In this document: in pieces, positions 1 through 64,000 of the stretch
Position numbering within the stretch: position 1 is the stretch's first letter
Layout of the letters: every line of letters starts with the position of its first letter
From: Obrimoposthia wandeli
Lineage: Eukaryota
DNA length: 64,000 nt
Reading direction: 5' to 3'
Assembly (NCBI GenBank): GCA_977020255.1
Contig: CDROCS010002743.1
Span: forward strand, 186,001 to 250,000
Notes under the pieces: model-generated
What the model saw: only the letters and a program-made list of their open reading frames with translations
Database searches by the model: none
Told to the model about the DNA's origin: nothing
Translations under genes and position numbers: made by a program

Positions 1-599
1 CATCTTTTTATAAACAAAATTCTGTGTAATTCCAGGTGTAGTATTTAATACATAATATTTAATACATAGAGAATATAAAGAAGAAATTATACAAAATATT
101 GAACGAAAAATATATTAATTTGAATTATTATTGGATTAGTGAGTAACACGTGTTATGACATGTTTGGAAGAATAAATGGATACAAGTATTACTTAGAAAA
201 AAACTGAATTGGTGGTGTGCCATGTTAGTATCATTTATTAAACTTGATTCTTCAAATGATTTATGCAACTGTGGGATCTGATAAATCAACAGTAGATGGT
301 TGGAGTATGGATACATATCAATCAATGTTTGATGAAGTAAAATGATTTGTCTTCGAAATAATATTGAAAGTAAAGATTATTAAAACATTGAAATATTTTT
401 ATTGAAAGAAGTATTTAAAAAATAAGTGTATTTGCGCGAAGAATACTGAAGTAAATATTTCTAAACTAGCAAAAAACCTGTATGTATTAGAAGAATTATT
501 GTTTCGGACAAAGCTCGGTAATTTAATATTCGCAATTGTGGTAGTTTTTTTAAGAAAGTTAAATAAAAGTGGATTCTTGTCGACATATTTGATTTTTAC

Positions 600-1375
600 T
601 ATGGAACAAGCTATTGCGGCTTCCATCAAAAATTTGAACGTTTTCCCAATATTTTATGGAAGCCAGGACGCGAAACCGTTTTTCACATTAGAGCTGATGG
701 CAAAACTACTGATTGTAGAAGATAATTTGTCGACACTGAGGCTGTTTGACATGCTGCTGGAAATTTATTATAATTTAAGCTCCACAGATAGCGCAGATTA
801 TGCTTGCATTAAAGCAGGATTGTGTGAGCCTTTTGAATCAAAAAATATGCGGCTTTTCGAAGATTCCGTGAGTGACGGATGGTTGATGGAGAAACATTCG
901 ATGCATATTTATCTGACCTCAAACGCCTGGCCAGGTATGAAGGGCTGTCTAGTGAAGTGATGCGGCTTGCTTTTGTTGACGGTCTCCCGATAGAATTGTC
1001 TAAGGCGTTACCAGAATCCAAAAACAAGGACGAAGATTCAATTGAAGAGCTATTATCCCATGCCATGATTCAAATGGGATCAAGAAATGCACATGATGCT
1101 CTTGGAGTCGGCGCTGACATGAAAAAATAAGCTTTTGTAGCAACCAGGTCCTGTTTTATATGTAAGGCAGTTGACCATCTGGCCAATAGATACGAAAACG
1201 GGAATCTACATGCGCCAGCAGCTTCCCGAAATTAGGAAAGGCGAATGGTGTGGTCACAGGGACCGTCAAAGTTGGTGGCAAGGACGCTGTGGCTTTAGTG
1301 GACTCTAGAGGTACCCAGTCAATTATCACCTCTCAGATGGCGACAAGGTAGATGTAATTTGTGTAGATGGTCGTG
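600..1375 (+). mobile_element. Decayed Ty3/Gypsy gag-protease fragment
   Basis: ORFs 499..960 and 879..1130 give gag-like ETFDAYLSDLKRLARY...RLAFVDGLP. These are followed by a broken zinc knuckle (CFICKAVDHLA) and an aspartic-protease-like VALVDSRGTQSII. Frameshifts and stops present. Confidence 0.7.
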
Positions 1376-2603
1376 GATGGAATATATATATATATATAAT
1401 ATAAATGCCAGCGTATCTTAGAAATTTTTTGTTTTAACAATAATTGCACAGCCTAATGTATATACATCTTAGGTGCAACAATAATGACTGCAGATTGGTT
1501 AAGAAAATCTCAAATAACAAATAGTGGTGGAATATTTGAAATTTATTCTTCGAATATTTGCAACGATTTACCAATGAATTTAGGAAACCGTAATAATGTT
1601 GAAAAATTCAAGATTTAACTAAAGACTTTACTATACAGAAAATATTACGAAGAATAATGGAAAACAAGAAGCACTTTTTGTAATAAATTATAAATTTATT
1701 AGATATTAGCGCTATATTAAATATAATACTTTTACTGAATATAATATTTCCATGATCAGGTAACGTATTATATGAATGGAACCTTTATTTTATTATACAT
1801 TTTAAACAATTATCGTAAAATTGCATTTGATCACCTATTATTTATTACCTATAAGCTGCTTTAGAAATTTAGGTTCTATTCCAATTTGTCATTTTAAATT
1901 GAATGATTTTACTAAATCGTCTTTAAATAGAGAAACTTTATGTTACATTTTATGTTTATATATTATGTTGTGTTTTACAATGGTAATAAGTGGTAAATGT
2001 GATGATGATGATATAGTGATGATCATGACCTGAAATGGGAATGAAATATGAATGTAATAAAAGATTGGAATGGATTGTAAATCGAGTGAGAATCTTGATT
2101 TCTAAACTTAATGCTATTTAAATTTTATAATAGTCAAGTTTATAATTATTGTCAATGCGTAACTGACTTCACTACAGAATAATATTTCTCAATTATCAAA
2201 ACTTATTATAACTTTCCATTGTTATTGATAAGTATAAAGTCGCACATAAGTCAATAAACCAGTTCTTTGAAATACAAATAAATTATCCGCAAGTCTTGTC
2301 TACTCATATTATCCCGCAAAACCCTATTTCGCACACATGTTTTCCCAGGCATTTGTGCATAGTCGTTAAATATTTTCAATATTTCATTATTTTCACTTTA
2401 GTACATGTGTATGTGTAAATTCTAAATTGTTCCGGATATTAATCAACAGTTAATCATCTTGGAATATTCATAATGGTTTACTATATTTTGGATAGACTTA
2501 GGTGTCTAGACTATGCAACTCAGAGCGCTTGGCTATTTTCATCATCTTTACATGAGATTATCTATCTGAAGTACATCAGAGTAATTGTGTGGCGGTGGGG
2601 CAG

Positions 2604-2968
2604 GCATCTACGGTGCCGGTTGTCTCATCACCGAGGGCTGTCGAGGCGAAGGTGGATACCTCATCAACAGCGAGGGAGAGCGCTTCATGGAGCGATATGC
2701 CAGTACGGCCAAGGACCTGGCGAGTCGCGATGTAGTATCGCGCTCCATGACGATTGAGATCCGGGAGGGACGAGGTGTGGGTCCTCTCAATGACCACATG
2801 TATCTAACTCTCACACATCTGCCGGTCAAGCTGCTACACGAGCGTCTACCCGGCATCTCCGAGACCGCCATGATATTTGCTGGTGTCGACGTAACGCGCG
2901 AACCGATCCCCGTGCTTCCCACTGTGCACTACAACATGGGTGGTGTACCCACCAACTACCGCGGACAG
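2604..2968 (+). CDS. SDHA: Succinate dehydrogenase flavoprotein subunit, internal exon (first one visible in window; upstream exons lie outside)
   Basis: [32 protein letters not shown]...[22 protein letters not shown]...[20 protein letters not shown]. Acceptor cag|GCATC, donor CAG|gtcagt, 365 nt (phase 1 to 0). Confidence 0.97.
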
Positions 2969-3472
2969 GTCAGTACTGTCAACTTGTTTTCCTCAGAAAA
3001 TCAATTTCGTTTGAGTAAGTTACTCAATGAAATTACTTTATTTCATAAAATGTTGTCTTCTGTATTTTCGTCTCTGCTTCTTTAATAGTATAGGTTTGAA
3101 ACATGTTTCTGTATATATAACTATCAGTTTTGTAATCTAAAAAGCTAGATGATTTTTACGTTTTACACGCACCAATCAGTATGATAAAAAAATAGTTTAA
3201 TTGTTTTTAAAGAAATATATATTTTTATAATATGTTTTGTTTCAAAGTTTCAAATCATCATATATTTTTGAATGTTTTAGAAAAGAAAAGATAACAAACA
3301 AAAACTGATTATACTAGTATGTAATTTCGCTTATTCGAAATTTGTATCCTTATGTTTTGTTAAAAAAAAACATTTGAAATAACTCTGGATAAATAAATCC
3401 TAGATATTTAACTGCATGTATTAAGTTCTTCTGGTAGTCCGCGTTTCGATTGACATTGATTCTGGCTTATAG

Positions 3473-3754
3473 GTACTGCGATATGATGCAGCACGTGGCA
3501 AGGACATCCTAGTGCCGGGACTGTATGCGGCAGGTGAGGCGGCAAGTGCTTCTGTCCATGGTGCCAATCGTCTTGGCGCTAACTCGCTGCTGGATCTTGT
3601 AGTGTTTGGTCGTGCCTGTGCTCTCACCATAGCTGAAGACCCGGATAACAAGCCCGGCCAGAAGCTGCCATCGTTGCCTGCCGATGCCGGGGAGGCCTCC
3701 ATACAGAATCTTGACACTCTTCGACACTCTAATGGTAGCCACTCTGTCGCAGAT
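3473..3754 (+). CDS. SDHA: SDHA exon
   Basis: [37 protein letters not shown]. tag|GTA...GAT|gtacgt, 282 nt, in frame with neighbours. Confidence 0.97.
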
Positions 3755-5514
3755 GTACGTTAACTAATCAAACACATACAATAAATATCAACATTTTACA
3801 TTTTAATATTAGTGTCACAATAAACAAGAAATTTTAAGAAATTTTAACTTCCATTCAAACAATAAACGAAACATTAAATTATAACTGATTATTATGTGAT
3901 AACTATACTTAAGGCTATTGTACCATCATAAAGTAGAATTAATGGTGTACTCAAGCCTGTGTAAATGTTATTTAAAGAAAAAAAAATATACAACTTTAGG
4001 TACTTGATAAATCAGTGTAATTTCATGTTTTTACCAGCGTGTTTACTGTAACTATTAAATTGATATACATGTTATATAGGCGATAGTGTTGGTTAAACGG
4101 TAATTGTTGTGTTTTATCTAAAATATATTTATAAAGCCAAAGGTAATTCTTTCTAATGTTTTTGAACGCCTGTGTCATTTAGTCCTATGGCCTCCCTCTG
4201 ATCTGTCATGGGTGTATCACGTAAATATATTTTATAAAATTTTTTTGAGGATGTAATTCTAGAAAACTATATTGTAATTAAATATTTAGAATTTCGATTT
4301 AGAATCTTGTAAAACGTATAAATAATCAGTTGAGTTTTTGTTAGAAAAGTGTTTTTTCGAAAGCAGACATTTTAAATAATCTGATTCACTGAGATATATT
4401 TTGTTGTGTACTCTGCAATTTTGTAAATTTTATATATATATTTTCACATTGGGGTGTGACCAACCACACACTAATTAAACAGTTGACTAGTTACTTAATG
4501 TACATAATTTAGAAAACGATTGATACTTCTACAGCTTCTAATTTCGCTTCAATCGATATTTGTTTCCATTTTTTTACAGAGGTATTCTTAAAAATAGTAT
4601 ATATTTAATCAAAATATCTAGTTATTATATACATTATCTTTAATATATTATATTTCTAAGTGGATAAATTCAATAATTATTGATCTCTGAATATCTGATA
4701 TAAAAATATTGTATGAGTAGGTAGAAAGATGGAGTCTAGATCACTTAAGCCCCCCCTTTGTGCGCACACAATGTTAAAGGATTTCACAACATAAGGGTGT
4801 CACACCATAAGGGTATATGTTGCCTCACCATAGTGATGACACACCATACAGGTATATGTTGACTCACCACAAGGGTGTCTTGCCACACCATAAGGGTCTG
4901 CCTCAGAAAGGTTAAGATAAGTGGGAGGGAGGAAGGGTCAAGTGATCTAGTTTCCACCCTTCTTTTGGTCAACCACTAAAGGGTTGTAGTCGTCCATAAT
5001 TCAAAGGGTCAGACTCAGTTTTGACTTGAAGGTTTTAAGTTATGGTCATGACCGTCTAGGGTCAACCAACATATCTAAAGGGTCATGGTCGTCCATAAAT
5101 CAAAGGGTCAGACTCAGTTTTGACTTGAAGCTTTGAAGGTATAATTGAGGTCAACTATGGTTGGCCATTACATCTAAAGGGTCATGGACGTCCATAGGTG
5201 AAAGGGTCGGGTTAAATTTTTTTTTTTTAAAATATCAAGGTTTTAGTACATGGTTGGAATCATATTTAGAAAGTTTTAAATGTCAAGGTTTGAATACATG
5301 GTTGTAATCATCTTTAGAAGACGAATTCATCCATATAGGTATGGTCGTCCATAGATGAAGGGTTAAAAATAGTTGGAATTTCATAGTTTTAAGTACATGG
5401 TTGTATTTGTCAACATAAATCGAGTTTAATCATGTAAAAATTTTATGGTCGTTCACAAGGTAAGGGTTAGATTTGGCATAAGTTAAGGAATTATATAGTA
5501 ATTAATCAATTATT

Positions 5515-5822
5515 CTATGTGAAAGTTAAAGTTCACTCTTATCAGTTAAGGAATGTATTACGTAATAACACACACACTATTCTATGTGAAAATTTAGGCT
5601 AAAGTTCACTCTTATCAGTTAAGGAATGTATTACGTAACAACACACACACACACTATTCTATGTGAAAATTTAGGCTAAAGCTCACTCTTATCAGTTAAG
5701 GAATGTGGTACTTAATAACACACACACTATTCTATGTGAAAATTTAGGCTAAAGTTCACTCTTATCAGTTAAGGAATGTATTACGTAATAATACACACAC
5801 TATTCTATGTGAAAATTTAGAT
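5515..5822 (+). repeat. ~61-bp tandem repeat inside left TIR (about 5 copies); mirrored at ~7410-7630 in right TIR
   Basis: Unit TATTCTATGTGAAAATTTAGGCTAAAGTTCACTCTTATCAGTTAAGGAATGTATTACGTAATAACACACACAC repeated head-to-tail. Confidence 0.9.
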
Positions 5823-6037
5823 CAAAGTTTTTTCCAGGCTTATGCATCTAAAGAATTATGATAAAATTTCTTTAAATAACTTAAATTATATATTAAAATA
5901 AAAATAAGAAAGAAGTCAGAGAATAATACAAAATTAAACATATTTATTATGTAATTTCATAATGTCATCTTCAAACTTAAGTGAATAACATTTGCAAAGT
6001 AAGAAAATCCCTTCTCTATACATTCTTTCCGATTCAA

Positions 6038-6900
6038 CGACTAAGTTACAGCGGAATTAATAGAAAAAAAAACACAAAGTTTGACGCTATGAATGAAAAT
6101 TAGTAAAATATTAATGTATTTGAATAATTGAATGATAGTTTGAATAAATGAGAGTTAGATTGAATGTAAATGAATACAAGTATGAATGCAAATGAGTCTT
6201 AGCAAGTGAATGTAATTTAAAAATAAGAGTGTCGAGAGTATGATTGAATGAAAGTGTTATTTAGACTATATGTAAATTAAAATATAGTTTTCGTATAAAT
6301 AAAAGTTATATTAAGTACCAGTTATATTAATAACAAGTAAGCAACTATAAGAAGCAGTGCTACTGAAGTATGTTAAAAGTTAAAATAACTAAGTTATAGT
6401 GAAATTAATAGAAAAATACACTAAGTTTGACGGTATAAATGAAAATTAGTAAAAATATTAATGTATTTGAATGATAGTTTGAATAAATTATAGTTAGATT
6501 GAATGTAAATGAATGCAAGTATGAATGCAAGTGAATGCAAATACATGCAAGAGTCTTAGCAAGTGAATGTAATAGGGGAAAAAATAAGAGTGTCGATAGT
6601 TTGATTGAATGCGAGTGTAATTTAGACTATAAGTAAATTAAAATATAGTTTTCGTATGAATAACGTTTTGTAAAGTTACAGTTAGATTAATAACAACTAA
6701 GCATCTATAAGAAGCAGTGATACTGAAGTATGTTAAAAGTTAGAACGACTAAGTTACAGCAAGATTAATAGAAAACAACACAGAGTTTGAAGGTATGAAT
6801 GAAAATTAGTAAAATATTAATGTATTTGAATGTAATTGAATAATATTTTGAATAAATGTCAGTTAGATTGAATGTAAATGAATGCAAGTATGATTGAATA
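6038..6900 (+). repeat. ~350-bp tandem repeat (2 full copies plus a partial) in the core of the TIR element
   Basis: ACTAAGTTA(C/T)AG..GAATTAATAGAAAA...GAAAATTAGTAAAATATTAATGTATTTGAAT recurs at ~6040, ~6390 and ~6748. Contains TGAATG(C/T)AA micro-repeats. Confidence 0.85.
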
Positions 6901-8894
6901 GCAAGTAGCTACAAGTACAAGTAAGAAAGAATACGATTGCAAGTACGAATGTCAATTATGAATGAAAATGAGTAAATATATTAATAAATTGATAGTTTAC
7001 TGTCGTTTACAATAAATTGACTTGTAAACATAATACATTTATGATTAATAAGTAAACTACTTGAAGTTTTTTGTTGTAAATTATATTTCAGTAATAACTT
7101 ACAACATATTAAACTGAATATATGCAAAAATATATTATTGCAAAATATATTGTTTTTTTCTATTAATTCCGCTGTAACTTAGTCGTTGAATCGGAAAGAA
7201 TGTATAGAGAAGGGATTTTCTTACTTTGTAAATGTTATTCACTTAAGTTTGAAGATGACATTATGAAATTACATAATAAATGTGTTTAATTTTGTATTAT
7301 TCTCTGACTTCTTTCTTATTTTTATTTTAATATATAATTTAAGTTATTTAAAGAAATTTTATCATAATTCTTTAGATGCATAAGACTGGAAAAAACTTTG
7401 ATATAAAATTTCACATAGAATAGTGTGTGTATTATTACGTAACACATTCTTTAACTGATAAGAGTGAACTTTAGCCTAAATTTTCACATAGAATAGTGTG
7501 TGTGTTATTAAGTACCAAATTCCTTAACTGATAAGAGTGAACTTTAGCCTAAATTTTCACATATAATAGTGTGTGTGATTACGCTATACATTCCTTAACT
7601 GATAAGAGTGAACTTTGACTTTCACATAGAATAATTGATTAATTACTATATAATTCCTTAACTTATGCCAAATCTAACCCTTACCTTGTGAACGACCATA
7701 AAATGTTTACATGAATAAACTCTTAATATATTGACCAATACAACCATGTACTTAAAACTATGAAATTCCAACTTTTTTAACCCTTCATCTATGGACGACC
7801 ATACCTATATGGATGAATTCGTCTTCTAAAAGATGATTACAACCATGTATTCAAACCTTGACATTTAAAACTTTCTAAAAATGATTCCAACCATGTACTA
7901 AAACCTTGACATTTAAAACTGGATTTTGTCTTTAGCCCGACCCTTTGATTTATGGACGACCATACTTTATGAATGAATTCACCTTCTAAAGATGATTCCA
8001 ATCATGTACTAAAACCTTGATATTTTAAACTTGATTTTGATTTTAGCCCGACTCTTTCACATATGGACGTCCATGACCCTATATATGTGATGGTCAACTA
8101 TAGTTGACCTCAATTATACCTTCAAGTCAAAACTGAGTCTGACCCTTTGATTTATGGACGACCATGACCCTTTAAATATGTTGGTTGACCATAGACGGTC
8201 ATGACCATACCTTAAAACCTTCAAGTCAAAACTCTGCCTGACTCTTTGAATTATGGACGACCACAACCCTTTAGTGGTTGACCAAAATAAGGGTGGAGAC
8301 TAGATCACTTGACCCTTCCACCTCCCCCCTATCTTAACCTTTCTGAGCCAGACCCTTATGGTGTGGCAAGACACCTTTATGGTGTGACACAATTATGTTT
8401 AGTCAACATATACCCTTATGGTGTGACATCACTATGGTGAGGAAACATATACCCTTTTGGTGTGACACCCTTATGTTGTGAAATCCTTTAACATTGTGTG
8501 CGCACAAGGGGGGTTAAGTGATCTAGACTCCATCCTTCTACCTACTTGTATGGTATCTTAGTTGAAAAAGACATCGGGATATTTAATGCATCTTATTAGA
8601 ATATCTTATTATTGATTTTAACCTACAAAATTTAAAAAGTACAATATTTTCCAAATTAATATCTTTACTCCTTCGTAATGCCTATTTAATACTTAATGTT
8701 GAGATTTATTTCTGGAAAACATCATTTACTAATTATATTGAGTAGTACATAAAATGTAAATATGGAATTATGTTTTATAAGCTTAGTTGACGTTTTTAAA
8801 TTCATGTTTATATGTTTGATATTTTATTAAATAAGTCTTATTGTTTTGAAATTTTTCTATGCCTTTTTTCTTACTATATGTTTATATTAATCCT

Positions 8895-11800
8895 GGTTAT
8901 GATTTCAATCGTAGACAATTCAAAAGAGTCAGATTCTACAAATACAATATATTTATACACACACAGGGTATCTAGGAACAAATATTCTCGATATGATATT
9001 TCCAGCTTCTGATTATTTAACTCTCCCCTTCACTATTCAAACTTCACATCTTCAGTCGTTTGATTCTCCCGAAGAGGTTTCCTGTTGGAAACTGAATTGA
9101 TACCTGTAATGGACTTAAAATTATATTATTCGATATGGGCCTTCATACTTGGGACTATTAATGCTTCTTAATTGAGTCCTTTTTAGCGAGCACCTATTCA
9201 TTGACTTCAAATATCCTCTCCCGTCTTCTTTCATTGTCTAACGTCTCTAACCTTTCAGCTGCAGTTTGTTGGTTCTTCCTTACGTATTAAATGATATTTT
9301 ATTTATTGTTTGTTGTTGCATTTGATGCTTAATTTTTTCTTTTTCTTTCATAAATGATTTTAAATAGGGAATGTTTGAAGAACTATTTACTGTTACATTT
9401 ATAGAAAATTCAATCTGTGGCAATAAATCGTACCAGCATTTTCCAATTTTAGTAGACGCTATTGTCGTAACAATCATATCTCTAACTGTACGTATAGCTC
9501 TTTCTGATGTTGATATGGTGCTGTAGCTACTGTTCAATATCCAATTTTCGTAGCCAATTCTGAAAATAATTTCAGTCAAATATTTGTCCTCTATCTGTTA
9601 AAAGGCTCTTAGGTTTCCCAAATTTAGATATCCAATTTGTCTCGAGTGCTTTAAAAATTGTTATTTCATCTTTTGTAGTTACTGATAGCGATACCAGTTT
9701 ACTAAATCTATCGATTACTATCAGCATATATTTCTTTTTATATCTTTGTTCCTTCAAATCGAGAACTATTTGATCTTTAAAAAAATAACTAAAGGAATAT
9801 ATATTTTGTTTCTTCTGCTTGTTTCAATTTTTCTTTTGGCACATAAACGCATTTTGATATGCATTCTTTTATTTCTTAAAAGTTAAAAGTTCAAATAAAA
9901 GTTATCATCTAGGCGACAAAGATATTGGTGAATTTTATTAGCGTTCTTCGGAGTTATGTAATTAAATCTGTAAAATGTTGTTGCTAATAAAAGAGTTTAA
10001 GTTATTCTTTTATCTGATAAATCCCACTTATTTTGCGTTCTTCTGATAAATCCTTACTTTCTAGTTGGAGGAAAACTTTAATTTCTTTTACGTGAATATC
10101 TTGTTGTTTTTATCTTATCTTACTCAAGAAGTGGTCTTCATTTAGTGAGGGAATATATCTTATTTTAGATATATTCTCTTGTGCATATAAATGTTTAGTT
10201 TCACACTGAGCACAGAATGTTTCATCCAATCTTGACATGCCATCGGCATTACCATGGTCTATATCTTTACGATGTTCTAATTTAAAATGAAATTCTGATA
10301 AATTTGCCAGCCATGTTTGAAATTGAAGACTGATTGGATTTTTCATCGTTCTTAAAAACACTAATGCTTTATGATCTGCTCTTGCCAAAAATTCTGTTCC
10401 ATATAAATATTGTTTGAAATGCATAATAAATTCGTATACTGCTAAAAATTCTTTTCTGGTAACATAATATCCTTTCTCATGGGAAGTCAGATGTTTAGAA
10501 GCGTATGCAATCACTTTTTCGTTTCTCATTTCATCCAGTTGGCTCAATACTGCCTCAATTGCACCAAATCTTGCGTATGTATCAATTATAAATTTTCTAT
10601 TTCACATGGGAAAATTTAACATGGGAGCTGTTGTTAATTTTTCTTTCAGGGGTGCAAAACTTGTTTTACAATCCGGTGACCATTGTATTGACTTTTTTAT
10701 CTCCGGACCCCGCTGCATATAGTGAAGCTGCAATATTTGCATAATCTTTAATAAATCGTCAATAATAGTTTTTCATTCCTAAAAATGATTTTAGTTTTCC
10801 GCTACAATCTGTTTCTTTGAAATTATAATTTCGTTGACTTTCGACTGATTTGTATGTATTCCGCTTTCTGTTATGGTATGACCTAGGAATTTTAACTGTT
10901 TCTGACCAATGTAACATTTATTAGGGTTTATTTTGAGGCCTGTCGCTGCAATTCTTTTGAATACTTCTCTTAATAATTTATAATGTTCTTCTTGGTTGTT
11001 ATTATAAACAAGGATATCATCCAGATATACAATTGTTCCTTTGAACAACTAACTATCCAATATTTTATGCATCAAACTCTGGAATGTTGCCGGTGCTGTA
11101 GCCAACCCAAATGGCATGCGATTGAAACAAAATTGTCCTTATTTTGTACTGAAAGGTGTTTTGCTTTTGACTCTTTCTCTAGATCTATCTGATAATAAGC
11201 TTGTCCAATATTTAATGTCGTAAATATTTTAGCATTACCTAGACAATCGAACAAGAGTTGTGCATCCGGTATGGGAAATGTAAACTTTTTGGTTACAGCA
11301 TTCAATTGTCTATAGTCAACACACATTCAAATTGTATTGTCTGGCTTCTTCACAATGACCAATAGCGAGTTCCAAGGACTTTCACAGCGCCTAATTACGT
11401 TTACTTTGAGTAAATTTTCAATCATTTCATCAACTTGGTTTTCTAAATGCATCGGTTGTCGTCTACGATTTTGACAAATTGGATCGGCAATAGTCTCAAT
11501 CTTATGAGTGACAATTTTGGTACATGCTAGATCAAATTTAGAACACACAAATATTTTCCCAAATTCCTCAATATAATGTCCTAGAATTGAGTCTATCGCA
11601 TTTTAAAAAATTATATATTTTATCTGTTCTTTCTTTCGAGGAAAACGTTTTCATCATGCAAGACGAGTCAAAATTACATACTCCCTGCAGCTTCATCTTA
11701 AATGTTTTCATTGTATCAATTCCAATAATAAATTGTGATTTAATTACTTCTACAACGATTATTTCCAAAACTTTCTCCTTTCCATTCCATAACACTTTAG

Positions 11801-14443
11801 TATTACACGTACCCACAGGCTGTTGATGATTATTCGAAAAATCTCCACTCAGATATAAATGACTCTCTCATTTTGTGACATCCTAGTTTATTTCAACAAT
11901 CCTTACTCATTACAGTAACTGATGCTCTGGAGTCCTACAGCATTTCTACATCTACATCATTAATCTTCATTATACTTAATTCGCGACCATCATTCTTCAT
12001 ATACATATTTTCATTCCTCTTTGGTTCTATATGATTGGTTCCCACCGACGAAATGTGAGCAATTGGAAGTATCACCTTTCCCTGATTAACACCATGTATT
12101 ATCATGTCGTCATTATTACAATCTTCTAAATCTTGATTATTTTCTTCCACTTCTTCTGTTATACAAAGTACTCTTGAAGTTTTATGTGGGTTCTTTAAAA
12201 GATAGCAGTTGTTGAAATTGTGACCTTTTTTTCTGTAAATCAAACATTTGTGATTGAGAAGACATTGATTTCAGAAATGACCTTATTCACTACAACAAAT
12301 ACATGTTCCTGGCTGAAGTTCTTCCCTTTTTGTGACAGGTAGTCCCTTAGCTAAGTTATATTTTCTTTTAGCTATTTGTTTTAAGGAAAACCTTGACATT
12401 TATCTCCTAATATTGTGATTTTGGGCGTCTATATTTATGTCTATTTTTTCTTCATTAACATAATTTCTTTGTTCCTGATGTATTGATACTGGTACTGATA
12501 CTGGTTTCTTCGTATTGTTTGAGAAATGACTGTTGTCAGGACAGTTGAATTCTCTTTTCACAGTATTTGCATACGTATTATGCATTGGTGCAATAACGGT
12601 ATTCTTATTCTCGATTTTGCTTTACACCTTTGCAAACGCCTCTATTTCTTCTTTTTGCATCTGTGGTTTTAATAAGAACTGCTCCTTCAGTTTTTCACTT
12701 CTTACTTTAATCTAAGCGTCAGTCAGCTCATTTTGCTAACATTATTTTTCCATCATAGCCTCAACGAGTTTTTTTCACTCTAATGCTGAACTCTGAGAAA
12801 CGCTCGCCTTCTACTTGCTTCACTTTTGCAAGTTCGCAAACTTTGTCAACTATGGATTTCCTTACTAGGAAATTGTCTTCAACTTTTTTTTGACTTCGAT
12901 ATCTGAATTTAACTTTTACTGGCATCTTTCCATAATAATCCAGCTTCTTCGGTCAACAGCAACTCAAATACATCCCCAATATTAATCTTATTTGCGTCAA
13001 CCCATTCTCCTATATCCTTTAACCATTGTTACTTTGAACTCATTTCATCATATCTTCTTATGTTATACTGGAACATTATTATTTACTCTTTAGGCATAGT
13101 CTTGATGATATTCTTCTTTGATTGACTTCTCGTCACTACATTTATTTCGGCGTGGTCGCCAGTTATGTTTTCTATTGTAGGCATAATTCAAGACTTTAAT
13201 TTCATAACACAATTATATTCTGAATATTAAATATCAGTTTTTTAACAAATTATTGAAAGTAAGATAATTCCGGTTTCTGATTATATAACATTTCTTTACG
13301 ATGTTCTATTTTAAAATTAAATTCTGATAAATTTGCCAGCCATGTTCGAAATTGAAGACTGATTGGTTTTTCATCGTTCTTAATAACACTAATACTTTAT
13401 GATCTGTTCTTTCCAAAATTCTGGTTCATATAAATATTGTTTGAAATGCGTAATAAATTCGTATACTGCTAAAAGTTCTTTTCTGGTAACATAATAGCCT
13501 TTCTCATGAGAAGTCAAATGTCTTGAAGCGTATGCAATCACTTTTTCGTTTCTCATTTCATCCAGTTGGTTCAATACTTCCACAATCGCACCAAAGCTTG
13601 CGTCTTTATCTATTATAAAATTTATATTTCTAAGTCTAATATGAGAACTGTTAATTTTTCTTTTAGTAATGCAAAAACTTGTTTTACATCTGGTGACCAT
13701 TATATTGAACCCGCTGCATATAGTGGAGCTACAATTTTGGAATAATATTTAATAAATAGCCGATAATAGTTTGGCATTCCTAGGAATGATCTTAGTTTTC
13801 CGCTACAATCTGGTTCTTGGAAATTTCTGATTTGTATGTATTCCGCTTTAATATATTATTTATAAAAAGCGTCAGTAGCTCGTATTTGCTTACGTTGTTA
13901 TCCATCATGGTATTAACGAGTGTTTTAAAACTCTTGTGCTGAACGTTGAGAAACGTTCGCATTCTAATTGCTTCATCTTTGCAGTTAGCATATTTTATCA
14001 ACGTTGTATTTCTATTCTAATTTTTTTTTCAAGCCCTTTTTTTACTTCAATTGCTGAGTTAATCGCTTCACTGGTATCCTTCATAATGCAGCTTCATCGG
14101 ACAACAGTAAATCTAATGCATCCCCGATATTAAGATCATTTGCGTTGACCCAGTCTCCTATATCTTTTAACCACTTTTCTCTTTCCTTTGAACTCGTTCT
14201 ATAATATATTCTTATGTTGTACTGCAACATCATTCTAATCTCTTTTGAATGAGACTAGTGAATATTCTCTTTGATTGACTTCTCGTCAATACATTTATTT
14301 CGGCGTGGTCATCAGTTATGTTTTCAATCGTAAACATAATTCAAAATAGTCAGATTCTACAAACACTATATTTATACATGTATACAGAATATTTATATAC
14401 AAATATTCTCGATAGGATATTTCTGGCTTCTGATTACATAACT
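8895..14443 (-). mobile_element. Degenerate Ty3/Gypsy LTR retrotransposon with three ~130-bp LTRs
   Basis: LTRs at 14314-14443, 13161-~13290 and 8895-9022 (AGTTATG...CATAACT termini in the intact copy). PBS TGGCGACCACGCC at ~13149-13161 (-). PPT GAAGGGGAG at ~9024-9032 (-). Two broken CCHC knuckles (~12200-12310), PR (L*DSRAS), RT (MCVDYRQLN, VYLDDILVY), RNase H (VIAYASKHL...RADHKAL...HGNADGMSR) and IN (LIVIDRFSK...LLTDRG...ERAIRT). Many stops and frameshifts. Confidence 0.92.
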
Positions 14444-14476
14444 ATCACAGTTAATTTGCTAAACGTCGTTGCGCAG

Positions 14477-14680
14477 ATCCGATTGCAGATGCAGCGAACG
14501 ATGCAAGAGCACGCTGCCGTCTTCCGCGACGGGCCTGTGTTACAGGAGGGTGTCAAGAAGATGTATGATATCTACAACAACTTGATGCCCACTATGCGCG
14601 TACATGATCGCAGTCTCATTTGGAACTCGGATCTTGTAGAAGCCCTCGAACTACAAAATCTGATGCTGAATGCTCTTCAG
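14477..14680 (+). CDS. SDHA: SDHA exon
   Basis: IRLQMQRTMQEHAAVFRDGPVLQEG...WNSDLVEALELQNLMLNALQ. cag|ATC...CAG|gtctga, 204 nt. Confidence 0.97.
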
Positions 14681-15180
14681 GTCTGATTGATTTTCTAACT
14701 TCAGCTCACTAATTTTGATAACAAATACCACAAAAAGTTAAAATCAATTCTATTCCATAAATACATGTTTTTAAATAAACTTAAGGACGTGAAATTCTGC
14801 GTATATTTTACGATTTTCAGCAATCACATGGAAATATTTAACATAATATACAATTATATTTTTTATTTGATTTTACCACTTTGAATAAAATATTTATTCT
14901 ACTTGTTAGATTGAACAACTTCGTATGTCGAAAACAATAAGAGTAGATAAAAAGGCAAATGTTAAGTTGAGTTCAGATGGATGTCGACTTGTAGACAGTT
15001 TGCAGAAGATACGAGAGGAACACAATAATCTTTATTGTTTGTTTTGACTTCTACATTTTGGTGAAATTTTATTCAATACGATTGACGCCAGGAACGGTTC
15101 ATCTGACATGTTTCTAGAAGTAATTCAGCACCCATGGTGCTCCATGCATCACTGCTAAAGTGAGCATCGTTCTCCTGCAG

Positions 15181-15444
15181 ACCATCGTGAGTGCAGAGAC
15201 TCGCAAGGAAAGTCGCGGAGCGCACTCGCGGGAGGACTTCAAGACGCGCATCGATGAGATCGACTATGCCAAGTCGCCCGAGGGTCAGACGCCGTTACCG
15301 ATGGAGAAGCACTGGCGCAAGCATACACTGTCCTCCCAGGACATCGCCAGTGGTAAGGTAAAACTCGAGTACCGGCCGGTAATCGATGGCACTCTGGACG
15401 AGTCTAAGTGTCAAAGCGTGCCGCCCAAGATCCGTTCATACTGA
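15181..15444 (+). CDS. SDHA: SDHA terminal coding exon
   Basis: [20 protein letters not shown]...HWRKHTL...LEYRPVID...VPPKIRSY*. Acceptor cag| at 15180. Confidence 0.97.
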
Positions 15445-18270
15445 GAGATGAATTCGGTCATTGTCGCTGTTGTGTCTGACAAGTATATATCTGCTGTTGT
15501 TTCTCTCTCTCTCTCACTATCTCGCTCCCAGCTTAGCTGTGCTCTAACTCGTTAGCTGCTTTGTTGTTTGCCAACAGGAGATTTGCAATTAACCGGTTCC
15601 TGTGCGCTTGCGCTTGTTAGTTCTTTCGGTTTTTGTTGAGATCTAGTCGGATTAAGCAATTTTAAGTTTTGATCTACAACCATCAGTGAAATTAAAAATG
15701 TTTCCTGCAACGAATTTTAATAATGACAATGTTTCTTAACTGATTTCTGTTTTAGTCCGACCTAGCTTTTTTATAATTGAAATATAACAGTAGAAATGTA
15801 GTGTTAGGTTGTAGTTTTTATTAATCTTAATTACTGTATCAAAATAACCCAGAATTCAAACTTTCAAGATTTTATCTAACATTTTTTATTGGTTGTAGTT
15901 TATTGTCCTGTCATACAGCTTAAATGTTTTACTGCCAAAGTTATTCAAGGAATTTTTATCTAGAGCAACTGTGCGATGATTAATAAATGAGTTAAATGAT
16001 AAAATCTCTGAAATACTTGCTCTAAAATACTTAAGAAATTTGCTTAACGTTTATTTTTAAAGTAACTTAATCTTTTTATTATATGGATTTGAAAAAAATT
16101 CATTAATTTGTTAAATGAATATAAATGTATTTGTTTTAATACTATAAAATAAGTAGAAACAAATTTTTATAAATGTATTTTTTTCAACAAATAAATTTTA
16201 GAATTTAACCTCAAATATAGTTACAAATGTAGAAAACGAAAATATAGGGCGTCCCAAATGATTTCCCATTTAAAGATTTAAAATCATACTTTTATAACTT
16301 TAGTAACATTTTGCCAAAAAAAATGTTGGAAATTAAGAAGATGGATGGAAAAGAAAAATCGAAATATGATATTGGGTTTAACAAAACGAATTACTAATTA
16401 GGTTGATAATACACAGAATTTTTAAATAAATAATTATGTTTTAAAATCCCAACTAATAATATACGATTTGTAATGTGATATGACTCAAGAAAATATAGGG
16501 TATGAGACTTCGATTACTAAATTATTGCAATTTATTAAAGAAAACATTAAATAGAGCTCGTTTACAAAGTTAAGTTTATAATTATTTAAATGAAAATACA
16601 AGATTTTTAATTAAATGTCAATTAAAAATTTTCCGGTTTCTTAGTTTTCCTGAATATGTAATAGAGAACAGACTACTCTTTAAATTAAATTCTTTGGGGA
16701 CTGATAGAACTTACAAGCATACAGTACACTGAATTTTATCATGGATGTTTCTAAAAACATATTTATTTTCTCACCGTAATTGAAACTCGATTTTTATTTT
16801 GGATTTTACATATATTTTGCAGATTTTCTCTATATTATTTGGGTTTAAAAACTAACACCACTTATGATAAATATAACCGATTACTTCTGATGCTTGTCAA
16901 TACTGATAATGAATTATTGAAAAATATTTCTCTGTGTTCGTATACAATATATGTAATTTCTAACATGTACGTGGATTTTAAAATATGTTAACTTAGTAAC
17001 CAAAGGTTGTTTCAAACAAACTCTCAATCAAACTTTCAATCAAAAACACTAAAAATATAATTTATTGTACATGATTTTTTTATTCATACAAAGTTCTTTC
17101 TATATATTATAATTTTCATTTCCCTATTCTGTTGTTTTTGAATTTATCTCATTTGAATTTTCATTGAAATGAAAAACAATGTATTGGATCAGTAAATACA
17201 TAAATAACAATTTTATTTTTAAAGGAATATCCTGACCTGTTTGCATTACAAAATAGACAAAGTGGTCTGTAGAAGATAGAGTAACGGGTCACGTGCAGAC
17301 CATCAGTTAGAAAGCCTTGATATATACAGACTTCATTATATGTTGTACTGTCAAAATTGAAACTTTAAAGCGATTAATACCTAAAGTGTTGATTTTCAAA
17401 AAATTTTATTGGTTAATATTTCAGACCAAAAATATATTAATTCACTTACATAACTTTTAAAACCAAACTATCACAATTATATTCAAATAAAAAGGTGCTA
17501 GTATAAGTGAATATATAATGAAGATCCATTGGCTGCTGATCAATGTCAGAATTGAAATAAAAAATCGACGTATTATCAAAAATGGTATTATCTCATAAAA
17601 GCTGATGTAGTGAGTATGTATATACATTTTAGGAGTAACGATAAGGATTGCATATTAGTTAAATTTTTAAAATACAAACATAGTGATGGAATATTTTAAA
17701 TTTATGCTCCCGTTGGAGTTAGGTGTTATGGAAGCGTTTAACTTGTGAGTTTTTGAAGACAAAGACTTGTTGTAGTGCCTAACCTGATTTTATCTGAATG
17801 TAATTATGTTCATCAGTATACACACCCTAACCTCAGTGGGATAACGTTAATGCAGCACAGGTATTTCATCAGGAGAAAAGCAACAGCTGCCATTGTTGCT
17901 CACACGCTATTATATCTCGATTATGTCTGGGTTCCGTAAAAATAAGCAAATTTTAAAACAAAATGTATCACATAACAAATACATTACAACGTAAATTATT
18001 ACAAGATCAAGTTGTCAGATATAAAATACCATAAAAATGTTCACACTATTGTCTGTTGTAAAATTTGTTCTGATTCCCGTGTCGGGTTACTCAGTTAAAA
18101 GCAAAATTAAAAGCACTCCGAATTTTTACAACAATATACCTATTAATATAAGAAGCTGTAACAATGTTTAAAAATTCAAGAAGCAGGTAAAGACTTTGCT
18201 ATTCAGGATATATTACGAAGAATGGAAAACAGGAAGCGATTTTGAGTAATAAATCATAGATATATTAGAT

Positions 18271-18340
18271 CAGTGCTTTTCAACCTTTTTGCTGGAGCGG
18301 AACCCCATGGAAACATTCCACTGGCTGGAGGAACCCTGTG
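18271..18340 (+). mobile_element. Probable hAT-type left end (solo)
   Basis: CAGTGCTTTTCAACCTTTTT...GGAACCCC resembles hAT/Charlie-type termini. No partner end found. Confidence 0.4.
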
Positions 18341-18889
18341 CAATAATTTAATAATTAGTGAATGTAGCTTCAACAGACTGCCTCAGATCTTGCGTCTCTT
18401 CATCTGCCAATCTCAAAATCGTATGAATAGGACACCACGTACCCTTTTTCAATAATTTCTCAACTTACCCAGTAAGTTAGCATATTTTGAGTAAAATCTC
18501 CTCTCACTGAAATAACCTTAGGTCACTTCAGCTACTCAAATAAACCCCAGCTAACATCATCATTTTATCGGATTGTCACTCACAAAGTCCCTGTGTCCGT
18601 AGTAATTATCTGTTTGGGTTAATTATGCATTGTAAGTCTTGATTAGTCTCACTTAGTCTGTTTTCCAGTTTGATTCTAATCCAAAATTATATCGAAAATT
18701 CTGCTGATTAAAAATGGCCCAGTAGGCATTCGTATTAATTCATGTGATTTCAATAAAGAAAGCATCACGTCGTATCCATTTAAACTTTAAAAATAAGTTG
18801 AAGACGTTACTGTTGGAGTTTGTTCCTATTTCTTTTCAAATCCAAGGCCTATTCGCACACAAATACATATTTTCCAACGAGTGTATGTG

Positions 18890-19260
18890 TTGGGGTTTTC
18901 TAATGAAACCTGATTAGAATCATCGTATAGAGACCCCCAACGTGAGTTCTGTATCGATAGGACTTATAGATGGATATGTCCTACCTATTCTCGATTATTT
19001 GAAGGTTTTTTTTTCAATCTGAAGGTTTGCTGTATTGTATTGTTTGTATTGTTTTGCCAAGACTGTGTTCAGGATAACTGGAGAGTCCCTAAAACTATTG
19101 TTGTGTTGCGTGTGGCTGATGTTTTAAGCCGGTTAGACAGATTAATATTTTGGATTAAAAAGGGTCTGTGATACACAAGACCTAAAATAAGCAAAAACTA
19201 AGCCGGAATCAATCGACGTTGACGATACTCCTTTGAATATATCAAGGCTTGAACTAGCGT
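18890..19260. repeat. Dispersed repeat, copy 1 (related copy at ~37430-37740)
   Basis: Shared blocks CGTGAGTTCTGTA..GATA, GGAT..GT.CTACCTATTCT, CCTAAAACTATTGT.GTGTT and GCAAAA.TAAGC.GGA in the same order at both loci. Confidence 0.6.
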
Positions 19261-21389
19261 CTCGTTGCTTAATTCTCAGCCCACCGATATGTGAGTCATC
19301 CTCGGTTGTTCTCTTATTTTTCTTAATTCGGTACGGTATTTGGAATAGTCGTTTATCTGAATTATTTTCCAAAAACAAATTTAAAACTATATTGATACAC
19401 AAGCTTTACACACTAAATAAACTAAAAATTACCACGTAGCAGGGTGACACTCAAGAATAGATGAACCCAATTTATCTATCAAGAATATTACTTCAATCAC
19501 TTTTAAATTTCATGGCTATATTTTATGATAATTCCCTTTAAAATACGCAACTATACAATTACAAATTACTTTAATTCAATATTTTCCAATGCAAATAACT
19601 AAATACTTTTTGTCGCCGATTCAAATTTCAAGCGATATTTTCAAGTATGATGAAATCCTCTGTTCAGCTTTTTCCTCGCATCGATCACTCAGTCAACTAG
19701 GGAACTTCCTGTCATCTCCGCGTGGTTTTCGTCTGTTTCACTTTCTCCTGAACGGCAATTTCGTCTGGGTTTCACTCCTGGTATTGATCTAAAACTGTGT
19801 TTCAAAATGATAAATATCGCCTTAATTACCTGTAATCGCATGCGAGTTACTGCAGCTGCTGATGGACTATTCTTGAAGTCCTTTTTCCAATGATCGCTAT
19901 TATGTTGTTCTGCGTCTTGTATCAATTTGTAATTATCAAAACATGACTAACTGTACAAGAATATACAGCCGGATGTATTCTCTTTTCGACAGTTGCGGAT
20001 TGAAATTTCGCCAATGTTCGGAATTCGACTGTTGAATAGTTTTCTATAAACACCTTTTCCGTACTTTTGTTCCAATCTCTTAATTTTCAAGCTCATTTTC
20101 TCGGGTCTTTATTTTCACTTTTCATGCTCATAAATACATATTTCTTGACCTCTTCAAGGTCTCAATTTATTTAATGTATCACATTTTAAATTCATTTTAT
20201 AACATATTTTTATTTATTTTAACCTTGAATGTTTTAAGGTTAAATTCTTAGTATAAATAAGTAATTATTAATTTATATTCTAATTTTTTTCTAATCTAAC
20301 ATATGTTGGTAAGATTTCTCAGATTGATTAGTATCACTTGTCTTCGTTTATCGGCTTCGATCTCGGATAGTTCTTGAGAGGAGAACTTGATGACTCCCAT
20401 TCAAAGTATTGCAATGACAACGTACGAGAATGATATGCACAATTTATGTTTGTGGTTTTTATTCAACCTTTGACGATTGTTATATTTTCCCACCTTTATG
20501 TATGTAAATTATAAATACAGAAGCATTTCTTGATAAAAACATTATTTTATATTAAATATCAAAAAGTGCATATCATGTTTATTAAGACTGCGGATAGTTG
20601 AAATATATTTTAAAATATTTATTCTTAACTTAGGTGTCAAACATGTACATATTATATTTTATATAATTTTTTCTTTATTTATAATAATGGTAATAAAAAT
20701 TCACATACTTCAAATTTTTGACCAATTGTCTTTGATTTAAAGAATAATAACTTAGTATCGTAATAGTTTCTAATGTAGTCTATTTTAACTTTGAAAGATA
20801 TCGACCGAAATAAAATCCGGAAAATGTGAAGGCTTTTAGAGAATGCGGAAAATATCAATATCAATAAGACATGATTATTTTAATCTGAAATATAAATTTT
20901 CTCCTGTACGTAATCGGAAGAAAAATTGTTAGGGACAATATAGAACCACTCTGCATAAGAAGTTCAAACAAACTGAAATTTTTCAGGAAATAGGTGAGAA
21001 ATTCCATTACTCAGTGAAACTTATTTCTTTTCAATTTCCGTTCTGATTTGAGATACAGTTCTAGTTGAAGAGTGAATGCATACTTCTGTGCCCGAGAAAG
21101 AGTCAGTGAGATACTAAACAGCATTTTTTGGGGTATTACCGGCTCCATATTGTCATAAGGTAGACACACAACGCTGATTGGTGAGTGTTGATTACAAAGT
21201 GGACACAAGAATGCGGAAATGAAGCTTACAGTCGTCCCGTAGACTACTTTCATCAGTAGATGCAGATGCAGCGTGCGTAGTAGTCAAGCTCAGTTGGCAA
21301 GGTGCTTCTGCTGTAGCTACTGTTTCTCTACAAGTAGTGCTATAAGAAACTGCAGCAGCAGCTGTAGCATTAGTAGTAGTTGTGCAAGA

Positions 21390-21596
21390 ATGAGCACAAT
21401 GCGCCACCAGCAGAAGAAGCAGCAGAAGCAACACCGATTGCCTACGACAGTGGACTGGTGGAAGCATTTACCTGGTGTGGCCGTCTCCCGTTCTCAGACG
21501 GTCGCTCCTCATGAAGGATCAGGCCGCTCTTCACAAGGTGATTCGCAGACTGCCAGTGACACAGAGGCGGATGCTACAGTCGATGATCCCACCCTG
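21390..21596 (+). CDS. LRRC74A/B-like LRR and EF-hand protein, exon 1
   Basis: ATG 21390 MSTMRHQQKK...DDPTL|gtgagt, 207 nt, phase 0. Low-complexity N-terminus, so assignment rests on GC content, the donor site and phase compatibility. Confidence 0.65.
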
Positions 21597-21899
21597 GTGA
21601 GTCCCTCTCAATGCCATAGGACGACCCACACACTCCAAACAAGAATATACTGATACTCTGATTCGAGATTAGTTATTTAAACATTGACACACTTTCTCAT
21701 CCTTAGTTCAAGAGAAAAATATTATTGACTTCTGAGAAAATTCTTTCATTACATTGGTGCACAAAAACTTACATACATTTAATACACAGAAAAATACATA
21801 TAGATTCACAAAAGACACACGATGAGACTGTGTAAAATGAATGTATTGCGATAGTTACAATGATTAATTTTCAGTCTATTGACTACTTATAATGAAGTA

Positions 21900-21985
21900 A
21901 ACCGCTGCGTTTCAAATTTCTTTTACATTTGGCGTCAAGGGCCACCCTCTTGAGACACCATCAGTAGTCAGCCATCATTGGCCAA
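21900..21985 (-). mobile_element. CMC/Chapaev-like transposase C-terminal relic
   Basis: Minus-strand translation WPMMADY*WCLKR resembles the MMADYCWxLKR tail of Chapaev-type transposases. Confidence 0.5.
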
Positions 21986-22809
21986 TTTCTTTAATAACGT
22001 AGCTCAATTGAAGCTAGATCGCTTAAAACTCTTACCTTCAGTTTTGAGGAAAGTATTCCATTTTACAATAATATAGAAAATTTAAATTATTTTGTGGAAA
22101 TATCTAGCAACAAATAGTTTTAAAATTATCTCTAAAATACTTATAGGATATTATAATGAATTTTCGTGAAACAAAATGATTTATAGTAGTCTAATAGTTC
22201 CTGACAAATCAATTTATCAGATTTTTAGTTATATTTAATCAAATATCGAATTTGATTATCTACGTTTTCTATAATTTAACATATTTCTTAGATACATAGT
22301 AAATTTCTTGTAAATATCCAGCTTGAAAACATTGCCCAATGAACCAAAAATTAGATTTACATTATATCAACACTTATACAAACATTTTTAACTATGTATA
22401 TACACTTGATTTCGTTTAATCCAGTTATGCTTTATCAGTTTTTTTTGCGTAAACAAGTAAAATTTTGAAGTTTCAAACAATTTAAATAATTTCTTATTAA
22501 TATTAAATTGTATAAACCGGTTTCACTTAATCCAATATTTTGTATATACCGGTGAAAAATAATGTTTTCAATATGCATATTAGTGTTACTAATCCAGTAA
22601 TTTTCAAACAAGTGGTCAACATTTATAATGTAGAAAATTAAATAATATTTAGTTTCTGTCAATTTTTAGAAATAAAATTAATAATTCTTGTTCCAATAAA
22701 CTTGTAAAAATATCACAAATTCTATTACACATGTAAAAATAGATTTTGTAAAAAAGGAAATGCAATGTTTGTTTTGATACTTATATAAATTGTTAGATGA
22801 AAATGATGA

Positions 22810-23580
22810 ACGATAAATGACAGAAGACAGAATTTAGTACAGAAAAAAGTACAAGATACTATGTTATGTAGAAATAATTCCGAATCGGAAGAAAAAATAA
22901 ATTGGTGATCATTTTAATATGAAACAACAGACGCTCAGAGATATGCTGGAAAAAAAGACAGTGTAAAGGAGAAATATCGCTCGATATTTGGATAAAGAAA
23001 GAGATTAAAAGTCAATAAACTTCAGAAAACATCGGAAGCTTTACTTTAATGGTTCACAATTATAATCTAAAGTATATAGATATTTATCTTGGAATAGACT
23101 TTGACCAATATGTACTGCAGATGATAATTTGGAAGTTGCTGCGATTGCGAGCGTAGAGAAAATAATCGAATTGATTAGTGAATCGAGTAATTATGGCCAA
23201 GAATAACAGGATGATTCCTTGCCTCTGATTGTGCCAACATATCAAGAAGCTACCAAAGCTGTGTATACTCAAAGCACGTTTCTCCAAACTTATTTGAGAT
23301 TCAAGGATGCTCACTTATTTCTGTTTTCGATATACAGAAAAATATAATTCAAAACAGCATAATAATGTCAATAATCAATATTAAAAAACAATTGAACTTT
23401 TGTATTTTAGTATTTGTAATTCTTTAATAGAAGCACTTTATGTTAGATAGACTTACAATTTATGTTTAAAGTACTATAATAATTGAATTTTATTTTACTC
23501 TTTGAAAATTCGGTTAATTGTTTAATCTGGTGTTTTATGTTGGTCCCGAATAAACTGGATTAAACAAATTCAACAGTACA
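22810..23580 (+). mobile_element. Tigger/pogo-like transposon relic
   Basis: HTH-like IGDHFNMKQQTLRDMLEKK, C-terminal DQYV.ADDNLEV...VPTYQEATKAV, and a degenerate right end GATTAAACAAATTCAACAG-TA. Confidence 0.45.
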
Positions 23581-24396
23581 TCAAAAGTGCAAAAAAAAAT
23601 ATTAGTTTTAAATTTCTATAAAGTTGTTTTCAAAAGCTTGATTACACAGGTAGATATATTTTATAATTGAAAACTAAACCTTTAGCCCCTTGGTAGATAT
23701 TGGATATCGCAAATAAGCAAACTTTTGCATTTATACAAGGGAAAAATATTATTTTTTTAGTTTGCATATAACTAACAAAAATTGGAAATGGAAATCTGTC
23801 AGGGTAACAAATTGTTGTGAAGCCTAGTAGTTCTTCGTAAGTACTAAATACAAATATAATGACTAACTTAGCAAATATCTCTTTTGAAATTTAAGGTTGT
23901 TGAACATCGGAATTTCAAACTTTCTGGTTTGAAATAAAAACTTAGATAGCGTTTTCAAAAGCCACTACATAAATCGAGAATGCCAAACTAACCGTTTCTG
24001 AGTATATCAGACATCAGTTTAAGTAGAAATACATTGTAAAATTGACAGGAAAAGTTGTATTAGAATTTGCAGTGTTGTAAATGTCAATACTGCACAACAT
24101 TCTTATCCGCTATGAAAAAGTGGTCATGTGAAAATATTGTTCTCGAAGATCTGATTATCGTGATCACACTATAGTTAGAGCAATAACAAGGTCTCGAAGT
24201 TGCATTGCGACTGAATAAGTAAAAATATTTCACTGAATTCAAATAATCAAAATTTAATAATGAATTTTAAATTCTTTATTTTTCCACAAAATCGTTTTAA
24301 TTTTTTCCGACCTTAACATGTCTGAATTTCGAGTTGGACATGTAATATAGCGATGTGCTCGTTATCACAAGCAATAAATATGATTATTGATTTCAG

Positions 24397-24639
24397 GCCA
24401 CAACAATGCCGACAGTGCCGATGAAGATTGAGGCGGATATGAGCCCGAAGAAGACGAATCGGGACAAGAGCGGATACGAGGCCATCTGCGAGAGGAAAGG
24501 AGCGGTGACCAGTCGTAGATTGGTGGAGGTTCTACGCAAGAAGACAAGTAGCCATGAAGATGATAGGGGGATTGTGGTGTCCTTGCGACATTACGGTATG
24601 CGAGAAGATGGACTTCAGGCGGTGTCAAAGTCCATCTCA
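24397..24639 (+). CDS. LRRC74-like exon 2
   Basis: cag|GCC...TCA|gtgagt, 243 nt. YEAICERKGAVTSRRLV...SLRHYGMREDGLQAVSKSIS resembles the LRRC74 pre-LRR segment. Confidence 0.85.
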
Positions 24640-25689
24640 GTGAGTGAAAAAGTTAAGCGTTTAAAAGCAAGATTCAAAGAAAGATTCATTAGTTGAGTAG
24701 GAACAAATAATTGTCATTTCTTCAATCAGTCCATCATTATTTTGTAAAAATAAATAATCCTTTGACAAAAAATAAGATTGGTGTATTTTTTAATAATTAT
24801 GCAAATGAAAGTTTTTGGCTACTTGAAAATATGACCAATAAACTTCTTGTAAACTCTAAGATTTAAGCTCAAAGTCAGGTTTGCGATATCAAAGTCATTC
24901 GTAATGATTTTGAGTTTACGCTATAAATTATATACTAAAGAGTTTATTTCTGGTCTAATTTAATAGTGTCTTATTGGGATTTTTACTTAAAATTCTTGGG
25001 TGTAGAGTGCTTTGATTTGAAAATTGAATCAAATGAAATAGCTATGAGACATAAAATACCCATAAAAATAAAGTAATATGTACAGTGTATTGAACTGTAT
25101 TTAAATTTTAAAATACCACATGATAAGAACATAAAAATTTGAATATAAATTTAACTAATCGTTTCAACAGTTTGTAAAATTTAAATTATAATATATGTTG
25201 TTTTAATGTATTTTTGTTTTGATTTTAAACTGTCTATTGGTGTTGCATAGGATAAATACTGAAATGGTTCAAGGTGGAAGATTTTTAGAGAATTACTTAA
25301 AATGAATATTTCCTCTTTGATTTATAGACAATTACTCATCTTTCTGTAAATTTTAAAAATTTCATTTTTGGAAATACCCTAATGTACAGTGTACACAGTG
25401 CTTAAGTACTTGAGTTGTTCGAAAAGTTTCGTTAATTAACTCTACTTTTACGACTTCAAAAAAACAATAAAATATATTTAAATACAATCTTCAATTATAC
25501 CAATAACCTAAGTAGATAAAACTAATTCTACCGCATCCTTTCTTTCGGTCGCAAAAATTACGATTTAGAAATCGAACCTTTCATCTTGAAATTCTGCTGA
25601 ACTTGCATATATTGGAGATTGGAAAATAGCCAGGAATATTCTAGATTAATGTTAGGTGAATGTAGTGCTCAAAAATCAAATTTATGTCA

Positions 25690-25920
25690 CTAATCGGGTG
25701 AAATTCAACCGAGCTTTGTCATAAATCAATACATATTTTTCTAATCAATACTCCAAGAACATTGAACAAACTTCTGGAGCAACATTCCAAAAATAAGAAA
25801 TACGACAAAGCGTTATTCGACCTTATACTTGAACCACACACGTCTCTGCTCTACGTTCTGCTCATTTGAATTAGTAACTGGCCTGCTACCGTGAGAAGAA
25901 TCAATGAATGATGTCTTAAT
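25690..25920 (+). mobile_element. Possible Penelope-like GIY-YIG endonuclease relic
   Basis: TPRTLNKLLEQH...KALFDLILEPH loosely matches the TxRxLxxRxxEH...SALxxH pattern. No GIY/YIG motif recovered. Confidence 0.3.
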
Positions 25921-27447
25921 ACCTTCTTTCACTTCTCACAGAGCTTAAGTACCTTATTTAGGGAATGTCTGTTCTCTGGCAATGCATTCAACCAAAAACT
26001 ATGGATATCAGGAATATGGAATTTGTTACATAACATGGTTACAAAAACGGTAATCTTATTTTATATAAATTGTCCAATATTGATAAAGGACATTACAGTT
26101 ATATTTGCAAACTAAAGTATCAATTTTAACCTGTATAAGAGAGAATGTAATCATCAAATTGTTTCTAACAACTTAAGAATCTGAAGAAACAATGTCATTA
26201 TCTAAAAACTCAAAACTTTGTCACATATGCGTATTGATTATTTTTTATACAAAGAATCGCAAAAATTTCGTCCCCATCTATATCTTCACTAACTTTGTTA
26301 ATACTTCAAAATTTAGAGAAATACGTAACCTACAAATTTGTACTAATAATATAATATTGTTCAGTTAAAATAAAAATCTTTACTTTGATTTAAATATTTA
26401 ATTTTGACTTTTTATATTTGTTTTAGAAATAAAAAGACTTTTAAAAATTATTGAATTTAGAGAAAATTGTCGTAATATAATTGTTACTTTTAATTTTATT
26501 GTTTAATAACTAGAAAGTTTTATTTTATTTTTCAAATGTATCATCACCAATCATGGACATTTGTTTGGCTACACGAAAAATCCCAAATCCAATTGTATAA
26601 CGACGAATTTGATGCTGCTTTAAGTATTTTGTAGCTACTGAACGATTTCTCTCTTGTTAATATATGTAAAATCAAAATCAAATGACATCTAAATTCTATA
26701 TTTTCAAACATATTTTATCAAATTTGGATTTAAACATGAAACAAAATGGTTATATGTTAAATAAATATTATTTTTAGTACGTATTCTTAAACTTGAAAGT
26801 CAATTTATCCACATTTACAAGGGAATAATTCCAAGCGTTATCCTTCAATCTCACTGATTTTTATTTCAGAGGCAAATAATATTAAATTGGTGACGAATAT
26901 ATTCTTAACCTTTGCTAAATATATTAATTAGAAGATAAAAAAAGTAATAAAAAATTCTTAAAATTCTTGTTTGAAGTTTGAAATATTTCAGATTATATAC
27001 TTTTTTAATTTATTTAAAAGTAAGATTTCAAAAAGGTTAAATATAGTTTCTAAAATTTTGAAAGTTATAATATTGGTAAGTAAATAAATGTTTCAAAAGT
27101 TAATTTGAATATAATTAATATTATTAACTTTAGTTATATTTATACGGAAAAAAATATATACCTTACAAATGTAGAAAATAATTGTTTCAAAATAAATGTT
27201 ATTTGAAATTTCGACTATTAAAGAGCATTTAAACAAAATTATTTTTATTGTTTTGTTCAAATTTTTCAGTGTTTTTTTTCCAGTATATTTTGCAGTTATG
27301 AATGATGTTATTTTAAAAATATTTTCCTTTATTTTAAAGTTGATTATTTTATTATTCAAAAGTGCCCAGTTATATCATTTTCAAGGAAACAATTTCGAGA
27401 GCACAGTTTAAATACATAATGAGCATCTTCTTTTTGTCCCTGTGCAG

Positions 27448-27555
27448 GTTTTAGGAGGGTGCTCCAGCCTCGATCTTGAGGCGAACATACTGACAGCTAG
27501 AACACTGTCCTCTTTATGTCGCATGTTAGTGGACAACAGCCAGATAAATCACTTG
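27448..27555 (+). CDS. LRRC74-like exon 3
   Basis: cag|GTT...TTG|gtgagt, 108 nt. CSSLDLEANILTARTLSSLCRMLVDNSQINHL is an RI-like LRR. Confidence 0.88.
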
Positions 27556-27883
27556 GTGAGTGTCATTAAATATGGCTTTTCCTTTGAATACTAAATCCGT
27601 TTGTAATGTCTTTGTTGTTTAGTATATAAACTTGAAACTCAAATATTTTTCTATATATAAAGTAATTTATGGTATTTATTTCTTCTATTTAGTACAACTA
27701 ATATTACATGTGAATGATGTTGAGAACGATATAAAAATGTATTAATAGCTATTTAATAAAAAATTCAAATCTAAATCAAAATATAATAACGTTTTATGAA
27801 ATATTTCAACAAAATTATTTTCAGATCAAGTTAATATCAATTTTATTAATATTTTAAAATGAAAATTTCTTAATAATATAGTG

Positions 27884-28177
27884 CAGGGGTTCCCAAAGTG
27901 GGTTCCGTAGGCAAAATCAGGGTTTCCACAAGCCAAAATTTAATAAAAAATAAATGTACAAAAATTGGCATTAACGTTACTCGCATCTATCTACCAGGGT
28001 ATAGGCCCACTATAACTACTTAATAAATACTTGAATGTAGTTTAACTTTAAATTTTTAATCATTTTTCAATATAATTAAGTTTTATTTTTATGCTTTACT
28101 TTATAGTTTTAAGTATTTTTAAATATGGAGGGGTTCCAATATTTTTTTAAGCAGCAAAAAACGTTTGGGAAACCCTG
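27884..28177. mobile_element. hAT-family MITE (294 bp)
   Basis: TIRs CAGGGGTTCCCAAA / TTTGGGAAACCCTG. Perfect 8-bp TSD ATATAGTG at 27876-27883 and 28178-28185. Confidence 0.92.
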
Positions 28178-28488
28178 ATATAGTGTATTTATCATGAAAT
28201 AAAAATGCTTTCAATAGGAATTTTTGAAGTTTCTAAATTTAAATTGACCGCCAATTTTTTTTTATAATAATTTCTTTAGATTTGCTGTTATAAAAATAAT
28301 CGTTATTCGAATAAAATTCTACTAAACTTAAAATATATTTTTATACCGGAAATTGTAAAGAAAAGCATAAAATTTATTTTGTCTAAAGACGAAAAAAATG
28401 CATACGAACTGTGAAATTTAATATAGAAAAACAACGGAAATTCTGCAGACAAACAATAAGACTGATACAATATGTCTCACTATTTCAG

Positions 28489-28582
28489 AATCTCTGTGGT
28501 TGTGGTATATCCGGTTTTGGTCCTATCATATTAGGTCCTTTCCTGTCTGTTACCAAGATTCTCAGAACCCTTTTATTACGAG
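28489..28582 (+). CDS. LRRC74-like exon 4
   Basis: cag|AAT...CGA G|gttagg, 94 nt (phase 0 to 1). NLCGCGISGFGPIILGPFLSVTKILRTLLLR continues the LRR and joins exon 5 in frame. Confidence 0.8.
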
Positions 28583-29599
28583 GTTAGGATTATTCTTCAT
28601 TTTTTTTTGATTTTATATGTTTTTATATGTATTTCCCATTTTATAAATGTCAAATAAAAATTAATGCATTTTATAAGGATAAGATTAAATCCTTTTATAA
28701 TTTAAAATATAAAAAATCGGGAATAAGCAGAATATATGACATTAATCGAAGCACAGTCAGACAATTTCGGTGTAAGATTTTGGAAAGATCTGGTATACCT
28801 GTGAAGTAACCTGTAAAAGAAACAAAAAATCATCTCATTGTTAGAAATATAATTTTCATCAATCTTTGTCTGATATATCAATCGGAACTATTAGAATATG
28901 TATCAAATATGCTAGTTTTAAAAATCGTAAAGAAGATAATTAAATCAACTCACAGATATTCAAAAGAAGAACCGTTTAGATTTCGGGATGAAATATTGTT
29001 GATGAAGAAATTAACATTGGTCAAGAATAGTTTGAACAAATGAAGCATCTGTTAACTATGAGGTTAAGATGGAAGAATTAAAATTTAATTATGGTCAGGA
29101 TAAGAGGAAGGTGAAGAGACTACTCTGTCTGTGTGTCAATGATGAGGTTTGAAAATTGCTTATAAGGAGAGCGATTTGGTTTAGAAGTCCATATACAAGT
29201 TCTAAAGGATTATGTAGCTAGCATTTCATTTATAAAAGCATAAACTTCTTCAGATTGACCTTATATGATGATAATAGTATAGAAATACAACTCAGTAGCA
29301 AGGTGGCTCAACAAAGAATTACCCTAGTCGTCGCCTCAGAAGTTTTAAACTTTTTGACGTGTCTCGTGAACTTTTAGACATGATTTATGGACTTTTAGAC
29401 ATTTGCCACGTTGCCACTGAATAGTCATTTTGTCTATGATTTCAAAACCTAACACAACTCTAATTTTTCACTGATTTCAAATTCAAAAATCGATAATTTC
29501 CCTTCACTAAAACAAATTTGAATTAAATTTGATTAGATAAAATGAAATAACTCATATTAACCTCAAATTTTACACTAATATAAATTTTACAAATTTTAG

Positions 29600-29835
29600 T
29601 CCCATCTTCAGATTATAATAGTTTTAACATTACTTTTATACGAATGTGCATTATCATCAGTAACATTAAGTGACGACTTAATATCTTGTTGGCACAACAA
29701 AGAACTACCCTCGGAGTAATTATCTTGTGGCGCTATGCCACCTAGTCATCACTTTAAGAGTTTTAGATTTTTAGACATAACTCATGGACTTTAAGGCATG
29801 ATTTATGAACTTTTAGATATTTGTCACGGAGCCAG
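29600..29835 (+). repeat. Dispersed repeat; inverted copy at ~34380-34590 and partial copy at ~29300-29440
   Basis: AGTCCCATCTTCAGATTATAAT...CACTTTAAGAGTTTT...GACAT.ACTCATGGACTTT...TATTTG.CACGG.GCCAG matches the reverse complement of 34380-34590. Confidence 0.75.
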
Positions 29836-30549
29836 CGAATGAACTTTTAAAGAAATAAATTGAATATTCATATTATATTAATAAGACAATGGCAAAAATA
29901 TCAAGTAATTTAAATATATATATTTGTTGTTGTTGTTATGAAGATTATTATTATACTCAGTAACACTTTCAGTTACACTTTCAGTCATACTCTATAACTC
30001 TAGTTCATTTACACATTCGATATTACAAACTTTTTTTTATCTACTCTTGTTATCATTTAGTATCATTTTAAACCAAACTCTCTAACTCATTTATTTATAT
30101 ATATTTTTTTATATTATCTTTTATTTTATAATTAATATTTGTTTGTTTGATATTTATGTTTTAAATCAAATTTGTTTAATTACATCAATAGAAACAATGA
30201 AAACTTTGCGTAAAAATAGTAAAATATTTTGAGTTTATTAAACATTTTTGCTTAATTTTTATATTTAAAAAAAAACTACATTTCAATATTTTATTTTTCA
30301 AAATTTTTCATGTAAAAATAATTTTTTTAATGTTTGCGTTTTAAAAAATTACACTTTAATATAATATTTAATATCATTGTTTAAATAAATTAATAAAATT
30401 AATAAACATTTTCGTAAATTTAAGTATTTATAAAAAAAAAAGTTAAGCATTTTGAGTTTATTAATATTGTTTACTTAATATATATTTTTAATAATGGTAC
30501 TTTAATATTTCATTTTGGCACAAATTTAAATTAAAAATATTTTTAGTTT

Positions 30550-31254
30550 TTCACCAGGACTCTTAACTTATGCAAAACCATAGGGATATGGTTGAACTAA
30601 ATTTTGATAGACAAATACAACCATGTAATGAAATTATCAAGTTTGTTCCAAATCTGAACCTTAATTTGTTGACGACCATAAAATTTTTACATGATTAAAC
30701 ACACAATATTTTGACAATCCCAACCATGTACTTAAAACTTTGAACTTTTTTACCCTTTCATCTATGGTCGACCATACCTTTATGGATGAATTCGCATACT
30801 AAAGATGATTCCAACCATATAATAAAACCTTGATATTTTAAACTTTATTTTGTCTTTATCCCGACCCCTTCATTTATGGACGACCATAACCCTTTAGATG
30901 TGATGGCCAACCATAGTTGAACTCAAATATACCTTCAAGTTATAACTGAACCCAACCCTTTCATCTATGGACGACCACAACCCTCTGGATGTGTTGGTCA
31001 ACTATAGATGGTCACAACCATATCTTCAAACCTTTAAGTCATAACTGAGTCCGACCCTTTCATCTATGGACGACTACAACCATAAAAGATCACGATCATA
31101 CCTTCAAACCTTCATAACCTTTCTCAGCCAGACCCCTATGGTGTGGCAAGCTACTCTTGGTATGGCGTAATCACTTTTTGGAGTGCACACGCATGAATTT
31201 GTTAGTGTGCGCACACGGGGGTCAAGTGTTCTAGACTCCGTCCTTCCCCCTACT
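30550..31254 (+). mobile_element. Solo diverged right-hand TIR of the same Polinton-type family as 4716-8546
   Basis: Colinear with ~7660-8546 (TATGGACGACCAT motifs, GCCAGACCCT..GGTGTGGCAAG, GTGTGCGCACA). Ends CTAGACTCCGTCCTTCCCCCTACT. Confidence 0.85.
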
Positions 31255-31342
31255 AACCTGAATTAACACATACTGAATTGAGTAATTTAAAATCAATAAA
31301 TTTAGTTTCGATAAAACTTCGTAAGATAGATTAAAATCCCGA

Positions 31343-31719
31343 GATGTTATTGTTATAGATGATTTGTTTAATGAAGTAAAAATATAGATGTCATAATTTA
31401 TTTACAAACATAGCATTACATAAACATGCTACTGTAATATTCATTATTAAAATCTATTCCATCACGGAGGAAAGCACAGGACGAGGAATTTAAATGTATA
31501 TATCTTAATAATATTTAAAAATCCAAGACATAAAACGATTATTGATTTTGTGACGAGACAAGCTTTTCAATGTAATAGAAAAATTTGATTGAGGCATTGT
31601 AAGATGCAACAGTTAATCCTTATGGATACTAATTTTTAGATTTCACACAAAATTGTCCAGATGAATTAAGAGTGAGAACTTATATATTTAATAAGATAGG
31701 TAATATCAACAAAATATGA
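31343..31719 (+). pseudogene. Polinton/Maverick packaging ATPase (FtsK-HerA/A32-like), C-terminal half, frameshifted
   Basis: Across frameshifts: DVIVIDDLFNEV (Walker B)...NLFT...HKHATVIFII..NLFHHGGKHRTRNLNVYILIIFKNPRH...RQAF...DATVNPYGY*FLDFTQNCPDELRVRTYIF. Confidence 0.85.
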
Positions 31720-32402
31720 AACAAAAAGAGAAAGAAAAAGTGCCAGTGGTTGTAGGTTCAAAATGGAAACCTGGTAAACCAGTAACAAAAGGAGCGAATT
31801 TAATATTTAAAAAGAATAATGAACAAGTTACAAAACTTATAAAATTAGTTCTTAATGAACGTAATAGAGATAACGATTTCTTTAAGAAATAAAAACCAAA
31901 ATGGAAATCAAAAGAAAAAAAAGAAAACAAACCAAAATGGATTTATTTAAATAAAAAACAAAATGGTGGAAGTAAATTTTCCTTTTGTGTCATCCTCTTA
32001 TCTGCTAAAATAGCATCGATTAATGGTTGAAATTCCATAATAATAATAATAATGAAACTAAAATATTTCTTTTACATACTCTTCCTGCATTACTTAATTT
32101 TATTGATACAGTAAAACAAGTGTTCTTTTATTTAATAATAGATAATAATATAAAATTTCGAATTAAATAAAATACACATGATATATAATAACCTAAATAC
32201 ATTGACCTTTATAAAATTATATTATACATTATTTTCATTAAATTACTTTCGTTTAACTTATATAATTATAAAATTGATGAATTTAAACAAAATTTCATTT
32301 TTAATATTAGTCTTGTACAACTTGTTATTTATTTACTTGATTGTCCATATAGCCAAACTATTTTAATTCTGAATATATATATATATATATAGTAAAGTTA
32401 TT

Positions 32403-32720
32403 TTACCATATAATTATGATACTGAGGAGTCTAACTTGAAACTCAATAACCACCTAAATCGGCATTTCCTAAAAATGTAACAAATTTGCAAACATTCGTG
32501 CTCCCAATCATTTACATAATTTTCTTGATGAATTATCTATTGAATCAATTAAACAGTATTCTCATGGTTCTAAAGGTAAAAATTTACTGTTAATCCATGA
32601 AGATAAGAAAAACAATATCAAATATTTTCAATATTTGCACTTTTGATGTATTTTTGGAGTTAAAGTTACTCAAGTATATAGAATAATTCAATTTTATCCA
32701 ACACCAATATTTAAGTAATA
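32403..32720 (+). pseudogene. Protein-primed DNA polymerase B (Polinton pPolB) fragment, internally deleted
   Basis: LPYNYD...PPKSAF resembles FPYxY...LPPKEAF. It is followed by PNHLHN...KNLLLIHEDKKNNIKYFQYLHF*CIFGVKVTQVYRIIQF..PIFK*Y, resembling KLLLTLEDKxNYVVHY...LGxKVTKIHRxxxF...WLKPY. Confidence 0.7.
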
Positions 32721-34574
32721 TACACCTGACTCAACTCAACGATAATAATCGTCAATGTTGTGTATCACCCTATTAAATTTATTATAAATTATAAAACTGA
32801 ATGAACTTACTATAGGTTTAGGTACGCAAACTTTCAAATCAACGTTGATACCTCAAATAATTGGCGATAATAACATAAACGCATTTAAACACTCACAAAG
32901 ATGGTATCATGTATTTTTGATTATAGAAAAAGGATTTAATCTAACGGTGATACGTAAAATGAACAGAGGTATAATTTTAAAAATGTTTCATGAACTTAAA
33001 ATGATTTTAGAATAATTTTTTAACTTTCTTAATATTTTAAGGATATAAATGTCTTTTAAAAGTGATAATCAAACTATCTTATATTTCATTCAAACGAAAT
33101 ATTTTTGAATATGATGATAATTTTGATAATAATGATGAAAATACTCCTGAATATGCTATTATAATTAAATAGAATCAAAGAAAATATGTTTGCGTCTTAA
33201 TTCTAAATAGTTTTACATTTTAAGAGATTAATTGAATTTGAAAATAATAATAATCCTACGTTTTTATTTATTTTCGTTCTTGGACATAATATACTTAAAA
33301 GCCCTATCGAGACATATTTTTATTTTATAACATGGGATCATACGAATCATTATCAATTTTCAACAAAAACAAAAAAACTACAAATAAATAATTCATAATA
33401 ATAATTTATTACACTTTTGTCTTTCATATGTATATATTTTCATGAAAGTATTTTTATGAGTACATTTTTATGCATTGTTTATAGAATACATATCATGACT
33501 TATTCTGTCTTTTTCATCATAAAGAATTTTTAATTAATATGATTATAAACAAATTAGTTTTATTCTAACTTTATTCATTAGAATGATAAAATAAAATCCC
33601 TCGTATCAAAAACTTGAGATTGGAAATTTCGAACTCAGAATTGAAAATGAGTTATCTAGAAAATTAATTAGATATACAAGAGTTGAAAATTGAAATTGTG
33701 AAGTTAAAACTTCTCATTTTAAAACGTCAAATATAGAAAAATGAAGTTATAAATAAATCTTTATGTTTCTTCAGTCTTTTTAATTAATTAAGATTTGAAC
33801 CATTCAAAATCATTAACCAACCAAAATTTATGTAAATGATATAAAAATTAACCGATTTAATTATATTTCAAAAAATATTTCAGTTTTTACACATCACGGA
33901 AATTAATTTACGAAAGGCTGTTAGATATATTCAATTATTATGACGGCACTTCATATAAAATATTATTACTTTACTTCATGATAAATATGATTGTGAGAAT
34001 GACAAAAAATCTGAAAGGGAGAATGAAAATAACTGAACCATTTTTAGTAACTATAGATGATTTTCTATTTTATCTTATTCTATTTTTTATTAATTATGCA
34101 AATTAATTTGCAAAAATAGAGCGAGATGGTGACCAGGTAATGCAGTGTGGCATATCAGCAAAAGCAGGTCTTCTATGACTTACTTAGTTTTAATCCTAAC
34201 TTATTTGTATAAAAAAGTAAAATTGAATTACTTCACTTCATCAAACCTAATTTTATTTAAATTTGCTTTAATGAAGTGAATTGCTTTTTGAATTTGAAAT
34301 CTGTGTAAAATTTTAGTTACCAAAGGTTTGGAAATTATACCCAAAAAGTCTAAATATAGTAACAAATGAAAAAAATGTAATGATTCACTGGCACCGTGGC
34401 AAATATTTAAAAGTCTAAAAATCATCTCTAAAAGTCCATGAGTCATGTCTAAAATTTAAAACTCTTAAAGTGACGATTAGATGGAACATAGGCACAAAAG
34501 AGAACTAGCCCAAATTAATGTTACTGATTTTAATGCAATTTCCCATAAAAAGTAATGTTAAAAACCATTATAAT

Positions 34575-34825
34575 CTGAAGATGGGACTTCGAATAATTTA
34601 TTGGGCAGCAAAGTCACCGAATTTAAATCCGATAGATATTGTATGGTGTATTTTATTTAAAAAAACTGATGACAGAAGATACGATAGTACGATAATTTAT
34701 TCCCTTTAGCGATAATTATCAAATACTGTTGTAATCAAATACCTTACTCTATTATATACCAAATAATTGGAAGTATGAATTAAAGAGTAACGAAGCTCAG
34801 ATAAAAGGGGGTTTAGTATTAATTG
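34575..34825 (+). mobile_element. Tc1/mariner transposase C-terminal relic
   Basis: WAAKSPNLNPIDIVW resembles WPxxSPDLNPIENxW, followed by IGSMN*RV...KGG. Confidence 0.75.
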
Positions 34826-36166
34826 TAAGATATATATTTGGTTTTAATTTATATTAAAAATATATTAATTTATTATAAATATACGGGATGGTCATTCTTT
34901 TGTTTACTTTACGTTGAAATGACTGTTACAAAAAATATTATTACAAATCCTATTATAAAATCTTTCCGAAAATCTAATTGTACACTCTACAATAACTTTC
35001 TGTTTATTGTTAAGCTTAAATAAAGATAATCAACATTTTATATAAATTACTTTATTAATATCATCAAAACTTGTGAATAATAACAGTACAATACAAATGA
35101 CCAGGCGTCCAACAATTTTGAGAGTTCTCTAACAAAATTTTAATATTTTTAAAACGTTAACATAAAAAATATGGCGACGATGATGATGAACACTTCAAAA
35201 TTTAAAACATAGGATTTTTTTTTAAATTAATAAGGACCTGTAATATTCGCAGGAGGTCAGTCACGTTGTCACAGTAAATTTTTTTGTCTAATTTCTCAAA
35301 AGTCAAGGTTTTTATATCTTTTATATTACAATTTAGTGTCTGGGTTTTCATGGTGGAGCTTTTGATTTAGATTAGATAATCTAAATGGTGTTTAGTTTAT
35401 ATGATGTATTGCCCACTTAGATTCCATCGAGTAACCCGTTAGTAGGTATGTCTTCCTGTTAGTATTTCAAAGTTTTGTGTACTTTTTATACTAAAGAACT
35501 TTTTTACCCAAATGTGAGATCTTGATGAGCCAAAAATATTTCAATTGGAAATAATTTATGCTTTAAAATGATGTTTTGTTCATTTATGTGTGACATTTAG
35601 ATGTCTAGAAATTCTTCTTCAAAGTTTAATTAATTAATGTTTTAATTAACAAAAATCACATTTTTGTGGATCTTTCTTAATACGAAAGTTCAAAAACTTT
35701 CAAGCATACATGAAATAAAACAATATTTTATTTCTAATTTATGTAGTTCAATGTTTGAGATAAGGTCTTCATTTAAAACGTTATTCAAAAAAGGTGAATT
35801 TTACATATATAAATTAATTAATATTTTAAAACTATTATTCTTTATTGTGGGTTACTACATAACATTTTAATAAGTATTTTGGTATAAACTTTATGCATAA
35901 CTTAAGCAATTGTTATTTATTTGCTTTATATTTTTGAGGAAAGTTATTTAAATATTTCTTACTTTACTGTTCTTTTAAATTTAACTCTAACATTATAAAC
36001 AATTCTAAAGTTAGACTTAGTTCGCATTTTTTTTATTTGCTTTATTAAAAGTTTGGGCATAGTTTACTTTCTCCAAGTCGATATCTGTATCAAATTTGAC
36101 ATACATAGTACGGAGATAATATTTTTAGCTATCGTTTTAAGTTTTTTATTCTCCAATGATCTTCAG

Positions 36167-36298
36167 ACAATGAATTCAACGATGAAGACGGCAGAATACT
36201 GTTTGAGTGTTTGGCCTCTAATCGCAGTCTCAAAAAGCTGGATCTGTCAAAAAACCGCTTTTTTCTGCGCTGTGCTCGAGAGCTGGAGACCATGATCG
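36167..36298 (+). CDS. LRRC74-like exon 5
   Basis: cag|AC...ATC G|gttagc, 132 nt (phase 1 to 1). (D)NEFNDEDGRILFECLASNRSLKKLDLSKNRF. Confidence 0.9.
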
Positions 36299-38474
36299 GT
36301 TAGCATTATTCCATAATGTTTGCTGTTTTTGTTAACAAGTTATTTCTGAAGTAAACTGATCTTGAGATAGTGTTATATATTAAATATAACTATTTTGTTA
36401 TAAAAAATACAAAAAAACTACATTTTTTACCCTTTATTCATAACAGTTGTTATTAAAAAAATTGTTGGTTCTTTTTAAGAAATCCTCCATTTTAATAATT
36501 AAATAAAGTGCATATGATATTTATATTTTATGAAAGAAAATATTTTTACTTTGATTAAATTATCTGAATATTTAAACATAGCAAAATTAAAATTTCAAAT
36601 AATACAATGCTGCTATTAAAAGATCTAATATCGAGAAAAATTAAAATATATGTCTTATATAAAATAATTTATAAATGTTTCCTTTTCTTAATATGATTTT
36701 TAAAATTAAAACCTTTGGGAATTCTAAAAAAGTACCTTTTTATATAACAAGTTTATTAAAACTTTTTCACCTGAAGTATGACTATTCTAATAATTGTCCC
36801 AAAATTTTATTTGCACTTGATTTTTAAAAATGTAATTCAGACGTTTCTTAGAACAAATTTTTGCTTCATATTGCTCTCTTACAACTGAAGAATAAGATTA
36901 AACCAAGTAACAGATCACACAATAAATATATTTTACTATTTTGAATTTAGTTACGAAATTTTTAAATAATAGAAAAATATGAAAATTTGAAAACGAGGTA
37001 TTACTTGGCCTAGAAATGAAAGAGAAAAAAATAATGAAATATTATGTGGATATTTAAATAAAAAACATTATAAAAAGTGTATAAATTTACAAAAGGGATT
37101 CTTTCGTTTGATAAAATATGTCAATTATATGAGTAATTTTCTGTTCTTATGAAAACTGGTCAAAATTAATCAAATAAATTTATATTTTGATTTACATTTA
37201 TGAATAATTACATTCTGTTCACAAAACTTGTCAAGAATTTTTTATTTATTTTGACATAAAGACATTATATAGTGAAGCTCTGCAAAATGAAAGTACTTTT
37301 AGTTATCTCCGAAACGTTACAACAAAAAATTCAAATTTTCAAATAACAAGACGTGCATTATTTATATAAATGTAACAAGAAAAATCAAATATTAATCTTA
37401 TTTGTTAAAATATTTCAAAATATATTCATATTGTTGGAGTTTTCTTTTAAACTTAGATCCTCGTACAGAGGCCCTTACCGTGAGTTCTGTAGCGATATGG
37501 CTTATATATGGATGTGGTCTACCTATTCTAGTCTTCGAAGGTTTTTGTCATGTGTTAATGAGTTTTGTACAAGATAACTTAAAATTCCTTAAAACTATTG
37601 TAGTGTTATGTGGTGCTGAACAATAAACCGGTTAAGCCGAATGTTAATTTAATTCAAAAATAGTTTGGCAAAACCACTACCAGAAATAGGCAAAATTAAG
37701 CTGGACTTAATCGGTGCTGACAGTAACCTTCTGAATATATTCACGGATTAATTATTGGCCTCAAAATGTAGTTAAATTACTTTAAATTAACGTTGGCTCA
37801 AAGGGTGGAATGATACTAAGACAGTGTTATTAAAAGTCTTAAATTATACGATTTAACACCTATAAAATGATTACAAATTAATTCGTACGTGGCGACGCTC
37901 TATACGTTTAACAATGAACAATGAGATTCTATATTCTCCAACAATTGTAGAAATAATTTATTTTAGAGTTATTTAACTATTTTAATAACACTTTGAATAT
38001 TTAGTGTTTTATATGTTAACATTTTTCGTGGCGATTATTCTTCGTGCGAATTTTCACTGACTATTTTTATGGTTTGTGTAATATCTATGTACTTCTTGAT
38101 TTTACAGTTTCTGCTTCTGATATCGGTTCCTTCAAATGCTATTTTTACAAGGGCATTTTTAAAAAATTTCTTCTCATATATACATATTTTTAATGATCTT
38201 TTCAAGGTCTTAATTTATTACTTAATTTTCGTTTTTTTAAAAAAGAAATTTTAATTTAATTTAATTTTGATTTAATTATTTTATAACCTTCAATTTAGAA
38301 GGTTATTTATTACTATAAATACTGTTGTTATTTATTTAACATCATTTTTCCTAATCTAACAATTTAAACGAAAATATAACTTTAAAACTTAATTTTTAAT
38401 TTAAAGGAAATAAAAAGATAATTTCAGATAATTTCTACAAGGAAAAACACGATAACTGTTATTAAATCATGCAG

Positions 38475-38560
38475 AGGACAACGACATTCTCGAAGAGCTT
38501 GATCTCAGCTGGAATCAGATTCGTATGAGCACTGCCGCAGGAATTGCGAAGGGTCTTCGA
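38475..38560 (+). CDS. LRRC74-like exon 6
   Basis: cag|AG...CGA|gtatgt, 86 nt. (E)DNDILEELDLSWNQIRMSTAAGIAKGLR; LDLSWN is typical of LRRC74. Confidence 0.92.
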
Positions 38561-39091
38561 GTATGTTTTTGACAGGTTTAGAGCAAAGTACGAGTACTAA
38601 ATTCAAATTGCGTTAATTCAAACTTTCAAATAAAATTCGTAAACTTGAACTTGACAAATGTAATGAAATCAAGTATAGTCACATTCTAAAGATGTTCCAA
38701 AACTGACTCTTACAACTATTGACAATCTTACTTTTTCTATTTAGTTACCTTATTTTGAATATTCCTAATAAAACACATTTTTAAAATTATTCATAAATAT
38801 AATTTCTAAATAAACTAATAATTTGAATATTTACAATTTATTTTCTCCTTCCTTTTCGAATGTGTGCAAATGTTACAGATGTTTTCTAGACAATTTAAAT
38901 CTGCAAATGCACTTTTTGGACCCTGAGGGATAATTTACACTTGGGATAATTTAATTGCATAATACAGTAGTGAAATGAATAATTTTAGATTATTCTGCGA
39001 TACAGAAGGAAAAATTATGAGTAATAATTATTTTAAGAACACATAATAAAACGTCTTATAATCACCGATTTCCCAAATATATTAATATGTC

Positions 39092-39265
39092 AGTAGGTGG
39101 ATGTGTCCGGTCTAATCCACACCCCCTTGTCCTTTAAAACCGTGCATGTGTGTGGAGTGAAATTTCACTCCACACACCTACACGAAATTTCACTCCACAC
39201 ACATGCACGGTTTTAAAGGACAAGGGAGGAGGGAGTGTGGATTAGACCGGACACATCCATCTACT
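39092..39265. mobile_element. 174-bp fold-back element with AGTAG...CTACT termini and 6-bp TSD (Polinton-type MITE)
   Basis: Arms of ~75-80 bp are near-perfect reverse complements. TSD TATGTC at 39086-39091 and 39266-39271. Contains internal perfect palindrome GTGTGTGGAGTGAAATTTCACTCCACACAC. Confidence 0.85.
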
Positions 39266-40569
39266 TATGTCATATCCAAATACTGGTTCCAGATTTGGAG
39301 ACAATAACATCAACCAATGTTGCTTGATACTAAATAAAGAGAGAAACAAAGAAAAAATTAAGTAGTCGGGAGATTTAACTTGTTTTGCAGAAAAATTACG
39401 TCTCAATCGTATCCACTTCACCGTTGTTGCTATTCACAGAATTTCCACCCACTATAATTAGCTTGTGGTTCTTGTGGCAGAAGAAATTATCTATAATGTG
39501 GGGAGACTTCTGTAATTGTCAAAATACGTTTATTCCATTAACTCATTAAGTGTCACGCGTAAAAATTTCTAAAATGACTATTCCTTAAAAGTTTGAACAT
39601 TTCTATTTCAGAAAAAAAAAATATATATATATATATATATAAAAGTATATACAAATAACAATCAATAAAAATATTTGTTTACAAAAATTTTCTTCTATAT
39701 TGCTTATGTTCTCTAACTATATGTGTTTTGTGGATATTAGGCGACACTTTTCATTATTCCCGTAGATAATGTAATTTATCCGGGACGTCCCAGAAAAAAT
39801 TCGACCGGAACCCGCAGAGGTAAAAAAGAGGCTGCAGCCTATCGAGAAAATTTTGATTTTCCTGACAAGTCTAAAATAATTCTAAAATGAACATGCAATA
39901 AAAATATTCTTGCATGCATCCAAATTTAATTTAGAAAGTAGTAAGTAAAAACAATTTGCTTCAAGCAGTTCCGTTAGCTTAGTCAAAATCGTACTATTCA
40001 TTATGCATGGGTTCAAACCTGCCATGGACAGACTTATTTTCCTGTTTAATTAAAGTGACTTAAGGATATTTATGGATGACGGATAAAGCCTGGTTTCTGA
40101 TCCCGCTTGAGCTGTCATATCCTCAACAAATCACTTTATGAGAGTCCATTTATCAAATCCGGAATGTCCTAAGCATACCCCATCCACCACAACTTTATAT
40201 TTTCAACAAGTTCAATCCTTGATCATAATATGAGTAGCAGTAAGTAAAAATAATTTAATAATTTCTCAGAATTTACTATTTTAAAAAATATTATGATAGA
40301 GTTGTCTGATAAGAGAATATAAACCTTACCGCAATACCCAATCAGAGTTCTTGAAGCTTGTGAGGTTGAATATATTGCGTTGTTTGATATGTTTGACGAG
40401 TATGTTTGTATGCCTGTAAATTATATTTGTATTTCTTATGCTCACTCGAGAATGCTGCTACTCCTCATATAATACTTTATAATCAAGGAATATTCTAGAT
40501 ACAAAATGAAGGTATTTGTTTTTGTTTTAATATTCTGGTTTTTGAATATAATTTTGAATAAAAATTAAT

Positions 40570-40900
40570 GAACAAAGTTTTGGGAGATTTGAACTGGAAA
40601 ATTGCCACGGTGTATTTGGACGATATTCTTATTTTCTCTAAAAATTTAAATGAACATTATGAGAACATTGAAAAGGTTTTCAAGAAAATTAGTGAAACAG
40701 GATTAAAAATAAGTCCAAAGAAATGTAATTTTTGAAGAAAGAAGTAAAATTTTTAGGCCAAATAATAAATCAAAATGGAGTAAAGACGGATGGACTCCAA
40801 AATGTGTGTAAAAGCTTCGAAGCTTTTTAGGACTCTTAGTTTTAGGAAAATTATTGAGGATTATACAAAATATTCAAAAGTATTAGAAAGTTTATGTAGC
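40570..40900 (+). mobile_element. Ty3/Gypsy RT fragment
   Basis: LGDLNWKIATVYLDDILIFSKNLNEHYENIEKVF...GLKISPKKCNF*RKEVKFLG. Confidence 0.85.
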
Positions 40901-41599
40901 AGTAAGTTAAATATATTTTATATATATCGTCGATATATAAATATTAAGTAGAATATTAGTAACTGAGTTATCTGAAAATGTGGAAATTGTGAGAAAACCT
41001 TTCAAAGGTTTTGGACCTTTGAAGGTCAAAGATTTAAACCCATGCTTTACAAGTCAATACAACCTTCTGATCGAGGTACAGATAAACTATAGTACGTTTA
41101 AAAATATGTTACTAAAAATAGAAGACAAATACCTAGATTATGAGTCATCGATAACGTCATCGAGTTCGAGATCAAACAATAAGGAGTCACAATAGAGGTT
41201 CCATTTTTGTGCCAGAAGTGTCACATCCTTCTACTAATACAGTTTTGTAAAATAAAATGACACAATAAAAGAAATGTAGATAAAAGTTATGCATTCTAGG
41301 TGAAGTAACTGAGAACGAAATCACTTCGTCTAGTCAATACGAGAACTAACAATTACCCACCACGAATTTCCAAACTTCACAATGTCAGTTTAGGACAACT
41401 TATATTAATCTTTCTGTTTTGACAAGAAAATCTAAGGTTTAAACCGGAGATTTTTGTCTTTTAGCACAAACACCTCAGGCAACTAAGAAATAAATTTTAC
41501 ATGTTCTGAGTCCAAATATGATGACTTAACTGTATTGGATACAACTTTAAAAGTAAATCGAGAAGGGATAGAAATTATTGAAGGGATATTGTATTGTAG

Positions 41600-41899
41600 A
41601 AGAACACTTCCCTACGGGAGCTGCGGCTTGCCTGGAACGGTCTTGGTGACTCTGGAGCAGTGGATATGGGGGACAGTCTGCGTGAGAACGAGAGTCTGGG
41701 TCTTTTGGACCTGGCCTTCAACAGGATCGCGGACAAAGGACTAGCAGGTCTGATGGGAGGTCTGGCAGGCTCTGTGGTGCACACTCTTGTGCTTGGGGGC
41801 AACTTCGTGAGGCAATCCGCTGTCGAGGCTGTCCTCCATGAGCTGGCAGATCCCGCCAGTTCTCTGGCTACCTGCAAGCTCACAACCATTGACCTCAAG
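41600..41899 (+). CDS. LRRC74-like exon 7
   Basis: tag|AAG...AAG|gtgcac, 300 nt. KNTSLRELRLAWNGLGDSGAVDMGDSLRENESLGLLDLAFNRIADKG. Confidence 0.93.
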
Positions 41900-42016
41900 G
41901 TGCACAGAATGGGTTTCAAATTTTGCTTAACTTTTGTTCATAAACCAACTCGTGTTTAAATAAAAACTAGAGCTAAATTTAACGTATTGACATTATTATT
42001 ATCGGGCTATTTACAG

Positions 42017-42274
42017 AGCAGCATATTCCGACCAAGCATTGAAGAAGTGGCTGCAAAAACACGCAAGACGCGCCCAGAATTCCGCTGCCTACATGGCTAT
42101 GAGTCACAGTATGGCGAAAGACCCCTTCGCGCCTACAATATGGTCTCGGAGGCTTTGCAGACAGTCCAGAATCACATCCTGCAGTCTGGCATCACACTTG
42201 CAGAGCTATTCGAGACTCTAGACGACAACGGAGCCCCAAGTGTCTCCTATGAGGTTTTCCGAGCTGGCTTGAAG
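42017..42274 (+). CDS. LRRC74-like exon 8 (EF-hand-like helix pair 1)
   Basis: cag|AGC...AAG|gtatta, 258 nt. LAELFETLDDNGAPSVSYEVFRAGLK. Confidence 0.9.
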
Positions 42275-42970
42275 GTATTAGTTACTATTTGCATTGTGGA
42301 CATAGAATTTTTGAGTTTCTGGATAACCACATTACTATTATCTTATTTTGAAATAATAACGAATAAAAGAATGAGTCAATGTAAAGCTATTTAATGGCAC
42401 TAATTTTTTAATTCATACATAAAATTCAGTAAATATTACAAAATAAGTTGTCATTTTTCTGTTCCATTTATTAACAGACACAAAAGCCACATGTTAAATC
42501 CTTCCTTGTCGAAATATTATTTAAACAACAAAAATTGCAAAATTTCTTAAAAGCTTTCTTAGGTTTTAATAAAATAAATAGAAACTGATATAAAAATCCA
42601 ATTTCCAAACTTAATTCAGAAAAATATCTTTATTTGATTTACTTGATTAGGATTTTGAAGCATTTGACACATTTCTGTTTCAGTTTTGTTCAAAAAATCT
42701 TAAAAATCATTTAATTCAGATATATTTTATACTAAAAATGATTTTATATACGTTATTTTTTTTAATTTTTAAGAGTCCATTTATCAGAGGATTTCGTAAT
42801 AAAATGTTCTTAAAATAGAAAACTATTATTGATTTACTAGCATGTAATGAATTTTTATCTCGTACTGTCAATTATCAGTAATATCAGATCGAACATTTAA
42901 AAATTGTTTATTGATCATTTATTTTCTAAAAAAATCGACCCGGTTAACGACAGATTCATCCATTCTTCAG

Positions 42971-43056
42971 GGCGCAAGGATCCCAATATCGGACACACAG
43001 ATCGATCAGCTGATCCAGTATCTGGATTCAGATGGTGATGGAGAGATCGATTTCAG
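42971..43056 (+). CDS. LRRC74-like exon 9 (EF-hand 2)
   Basis: cag|GGC...TTC AG|gttagt, 86 nt. IDQLIQYLDSDGDGEIDF is a canonical EF-hand loop. Confidence 0.92.
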
Positions 43057-43621
43057 GTTAGTATGATCAGAAGTACACTCTGGATCCTTTTCTTGTCATT
43101 TCTCAAGCTTTCAACTATTCCTATTGTTAAATTGCTAAAATATATTAAATGTATAATAATTATTTAACAAACAAAAAACATAATTAGTGAAAAATCTTTA
43201 TTAGAAACTAAATTTTATATTATTCAGTCGTATAAAATAGAATATTGCCTAAATTTAATAAAATAAATACATGAATATTGATTTTTTGCAAAAATATCAT
43301 ACGTCCTCTTTTCCAGCCAAGATCCAACCTGGATTCAATGTATTTCGTTTTTCTCGGAGGAGTAATTTAGGATTTAAATAAAAGCTATCCATACGGGTAC
43401 TTATAGCTATTCAACAAAATAACTTCTAAACTTTTAGAAATATTACAATCAGAAGATGACAAAAGCAGGAATTTGGATATTTCTGCAACAAAAAACCAAA
43501 ATTATAAAAACCTATATGAGTCGAAAGTTTGTATAATGTGACCGAAAATGTTGGTTATGTCGTCCTTCAGTTTAAATATTTCCGAAAGTTCGAATTCTTT
43601 TTGGTTGATACTTTATATATA

Positions 43622-44359
43622 CACCTAATTCTTTTTTTACACGGTAAATACGTTCCATAGAAAACCGAGTAAAAAACGTGTAAAAAAGACATACTATATA
43701 ATAAAATAGAGGATAAGTTCCATAACTTCCAAAAAATATCGTGCAAAACGAAAGAAATATCTATAAACCTTGAAAATATCAGTTTTTAATTCTAAATGGA
43801 ATATAAAATTAATATAAATTAAATATTTTATTTAAAACAAAACTCTGGTTTAAATAACCGAAAGAGGTATGCAATTAAATTACTTAAAAATTCATTGAAT
43901 AGTTTTATTGCCATACAATTACTTTCTTTCAGAATATTCTATGTATTCTCCAATATCAATACAAAAAGCAAAAACAATTATATAAAAGGCGTTCCGTTTA
44001 AATATTATTTAATTTTTTTTTAAATAGGTCAATTATAGGCGTATACTATGAAACAAAACAGTTATCTAATTAATATTGCAGCTCATTCATAAATAAATTT
44101 CATCATAAAATGTTTTCATAATTACATGCTTCTTAGAATCCTTCTAAGATAATTGTAAGAAAACAAAGATAGTTGTGTGTGTATTTTTACCTCTAGTTTC
44201 AATTTAACTAAAACGATTTACGCAGGTATTTGTAGATGATCTTTGCTAAAATGATTGAACGAATGTAAAAAAAACGTGTAAAAAAGAAAAAAAAGTGCAA
44301 TAAAAATTTCTCTTTTGTGAACCGTTTATTTCAAAACCGTGTAAAAAGAGAATTGGGTG
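43622..44359. mobile_element. Non-autonomous pogo/Tc1-type element (738 bp)
   Basis: TA|CACCTAATTCTTTTTTTACACGG ... CCGTGTAAAAAGAGAATTGGGTG|TA: ~23-bp TIRs and TA duplication. Confidence 0.8.
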
Positions 44360-45092
44360 TATTGTCAAAACCTCCAAAACTAATTGGCCTCCAAATTTGA
44401 AGTGCGTAAGTTGTGTGGCAGTGCGAATGGAAAATTGAATTTTATTGGAATTCAGTTTAAATATGTCAGATAGATTTTAATTTAATCATATGACACTTTG
44501 TTTTCGAATTTATTTTTCATTTGGTAAATTTAATTTTGTGGAATTCTATATATTTTAATTCTAATCCTATCTGAATCCCGCTTGAAAACCGGTGAAATTT
44601 TTTAAAATGTAATTCCATTTAACGTTACAGATTGAAGAACGATACATTTTTGTAACTAGTAATTCACAATTAAACATTTTCATCGGTCATAAATAAGATT
44701 CAACAGAATAGAATAATTAATTTTGTAATGAATTCAATGCATTCACTCGATTATAACTTGTTAGAAAAGTATATATCAGATTTAATATCATGACATACTT
44801 TTACAAACTTTATAAAGATTTGTAATATTTAGATTTTTTATAAAAACGGATATTCAAAACACTACTTATTATTCAATAATTTGCTTATAAATAAATTGTG
44901 TGCAATAAACTGAAAGCTTACAAAACATTATCGAATTAAAAGCTATCCAAACAGAAATGACTTACTAAACTTGCGTATATTATTATCTTGTAAAAACCTT
45001 TTTACTAATAGTTCTGTGCTAATCTGAAGGACTTTCTTGCTATTTATGGCCATCGTGGTCAAATCAGATAATCTTTATTCAAGAAGGTGTGA

Positions 45093-45569
45093 CATAAAAC
45101 GGCCTCACATGATCCAACTGGTGAAACACATTTCAAATTTAACAGCATCATAAGGATTGTCCTGTGCTTCTGGCAAACTCAAACAAGACAAGTCTGGGCT
45201 CCGGATGCCACCACCACCTCGGTAGCAGTTGTACAAACTCAGCCTAGAAAATTAGTGGTCTTGGCGTTGAGGATTCCGGAAGGCAACATCTATATCCAAG
45301 AAGCTAAAGCTCTCCTTTGCGTAATTTGGCTAGCACAGCCTAGAGATCTCCTCCTTTGCGATAAACAAGGTTTAGTTTGGACCACCAGATTAAAAAGAAT
45401 CCCTGCCAGAATCACAAATTGGTGGATCAATATCTTCCTCCGAGTACTAGTTACGACAAAACGGCTAGAAATTCAATATGTTCAAATATACAAGAAATCA
45501 GCGGACCTGCTTCAAGGGATGAAGAGATTCTGGAAGACGGAAATTGGACAGAAAATTTTCTACAGCTAA
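45093..45569 (+). mobile_element. Retroelement RNase H relic (DAT-type; DIRS/Ngaro- or hepadna-like)
   Basis: Open frame gives QVWAPDATTTSVAVV...NIYIQEAKALL...LLLCDKQGLV...LEIQYVQIYKKSADLL, with D/E/D/D spacing of RNase H. Confidence 0.65.
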
Positions 45570-47218
45570 CCCAACAATAGTTTTGTGTTCACACCACTGG
45601 CTGCATTTTTATGTTGTATGGGGTATTTTTTTTATTGCTCTTGCACTCTTTTCCGGGTCAGTCACATCACACTTTACGCCTACGACTGTATATTACAGGC
45701 GTGATGTGATTGGCTCGGTTTTTATATATTAGCATTGGACTAAATACAGTCGTTGCCACTTTTGTTCGTCTAAATTTATCTAAGCTCCTTCTATCATATT
45801 TTAATATTTAAACATCTAAAAAATCTAAAATGCAGCTCTTCCAAAAAAACAATCCAAAATTAGAATGCCAATTATCTGCCTAATAAGTCCATTAATAAAG
45901 ATAATAAAGATAATATTATATCAAGATATTTACATGGTAAACTTAAAACCATTATGCGCACGATGTTGCTTAAAAAGAGATCATCAGGAAACTTTAATTA
46001 GATCAATCTGTATCTTTAAAATATGTAAAATAAAACTAATATTAGTAAACTTTAATATATGAAAAGGCTTGCATATTTACGAAAATAAATTTTAAACAGA
46101 TTTAGGAAAAATACATCTTCTAATTTTCTTTAAACATGTATTTACATTTTAAAACAACTATAATAATAACAATAAAGAGTAAAATTTATTTTTACTTTTA
46201 TATTTAAACACAAAAAAGGTTGACAAATTAGTTTCTCGCAAAATAAAAAGGGGTTGAATTCCGTTACCCTCTACCTAAATCTGCATATGTAATGTTATGA
46301 ATATATATTCCGTGTGATCAAAAAGCAGACTTATAAAGAAAACATGTATAACTTATTAAATCAAATAAAAATAGTTTTAAAGTTTCATTTTATATTATAT
46401 AATTTATTTTCATATATTACACTTAGTAACAAATAATAAATTTATATTTTCCCTTTAACGAAATAGCTTATTTCTAGACTAAATCTGTTAGTTTATTGAG
46501 AAAATTTCAGGATTTCGAGATATCGACTTGATCAGAAAACAGAGATTTATACACAAAACAAAAACTTGACATATATATGAAACACTAACTTTTGTAATAA
46601 CAATTAAGTATAAACAAAAATAGGTTTCGAAAACATGCAATGCTTGTATTAGTTTCTATTAGATTCCATTGTTGCTAATGTGATTCAAGTAGATGTTTCA
46701 AAAATAGTAAGATTCAAATATCTTACATAGACATTTAACATCAGAAAAGGAAGAGGCATAAAATAAAAAGAGAAAGATTAACTAATGTGTGATAGTAAGG
46801 ATTAATGTATTTGTACGAATGAGCAAACCAAAAACAGTCAATATTTGTGATAGTTCCCCATCTGGACGCTTTATTAGATGCTTGCCTGCATATATCCATT
46901 GTCACGATCGTTTACTGTAGTCTGCAACAGTCTGGATACCGAATAGGGATTTAATCGATCAATTACTATGAACCGAAGCAGTCCATTGAGATGGTGCTGG
47001 TGAACACCTACCAGTCAAGAAGTCTCACCTTAATCTCGATAACTATCGGTTGATACCTCACATTTATTCTCGAAAGCCTAATAAATATTATTACCAGTTG
47101 TAAGTCATTATAATCATTTAAAATCAAATGTAATAAGCAATTACATAATACACACACGAAAGTCTGCTAGAAGTACGTGTTTATTGTCAAAATTTATCCC
47201 AAACTTCCAACTATGTAG

Positions 47219-47363
47219 TGAACTTGTGATTGGCACTGAGAAAACTGTGGATTCCGACCCCCAACCTCGAGTATCATCAACTTCTCAATCTCCATTATTC
47301 CAGGCTGTGAATAATGCTCCAAGTGATCAGATTCAATCAACCACAGACATCGCAGCTCAATGA
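47219..47363 (+). CDS. LRRC74-like terminal exon 10
   Basis: tag|T GAA CTT GTG ATT GGC completes the EF-hand as DSDGDGEIDF(S)ELVIG. Phase 2 matches exon 9. Ends ...DIAAQ* at TGA 47361-47363. Confidence 0.82.
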
Positions 47364-48539
47364 CAAGCATTAAAATGGGTTTAAAGCGATCCCTAATTGT
47401 CATCAAACATCCATCTTTACACTAACCTTACATGCTCGAGCAAACAATTTTCATGCAAAACATATTTTATGTTTGCTTCCCACTTCAACATTTTCTTTCT
47501 TTTTAATTTTGCTCGAAGAAAAATAATTATCTTGCTTTTTGTTTTATCGTCATTTCAATTATTAAATAAATGTCTCTAATATGTGCAGCGTTAATTATTC
47601 GTCTTCTGATTACTTTCTCTTATTTCCTGGTTCATTTGAGTGATTCTATGAGCTTCACTAATGCGCTCTGGTTCATTTGTATTTTATCTTTGATTTCTCT
47701 TCTTATTTCGCTTTCAGGAACTATTTCCGGATTACATAGAAAATCATAACTTCGAAATATTAAATTTCACTTTTTCTTCACGAAAGATTGGATTATTTTT
47801 GTTATTGTAAAGAAAAAAAAAATTAGGATAGCTGAAAATATTTTTTGAACAAAGAAGAATAAATTATTTTTACCCTTATTCAGTATAATAATGATATTTC
47901 ATTTGATCTTTTTCATTTATTATCCAGAAAAATTATGTGACTTTTACTGTTATGAAAAAGTGAAATTTAACTTTCGATGTTTGGTGTAATAAGATGGAAG
48001 ATTTCATAAAATTTAATGTTATAATGTTAATATTTACTTTAAATTTATATTTTACTGGATTATATCATTATCATTATATCATTTAGCCTTATTTTAAAAT
48101 ATTTTTGATATAGTTAATCTTGCTCTTAATACATTCATTACATTTTTTAATGAAAAGAAACATTTAATTCATTAATTGTTTAGTACTTTAAAAATATTAT
48201 TGTTGATAAATGATTATTGTTGATTATCAATTGTGCTTTAAAGTATAATGCTGAATCACAATAATTCAAATTTGATTAGTTCTTGTGTGCGCAGTGATGA
48301 GTTTGTATCGGCCTATTGGTATGTGTTTGTGTATAGATTAGTTTAGCGGTATATGCTAAAGTAAAGAATAAAAAAGACATGTTAGACTTAATATTTTGTC
48401 ACATATAATGTAATTTATTATATGTGACCTTTAAATTTTTTAGAAAATGATTGCATATTAATTTAGATATTTATGGCTAAGAAATCTATATTTACCATAA
48501 AGTAATTTTGTAAATTATTATTTCTATTTATAAAATTAT

Positions 48540-48830
48540 TAACGAAGCGCAAGAGTCTAATAATATCAGACGTACTGCAAGAAAATATCAAATGGATCCA
48601 AGGAATATTAGAAGATGGTTAAAACACAAATAGATTCTTACAGCTATGTAACCATTAATAAGAGCCAGAAGATTCCAAAAAGAGTACTATACATAACTAA
48701 ACTTGGACTTACAGAAATGGATAAAATATCAATGCAAGGATGGAAAACGAGCCACCGCAGTTTTTAGATGAATTAAAACTAAATAAGTAATAAAACTATG
48801 CAATTTTAAAGCAACTTGCTACTGGTGTAT
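48540..48830 (+). mobile_element. pogo-like transposase N-terminal relic (HTH-psq and CENP-B HTH)
   Basis: NNIRRTARKYQMDPRNIRRWLK...LQKWIKYQCKDG...NFKATCYW resembles FKASxGW. Confidence 0.65.
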
Positions 48831-49158
48831 ATAAACTACAGAAAAAGATTAAATAATAAAGGCTTAATATGGCACAAATTCACGATTTCTACATAAAAAG
48901 AAAATTTGTTGAATTCTGCATTGTCACTATTGATTACGAGATGAAAACGGTGGACGAGACAGATGTATTACAATCATATGAGGCGTGTGGATATGTCTGG
49001 GCAATCGCGGATGACGGCGAGAATGAGGACAACGACGAGGACACGGCAGAAGAACATTAGAAGAAGAAGAAGCTGAGACGGTCTTACAAAAATAGATGCA
49101 GACATTGACGAGAGCGAGAGCTAGCAAGTGGTGGTGGTTGTCGGTGGTATAGACGGGC

Positions 49159-49411
49159 TTAGTTGAAGCGGGCCGATGCGTGCTGACGCTTGACCAGAGC
49201 GAGTTTAGGCGCGATTTTATCGAGCGAGGCTGGCAGGCGGTCGTAGGGCCGGGCCTGAGTACCATGCAGCACCAACACCCACTCGCTCAATACCGCCTGA
49301 CCCAGCACATCCCCGCTGTTGTCACTGCCACCAGACACGTCTAACATCACCGTCAACCGCCACCGACCGCGCGGGTTCTCGCCCCACGTATGTGTCGTCA
49401 TGAATGGCCAT
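49159..49411 (-). CDS. PCSK2: Prohormone convertase 2, terminal exon (end of P domain)
   Basis: cag|A TGG; WPFMTTHTWGENPRGRW...EWVLVLHGTQ...SARFN*. Confidence 0.95.
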
Positions 49412-51019
49412 CTGCGCAGTAGATAATCAAATAATAATATATAATCAAAAGTGCCTGGTATTAATAACTTCTTTAAAAGCTTTTTGTGGGTATCAATGGT
49501 CTCGTCATTTCTAGTGTCATTATTTAATATCATACTGCCTCATTATTTAATCTTTATTCATTCAAGTTTCTATTTCTATTAGAAGTTTCCATCAATTACA
49601 TATTATTGAAGTACTCAGACTTTAAATATTTTAGAATTCAATTAAGAATATTTTATTCTACACAAACGTATTTCTTCATTAACGTCTAATATATGCAAAT
49701 TTCTTTAACCAGAAAATCGTACAAAGTTAATAAGAATTTTTTAAAACTATGTATCAACTTATAGGAGAGTTTTTTGAACATCGAATATCTATAGTCTGAT
49801 CTAAACGAAATTATAGAATGTGTTCCTATTATCCTAAGTATTTTTAAATATTGTTTATTTTTAAATTATTTCACAAAATAAATTTATACAATTGAACGCA
49901 TTTCTAGTCTATGGAGAAGCCTTGTGGTAGTCAATGTAAAAATGCCATTCAATCTGAGCATTCATGGAAGACTACACCCATCAACGAGGTTTTAGAGCAA
50001 TCAATACCCTAAAAGTTTGACTATAGTGTGTGCATTATATATAGAAAACTGATGCAATAAACGATATACATGAAAGTCTTATATTTTGAACTGATCCAAT
50101 ATACAGTGTATGATTTTAGTCTTTCGAAAGCCATTTAAGATGCACACATATTAATAATCCATTCACAAATTGTTGAAAATTTTACTTTTCATAGCTCTTT
50201 TCCTTTAGTGAACGAAAAAAACCATTGATCATCCTTTCCCCTAGTTTTGAATGTTGGCCTTGAAGCTTTTGTTGGCAGATATTCGTAATGGCTCTAATAT
50301 CTTGTAAGGTATCCAGGTATCACTACAATAAAGGAATTTTTCTATTTTTCTTCTTTCCTTCAAATGTGACGAGGTATCATAGCTAAGAAGAGACTTTGGT
50401 TTGATTTTAGCAATTAATTTGATTTGATTTCAATTGCTAAAATTATTTAAAATCACATTTTTGGTAATAAGATCTATCCTGTAAACGAACAGTTATCATA
50501 AGGTAAAATCATAACAAGCTTGAACCAGGCCTAAGCCTTTTGTAAACTCCATCCCTTCTTAGCGAAAACAAAATAAGCCCGTAACGGCTTTAAACTCATT
50601 TAAACCATACAGATCTGGAATTGTTTTGGACGTTCGTCAACCAACATTGTTTAACGCTTCTCGTTGTGAATTGTATTTTGTGTTAACCTATTTTATTATA
50701 ATTTGAGTATCGTTCTTACATTGTATATTTGTTATCGTAATACGATATTATTCGATTAAGTATTGTTTTGAAGATAAACCTAGACAATTTATGATCTAGA
50801 GAATAGCCCTCGGCCTTTAACCGAAAAAACATATATTTTTAGTAGTCATCGACTCACTGATTGATCAATGATTTACAATAAAGTAGATGCATAAAAACAC
50901 ATAACTTCAGATAATGTCTGATAATAAAAGAATAGGCCATCCATACAAGACATATCACTCTAAAGAACTCACGCACCAGAGGCTTCCCCAAGAAGTATTT
51001 CAACTCTGGTCCCAATACG

Positions 51020-51480
51020 TATACCCATATCTTCTAAAGCCACATTAAAAATAGCTGCAGCAGCTCTGAAACTTACACATTATCTATCAACCGTTATCGA
51101 TAAATTTTTATAAGAATATCTGTTTTGCTTATTTTTTGCAACTCAAAATCTGGAACAAAGTGATTGTCCCTTTCCATGTTTTTCACTTGAGTCTTCTGAC
51201 ATTTCAAAAGTATCTAGTTCACTGTACTTCATTCGTACTTTCTTTTTTATTGTTCATTTTCTAGTAGAAGTTGCTCTGTCGATTGGCCCAAGCTGTTTTT
51301 TCTTTCATTTGTCCAAAAAATACATCCCATTCATTTATTGGTGATCTTACTTTGCGTCGGCAATCTTTTCGAGCCATTTTTATCATTTCTTGGGCAAATG
51401 TTGAACATCTGTTGAAAATCGTGAAACTTGTCATTTCTTCTTTTCAGTGGAACTTTATTTAATTTTATTCCCGAGGCATG
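51020..51480 (-). mobile_element. Relic of an unassigned DNA-transposon protein
   Basis: Minus strand gives KVPLKRR...FQQMFNICP...EWDVFFGQMKEKQLGPIDRAT and VSFRAAAAIFNVALEDMG, a pattern recalled from invertebrate transposon-associated ORFs. Confidence 0.45.
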
Positions 51481-52042
51481 TAATCTTTCAACTTTGCTTG
51501 AAATTCCTTCAAGGGAAATACGAGGGAAAAAAAACTGATTACAAATATTTTCTACATCTTTTGAATCTCTTCTGTAAATTCCTTTAGAAATTGTATGGCT
51601 TTTGATAAAATTTCTTCTCTATTTAAAACGAACAGATAATGTCGAATTACATCAGCATTTGCCGATATCATAGAATCAGGAAACGATGTTGGCTGTTCAA
51701 AAATATAATTTCAATATATTTGCTTCTTATAGACCTTTTGAAATAATAGATTCAAAAATTGGAATTAAAAATTATATTGATTAAAAATAACTTTATAATC
51801 GAACAAAATATATATGGACACTGCAAATGTTTGAATGTTGAAGGAGGAATGGTGCAAGGAGTACAAGGGATAAAATATCTTTAATATTTTGTTATTTAAT
51901 TAAGAGAACAGTACAGAACTCTTCGAAGGATGCTAAATGAGGAAAATAAATTAAAAAATATCAGCTTTGACCATTCTTAGTGCGTATCAAAAACTAAAAT
52001 TTAGGGCAGTTGCCTAGACACACTGAGAGAGAAGATACTAAC

Positions 52043-52327
52043 TTGGTGAAGCCCTTGCCACCGGCGTCAGCGTCGCGGGGTCGTCTCCCGAGCAGCATGC
52101 TGGTGGTGCCCATCGGTGAGGTCAAGAACAATGTGATGTCGCCTCGGCGTGAGGCCGATAGTGTCACGAAGGCCTGCACGTGCTCTAAGAACCTCACACG
52201 ATGTCCGGCCTCGGCACCACAGGCGTCTGTGTCCACCTCCAGCACTAGGGCGCGCGTGGCATTTACCCGGTAGCGCTTCGTGATGCTACCTGCGATGCAG
52301 TGAAAGCGCTCCGGCACGTTCTGCCAA
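52043..52327 (-). CDS. PCSK2: PCSK2 exon (P domain)
   Basis: tag|T TGG...ACC AA|gttagt, 285 nt. WQNVPERFHC...FLEHVQA...SRRGDITLFLTSPMGTTSMLL.RRPRD. Confidence 0.96.
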
Positions 52328-53569
52328 CTATGGGAGGAAACTTTGTTAGGAGTGTTTGCATAGCATCGATACTTTTATTTAAGCAATAAATTTAATTTAT
52401 CTATAATTTATGAATCAATGTCGAAAGGAGCGCCAAAATTCGCTGTTTAATAATTGACTAATTAATGTCTAATTGTGTGAACGATTTTATTAATAAAGAG
52501 CTCCATATATATTATTTTGGGTCTTTAATATCTATTTATATTTATATATAGTCTACTCGTTAATCCGATTGTTGTCGTTTCCAAAGAAATATGACAGATT
52601 AACATTATGTGGAATATAACATTTTGTATTTATCAGAAATTACATTGAAATTCATTTAAATTCAAATATATTGAAATAGTGAGTATTACATATTTGTCAC
52701 AGATTTATTAGTCGCATCCAGTGTCGAATAAACGCAGTGGCTTCAGTGGCTGAGACCCAGGGACCTCCAGTAATTGAAGGGCTTTCAGATATTAGGCGGC
52801 AATTCTTTTCAATAGAAAGTTGCTGTACTCAAATGAAAGCACTCATCTTTATAGGTATTTGCAGTTGTTTAAAATATGATAAAGAGTATGATAGAAAATA
52901 CTTTTTAGATTAAAAATTAAAAAAATATATATATTGTTTGTGATGCATTTTATGTTTTATGCGAGTTTTAATGTGTTTAAAAATGTTTATTTTTATTCAT
53001 TAACGATCGTGTATCGATCGGTAATTGGCAGCTTAGCTGTGTAATTGAAATTGATGGTTGTATAAATAAATCGATACGAAATCTTTATCGTGTTATCTCC
53101 TCTTATCGCTACTTCAATACCATCAACTAACGAATTGTCTTACTATTGAACCTGCTATATATATGGATCTATACAAAAATACAGACAGAGCTTCAACCCA
53201 CATTATTAGTGTATTTATAGAACAATCATTGGACTTAGTACAGCATTTCATTTTCTGTATATTCACATTCCCCTAAACATTTCTCTACATTATACCCACA
53301 AGGATAACAATATTAATAGGAAAGTTAAATAGTTACATTTTTGCGTTGTGTGAGAAGGAAATTGGAATGAGAAAACGTTTTAATGCAATACATTGTATCA
53401 CTTACAATGCGCATGTGTATTTTCTCCTTCTATTTACAGTGCAAACAGCATATTTTATAAATAAATATATGTATAATTGCAGTGCAGTCGCCACCTACGT
53501 AGGAAAATACTTGCAATTAAGTGCTACTTCTGAATTTTAATGTGCCATTATATCGTCTAGTCATTGATT

Positions 53570-54188
53570 CCACGCACAAATAGCCCTGAAGATAAACGTG
53601 TGCTTAATGATCACTAATGCAACTAGTGAGAGAAATTTCTCAATGCTGAAACAAATAAACAATGAGCTCAAATCAACTTTGACCTAAACGCACCTGATGT
53701 GGCTGTTATATCAGTTGAAAACAATATACTACAAAATTTGCAGTTTTCAGATGTCTGGCGGGTGTTGGCAATAAATTTCGTAAAGCAAATATGATAATTA
53801 TACATTACTTACAATATTATAATTCTTTTGCTTTTATTTATGTCGTATTACACTGGCAAACTAGTCTAAGTCTAAATACAAAGTCTACAGATGTCAGGTG
53901 AAAAATTGCATAATTCAATTAATGTTAAGTTGATTTAATTTTCAATTACTGTAAACAAAAGAAAACTCCTTTTACTTTTTTAATAACATGCATAATGACA
54001 TTATACAAAATAAGCAGCTGTATTGTAATAGCTTACAAAAAAACGTTTACTCAAAAAGTTGATTCAGGATTATTGTTACCATATTATCGTAACATGGTTA
54101 CCAATAAATTAAAAATATTATCAACGTCCAGGTAGGGGTCTCGCTGAAACTGTAGACCAGGACCCCACAATGTTATAATCTGGCCCTG
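53570..54188 (+). mobile_element. hAT transposase C-terminal dimerisation-domain relic with right end
   Basis: IALKINVCLMITNATSERNFSMLKQINNELKSTL...AVISVEN. Terminus ATAATCTGGCCCTG (revcomp CAGGGCCAGATTAT). Confidence 0.75.
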
Positions 54189-54619
54189 AATATAACGCTG
54201 TAATTCTCATTTTGTAGATACATTTAAAATCTGTGTTCATATGCTGAATCTTTGATGTCATATTAGGACGTGTATGTCAATTCAAGATGCCTTGTTGGCT
54301 CTTTAAAATGTCGCTTATTGTCATTTGAGCAATATTGATTCCAAATTCGTATGAAACATTTTCTTTAACTTGTAATTTTGTTGCTGATATGTTTATTTTT
54401 GTAGTTGTGAATTTTATTTTTATTTCGCTGTTATTCCGGTACATTTTCTCCTTTCATTCACTAAAGAAGTTAAAATTCAAAATAATTTAAAAAATAATAA
54501 ATTCAAACAAATAATCATTTTGAGATTTTGTTCGATTACATAAGTGTACAAAAAAGGAATGTGTCATGAAACAATAGAGGGTGATTTTTTAGCCATGAAT
54601 TTTAAAATTTAACTCATTT

Positions 54620-54900
54620 TTGTATCACATCAACTTTCTTCTCAGTGTGGAGTAGTCTATGTGTGATTCGAGAAAATGCATTTTATACTCATGCAAAAGC
54701 CAAGATCAATAAAACTTTGCATCATATACTTCACAATTTGTAAATATTGCGTTACCCAAGACATTTTCACATAATTCTGTGAAAAGAGACCGGGGATTTC
54801 TTTGCTTCCATTGAGCACATCAATTATTTGAGGAACAATAGAATCTTCGCATGTTAATTTTCCACACTGATTCGTGAGAACTTTGTCGGCAAATACTTGA
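54620..54900 (-). mobile_element. CMC/Chapaev-like transposase relic
   Basis: Across frames: IVPQII, ENVLGN, LGFCMSIK, MHFLESHIDY, matching the GPQI..FLGN..LGxxMSxKxHFLxSHLD pattern. Confidence 0.65.
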
Positions 54901-55528
54901 ACATATCACCAACTTTATTCAGAGCATTGTCAAAGTTTTTCATAAACAAAGATTTTCATAAACTTAATGTGCAAATGAGGCAGTAGTACTTTATTTATAA
55001 ATTTAAACAAATTTAATTGATTTATTTAAAAAAACTATATGTAATAGTCAAAAAATGAAAATAGTTTTAGAATCTGCTCTAAAATGCTTATAGAATATTA
55101 TTATCATTTTCTGTAAAACACAATTATGCATAATAGTGTAATTGCAAGCATTTTAAAGCTTGTTCATGAAGAGTTTTTTGAATAAATCTACTTGGAATCT
55201 CATTGCATTGCTTATACATACTTCTTTCATCTGACCATTTCTAGGAATATCCTTGTCTAGAATATAATAAATATTAACCACATTTTCCAACTAGTTTCTC
55301 TGTATTGAATAAAGACGTCTTCGTTTCGATTTTGGTGATCGTTTCCATGTATGTGCCCTATTTCGAAGCAAATATGAAATAGAACTAACGTAAAAAAGCC
55401 AGTTTCGTTAGCCAAATGGTATTACATTTTTAGATTTGTAGAAAAGATATCTTTCAGGTTTATTTAGAAGTCAAAATCAAAGTGCGTATTATATAATTAG
55501 ATTTTTATGGTTACTGCGCTCAGTTTAC

Positions 55529-55948
55529 CTGCGCGCAACTCGGACAATATCGCCAGCATCGAGGACGCCGTAACCGAATAGATGGTTGAACTCGAGGCCG
55601 GCACCGTTAATGGTCCAGTTGTGTCGTCCAGCGCGGTCGTGCAAGTGATTGCGCTTGCTGGTGAGCACAGCCAGGTGCTGCACATCTCTCCAGCCCAGAC
55701 CGGAGTTGGCCTCCAGAGCCAACGCAAACACACCAGCCGCTTCTGGTGCCGCCGCCGAGGTACCAGAGTGATGTAGCGTGCATCTGCCGTACAGGTCCAC
55801 AGTGCCCACTCCAGCATCGAGGCTGAACCAGGCCTTGCCATTGGAGAAGGTGGAGGCCAGTGTGCTGGAGCACGACTCGTCATAACTCGCAGTTTCTCCG
55901 TCATTTGTGGCCGAGTTGATGCTCACCGTCCACATGCTCGCTGCGTAT
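55529..55948 (-). CDS. PCSK2: PCSK2 exon (catalytic Ser)
   Basis: cag|A TAC...CGC AG|gtaaac, 420 nt. YAASMWTVSINSA...YDESCSSTLASTFSNG...HSGTSAAAPEAAGVFALALEAN...LEFNHLFGYGVLDAG. Confidence 0.97.
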
Positions 55949-56454
55949 CTGCATCGACAAAGGGAGAGAGATATTTCCATCACATTTATGCTCAGAGGGA
56001 TCATATAACGGTATCAAACACATTTTGATAAAATATAGAGTTCTTCCACGAATCAATCAACTCATTATCAATTGTAAAATATAGAATATTGTATTGGCCA
56101 ATGAAAATTGGTTAAAGAAAATGACAAATATTTACTAAAAGGTTTGTTCACTCTATAAACTTAACTTGAATTTATTATACAAAATTTTTGAAAAACTGTT
56201 GTTAATGGCAAACATCAGTTTGTCAAAATGCAATTCATTGTATGATAAATGCGAATTTCATGTTTATTTAATAATTGAACTGTTGTCAGTTTTAAAATGT
56301 TTTGAATAAATAAACAAATTCTAAATGCAATTCTAAATCGTTTTAAAGATAGATAATATTAAGTTAAGTATTTGACAAACTTTAGCTACTTACAAATTAT
56401 AAATGCATAATGTCTAACAAAAAACTTAGTTTGGTTATCAGGAGAGATTTACAG

Positions 56455-56500
56455 GTCACGACAGTTCAGTGGTAAAATGCACGGCTTGCAAGTTGTTCAA
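56455..56500 (+). repeat. Truncated tRNA-derived (SINE-like) head
   Basis: GTCACGACAGTTCAGTGGTAAAATGCACGGCTTGCAAGT is homologous to 57728-57800 (-). Has an A-box and a TTGCAA loop. Confidence 0.5.
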
Positions 56501-57727
56501 TTGCGGTAGGTAATTAATTATTACGATAGTTTTACATAAAATCATAGAAAAACAACATTTTAATGGTTCATATCAGTTAATGTGTACTGCGTCGCAATTT
56601 TGAAACCATATAATCTTATATTGAACAAAAACTATTCGTTATGTGTCATTTTAAATTAAAAAAGTTAGATTTTACGTACATAGTATAAATCCAAATTGCA
56701 TTTTTTCTGGCACGTAATTAGCCGAGGAAAAAATTTGATACATTTAATTTATCAATACTTATCTGAATTATGAAGCAACAATTAACATGAAATGAACAGT
56801 AAAAAATAATCAAGGATATTAAATTAAAACACAAAAAGATCTCCGAAGTTTCTGCAGAATGAAATTATTTCGTTCTTCTTTCCTCCATTTAGATAAAATC
56901 AAGGCAGTTACTGCTGAAACATCAAATAACGAATATCAGAGACAGGAATACCAGATTTTGAAAATTCTAATGCGTGACAATTTTCTTAAAATATTCTCTA
57001 TCGGCCGTTATTACGTTGAGAATATAATTATTTAAACGTTTATTTTCCATACAATAACATTATTTACATTGTTATTGGTATAAATTCTTACATTTTTTAC
57101 TTTTTAATGTTTTGTTTGAAAAGCTTTAAAACAAAAGTGACACAAATATAATCTTTGTTATAGTTATATTCGTTATTACAATAAATTTAATTTATTCCTA
57201 TGTGTATTTAAAGTCATATAAAAACAACAATTTTTGCCTTGTTGCGGGATGCAGGACAAACAAGTCTGGCATATCTGGTTTTCGGACAAAATTGTAGGAA
57301 ATCAGTCTTCTTTAAACTAAAAAAGAATACTTTTATTTTTTACAAATTTGCGGATTGTTTCGATTGTTTTTAACATGCATAGTTAAATAGATATGTAACC
57401 TAAACAAAAATATGAAAACATTTGAAGACATTTTTTTAGTAATTAATAAAACAAACAAAATTTAAATATGCATGACATTTGAAAAAATATTTAATGGGAT
57501 AAATTTTTATATAAAGGATATTGTTTGAAATATATTTTGTGTTTCAAATCTTTGATCTCAATTGGCGACACATTAACGATATCCAACTATTATTTAGTAC
57601 ATATCAAAATAATTTTTTATATTTTATAATTCAAAAAGGTGTTGGTGCTAAAAAAATGGAATAGCTAATTCATATTCTAATTCATATAAGTCCATACTAC
57701 TTTCTGTTGTTAGAACCTAAAATTAGT

Positions 57728-57800
57728 TGCCATGACTGATAATTGAACCACGGGTCTCACTACTTGCAAATTACGTATTCTACCGCTGAACTATTGTGGC
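57728..57800 (-). pseudogene. tRNA-Cys(GCA)-like pseudogene or SINE head
   Basis: GCCACAATAGTTCAGCGGTAGAATACGTAATTTGCAAGTAGTGAGACCCGTGGTTCAATTATCAGTCATGGCA has A- and B-box-like motifs and a GCA loop, but poorly paired anticodon and T stems. Confidence 0.55.
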
Positions 57801-57977
57801 TTTAATTCTCTACCATTAACCCAATTCGGGATTTGTGAATGGGGATTGAGCATTTATAATGGCAATAACTGATTTTTAGGAAATATTTATCTTATCAATC
57901 TTCCCCAACATTCTAAAACTTCCGAGTCTTCTTTTCATAGATCCACACGATATCTTTGTGTAATTAGTGAGTCTCAC

Positions 57978-58237
57978 CCATCGCAGTTGCAGTCATCAGC
58001 CGCACCCCCGTCTCCAGAAGCCCAGACATAGATGCTTCCCTTGCCACCGCGACCCTTGTTGACACCATCCACTATGGCGCGCATCGTCTCGTTCCTGGGC
58101 CCGTCCACGGTGCGGCCATCGTCAGTGGGACCCCAGCTCGCAGAGTAGATGTCAATGATGTCACGCTCGTGGCTCATGGCAGCCGCCTCGATCAGGTCCG
58201 TCATGTATGGCTGGTCCAGCATCCGCAGTCCAGCAAT
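57978..58237 (-). CDS. PCSK2: PCSK2 exon (oxyanion-hole Asp)
   Basis: tag|ATT...GAT GG|gtgaga, 260 nt. IAGLRMLDQPYMTDLIEA...DIYSASWGPTDDGRTVDGP...SIYVWASGDGGAADDCNCDG carries the PC2-specific Asp. Confidence 0.97.
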
Positions 58238-59788
58238 CTATTCAACAAATCGAAGTGTTTGCTGATAAAAGTCAAAGTAAAATCATGCATAATAAAACAT
58301 CGTAAGCAAAGAAAGTACTATTTACATTTTATTAGATAAATATATAAATTAGTCTAAAGTTATTCTGTTCATATTTTTAAGTTATTTATTATTTAAATTT
58401 ACCAAACTCAGAATGTAACCTACTTTCCCATAAATAGTTAGATAAATGTTTTAAAAAACGAACATTTGAATTTACCTACACTTGGAATTTTCCCCATTGA
58501 TGCGGACAGTAGAAAGTAGTACGTTACGTTACAAAGTAACTTTTTTAGTTACTCGATAAACTAAAATTGCAATAAATATCCATATCTTTTAATTTAAATC
58601 AATTTGTTAAATCGTAACAGTTGTAGTTTATTCTCTCACATTTTACACTAGAGAGGCAATTTTGACGAGGGGCTTAAACAGCTTTGAACTTAGGAACACT
58701 GAATGAAAAAATACAATTACACTTCAAAAAATATTGGACAGAGAAAATGAAGAATATTTAAGTCTGCTTCATTAAACGATAAGTAAGAAACAATTTCTGC
58801 TTCAATTTGGTAACTTATTTGAGGTTGTAAAAGAGTTTGAATAATTTAATAAAAAACAATCATCATCTGTATTATTCAACATTATAGGTTCATTTGACCG
58901 TCCATTAACTGATATTGAAAGAGCTTTAGCCTCTAATGAGAAAGTTGTACTTATAGTCATTTGCAATCTCAACATATGTAACTACAAATGTATTTTTAAC
59001 CAATGAAGGTTAGCCTTGTTACGATGCTTTAAGAACATTATTATGTATACATACTGTGGTTGAAGAACATTAAATTTGCTAGTATTTACAGGAAGATTGA
59101 TAAAAGTTAGTTTTAACTCTACCCAACCATTGCTTTCTGAAATGTTCATTCAGAATTTGATTATGTTTATTAAAAGCCATTGGAGTTTTTAAAATATATT
59201 ATTCACTAAATAAGAAGCTTTTCATGTCGCCAAAACAAAAAAACTACAACACCAAATGTCTTACAAATCAAAACTTTTTGTATCACAAAATATCGGACTA
59301 TTATATAACAGACACACAACAAGAACTCTAAAGTGCATCTTATTTTGGCCAATACCGAAGTCACATAAGATTTAGCAATTTGCTTATTCACTTAATCCAT
59401 TTGTACAAATAGTACAAATTAATTTGAATATTTAACATATTCTCTGTATCAATACACAGTTTTTAAAGAATCTTTCATCACATACTAAAGTATTGATATT
59501 TCAGTGAACAATGACCGTGAAATTAACACATATTTGCACACAGACAATTACACATAGAAGCATTTAAACACAGAAAATTATATCTCTAATTATGTCTATT
59601 CATGTGCAGTATCACACTTTACAAAATTTTCAGTGTTTCACCAATTTATTGTTTTAGAAAACATACAATCCACTAAGTTAACTTTTGTTGTTGTAAACTT
59701 ACCAACAAAATATAAGTTACTTATTACTTGGAATACTGAATGTAACTAGTTACAACGTAACACTGGATACATTGCTGCAGGAGCTCAC

Positions 59789-60215
59789 CTTGGAGTTGTA
59801 GGCGACCCCGACGCCACATATGTCGTTATCACGGGCTGCTGAGATTTCGCCAGCGCACCGGGTACCGTGGCTGTTGAACCAATCATCAGTATAGCGCGGG
59901 AACGGGTATGGATCGTTGCTACTGAAGTCATAGCTAGCTTCGGCGTTGTAATTGGCTGACAGATCCGGATGCAGGTAGTCGATACCGTCGTCCATTATTG
60001 CCGTTGTCACTCCCTTCCCGGTGATTCCCTGCTGCCAGGCGTCCAGCACATTGAGGTCAAGGTCACGCACACCTTCAGCTTGCCCGGTGTTGTGGATGTA
60101 CCACTCCTTGGTGAACAGCGGGTCCGTAGGCAGCGGCAGAGTGGGTTCTGCGTTCGCTGTCCCAGTTGCAGCGTTACCCACGTGTGACTTGGGTCGTCCA
60201 GGCACACCTTTCTTC
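59789..60215 (-). CDS. PCSK2: PCSK2 exon (catalytic Asp and His)
   Basis: tag|G AAG...AAG|gtgagc, 427 nt. DPLFTKEWY...TAIMDDGIDYLHPDL...PRYTDDWFNSHGTRCAGEISAARDN.ICGVGVAYNSK. Confidence 0.97.
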
Positions 60216-60539
60216 CTACACAAGCAACAGTGCCCTGTAAATCATGGTAGTCACAGAATATGCTCATCCTACGGATAAAATAAAATACAAATTCTTACCT
60301 TATTTAATGAAATATATTAATTTATTAAATATTCTAATTTTGTAATTTTAGCAGAAACGCTTTCAAGTTGGTTAGGTCCTTTGAGAGAAAAGTTGGATAA
60401 CTAAACGCTTGATATTTTACTTTCTAACCTTAGTTACTTCGAATACTTTAGTGGATAATTTCTCCAGAAGCTATTAATCATCAATCAACAATAAATTCAC
60501 GATCAACATTTATCCCTTTAGCGCATCTTTCGAGCAGGT

Positions 60540-60710
60540 TTGTGATTCTTAGTCGAAAAAAAGCGCCTGGACGTCTAGGGTCATGAGAAAGACAGCCCAA
60601 AGAATAAAGATCTTGTGGAAGTAACTAATCAGAATGCTAAAACCCTACTATAAATTATTCAGCACCATGCTGCATTAGGAGCTATCCTTTACAAAGATCA
60701 ATAACTATAC
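60540..60710 (+). mobile_element. Merlin (IS1595/ISXO2-like) transposase relic
   Basis: VEVTNQNAKTLL*IIQHHAALGAILYKDQ*LY resembles the VxDRxxxTLxxIIxxxVxPGxxIxSDxWxxY core. Confidence 0.55.
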
Positions 60711-61682
60711 TTATTTCCAATATAGATCAATATTTAATTTCTTGTATTTCTTGTAACATTAATCTGTAGTTCATATTTTGAAAAACAAAGCATTACATTT
60801 ATTACTTCGAAATCCCTTGATGCTAAATTTGTTTTTTCTAATTTAAATTATTTCAAATTTAAAAATACAACTAATAAAGTTTACTATAATGAAAACGTAT
60901 AAATGTCATAGTAATTTTAACTCCCATTAAAGTGTTCAGAAATCATTCGCTATTTAATACGACAATTAATAATAAAGAAACAGAATAAAATGAAGAATTC
61001 TTTCACATTTCTTGAGAACAAAACACAAATTGAAAACATTTTGATCAATGTATTCAATATAAAATATCTTGACAGTTTAAGACACCAGATTAGAAAGAAT
61101 AAAGCAAGCCTGACAATCAATTTTTGTTCCGATTATCAGATTCAATTTTCCTGTCATTAAAATTTTGAGATTGGAATCATTAGTACACACAAAATTGTAC
61201 ATATATACAAATTCAAGCTTTATAAATGAAAAGAAAAAAAATATTTTTTTATAAAATGTTTTTTGAAATAATAGTTAGCAAAATGAAAACTTTAATAAAA
61301 TTATGTTTAAGAGATGTATTCAAGAAATTTCCTTAACTAAAGAAACTCCTTAGCTAAGGAACTCCTTAACTTTCTCTTTAAGTTCATTTCATAATTAAAA
61401 CTTCCATTCCATTTCACATATTTTAAATCGCAACAAAGATTGATTGTTAATTGCTCTCACTGTAACAATGCTTGATCGCTTACTACCTATGCTAAAGGTT
61501 GTGACGGTAACCATTTACTTTTTAGCATATGCAGAATCGTAGTCACTTGCTCGAACTCACTCTTCATAGAATTCAAGTATCCTATTCATCTAATCTTTCA
61601 ATTTCAGTCTAGTGCGGTTGAAAGTTGTATGTATGTCTCAGTTAAAACAATTTTAGGCATATAGATTTTTAAATCCAAGCAG

Positions 61683-61758
61683 GAAATTTCATTCCATACA
61701 CACATGCACAGGTTTACAGGACTGGTGTGCCTCCCCGGGACACATCCACTATTATACT
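61683..61758 (+). mobile_element. Partial diverged right arm of the 39092-39265 fold-back family
   Basis: GAAATTTCATTCCATACACACATGCAC...GGACACATCCA...TACT matches the right arm at 39185-39265. Confidence 0.7.
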
Positions 61759-63803
61759 TAGCTAAATGTTATTTACTATAGGTATATTTAAGCCCACATT
61801 GATTAAATAGTACATGTATGTGTACATCTGATCGATTCTACGTATTACGCTGATATTAGTTATTTAATATTTAATTTAAATTACTTACTTAACTTCTATT
61901 TACAGATTTCAAAAGAAGTTATCTTTCAGCAGTTCTATGTGGAACCTGCCACAAAGCTGTATGTGAAATAAACAAGGGTGTTTTAGGAGAAAACTGAATT
62001 TATTTGACCACCTAACAATTACAGATGGTCCAATAACACATTCTTCTATGTCACTCTGTAATCCATACAATTGAAACTAATTGAACAAAATTCCAATTAA
62101 GAAAGTTTAATCAATTTAAAATTATTACCATATGTTAAAAAAATTAATTATGTTGGGACTAGAGATGTTACAGTTCTTAAGAAAGCCTCTAGTTACTGAG
62201 TTCTTTATTGGCATATGACTTGTGTGAATGCCTCTACAGAATAATCTTAAATCTGAAAGTATTTTATGTCCGACTGTAAATATTAAACAGTTGAATTTTG
62301 TTCTTGGAATTATTAAGATTATGCATAGCCAGCAGGTATGTCTCCCAAAATCCAATTTTAAATAGGAAATATAAATTTAAAGAATTCAATTTAAATGACA
62401 CAAATTTCAAACAACAAATAAAATAGTGTGATTGCAGTTAAGTCTAGCAATAAATTAATATAATACTCACAAAATCCTAAATTCCACTGGAGTTTATTCG
62501 AAGCTATGACCGTTACGGGTCGGTTATTTTATTAGTGAAAAAGGGACTGATACAGGTTGATGCTATGCTTACACAATCAAGTTTTTTTGTGTCATTTAAA
62601 TCGAAGAAAGTTTATCTTTTAAATCGAGGAAAGTTAATCATACGTTTTCCCCGCGATCAAAAGTATTGTTTGTCGTTTCAAAATAACGTTTGGCGTTATG
62701 TCATATTTTCCCCTGTGTTCCGTAAGTATTTCTGTTGTCCCGTAAACTTTTATCTTTTCAATTTTCCAACAATTGTGTCTTACAGGGAAAACAACCGCAT
62801 TTTACACTCCTTATCTTGTCCAATCACTGATGAACAGCAACTCGTTTTTGTTGGTTCTCCTCTGGCTACTTCTCTAATTCTGTAACTCGGCGATTTTCTA
62901 CTGTGTTTACTGTTTGCTGATTGCTGATACCCACTGTTTTTATAGGTCACCTAAGTTTAATTAACTCTCGTTTTCCTAATTTAATATTTTACTTGTAATT
63001 TAATTTGTCGCTAATATGTCCTTGTTCAGAACTACAAATAAAGTCAATGTTCCTATATATTTCAATTTAATTGTCCAGTTTTAAAAAATATATAAATAAA
63101 TTATTCAAGGAATCTTTATTGTTTCCAGAAATTTTTCTTTAAATTATTTCTTCCAGTTTTCTTAGCTAAAGATTCATTTAAGGAAGTATTTTGAAATGCG
63201 TTAAAAAAATGTAAATTATAAATGATTTTTCCTTAACATTTTCCTAGATTTTTTCGGATTTATAAGATTGTCAAAAATAATTCATTTTTTATTAATGAAT
63301 ATACAAAATCAAGGGACTAAATGGTTATTGAAATAGAAAAAAAGCAATTGACCAAAATTCGGACCCAAATATTCAGTTGGAAGCAATTTTTGGAAGCAAC
63401 AAAGTCTCTCTGAAAAGCTTAATTTTTTTAAATTTTGCCAGTGTTTATATTTATTTTGATAATCGATTTATTAATATGTGTCGAGCTTTAGGATAGAAGT
63501 TTTATATTATTATACCAATGTAAATATTAATCAACGTTTACCAACTTTTTTGCTCATTATCTACAAATTAATTTTCTAATTCATAGTAAAAAATCTAAAT
63601 TCAAAATATATTTTATAATTTGAATTATTTATTATGTTTTAAATTAATAATGAAATTTGGGTGAATGGTTGGTTACAAAATAATTTACAAATTTTATTTC
63701 TTTATTTATTAATTAGCCATTTACTTTTAAAAATAACGAATATCCAGCATCTAAGCTTTTTTAGATTCAAATGAAATTATAATCCAAAGTTGAGCGATCT
63801 AAC

Positions 63804-64000
63804 CTGATGACGTTGGGAAGAGGTACCTCGCGCTTGTAGCCCCTCTTACGGCGCATGAAGCCCTGCGACTGGTGGGCATTGGCTACACGCGGATGTCCAG
63901 CGAGGGCGCGATGGTGACCCCAGCTGGGCACCAAGCTAGCAGCAGGCACTCCCCCATGTCGGAACACGAACTGACCAGGTAGACCCCGATGGCTGCGCAC
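63804..64000 (-). CDS. PCSK2: PCSK2 prodomain exon (5'-truncated by the window edge)
   Basis: HPRVANAHQSQGFMRRKRGYKR contains the prodomain RxKR cleavage site. Donor ATC AG|gttaga (phase 2) fits the next exon. Confidence 0.93.

Follow-up and report, generated by a model that had tools for sequence, protein, structure and literature searches.

A gene-less palindromic Maverick/Polinton family in Obrimoposthia wandeli with a likely origin from one end of its parent

The genome of Obrimoposthia wandeli contains a family of palindromic, gene-less elements that probably arose once, when the polymerase-side end of a Maverick/Polinton was copied over its other end, and that probably spreads with the polymerase and integrase of this parent acting in trans. 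The copy studied here lies within a window of 64,000 nucleotides (GenBank assembly GCA_977020255.1, contig CDROCS010002743.1, positions 186,001 to 250,000), and all coordinates below are those of the window. This insertion, found in an intron of the SDHA gene and noted in a preliminary description, is one of thousands of copies and not a one-off.

The Element and Its Host Intron

The element occupies positions 4716–8546 (3,831 bp), starts with AGTAGGTAGAAA, finishes with CTTCTACCTACT, and thus has the termini AGTAG...CTACT. The 6-bp target-site duplication (TSD) is perfect, as had been claimed, with TGTATG at 4710–4715 and again at 8547–8552 on the forward strand. No stop-free frame exceeds 73 codons. 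Neither pPolB nor a retroviral-type integrase is encoded, only a pPolB remnant of 25 codons being present, and genes for capsid, packaging ATPase, and protease are likewise missing.

The host gene is SDHA, whose best solved-structure match is a succinate dehydrogenase flavoprotein (E 3e-66), with Pfam FAD_binding_2 upstream and Succ_DH_flav_C downstream. The intron runs on the forward strand from GT at 3755 to AG at 14476 (10,722 nt); its donor lies 961 nt before the element and its acceptor 5,930 nt beyond it. A decayed LTR-retrotransposon-like insert is found in the same intron.

The left arm (4716–6070, forward strand, 1,355 bp) and the right arm (7153–8546, reverse strand, 1,394 bp, whose inner end includes 34 bp from the first 360-bp unit) make up 72% of the element, in agreement with the 3.83-kb gene-less element, its ~1.35-kb terminal inverted repeats (TIRs), and the TIR share of about 70% described before. 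Pairwise alignment of the arms, suggested at that time as a check, gave 1,207 identical columns out of 1,263 (95.6%), with 56 differing sites and ten gaps of 1–79 nt, most of which fall within subterminal tandem arrays; the two arms have diverged by 2.5–4.4%.

From its outer end, the left arm is homologous to the parent's own TIR over 4716–5903, with subterminal tandem arrays of 16/39, 99, 48, and 73 bp. Comparison with parents identified the next segment (5904–5963, reverse strand) as the pPolB 3′ UTR, the stop codon (5947–5949), and the last 14 coding nucleotides. It is joined across a 223-nt deletion, with 3-nt microhomology, to a remnant of about codons 1131–1155 of the ~1,240 codons of pPolB (5964–6036, reverse strand), which in tblastn is 80–88% identical to the parent pPolB over 25 amino acids (E 3e-8 to 2e-6). 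The right arm carries a remnant with the same deletion junction (7187–7259, forward strand; tblastn match at element positions 2473–2544), followed by the last pPolB codons, stop, and 3′ UTR (7260–7319, forward strand; arm alignment and comparison with parents). Both arms extend past the TIR of the parent by ~130 bp, which takes them into the 3′ end of pPolB, and both have this single deletion.

The core of 1,082 bp had been described as tandem repeats only. This holds for 6036–6904 (forward strand), where a ~360-bp unit with 6% C on the forward strand is repeated 2.4 times in an array whose length varies across the family, but not for 6905–7152, which in the window copy is a non-tandem spacer with one 134-bp "tail" unit (7005–7138) that is tandem in sister copies. 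No clear source of the 360-bp and 134-bp units was found in the parent, the best matches being 29–35 nt, and comparison of the 360-bp unit and spacer with six parents (blastn, tblastx) gave only matches of 13–48 nt or of E≥1e-4. In all three copies inspected, a further pPolB piece of 35 nt is found on the inner side of the array; one of them has it twice, in opposite orientations. The exact core layout of the window copy was not seen in the other copies examined; the "core" is what remains of a palindromic arm that was once longer, the window copy having lost most of its right-hand array, possibly after insertion.

The Parent Maverick/Polinton

At all ten pPolB loci examined, sequence of the element's arm adjoins the pPolB 3′ end. 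Six parents were resolved end to end. They are 11,670–12,467 bp long with ends AGTAGGT(A/G)GAAGGA, have a perfect 6-bp TSD in five of the six, and carry genes for pPolB, an A32-type ATPase, an rve integrase with a chromodomain, and a candidate double-jelly-roll capsid-like protein (atlas score 0.97); a protease was not matched among the 10 parent ORFs scanned. Alignment of the window arm to the parents' non-polymerase end stops at element position 1188–1190 in all six, whereas at the polymerase end the match continues to 1251 and resumes at 1249–1321 past the 223-nt gap. ORFs for pPolB, integrase, and phosphatase adjoining some top matches were rejected as genes of the family; they belong mostly to nested Mavericks of other families, whose pPolB is 39–57% identical to the parent's, or to other retroelements.

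The element shares 5′-AG...CT-3′ termini and the 6-bp TSD with this resident, gene-carrying family, and homology in the TIR together with the pPolB remnant shows descent from it. It is a non-autonomous Maverick/Polinton derivative, as the earlier reading of a mini-Polinton had it, and the shared ends suggest that parent proteins mobilize it in trans. The further proposal that it retains only cis-acting signals simplifies too far, since the arms exceed the parent's TIR, pPolB 3′ sequence is left on both sides, and the core repeats have no clear parental match.

Family Size and Structure

The junction of the 223-nt deletion has 4,940 exact 20-mer matches in the genome, compared with 2,211 for undeleted pPolB ends and 2,054 for non-polymerase inner ends; the terminal 25-mers have 10,883, and controls gave 0. 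Copy number is at least equal to the parent's. One shared junction at so many unrelated sites with distinct TSDs indicates amplification as a unit after gene loss. Among the first 100 junctions listed, 17 inward-facing pairs within 12 kb and no outward-facing pairs were found. Copies range from 2.4 to 12.6 kb, with variable arrays in long, internally repetitive, length-variable inverted arms.

A perfect 6-bp TSD flanks 24 of 35 copies with two termini, and a TSD with one mismatch flanks 4 more, which speaks against a chance match at the window copy. Since the other 7 have no TSD and 4 of these have inverted flanks, some palindromes of the family are rearranged or misjoined; in one copy, the inverted flanks are at least 23 kb long on each side, with 99.2–99.6% identity.

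Origin from One End

The sequence on the parent's non-polymerase side (500 nt inside the other TIR) was matched by none of 28 TSD-verified copies. The deletion junction was present in both arms of 17 of the 28, a share inflated by the choice of many copies as inward-facing pairs; in the remaining 11, the junction was near just one end, the opposite arm being truncated inside the TIR in 9 and nested insertions interrupting the copy in 2. At 20 unselected loci from the top of the match list, the remnant was in both arms within 10 kb at 4 and the opposite arm lacked it at 4, while the other 12 could be placed in neither group. Because both arms carry the polymerase scrap and the same deletion, and in view of the parent ends, an origin of both ends from one parent end is likely.

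End-copying has also occurred independently in two gene-carrying copies, once in each direction. In one (G000:C35, 12,835 bp, TSD CAACAG), a 1,573-bp stretch of the polymerase end, containing pPolB codons 1089–1234, is present on each side, the two being 99.0% identical; the other (G000:C158, 13,776 bp, TSD GACAAT) shows the mirror event. These two are TSD-verified, whereas three further copies (C31, C55a, C55b) had no TSD in the examined stretch. Among the first 100 undeleted pPolB ends listed, 3–4 face inward and 2 outward, which is not significant alone.

Homogenization of the Arms

In 18 TSD-verified copies with two arms, divergence between the arms of a copy has a median of 1.2%, compared with 6.0% between copies, and none of 10,000 random re-pairings reached so low a value, a result that held when re-pairing was confined to copies of one junction variant. 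This final test left out 14 of 32 two-armed copies that had no verified TSD; with all 32, the values are 1.8% and 6.1%. Arms of one copy are thus closer to each other than to other copies, which indicates that arms are repeatedly homogenized. On a 286-bp segment, only 26 of 36 arms have their mate as the nearest sequence, and the window copy's two arms form no supported pair in the tree. A G/A variant at the junction was rejected as a clean lineage marker, as one copy (C299) groups with the G copies and another has both an A and a G arm.

These observations are best accommodated as follows. An internally deleted polymerase-side end that had taken up foreign repeats would have been duplicated through a template switch, after which either end could serve as an origin for protein-primed strand-displacement copying. 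The displaced strand would form a long panhandle, within which one arm acts as the template for rewriting its mate, so that arm identity is reset in each round while the arm boundary and array lengths drift. The parent's retroviral-type integrase would insert the product, leaving 6 bp, and the window copy's arms would have drifted by their 2.5–4.4% since. Replication by the parent pPolB through a panhandle is what we infer from these sequences, and homogenized arms are equally expected under gene conversion in the chromosome.

Alternative Explanations

A chromosomal route would keep the one-end origin and mobilization in trans but have the arms duplicated and homogenized by break repair or gene conversion, as proposed for Galileo, with integrase-only cut-and-paste and no copying by pPolB. 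Sequence data alone do not separate the two routes; the cut-and-paste element Galileo lengthens its TIRs with internal sequence and has tandem repeats in them, according to the parts of the source covered (PMC3573991), and the inverted duplication enters host flanks at 4 copies here, so that chromosomal fold-back may occur. On the other hand, the arms are more diverged where the TSD is degraded (mean 2.6%, n=3) than where it is perfect (1.2%, n=15), a small sample but one that fits arms starting out identical on insertion and drifting afterwards, and the end-copying in C35 and C158 lies inside perfect TSDs, which fits a pre-integration event without proving it. We consider the chromosomal route rather unlikely and the panhandle route the probable one.

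Three other explanations concern the window copy itself. That a single inserted Maverick gave rise to it by deletion at this locus only, the result being dead since insertion and not a mobile family, might be suggested by its diverged arms, its unmatched core layout, and a nearest other copy only 89–90% identical across the outer arm. However, the deletion junction is common to the 4,940 sites, the remnant/array junction has 382 exact matches, sister copies have their own TSDs, and a simple deletion would keep the non-polymerase-side sequence, which is absent; the idea is largely refuted at the family level and extremely improbable. Misassembly of the window copy is unlikely, and we find it barely credible that a fold-back read or haplotype misjoin made the second arm: the perfect TSD is direct, SDHA exons are in order across the element, and between the arms there are 56 differing sites and ten gaps, although no unitig spans the interior and other copies have inverted flanks, including the one of at least 23 kb per side. 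Unitigs of two runs, probably from the assembly's own sample, enter the arms from either flank at single-copy depth, by 28–30 and 23 nt, below the 31-letter rule for bridging. The assembly has no second SDHA haplotype, and among the rows listed for contigs of one sample, there was neither a joint across the element, as at an empty site, nor a loose end at 4715. Retention of the insertion for a regulatory role through intronic double-stranded RNA (editing, small RNAs, altered splicing) is very unlikely. The ~1.3-kb stem proposed earlier also appears in a predicted fold of the whole element, made with no shuffle control, which pairs 1,212 of 1,355 left-arm bases with the right arm; the predicted sense-strand duplex has an unbroken run of 232 bp, its runs of at least 30 bp adding up to 808 bp, and Polinton TIRs mediate RNA pairing at eri-6/7 of Caenorhabditis elegans, in the part of that report covered (PMC11414722). 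Against such a role, the identical structure occurs in thousands of copies, the intron also holds the decayed LTR-retrotransposon-like insert, the splice sites are 1 kb and 5.9 kb away, Rfam has no match for the element, and the window copy shows no sign of selection. The predicted duplex would thus be nothing particular to SDHA, and the lone insertion looks ordinary.

Significance and Comparison with Known Systems

Copying of Mavericks through a single-stranded, TIR-paired intermediate is a model, restated in PMC4046053, and not an observation. A genomic test of this model is provided by the present family, with its thousands of gene-less copies, one marked origin, and arms tracking by element, together with the independent end-copying in the parent; the family also delimits the sequence not needed in cis and provides an LTR-like arm clock for dating Maverick activity. 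If the proposed reading is true, the arm clock and recurrent end-copying would be population-scale evidence for the panhandle model. Such palindromes can also seed inverted duplications or misjoins in assemblies. The family also bears on genome size; in Dugesia, a Maverick expansion has been reported (bioRxiv 10.64898/2025.12.11.693146, as far as covered).

Among known systems, Mavericks/Polintons share the AG...CT termini with an AGT-type repeat, the 6-bp TSD, and long TIRs, which in vertebrates measure 46–1,447 bp according to the covered portions of PMC8097293 and PMC6431247, and the parent has their pPolB, integrase, ATPase, and a capsid-like gene. The window element differs in being gene-less, in a TIR longer than its own parent's, and in carrying polymerase-side internal sequence twice; the portions of PMC8097293 covered describe degraded copies and no gene-less families that have amplified. 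Both non-autonomous Polintons and the extension of TIRs are already known, each separately. Polinton-1N1_DR (PMC9341505), compared by name only, and the insect polintons of bioRxiv 10.1101/2025.02.07.637071 are mobile without polB, the latter having ~2-kb TIRs with capsid and protease genes twice in the text covered, whereas the present family has no gene at all, can be traced to a single parent end with a single deletion, and has a copy number at least that of its parent. A gene-less Maverick family of one-end origin was not described in the literature searched, which did not extend to early Maverick papers and Repbase reports, so that its absence from print is not established.

Galileo 2T/2RT copies of Drosophila mojavensis (PMC3573991) and the foldback element Tetris of Drosophila virilis (PMC4079207) are likewise gene-less foldbacks with a TIR lengthened by internal sequence from one side and with tandem arm arrays that can become satellite-like. 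Galileo is, however, a P-superfamily cut-and-paste element with a 7-bp TSD and no polymerase or capsid helper, and clustering of arms by element is not reported in the text covered. The present family has a 6-bp TSD and a Maverick parent.

In adenovirus panhandle repair, an analogous duplication of one end in inverted form takes place. Copy-back and snap-back defective viral genomes also have one end duplicated and inverted, have lost the coding center, and depend on a helper, but are transient products of infection and not a germline-integrated family of thousands of copies (AAV, PMC8235507; review, PMC13506859; both as far as covered). We tentatively raise the possibility, in itself doubtful, that the family is the germline-fixed counterpart of such a genome, a copy-back defective-interfering genome of an endogenous polintovirus, in which one template switch would have given rise to a gene-less satellite with two origins. 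The helper's protein-primed polymerase would copy this satellite through a panhandle, the helper's capsids might package it, and its copy number would by now rival that of the helper.

Structure of the element and its host site

The gene-less element lies where it was first placed, at window positions 4716-8546 (3,831 bp), with termini AGTAG...CTACT and the perfect target-site duplication (TSD) TGTATG on both sides. Inverted-repeat alignment sets the left arm at 4716-6070 and the right arm at 7153-8546. The two arms are the same in 1,207 of 1,263 aligned columns, and most of the ten gaps fall within subterminal tandem arrays of 16/39, 99, 48/111, and 73 bp. The preliminary description was correct in assigning the host gene as SDHA (the intron measures 10,722 nt) and in calling the element gene-less, as its longest frame is at most 73 codons. 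Its claim that the core contains only tandem repeats holds for 2.4 units of approximately 360 bp but not for the remaining 248-bp spacer, which is non-tandem. The array (window 6036-6904) is strand-biased, with 44% A, 31% T, 19% G, and 6% C.

The same intron carries a decayed LTR-retrotransposon-like insert (window 8896-14446) that ends 30 nt before the acceptor and contains RNase H domains (10113-10601 and 13392-13748) together with a 134-bp direct repeat (82%). Elsewhere in the window, 49159-60241 (-) holds exons of a putative subtilisin/proprotein-convertase-like gene, so labelled from its motifs.

The element is real DNA. Unitigs from two runs on one sample, probably the source of the assembly itself, enter at single-copy depth from both flanks (42 and 50 in X1); they extend 28-30 and 23 nt into arm sequence, below the 31-letter bridging rule, and no unitig of these runs spans the interior. 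Stronger support comes from three features: the TSD is direct and perfect, the order of the SDHA exons is maintained across the element, and the arms differ from each other at 56 sites. No second SDHA haplotype was found in the assembly, and no empty insertion site among the matches listed for the contigs of one sample.

A long stem in SDHA pre-mRNA had also been proposed, and a fold predicted without a shuffle control agrees, pairing 1,212 of the 1,355 left-arm bases with the right arm; the longest unbroken run predicted in the sense transcript is 232 bp. The same predicted duplex-forming structure is common to thousands of copies, and the element is far from splice sites. Polinton terminal inverted repeats (TIRs) are described as mediating RNA pairing at C. 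elegans eri-6/7 (PMC11414722).

The parent Maverick

The terminal 25-mer of the element has 10,883 exact copies in the 1.35-Gb genome. In 10 of 10 loci taken from the pPolB match list, arm sequence adjoins the 3′ end of pPolB; seven of these loci were extended, and both ends were obtained for six. These six end-to-end parents are 11,670-12,467 bp long and have the same termini as the element, with TSDs that are perfect in five and carry one mismatch in the sixth. On one side lies pPolB, directed outward, and on the other, outward, are a TBP-domain ORF, an A32-type ATPase, an rve-chromo integrase, a 338-aa ORF, a DJR-like capsid candidate (380-416 aa), and a 158-aa ORF. No recognisable protease match was present among the ten parent ORFs scanned. 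The TBP-domain ORF (3725-4255 and 3320-3805 in the parent stretches L062 and L074; Pfam TBP, E 1e-10 to 8e-12) is arranged head to head with pPolB.

The Maverick load of this genome is very high: a first-look search listed 24,442 pPolB candidates, of which 91 were scored, and two or more families are present. Other Mavericks often invade copies of the gene-less family or host them nested. Within one element nested in a family copy, a 1,186-aa frame that encodes two dual-specificity phosphatase domains (L045:5282-8839 (-)) adjoins an integrase gene.

Origin and abundance of the gene-less family

The arms originate from one end of the parent. Aligned with the non-polymerase end, the arm match stops at position 1188-1190 in all six parents, whereas with the polymerase end it runs on through the 3′ UTR, the stop codon, and 14 coding nt. 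A 3-nt microhomology marks the point where the arm then skips 223 nt, resuming at about pPolB codons 1131-1155, and the 360-bp unit follows. This deletion-marked remnant is present in both arms of the window copy, and all three copies inspected hold an extra 35-nt piece of pPolB on the inner side of the array.

Two termini were found in 35 of 57 junction-holding stretches examined, with TSDs that are perfect in 24 (two being mirror copies of one insertion), show one mismatch in 4, and are worse in 7. The 28 copies with good TSDs (2.4-12.6 kb) have the junction near both ends in 17, a share inflated by the selection of many as inward-facing pairs, and near one end in 11; among these 11, the opposite arm is truncated in nine and broken by a nested insertion in two. 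None of the 28 matches the 500 nt internal to the other TIR of the parent. Less biased samples gave 17 inward and no outward pairs among the first 100 junctions listed; at 20 loci among the first 22 matches listed, both remnants lay within 10 kb in four, the opposite arm lacked the remnant in four, and 12 were unresolved. Fuller copies, with arms of up to approximately 4 kb, read TIR, remnant, array, and tandem 134-bp tails followed by the mirror image. Because of this layout, the "core" of the window copy is read as the remainder of a left arm, the matching part of the right arm having been trimmed away. With parent-type ends and a pPolB remnant in a gene-less element, the mini-Polinton class first suggested was right in outline, and the family is very probably a non-autonomous Maverick family of one-end origin.

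The family is amplified. Exact-match counts, which are lower bounds with all controls at 0, gave at least 4,940 deletion junctions genome-wide (at least 368 with the parent's base at a variable site, as in the window copy), at least 2,211 undeleted pPolB ends, and at least 2,054 non-polymerase inner ends. Since each copy holds one to two junctions, we infer approximately 2,500-4,900 copies, which equals or exceeds the number for the parent.

Several relatives were also seen. At G000:C2386:115344-124000 (stretches L169 and L170), the unit, here approximately 370 bp, has expanded within one arm to more than 20 copies and resembles a satellite array. At window 30648-31254, adjoining an ATPase fragment, lies a solo remnant of a right arm from this TIR family, diverged to 67-86% identity. 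A 6.5-kb gene-less palindromic relative (L186:2988-9490), located approximately 5 kb upstream of where the window starts, has a variant terminus and a 174-bp array and is without the pPolB remnant.

Arm homogenisation and its possible mechanism

If the arms had been inherited separately from a founder, the left-right distance should be no smaller than the same-side distance between copies. On a 286-bp non-repetitive segment of 18 TSD-verified two-armed copies, the median difference was 1.2% between a copy's own arms versus 6.0% to other copies, and none of 10,000 re-pairings gave a within-copy value as low. The nearest sequence was the mate arm for 26 of 36 arms; the arms of the window copy, 2.5% apart on this segment, form no supported pair. 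Arm divergence was 2.6% in copies with worn TSDs (n=3) versus 1.2% in the others (n=15). Arms are thus reset per element, the signal being partial rather than absolute.

End-copying is recurrent, with one event in each direction in gene-carrying parent copies with perfect TSDs, where an end plus part of the last gene was duplicated onto, or next to, the opposite end. One copy (G000:C35:66991-79825; L148, L149; TSD CAACAG) keeps most genes and has the polymerase end on both sides; its duplicated ends are identical at 1,556 of 1,572 positions and include pPolB codons 1089-1234 without the 223-nt deletion. The other (G000:C158:71940-85715; L167, L168; TSD GACAAT) shows the reverse: a piece of the last gene from the opposite end stands on both sides.

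These features could be explained if pPolB and integrase act in trans on gene-less copies and if the displaced strand forms a panhandle within which one arm serves as the template for rewriting its partner. Such an intermediate is the standing model of Maverick replication (PMC4046053), and a jumping-back role has been described for end motifs (PMC8097293). The main rival is that chromosomal conversion or break repair, as proposed for Galileo (PMC3573991), accounts for the arms. Four copies bear on it: an inverted host-flank duplication is centred on a family copy at G000:C30:348395-398299 (at least 23 kb per side, 99.2-99.6%), and inverted flanks also occur on contigs C314 (1.1 kb), C21 (1.25 kb, as far as the end of the contig), and C38 (80 bp). 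They represent either fold-back duplication or haplotype misjoins, and so show that some process of this kind, or misassembly, occurs in this genome. The full account, with trans-acting enzymes and panhandle rewriting, seems to us likely.

Comparison with known systems

The interest lies in the family as a whole rather than in the SDHA insertion site. The literature searched, which did not extend to the founding papers, Repbase, or preprint supplements, yielded no description of a highly amplified gene-less Maverick family that stems from one end and is marked by a deletion; this negative is not proof of novelty. No non-autonomous Polinton was reported in Anolis (PMC3014272), and fragmented Mavericks occur in Mayetiola (PMC8504770). 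A non-autonomous Polinton is known by name, Polinton-1N1_DR (PMC9341505), and Tlr1 is sometimes regarded as one (PMC5499653). Some insect polintons with 2-kb gene-containing TIRs, and mobile polB-less copies, are reported in a preprint (10.1101/2025.02.07.637071), and foldback elements bearing arrays in their arms have already been described (PMC4079207).

What the first reader, a model, noticed from the sequence alone, without database searches (positions are those of the whole stretch)
4716..39265. A Polinton/Maverick family seen at three scales in one locus, including a MITE-sized form
Seen: three elements share AGTAG...CTACT termini (4716-8546, 39092-39265, and a solo end at 31254). The two intact ones have perfect 6-bp TSDs (TGTATG, TATGTC). 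Decayed packaging-ATPase and pPolB genes lie beside the solo TIR. Established: AG-starting long TIRs, 6-bp TSDs, pPolB and an FtsK/A32 ATPase are Polinton/Maverick hallmarks. Inference: this genome has Polinton(-virus) elements that mobilise gene-less passengers, down to a 174-bp hairpin. Such satellite or defective-interfering derivatives are much less documented than MITEs of cut-and-paste transposons.
Basis: partly seen in the sequence, partly recalled or inferred. Interest (0 to 1): 0.82.

Follow-up and report, generated by a model that had tools for sequence, protein, structure and literature searches.

The report
Gene-less Polinton-ended elements, one hairpin-sized
A flatworm-like genome holds two gene-less insertions (3.8 kb and 174 bp) whose ends resemble those of Polintons, large virus-like transposons; if the tiny one proves to be multi-copy, it would be a minimal passenger showing these elements move DNA inside the cell without virus particles.

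Summary
The elements are real. A (4716-8546) has ~1.36-1.39-kb TIRs (95.6% identical) and an exact 6-bp TSD; C (39092-39265) is a 174-bp hairpin with an exact 6-bp TSD; B is a solo right end at 31254, ~83% like A's TIR. Their terminal hexamers occur in gene-bearing vertebrate Mavericks, and a decayed pPolB piece is confirmed at 32491-32742. Three corrections. (1) B faces away from the ATPase-like and pPolB pieces, so they lie outside its element; the ATPase is supported only by recalled motifs. (2) C shares only ~40-85 terminal bases with A and B: a sister family, not a smaller scale of one family. (3) Each element is one copy here, so 'MITE' and 'mobilised in trans' are untested; in-place deletion remnants would look the same. 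C is a zero-spacer palindrome of a ~71-bp end with a 25-bp duplication over the axis, as fold-back copying would give. Non-autonomous Polintons are catalogued, but the five N-labelled ones in a 72-element table are 11-15 kb. Verdict: probable gene-less Polinton-lineage derivatives; new size variant of a known kind; interest 0.5 until copy number is known.

The parts
4710..4715 (+). left target-site duplication of element A (TGTATG)
4716..6070 (+). element A left TIR, 1355 bp, starts AGTAGG; modular with 39-, 99-, 48- and 73-bp sub-repeats; holds an inverted copy of the terminal motif at ~4931-4970
   Evidence: 1207 matches, 56 mismatches to the right TIR
6071..7152 (.). element A non-coding core, 1082 bp, 24% GC; ~355-bp tandem units (6036-6904, 2.4 copies by TRF); imperfect AT-rich palindrome 7117-7151 at the inner edge of the right TIR
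   Evidence: no Pfam match in six frames of 6000-7201; no ORF >=85 aa in A
7153..8546 (-). element A right TIR, 1394 bp, ends CCTACT
8547..8552 (+). right target-site duplication of element A (TGTATG)
30590..31254 (-). element B: solo right-hand TIR end of the A lineage (ends CCTACT, interior to the left); no left partner or matching TSD found
   Evidence: (357 matches, 75 mismatches to A's TIR; 20 of 23 terminal bases)
31325..31700 (+). decayed putative packaging-ATPase C-terminal half (Walker B-like at 31346 and four later motifs, two frames, stops); no Walker A in the window; outside element B
   Evidence: recalled motifs located (patterns chosen after seeing the sequence); Walker A scan empty; database searches negative or weak
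32491..32742 (+). decayed protein-primed DNA polymerase B fragment (~85 aa of a >1000-aa enzyme, with stops); outside element B
39086..39091 (+). left target-site duplication of element C (TATGTC)
39092..39265 (.). element C: 174-bp hairpin, AGTAGG...TCTACT; 75-bp arms; perfect 30-bp palindrome centred on 39162/39163; 25-bp tandem duplication 39159-39209 across the axis; 7-bp indel between arms
   Evidence: (-86.6 kcal/mol, z -19.9, 0 of 200 shuffles)
39266..39271 (+). right target-site duplication of element C (TATGTC)

Best explanation
A, B and C are gene-less, non-autonomous elements of the Polinton/Maverick lineage, from at least two related families (A/B and C), moved by enzymes of autonomous Polintons elsewhere in the genome. 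Shown: Maverick-type terminal hexamers, a conserved ~40-bp terminal block in all five ends, exact 6-bp TSDs, no coding capacity, and a decayed Polinton polymerase in the same genome. Inferred: the retroviral-like integrase binds the terminal block and inserts with a 6-bp stagger; the excised or displaced single strand folds into a panhandle (1.36-kb stem in A, 75-bp stem in C) that pPolB can copy from a protein primer (model recalled from Kapitonov and Jurka 2006, not read here). C probably arose when copying from one end folded back after ~71 bases, giving a zero-spacer palindrome; a 25-bp slippage duplication later opened a loop. B is the surviving end of a copy that landed in, or was rearranged against, an older decayed Polinton.
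For: TSDs and TIR pairs. AGTAGG//CCTACT ends in Sphenodon Mavericks and AGTAGA//TCTACT in Crotalus Mavericks in the supplementary table of PMC8097293. TIR range 46-1447 bp and 6-bp TSD. C is related to A and B beyond the five bases used to pick it: 0-3 of 3000 in each of three nulls for bases 6-40, and 0 of 3000 against B for bases 6-65 and 6-85. Among 81 AGTAG sites, the five element ends rank 1-5 for likeness to A's end. pPolB remnant. Among 254 of 254 ORFs >=52 aa, the only integrase hit lies in a Gypsy pol and the only transposase hit is Tc1-type DDE_3. Host is triclad-like (best named identity Dugesia japonica PC2, 87%), and Schmidtea has four listed Polintons of 11.6-15.9 kb. Three such elements in 64 kb suggest amplification, since vertebrate Mavericks have a median of 8 copies per genome; this is an inference from a pre-selected window.
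Against: One copy of each; no autonomous element with these ends was seen. The gene pieces lie outside B, so no gene is physically tied to any of these TIRs. The ATPase has no database support. C differs from A at 7 of 23 terminal bases. Pfam misses even the confirmed pPolB piece (protein 127), so the absence of other transposases in the window is weak evidence. Fold-back origin and symmetric in-place deletion give the same product.
Confidence: 0.6

Rival explanations
1. A and C are dead remnants: longer Polintons inserted here (making the TSDs) and later lost their interiors in place through hairpin-driven deletion between the TIRs. They never moved in their present form, so C is not a MITE.
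For: Most vertebrate Mavericks (96%) are degraded fossils; Polinton TIR fragments and rearrangements are documented in C. elegans (passages); B and the scrambled gene pieces show heavy local decay; only single copies are seen.
Against: Both TSDs are intact and C's arms differ by 2 substitutions and one 7-bp indel, so a 10-kb loss would have to follow insertion quickly and land exactly on a symmetry axis. A's core is non-coding tandem repeat with no trace of Polinton genes.
Confidence: 0.25
2. A/B are foldback elements and C a MITE of a cut-and-paste DDE superfamily with 6-bp TSDs (IS3EU/GingerRoot, Ginger2 or an undescribed one); the Polinton gene pieces beside B are a chance neighbour.
For: A's modular, sub-repeated TIRs look like foldback elements. 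The genes are outside B. MITEs are typical of cut-and-paste systems (established knowledge).
Against: IS3EU/GingerRoot end in TA..TA or TG..CA and Ginger2 in TGT; the ends here match recorded Maverick hexamers. No such transposase among 254 ORFs (weak test).
Confidence: 0.1
3. B's end is part of the very element that encoded the ATPase and pPolB, joined to its own gene by integrase-mediated self-insertion or inversion; A is a deletion product of that lineage. This differs from the best explanation only in B's history.
For: The ATPase-like frame begins within ~70 bp of B's terminus and lacks its Walker A part, as if cut at the terminus.
Against: No N-terminal ATPase piece, second end, or AACCTG-flanked TIR was found to the left; left of B lie ~700 bp of 16% GC sequence and Tc1-like pieces.
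Confidence: 0.3
4. Chance repeats or assembly artefact.
For: Long inverted repeats can be mis-assembled; reads were not available.
Against: Arms are diverged (95.6%, with sub-repeat number differences), TSDs are exact, and the flanking host gene (SDHA) exons run on in order around A.
Confidence: 0.03

Closest known systems
Autonomous Polinton/Maverick (Polintoviricetes), e.g. vertebrate Mavericks of PMC8097293 and Polinton-1_SM/-2_SM of Schmidtea
   Same: 6-bp TSD, AG-type terminal hexamers including AGTAGG//CCTACT and AGTAGA//TCTACT, long TIRs; pPolB remnant nearby
   Different: Intact vertebrate elements are 12.7-24.6 kb with eight core genes; A is 3.8 kb, C 174 bp, neither has a gene
Repbase non-autonomous Polintons (Polinton-1N1_DR, -2N1_DR, -N1/N1A/N1B_NV)
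   Same: Polinton ends with core genes missing; presumed trans-mobilised (N = non-autonomous is stated for other Repbase names and applied here by inference)
   Different: The five N-labelled rows in Table S1 of PMC4028283 are 11,092-15,469 bp and the smallest of the 72 listed elements is 10,272 bp; A is about a third of that and 72% TIR, C about 60 times smaller
[quoted passage not shown]
   Same: Short or TIR-dominated, non-coding, TSD-flanked
   Different: Ends and TSD point to a Polinton integrase rather than a cut-and-paste transposase; high copy number, which defines MITEs, is untested
Snap-back defective genomes of linear DNA viruses (AAV, PMC8235507, listing only) and hairpin derivatives of protein-primed linear plasmids (recalled)
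   Same: End-only, self-complementary molecule with almost no spacer
   Different: C is integrated with a TSD; no replication, packaging or interference is shown

Membership tests
Polinton/Maverick (autonomous) | 6-bp target-site duplication | tested here: met
   A and C, exact 6 bp; B has no partner
Polinton/Maverick (autonomous) | AG-type repeated terminal motif | tested here: met
   AGTAGG/AGTAGA ends; not the commonest (AGT)2 form (713 whole-word counts) but recorded in gene-bearing Mavericks (AGTAGG 37, AGTAGA 28 counts, all columns; first five rows of each seen)
Polinton/Maverick (autonomous) | TIRs of tens to ~1450 bp | tested here: met
   A 1355/1394 bp, C 75 bp against 46-1447 bp
Polinton/Maverick (autonomous) | Length about 10-25 kb or more | tested here: not met
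   3831 bp and 174 bp
Polinton/Maverick (autonomous) | pPolB and retroviral-like integrase encoded between the TIRs | tested here: not met
   No ORF >=85 aa in A; 0 of 6 ORFs >=52 aa in A have a Pfam match; the pPolB piece lies outside B
Polinton/Maverick (autonomous) | Packaging ATPase, protease, capsid genes | tested here: inconclusive
   None in A or C; ATPase-like motifs outside B by recall only, database tests negative or weak
Non-autonomous Polinton | Termini shared with an autonomous Polinton of the same genome | not testable with these tools
   No eukaryotic genome collection or host assembly was available; only bacterial/archaeal genomes, phages and plasmids
Non-autonomous Polinton | Several dispersed copies with distinct TSDs | not testable with these tools
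   One copy each of A and C in 64 kb; B is a diverged relative of A
MITE | Short, non-coding, TIRs plus TSD | tested here: met
   C: 174 bp, 75-bp arms, 6-bp TSD
MITE | High copy number of uniform size | not testable with these tools
   Single copy in the window
IS3EU/GingerRoot and Ginger2 (other 6-bp-target DDE transposons) | TA..TA or TG..CA termini (TGT for Ginger2) | tested here: not met
   Ends are AG..CT

The most novel reading that the evidence does not exclude
C is one copy of an amplified family of ~170-bp Polinton satellites: snap-back products of protein-primed replication made of nothing but a ~71-bp end and its mirror image, excised, copied and integrated by Polinton enzymes in trans, with A as a larger TIR-only relative. 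They are far too small for the constrained ~17-kb virion genome, so their spread would show virion-independent transposition by Polinton machinery inside the cell and would define its minimal cis signal.
Probability: 0.35. Interest if true: 0.75.

Novelty: new variant of a known kind. Interest (0 to 1): 0.5.

Why it matters
How animal Polintons leave the chromosome, replicate and re-insert is largely inferred. PMC2836005 calls the excision mechanism unknown, and PMC8097293 argues for spread by virions with a genome size constrained near 17 kb. A multi-copy 174-bp gene-less element with Polinton ends could not plausibly rely on that route. It would argue for intracellular transposition in trans, mark the minimal end sequence (the ~40-bp block shared by all five ends here), and give a short natural substrate for integrase and pPolB assays. 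The surveys read here find elements through proteins or with a 6-kb lower size filter, so such elements would be invisible to them and would be filed as unclassified DNA repeats. If C is a one-off remnant, the locus is an ordinary record of Polinton decay.

Tried and rejected
ATPase confirmation: homologue searches with two separate pieces (4 candidates, none significant; no candidate), Pfam, NCBIfam, PDB, phage tblastn. PHROGs gave one unnamed family at E=0.012 (26). A single-sequence model had pLDDT 38 (78) and its fold search gave 0 matches at E<=0.001 (84), which is uninformative. The language-model atlas gave no reading of this piece. Fetching a real Polinton ATPase as a comparator failed: GTDB scan gave 3 loci with pPolB relatives (43) whose ORFs matched nothing in the window (44; one hit at E=0.017 discounted); phage collection had no pPolB match (51). 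The Lys-rich ORF 31704-31889 and ORF 32788-33012 stay unassigned. The inverted repeats 29324-29840 / 34202-34588 were considered as older Polinton TIRs around the genes and rejected: 68-70% identity, no TSD, and they run into a Tc1-type DDE_3 fragment. Pairing A's left end with B was rejected (flanks TGTATG vs AACCTG). No left partner for B among 5 exact AACCTG sites or 8 near matches (52). The pPolB profile found no second fragment (52; the profile was built from hits to the first fragment, so its E-value there is circular). Rfam: 0 matches (76). Literature search was swamped by primer sequences and gave nothing. The mirror-side match of C's CACTCCA to B may be coincidental and is not relied on.

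Full report
Setting. The window is animal DNA with AT-rich introns. It holds an SDHA gene (FAD_binding_2 and Succ_DH_flav_C exons, 2585-15441, +), an LRR/EF-hand gene (+) and a PC2 convertase gene (-, 49-64 kb). The best identities for a PC2 exon are 88% to an unnamed record and 87% to Dugesia japonica, against about 80% for vertebrates and molluscs, so the host is probably a triclad flatworm; I did not identify it further. A lies in the ~10.7-kb SDHA intron 3756-14477 beside a decayed Gypsy element. B, the gene pieces and C lie between exon-like stretches of the LRR gene (exon assignment by eye).

Observation. A (4716-8546) and C (39092-39265) are there as described, each with an exact 6-bp TSD. 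Of 938 AGTAG...CTACT pairs, 2 have a 6-bp flanking duplication. Chance alone would give about 0.66, so the count is not the evidence; the evidence is that both fall on independently defined TIR pairs, each at a 6-mer frequency near 4e-4. A's TIRs are 1355 and 1394 bp, with 1207 matches and 56 mismatches, and differ mainly in sub-repeat number. Its 1082-bp core is ~355-bp tandem units and AT-rich sequence with no Pfam match in six frames; A has no ORF of 85 aa. C folds into one hairpin (-86.6 kcal/mol, 0 of 200 shuffles). It has a perfect 30-bp palindrome centred on 39162/39163 and a 25-bp tandem duplication across that axis: a ~71-bp end joined to its mirror image with no spacer, the centre later opened by a slip.

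Relationship of the three. B (about 30590-31254) is 82.6% identical to A's TIR over 432 ungapped columns and matches 20 of 23 terminal bases. C matches A at 16 of 23. Leaving out the five bases used to select them, C is still related: 0-3 of 3000 in three nulls for bases 6-40 against both A and B, and 0 of 3000 against B out to base 85, while against A the signal fades (12-46 of 3000). Among 81 AGTAG sites on both strands the five element ends rank first to fifth. So there is one lineage of ends and at least two families; C is not a deletion product of A or B.

The gene pieces. A stretch read with X at stops gave 12 phmmer hits among 1.84 billion proteins, E 2.4e-6 to 7.4e-4; 9 of 12 carry DNA_pol_B_2 and 4 of 12 Endonuclease_7; 11 of 12 align to 32491-32742 at 32-37%. 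That is a real but small pPolB remnant, and no second piece was found. The ATPase reading rests on five motifs I recall from Polinton ATPases, in order at 31346, 31448, 31514, 31618 and 31663 (patterns chosen after seeing the sequence). Nine tool tests did not confirm it (negative; 26 one unnamed family at E=0.012). I think it likely but unproven. B either landed in an older Polinton or was turned against its own genes; neither is shown.

Which superfamily. PMC8097293 (passages, section 7 and supplementary table rows) gives 6-bp TSDs, TIRs of 46-1447 bp and (AGT)2 or (AG)3 ends as typical. Its table also lists AGTAGG//CCTACT ends in Sphenodon and AGTAGA//TCTACT in Crotalus, on gene-bearing elements. 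IS3EU/GingerRoot also make 6-bp TSDs but end TA..TA or TG..CA (PMC10045372, passages); Ginger2 ends TGT (PMC2836005, passages). Pfam on 254 of 254 ORFs of 52 aa or more found one rve hit, in Gypsy pol order, and one Tc1-type DDE_3 hit; this scan also missed the confirmed pPolB piece, so it is a weak negative. Schmidtea has four listed Polintons (PMC4028283, passages and Table S1) and silences Polintons by PIWI (PMC8532177, passages). I put the Polinton origin of these ends at about 0.85.

Mechanism. Most likely (0.6) A and C moved in their present gene-less form using Polinton integrase, and perhaps pPolB, in trans. The 6-bp TSD and the conserved terminal block are shown; integrase binding, panhandle replication and fold-back origin of C are inferred, partly from the model of Kapitonov and Jurka 2006, which was not held and is recalled. 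The main rival (0.25) is in-place loss of the interior of longer insertions; single copies cannot exclude it. A cut-and-paste superfamily is less likely (0.1).

Novelty. Non-autonomous Polintons are known: Polinton-1N1_DR is named in PMC9341505 (one passage; 2 supplementary files searched without a hit, one not searchable). In Table S1 of PMC4028283 the five N-labelled elements are 11.1-15.5 kb and the smallest of 72 is 10.3 kb; that table is from 2014 and was chosen for protein analysis. Six searches of the open library and passages of 10.1101/2025.02.07.637071 (23), PMC6431247, PMC5499653, PMC11296320, 10.1101/2024.01.15.575659 (46), PMC12859917, PMC8504770, PMC12220804 and PMC10120064 showed polB-less Polintons, TIR fragments and fragmentary consensuses, but no MITE-sized Polinton derivative. 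Repbase, Dfam, subscription papers and bioRxiv supplements were not visible, so this is not proof of absence. The snap-back analogy rests on a search listing (PMC8235507) and on recall.

Verdict. As autonomous Polintons A and C fail membership; as non-autonomous derivatives they pass every test possible here and the defining ones (partner, copy number) were not testable. New variant of a known kind, interest 0.5; 0.75 if C proves to be an amplified family (probability 0.35).

Noticed in passing
window 4931-4970 and 8280-8320: Each TIR of A carries an inverted copy of the terminal motif ~220-250 bp inside, so the outer ~250 bp can fold on itself (z -2.55, 1 of 200 shuffles). B lacks it. Such units could be another source of tiny derivatives.
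   Followed up: partly
window 4716-6070 vs 7153-8546: TIR divergence is higher in the outer 500 bp (31 of 488 columns) than inside (25 of 775), Fisher p=0.011; could reflect later homogenisation of the inner part or the higher GC of the outer part.
   Followed up: partly
window 7117-7151: Imperfect AT-rich palindrome sits at the inner edge of A's right TIR; may mark a fold-back junction or be chance.
   Followed up: no
window 8896-14446: Decayed Gypsy retrotransposon in the same SDHA intron (RT, RNase H, rve pieces on the - strand; direct repeats 8896-9025/14315-14446, 82%; internal duplications).
   Followed up: partly
window 29324-29840 and 34202-34750: Tc1-like pieces in opposite orientation (68-70% identical; DDE_3 at ~34572-34685) bracket B and the Polinton gene remnants, hinting at an old inversion or nested insertions.
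   Followed up: partly
window 31704-31990 and 32788-33012: A Lys-rich frame after the ATPase-like piece and a 75-aa ORF after the pPolB piece; possibly further Polinton gene remnants, no family found.
   Followed up: partly
window 18888-20301 and 37432-38361; 1456-1704 and 17616-18270: Old dispersed repeats (68-79% identity) of undetermined kind.
   Followed up: no
window 40562-40732: A separate reverse-transcriptase fragment (RVT_1, E=6e-12) in an intron of the LRR gene.
   Followed up: no
L001 501-3914, L002, L003 25-3110: Three bacterial MAG contigs encode Polinton-type pPolB relatives (37-50% identity); probably eukaryotic or viral contigs mis-binned into MAGs.
   Followed up: no
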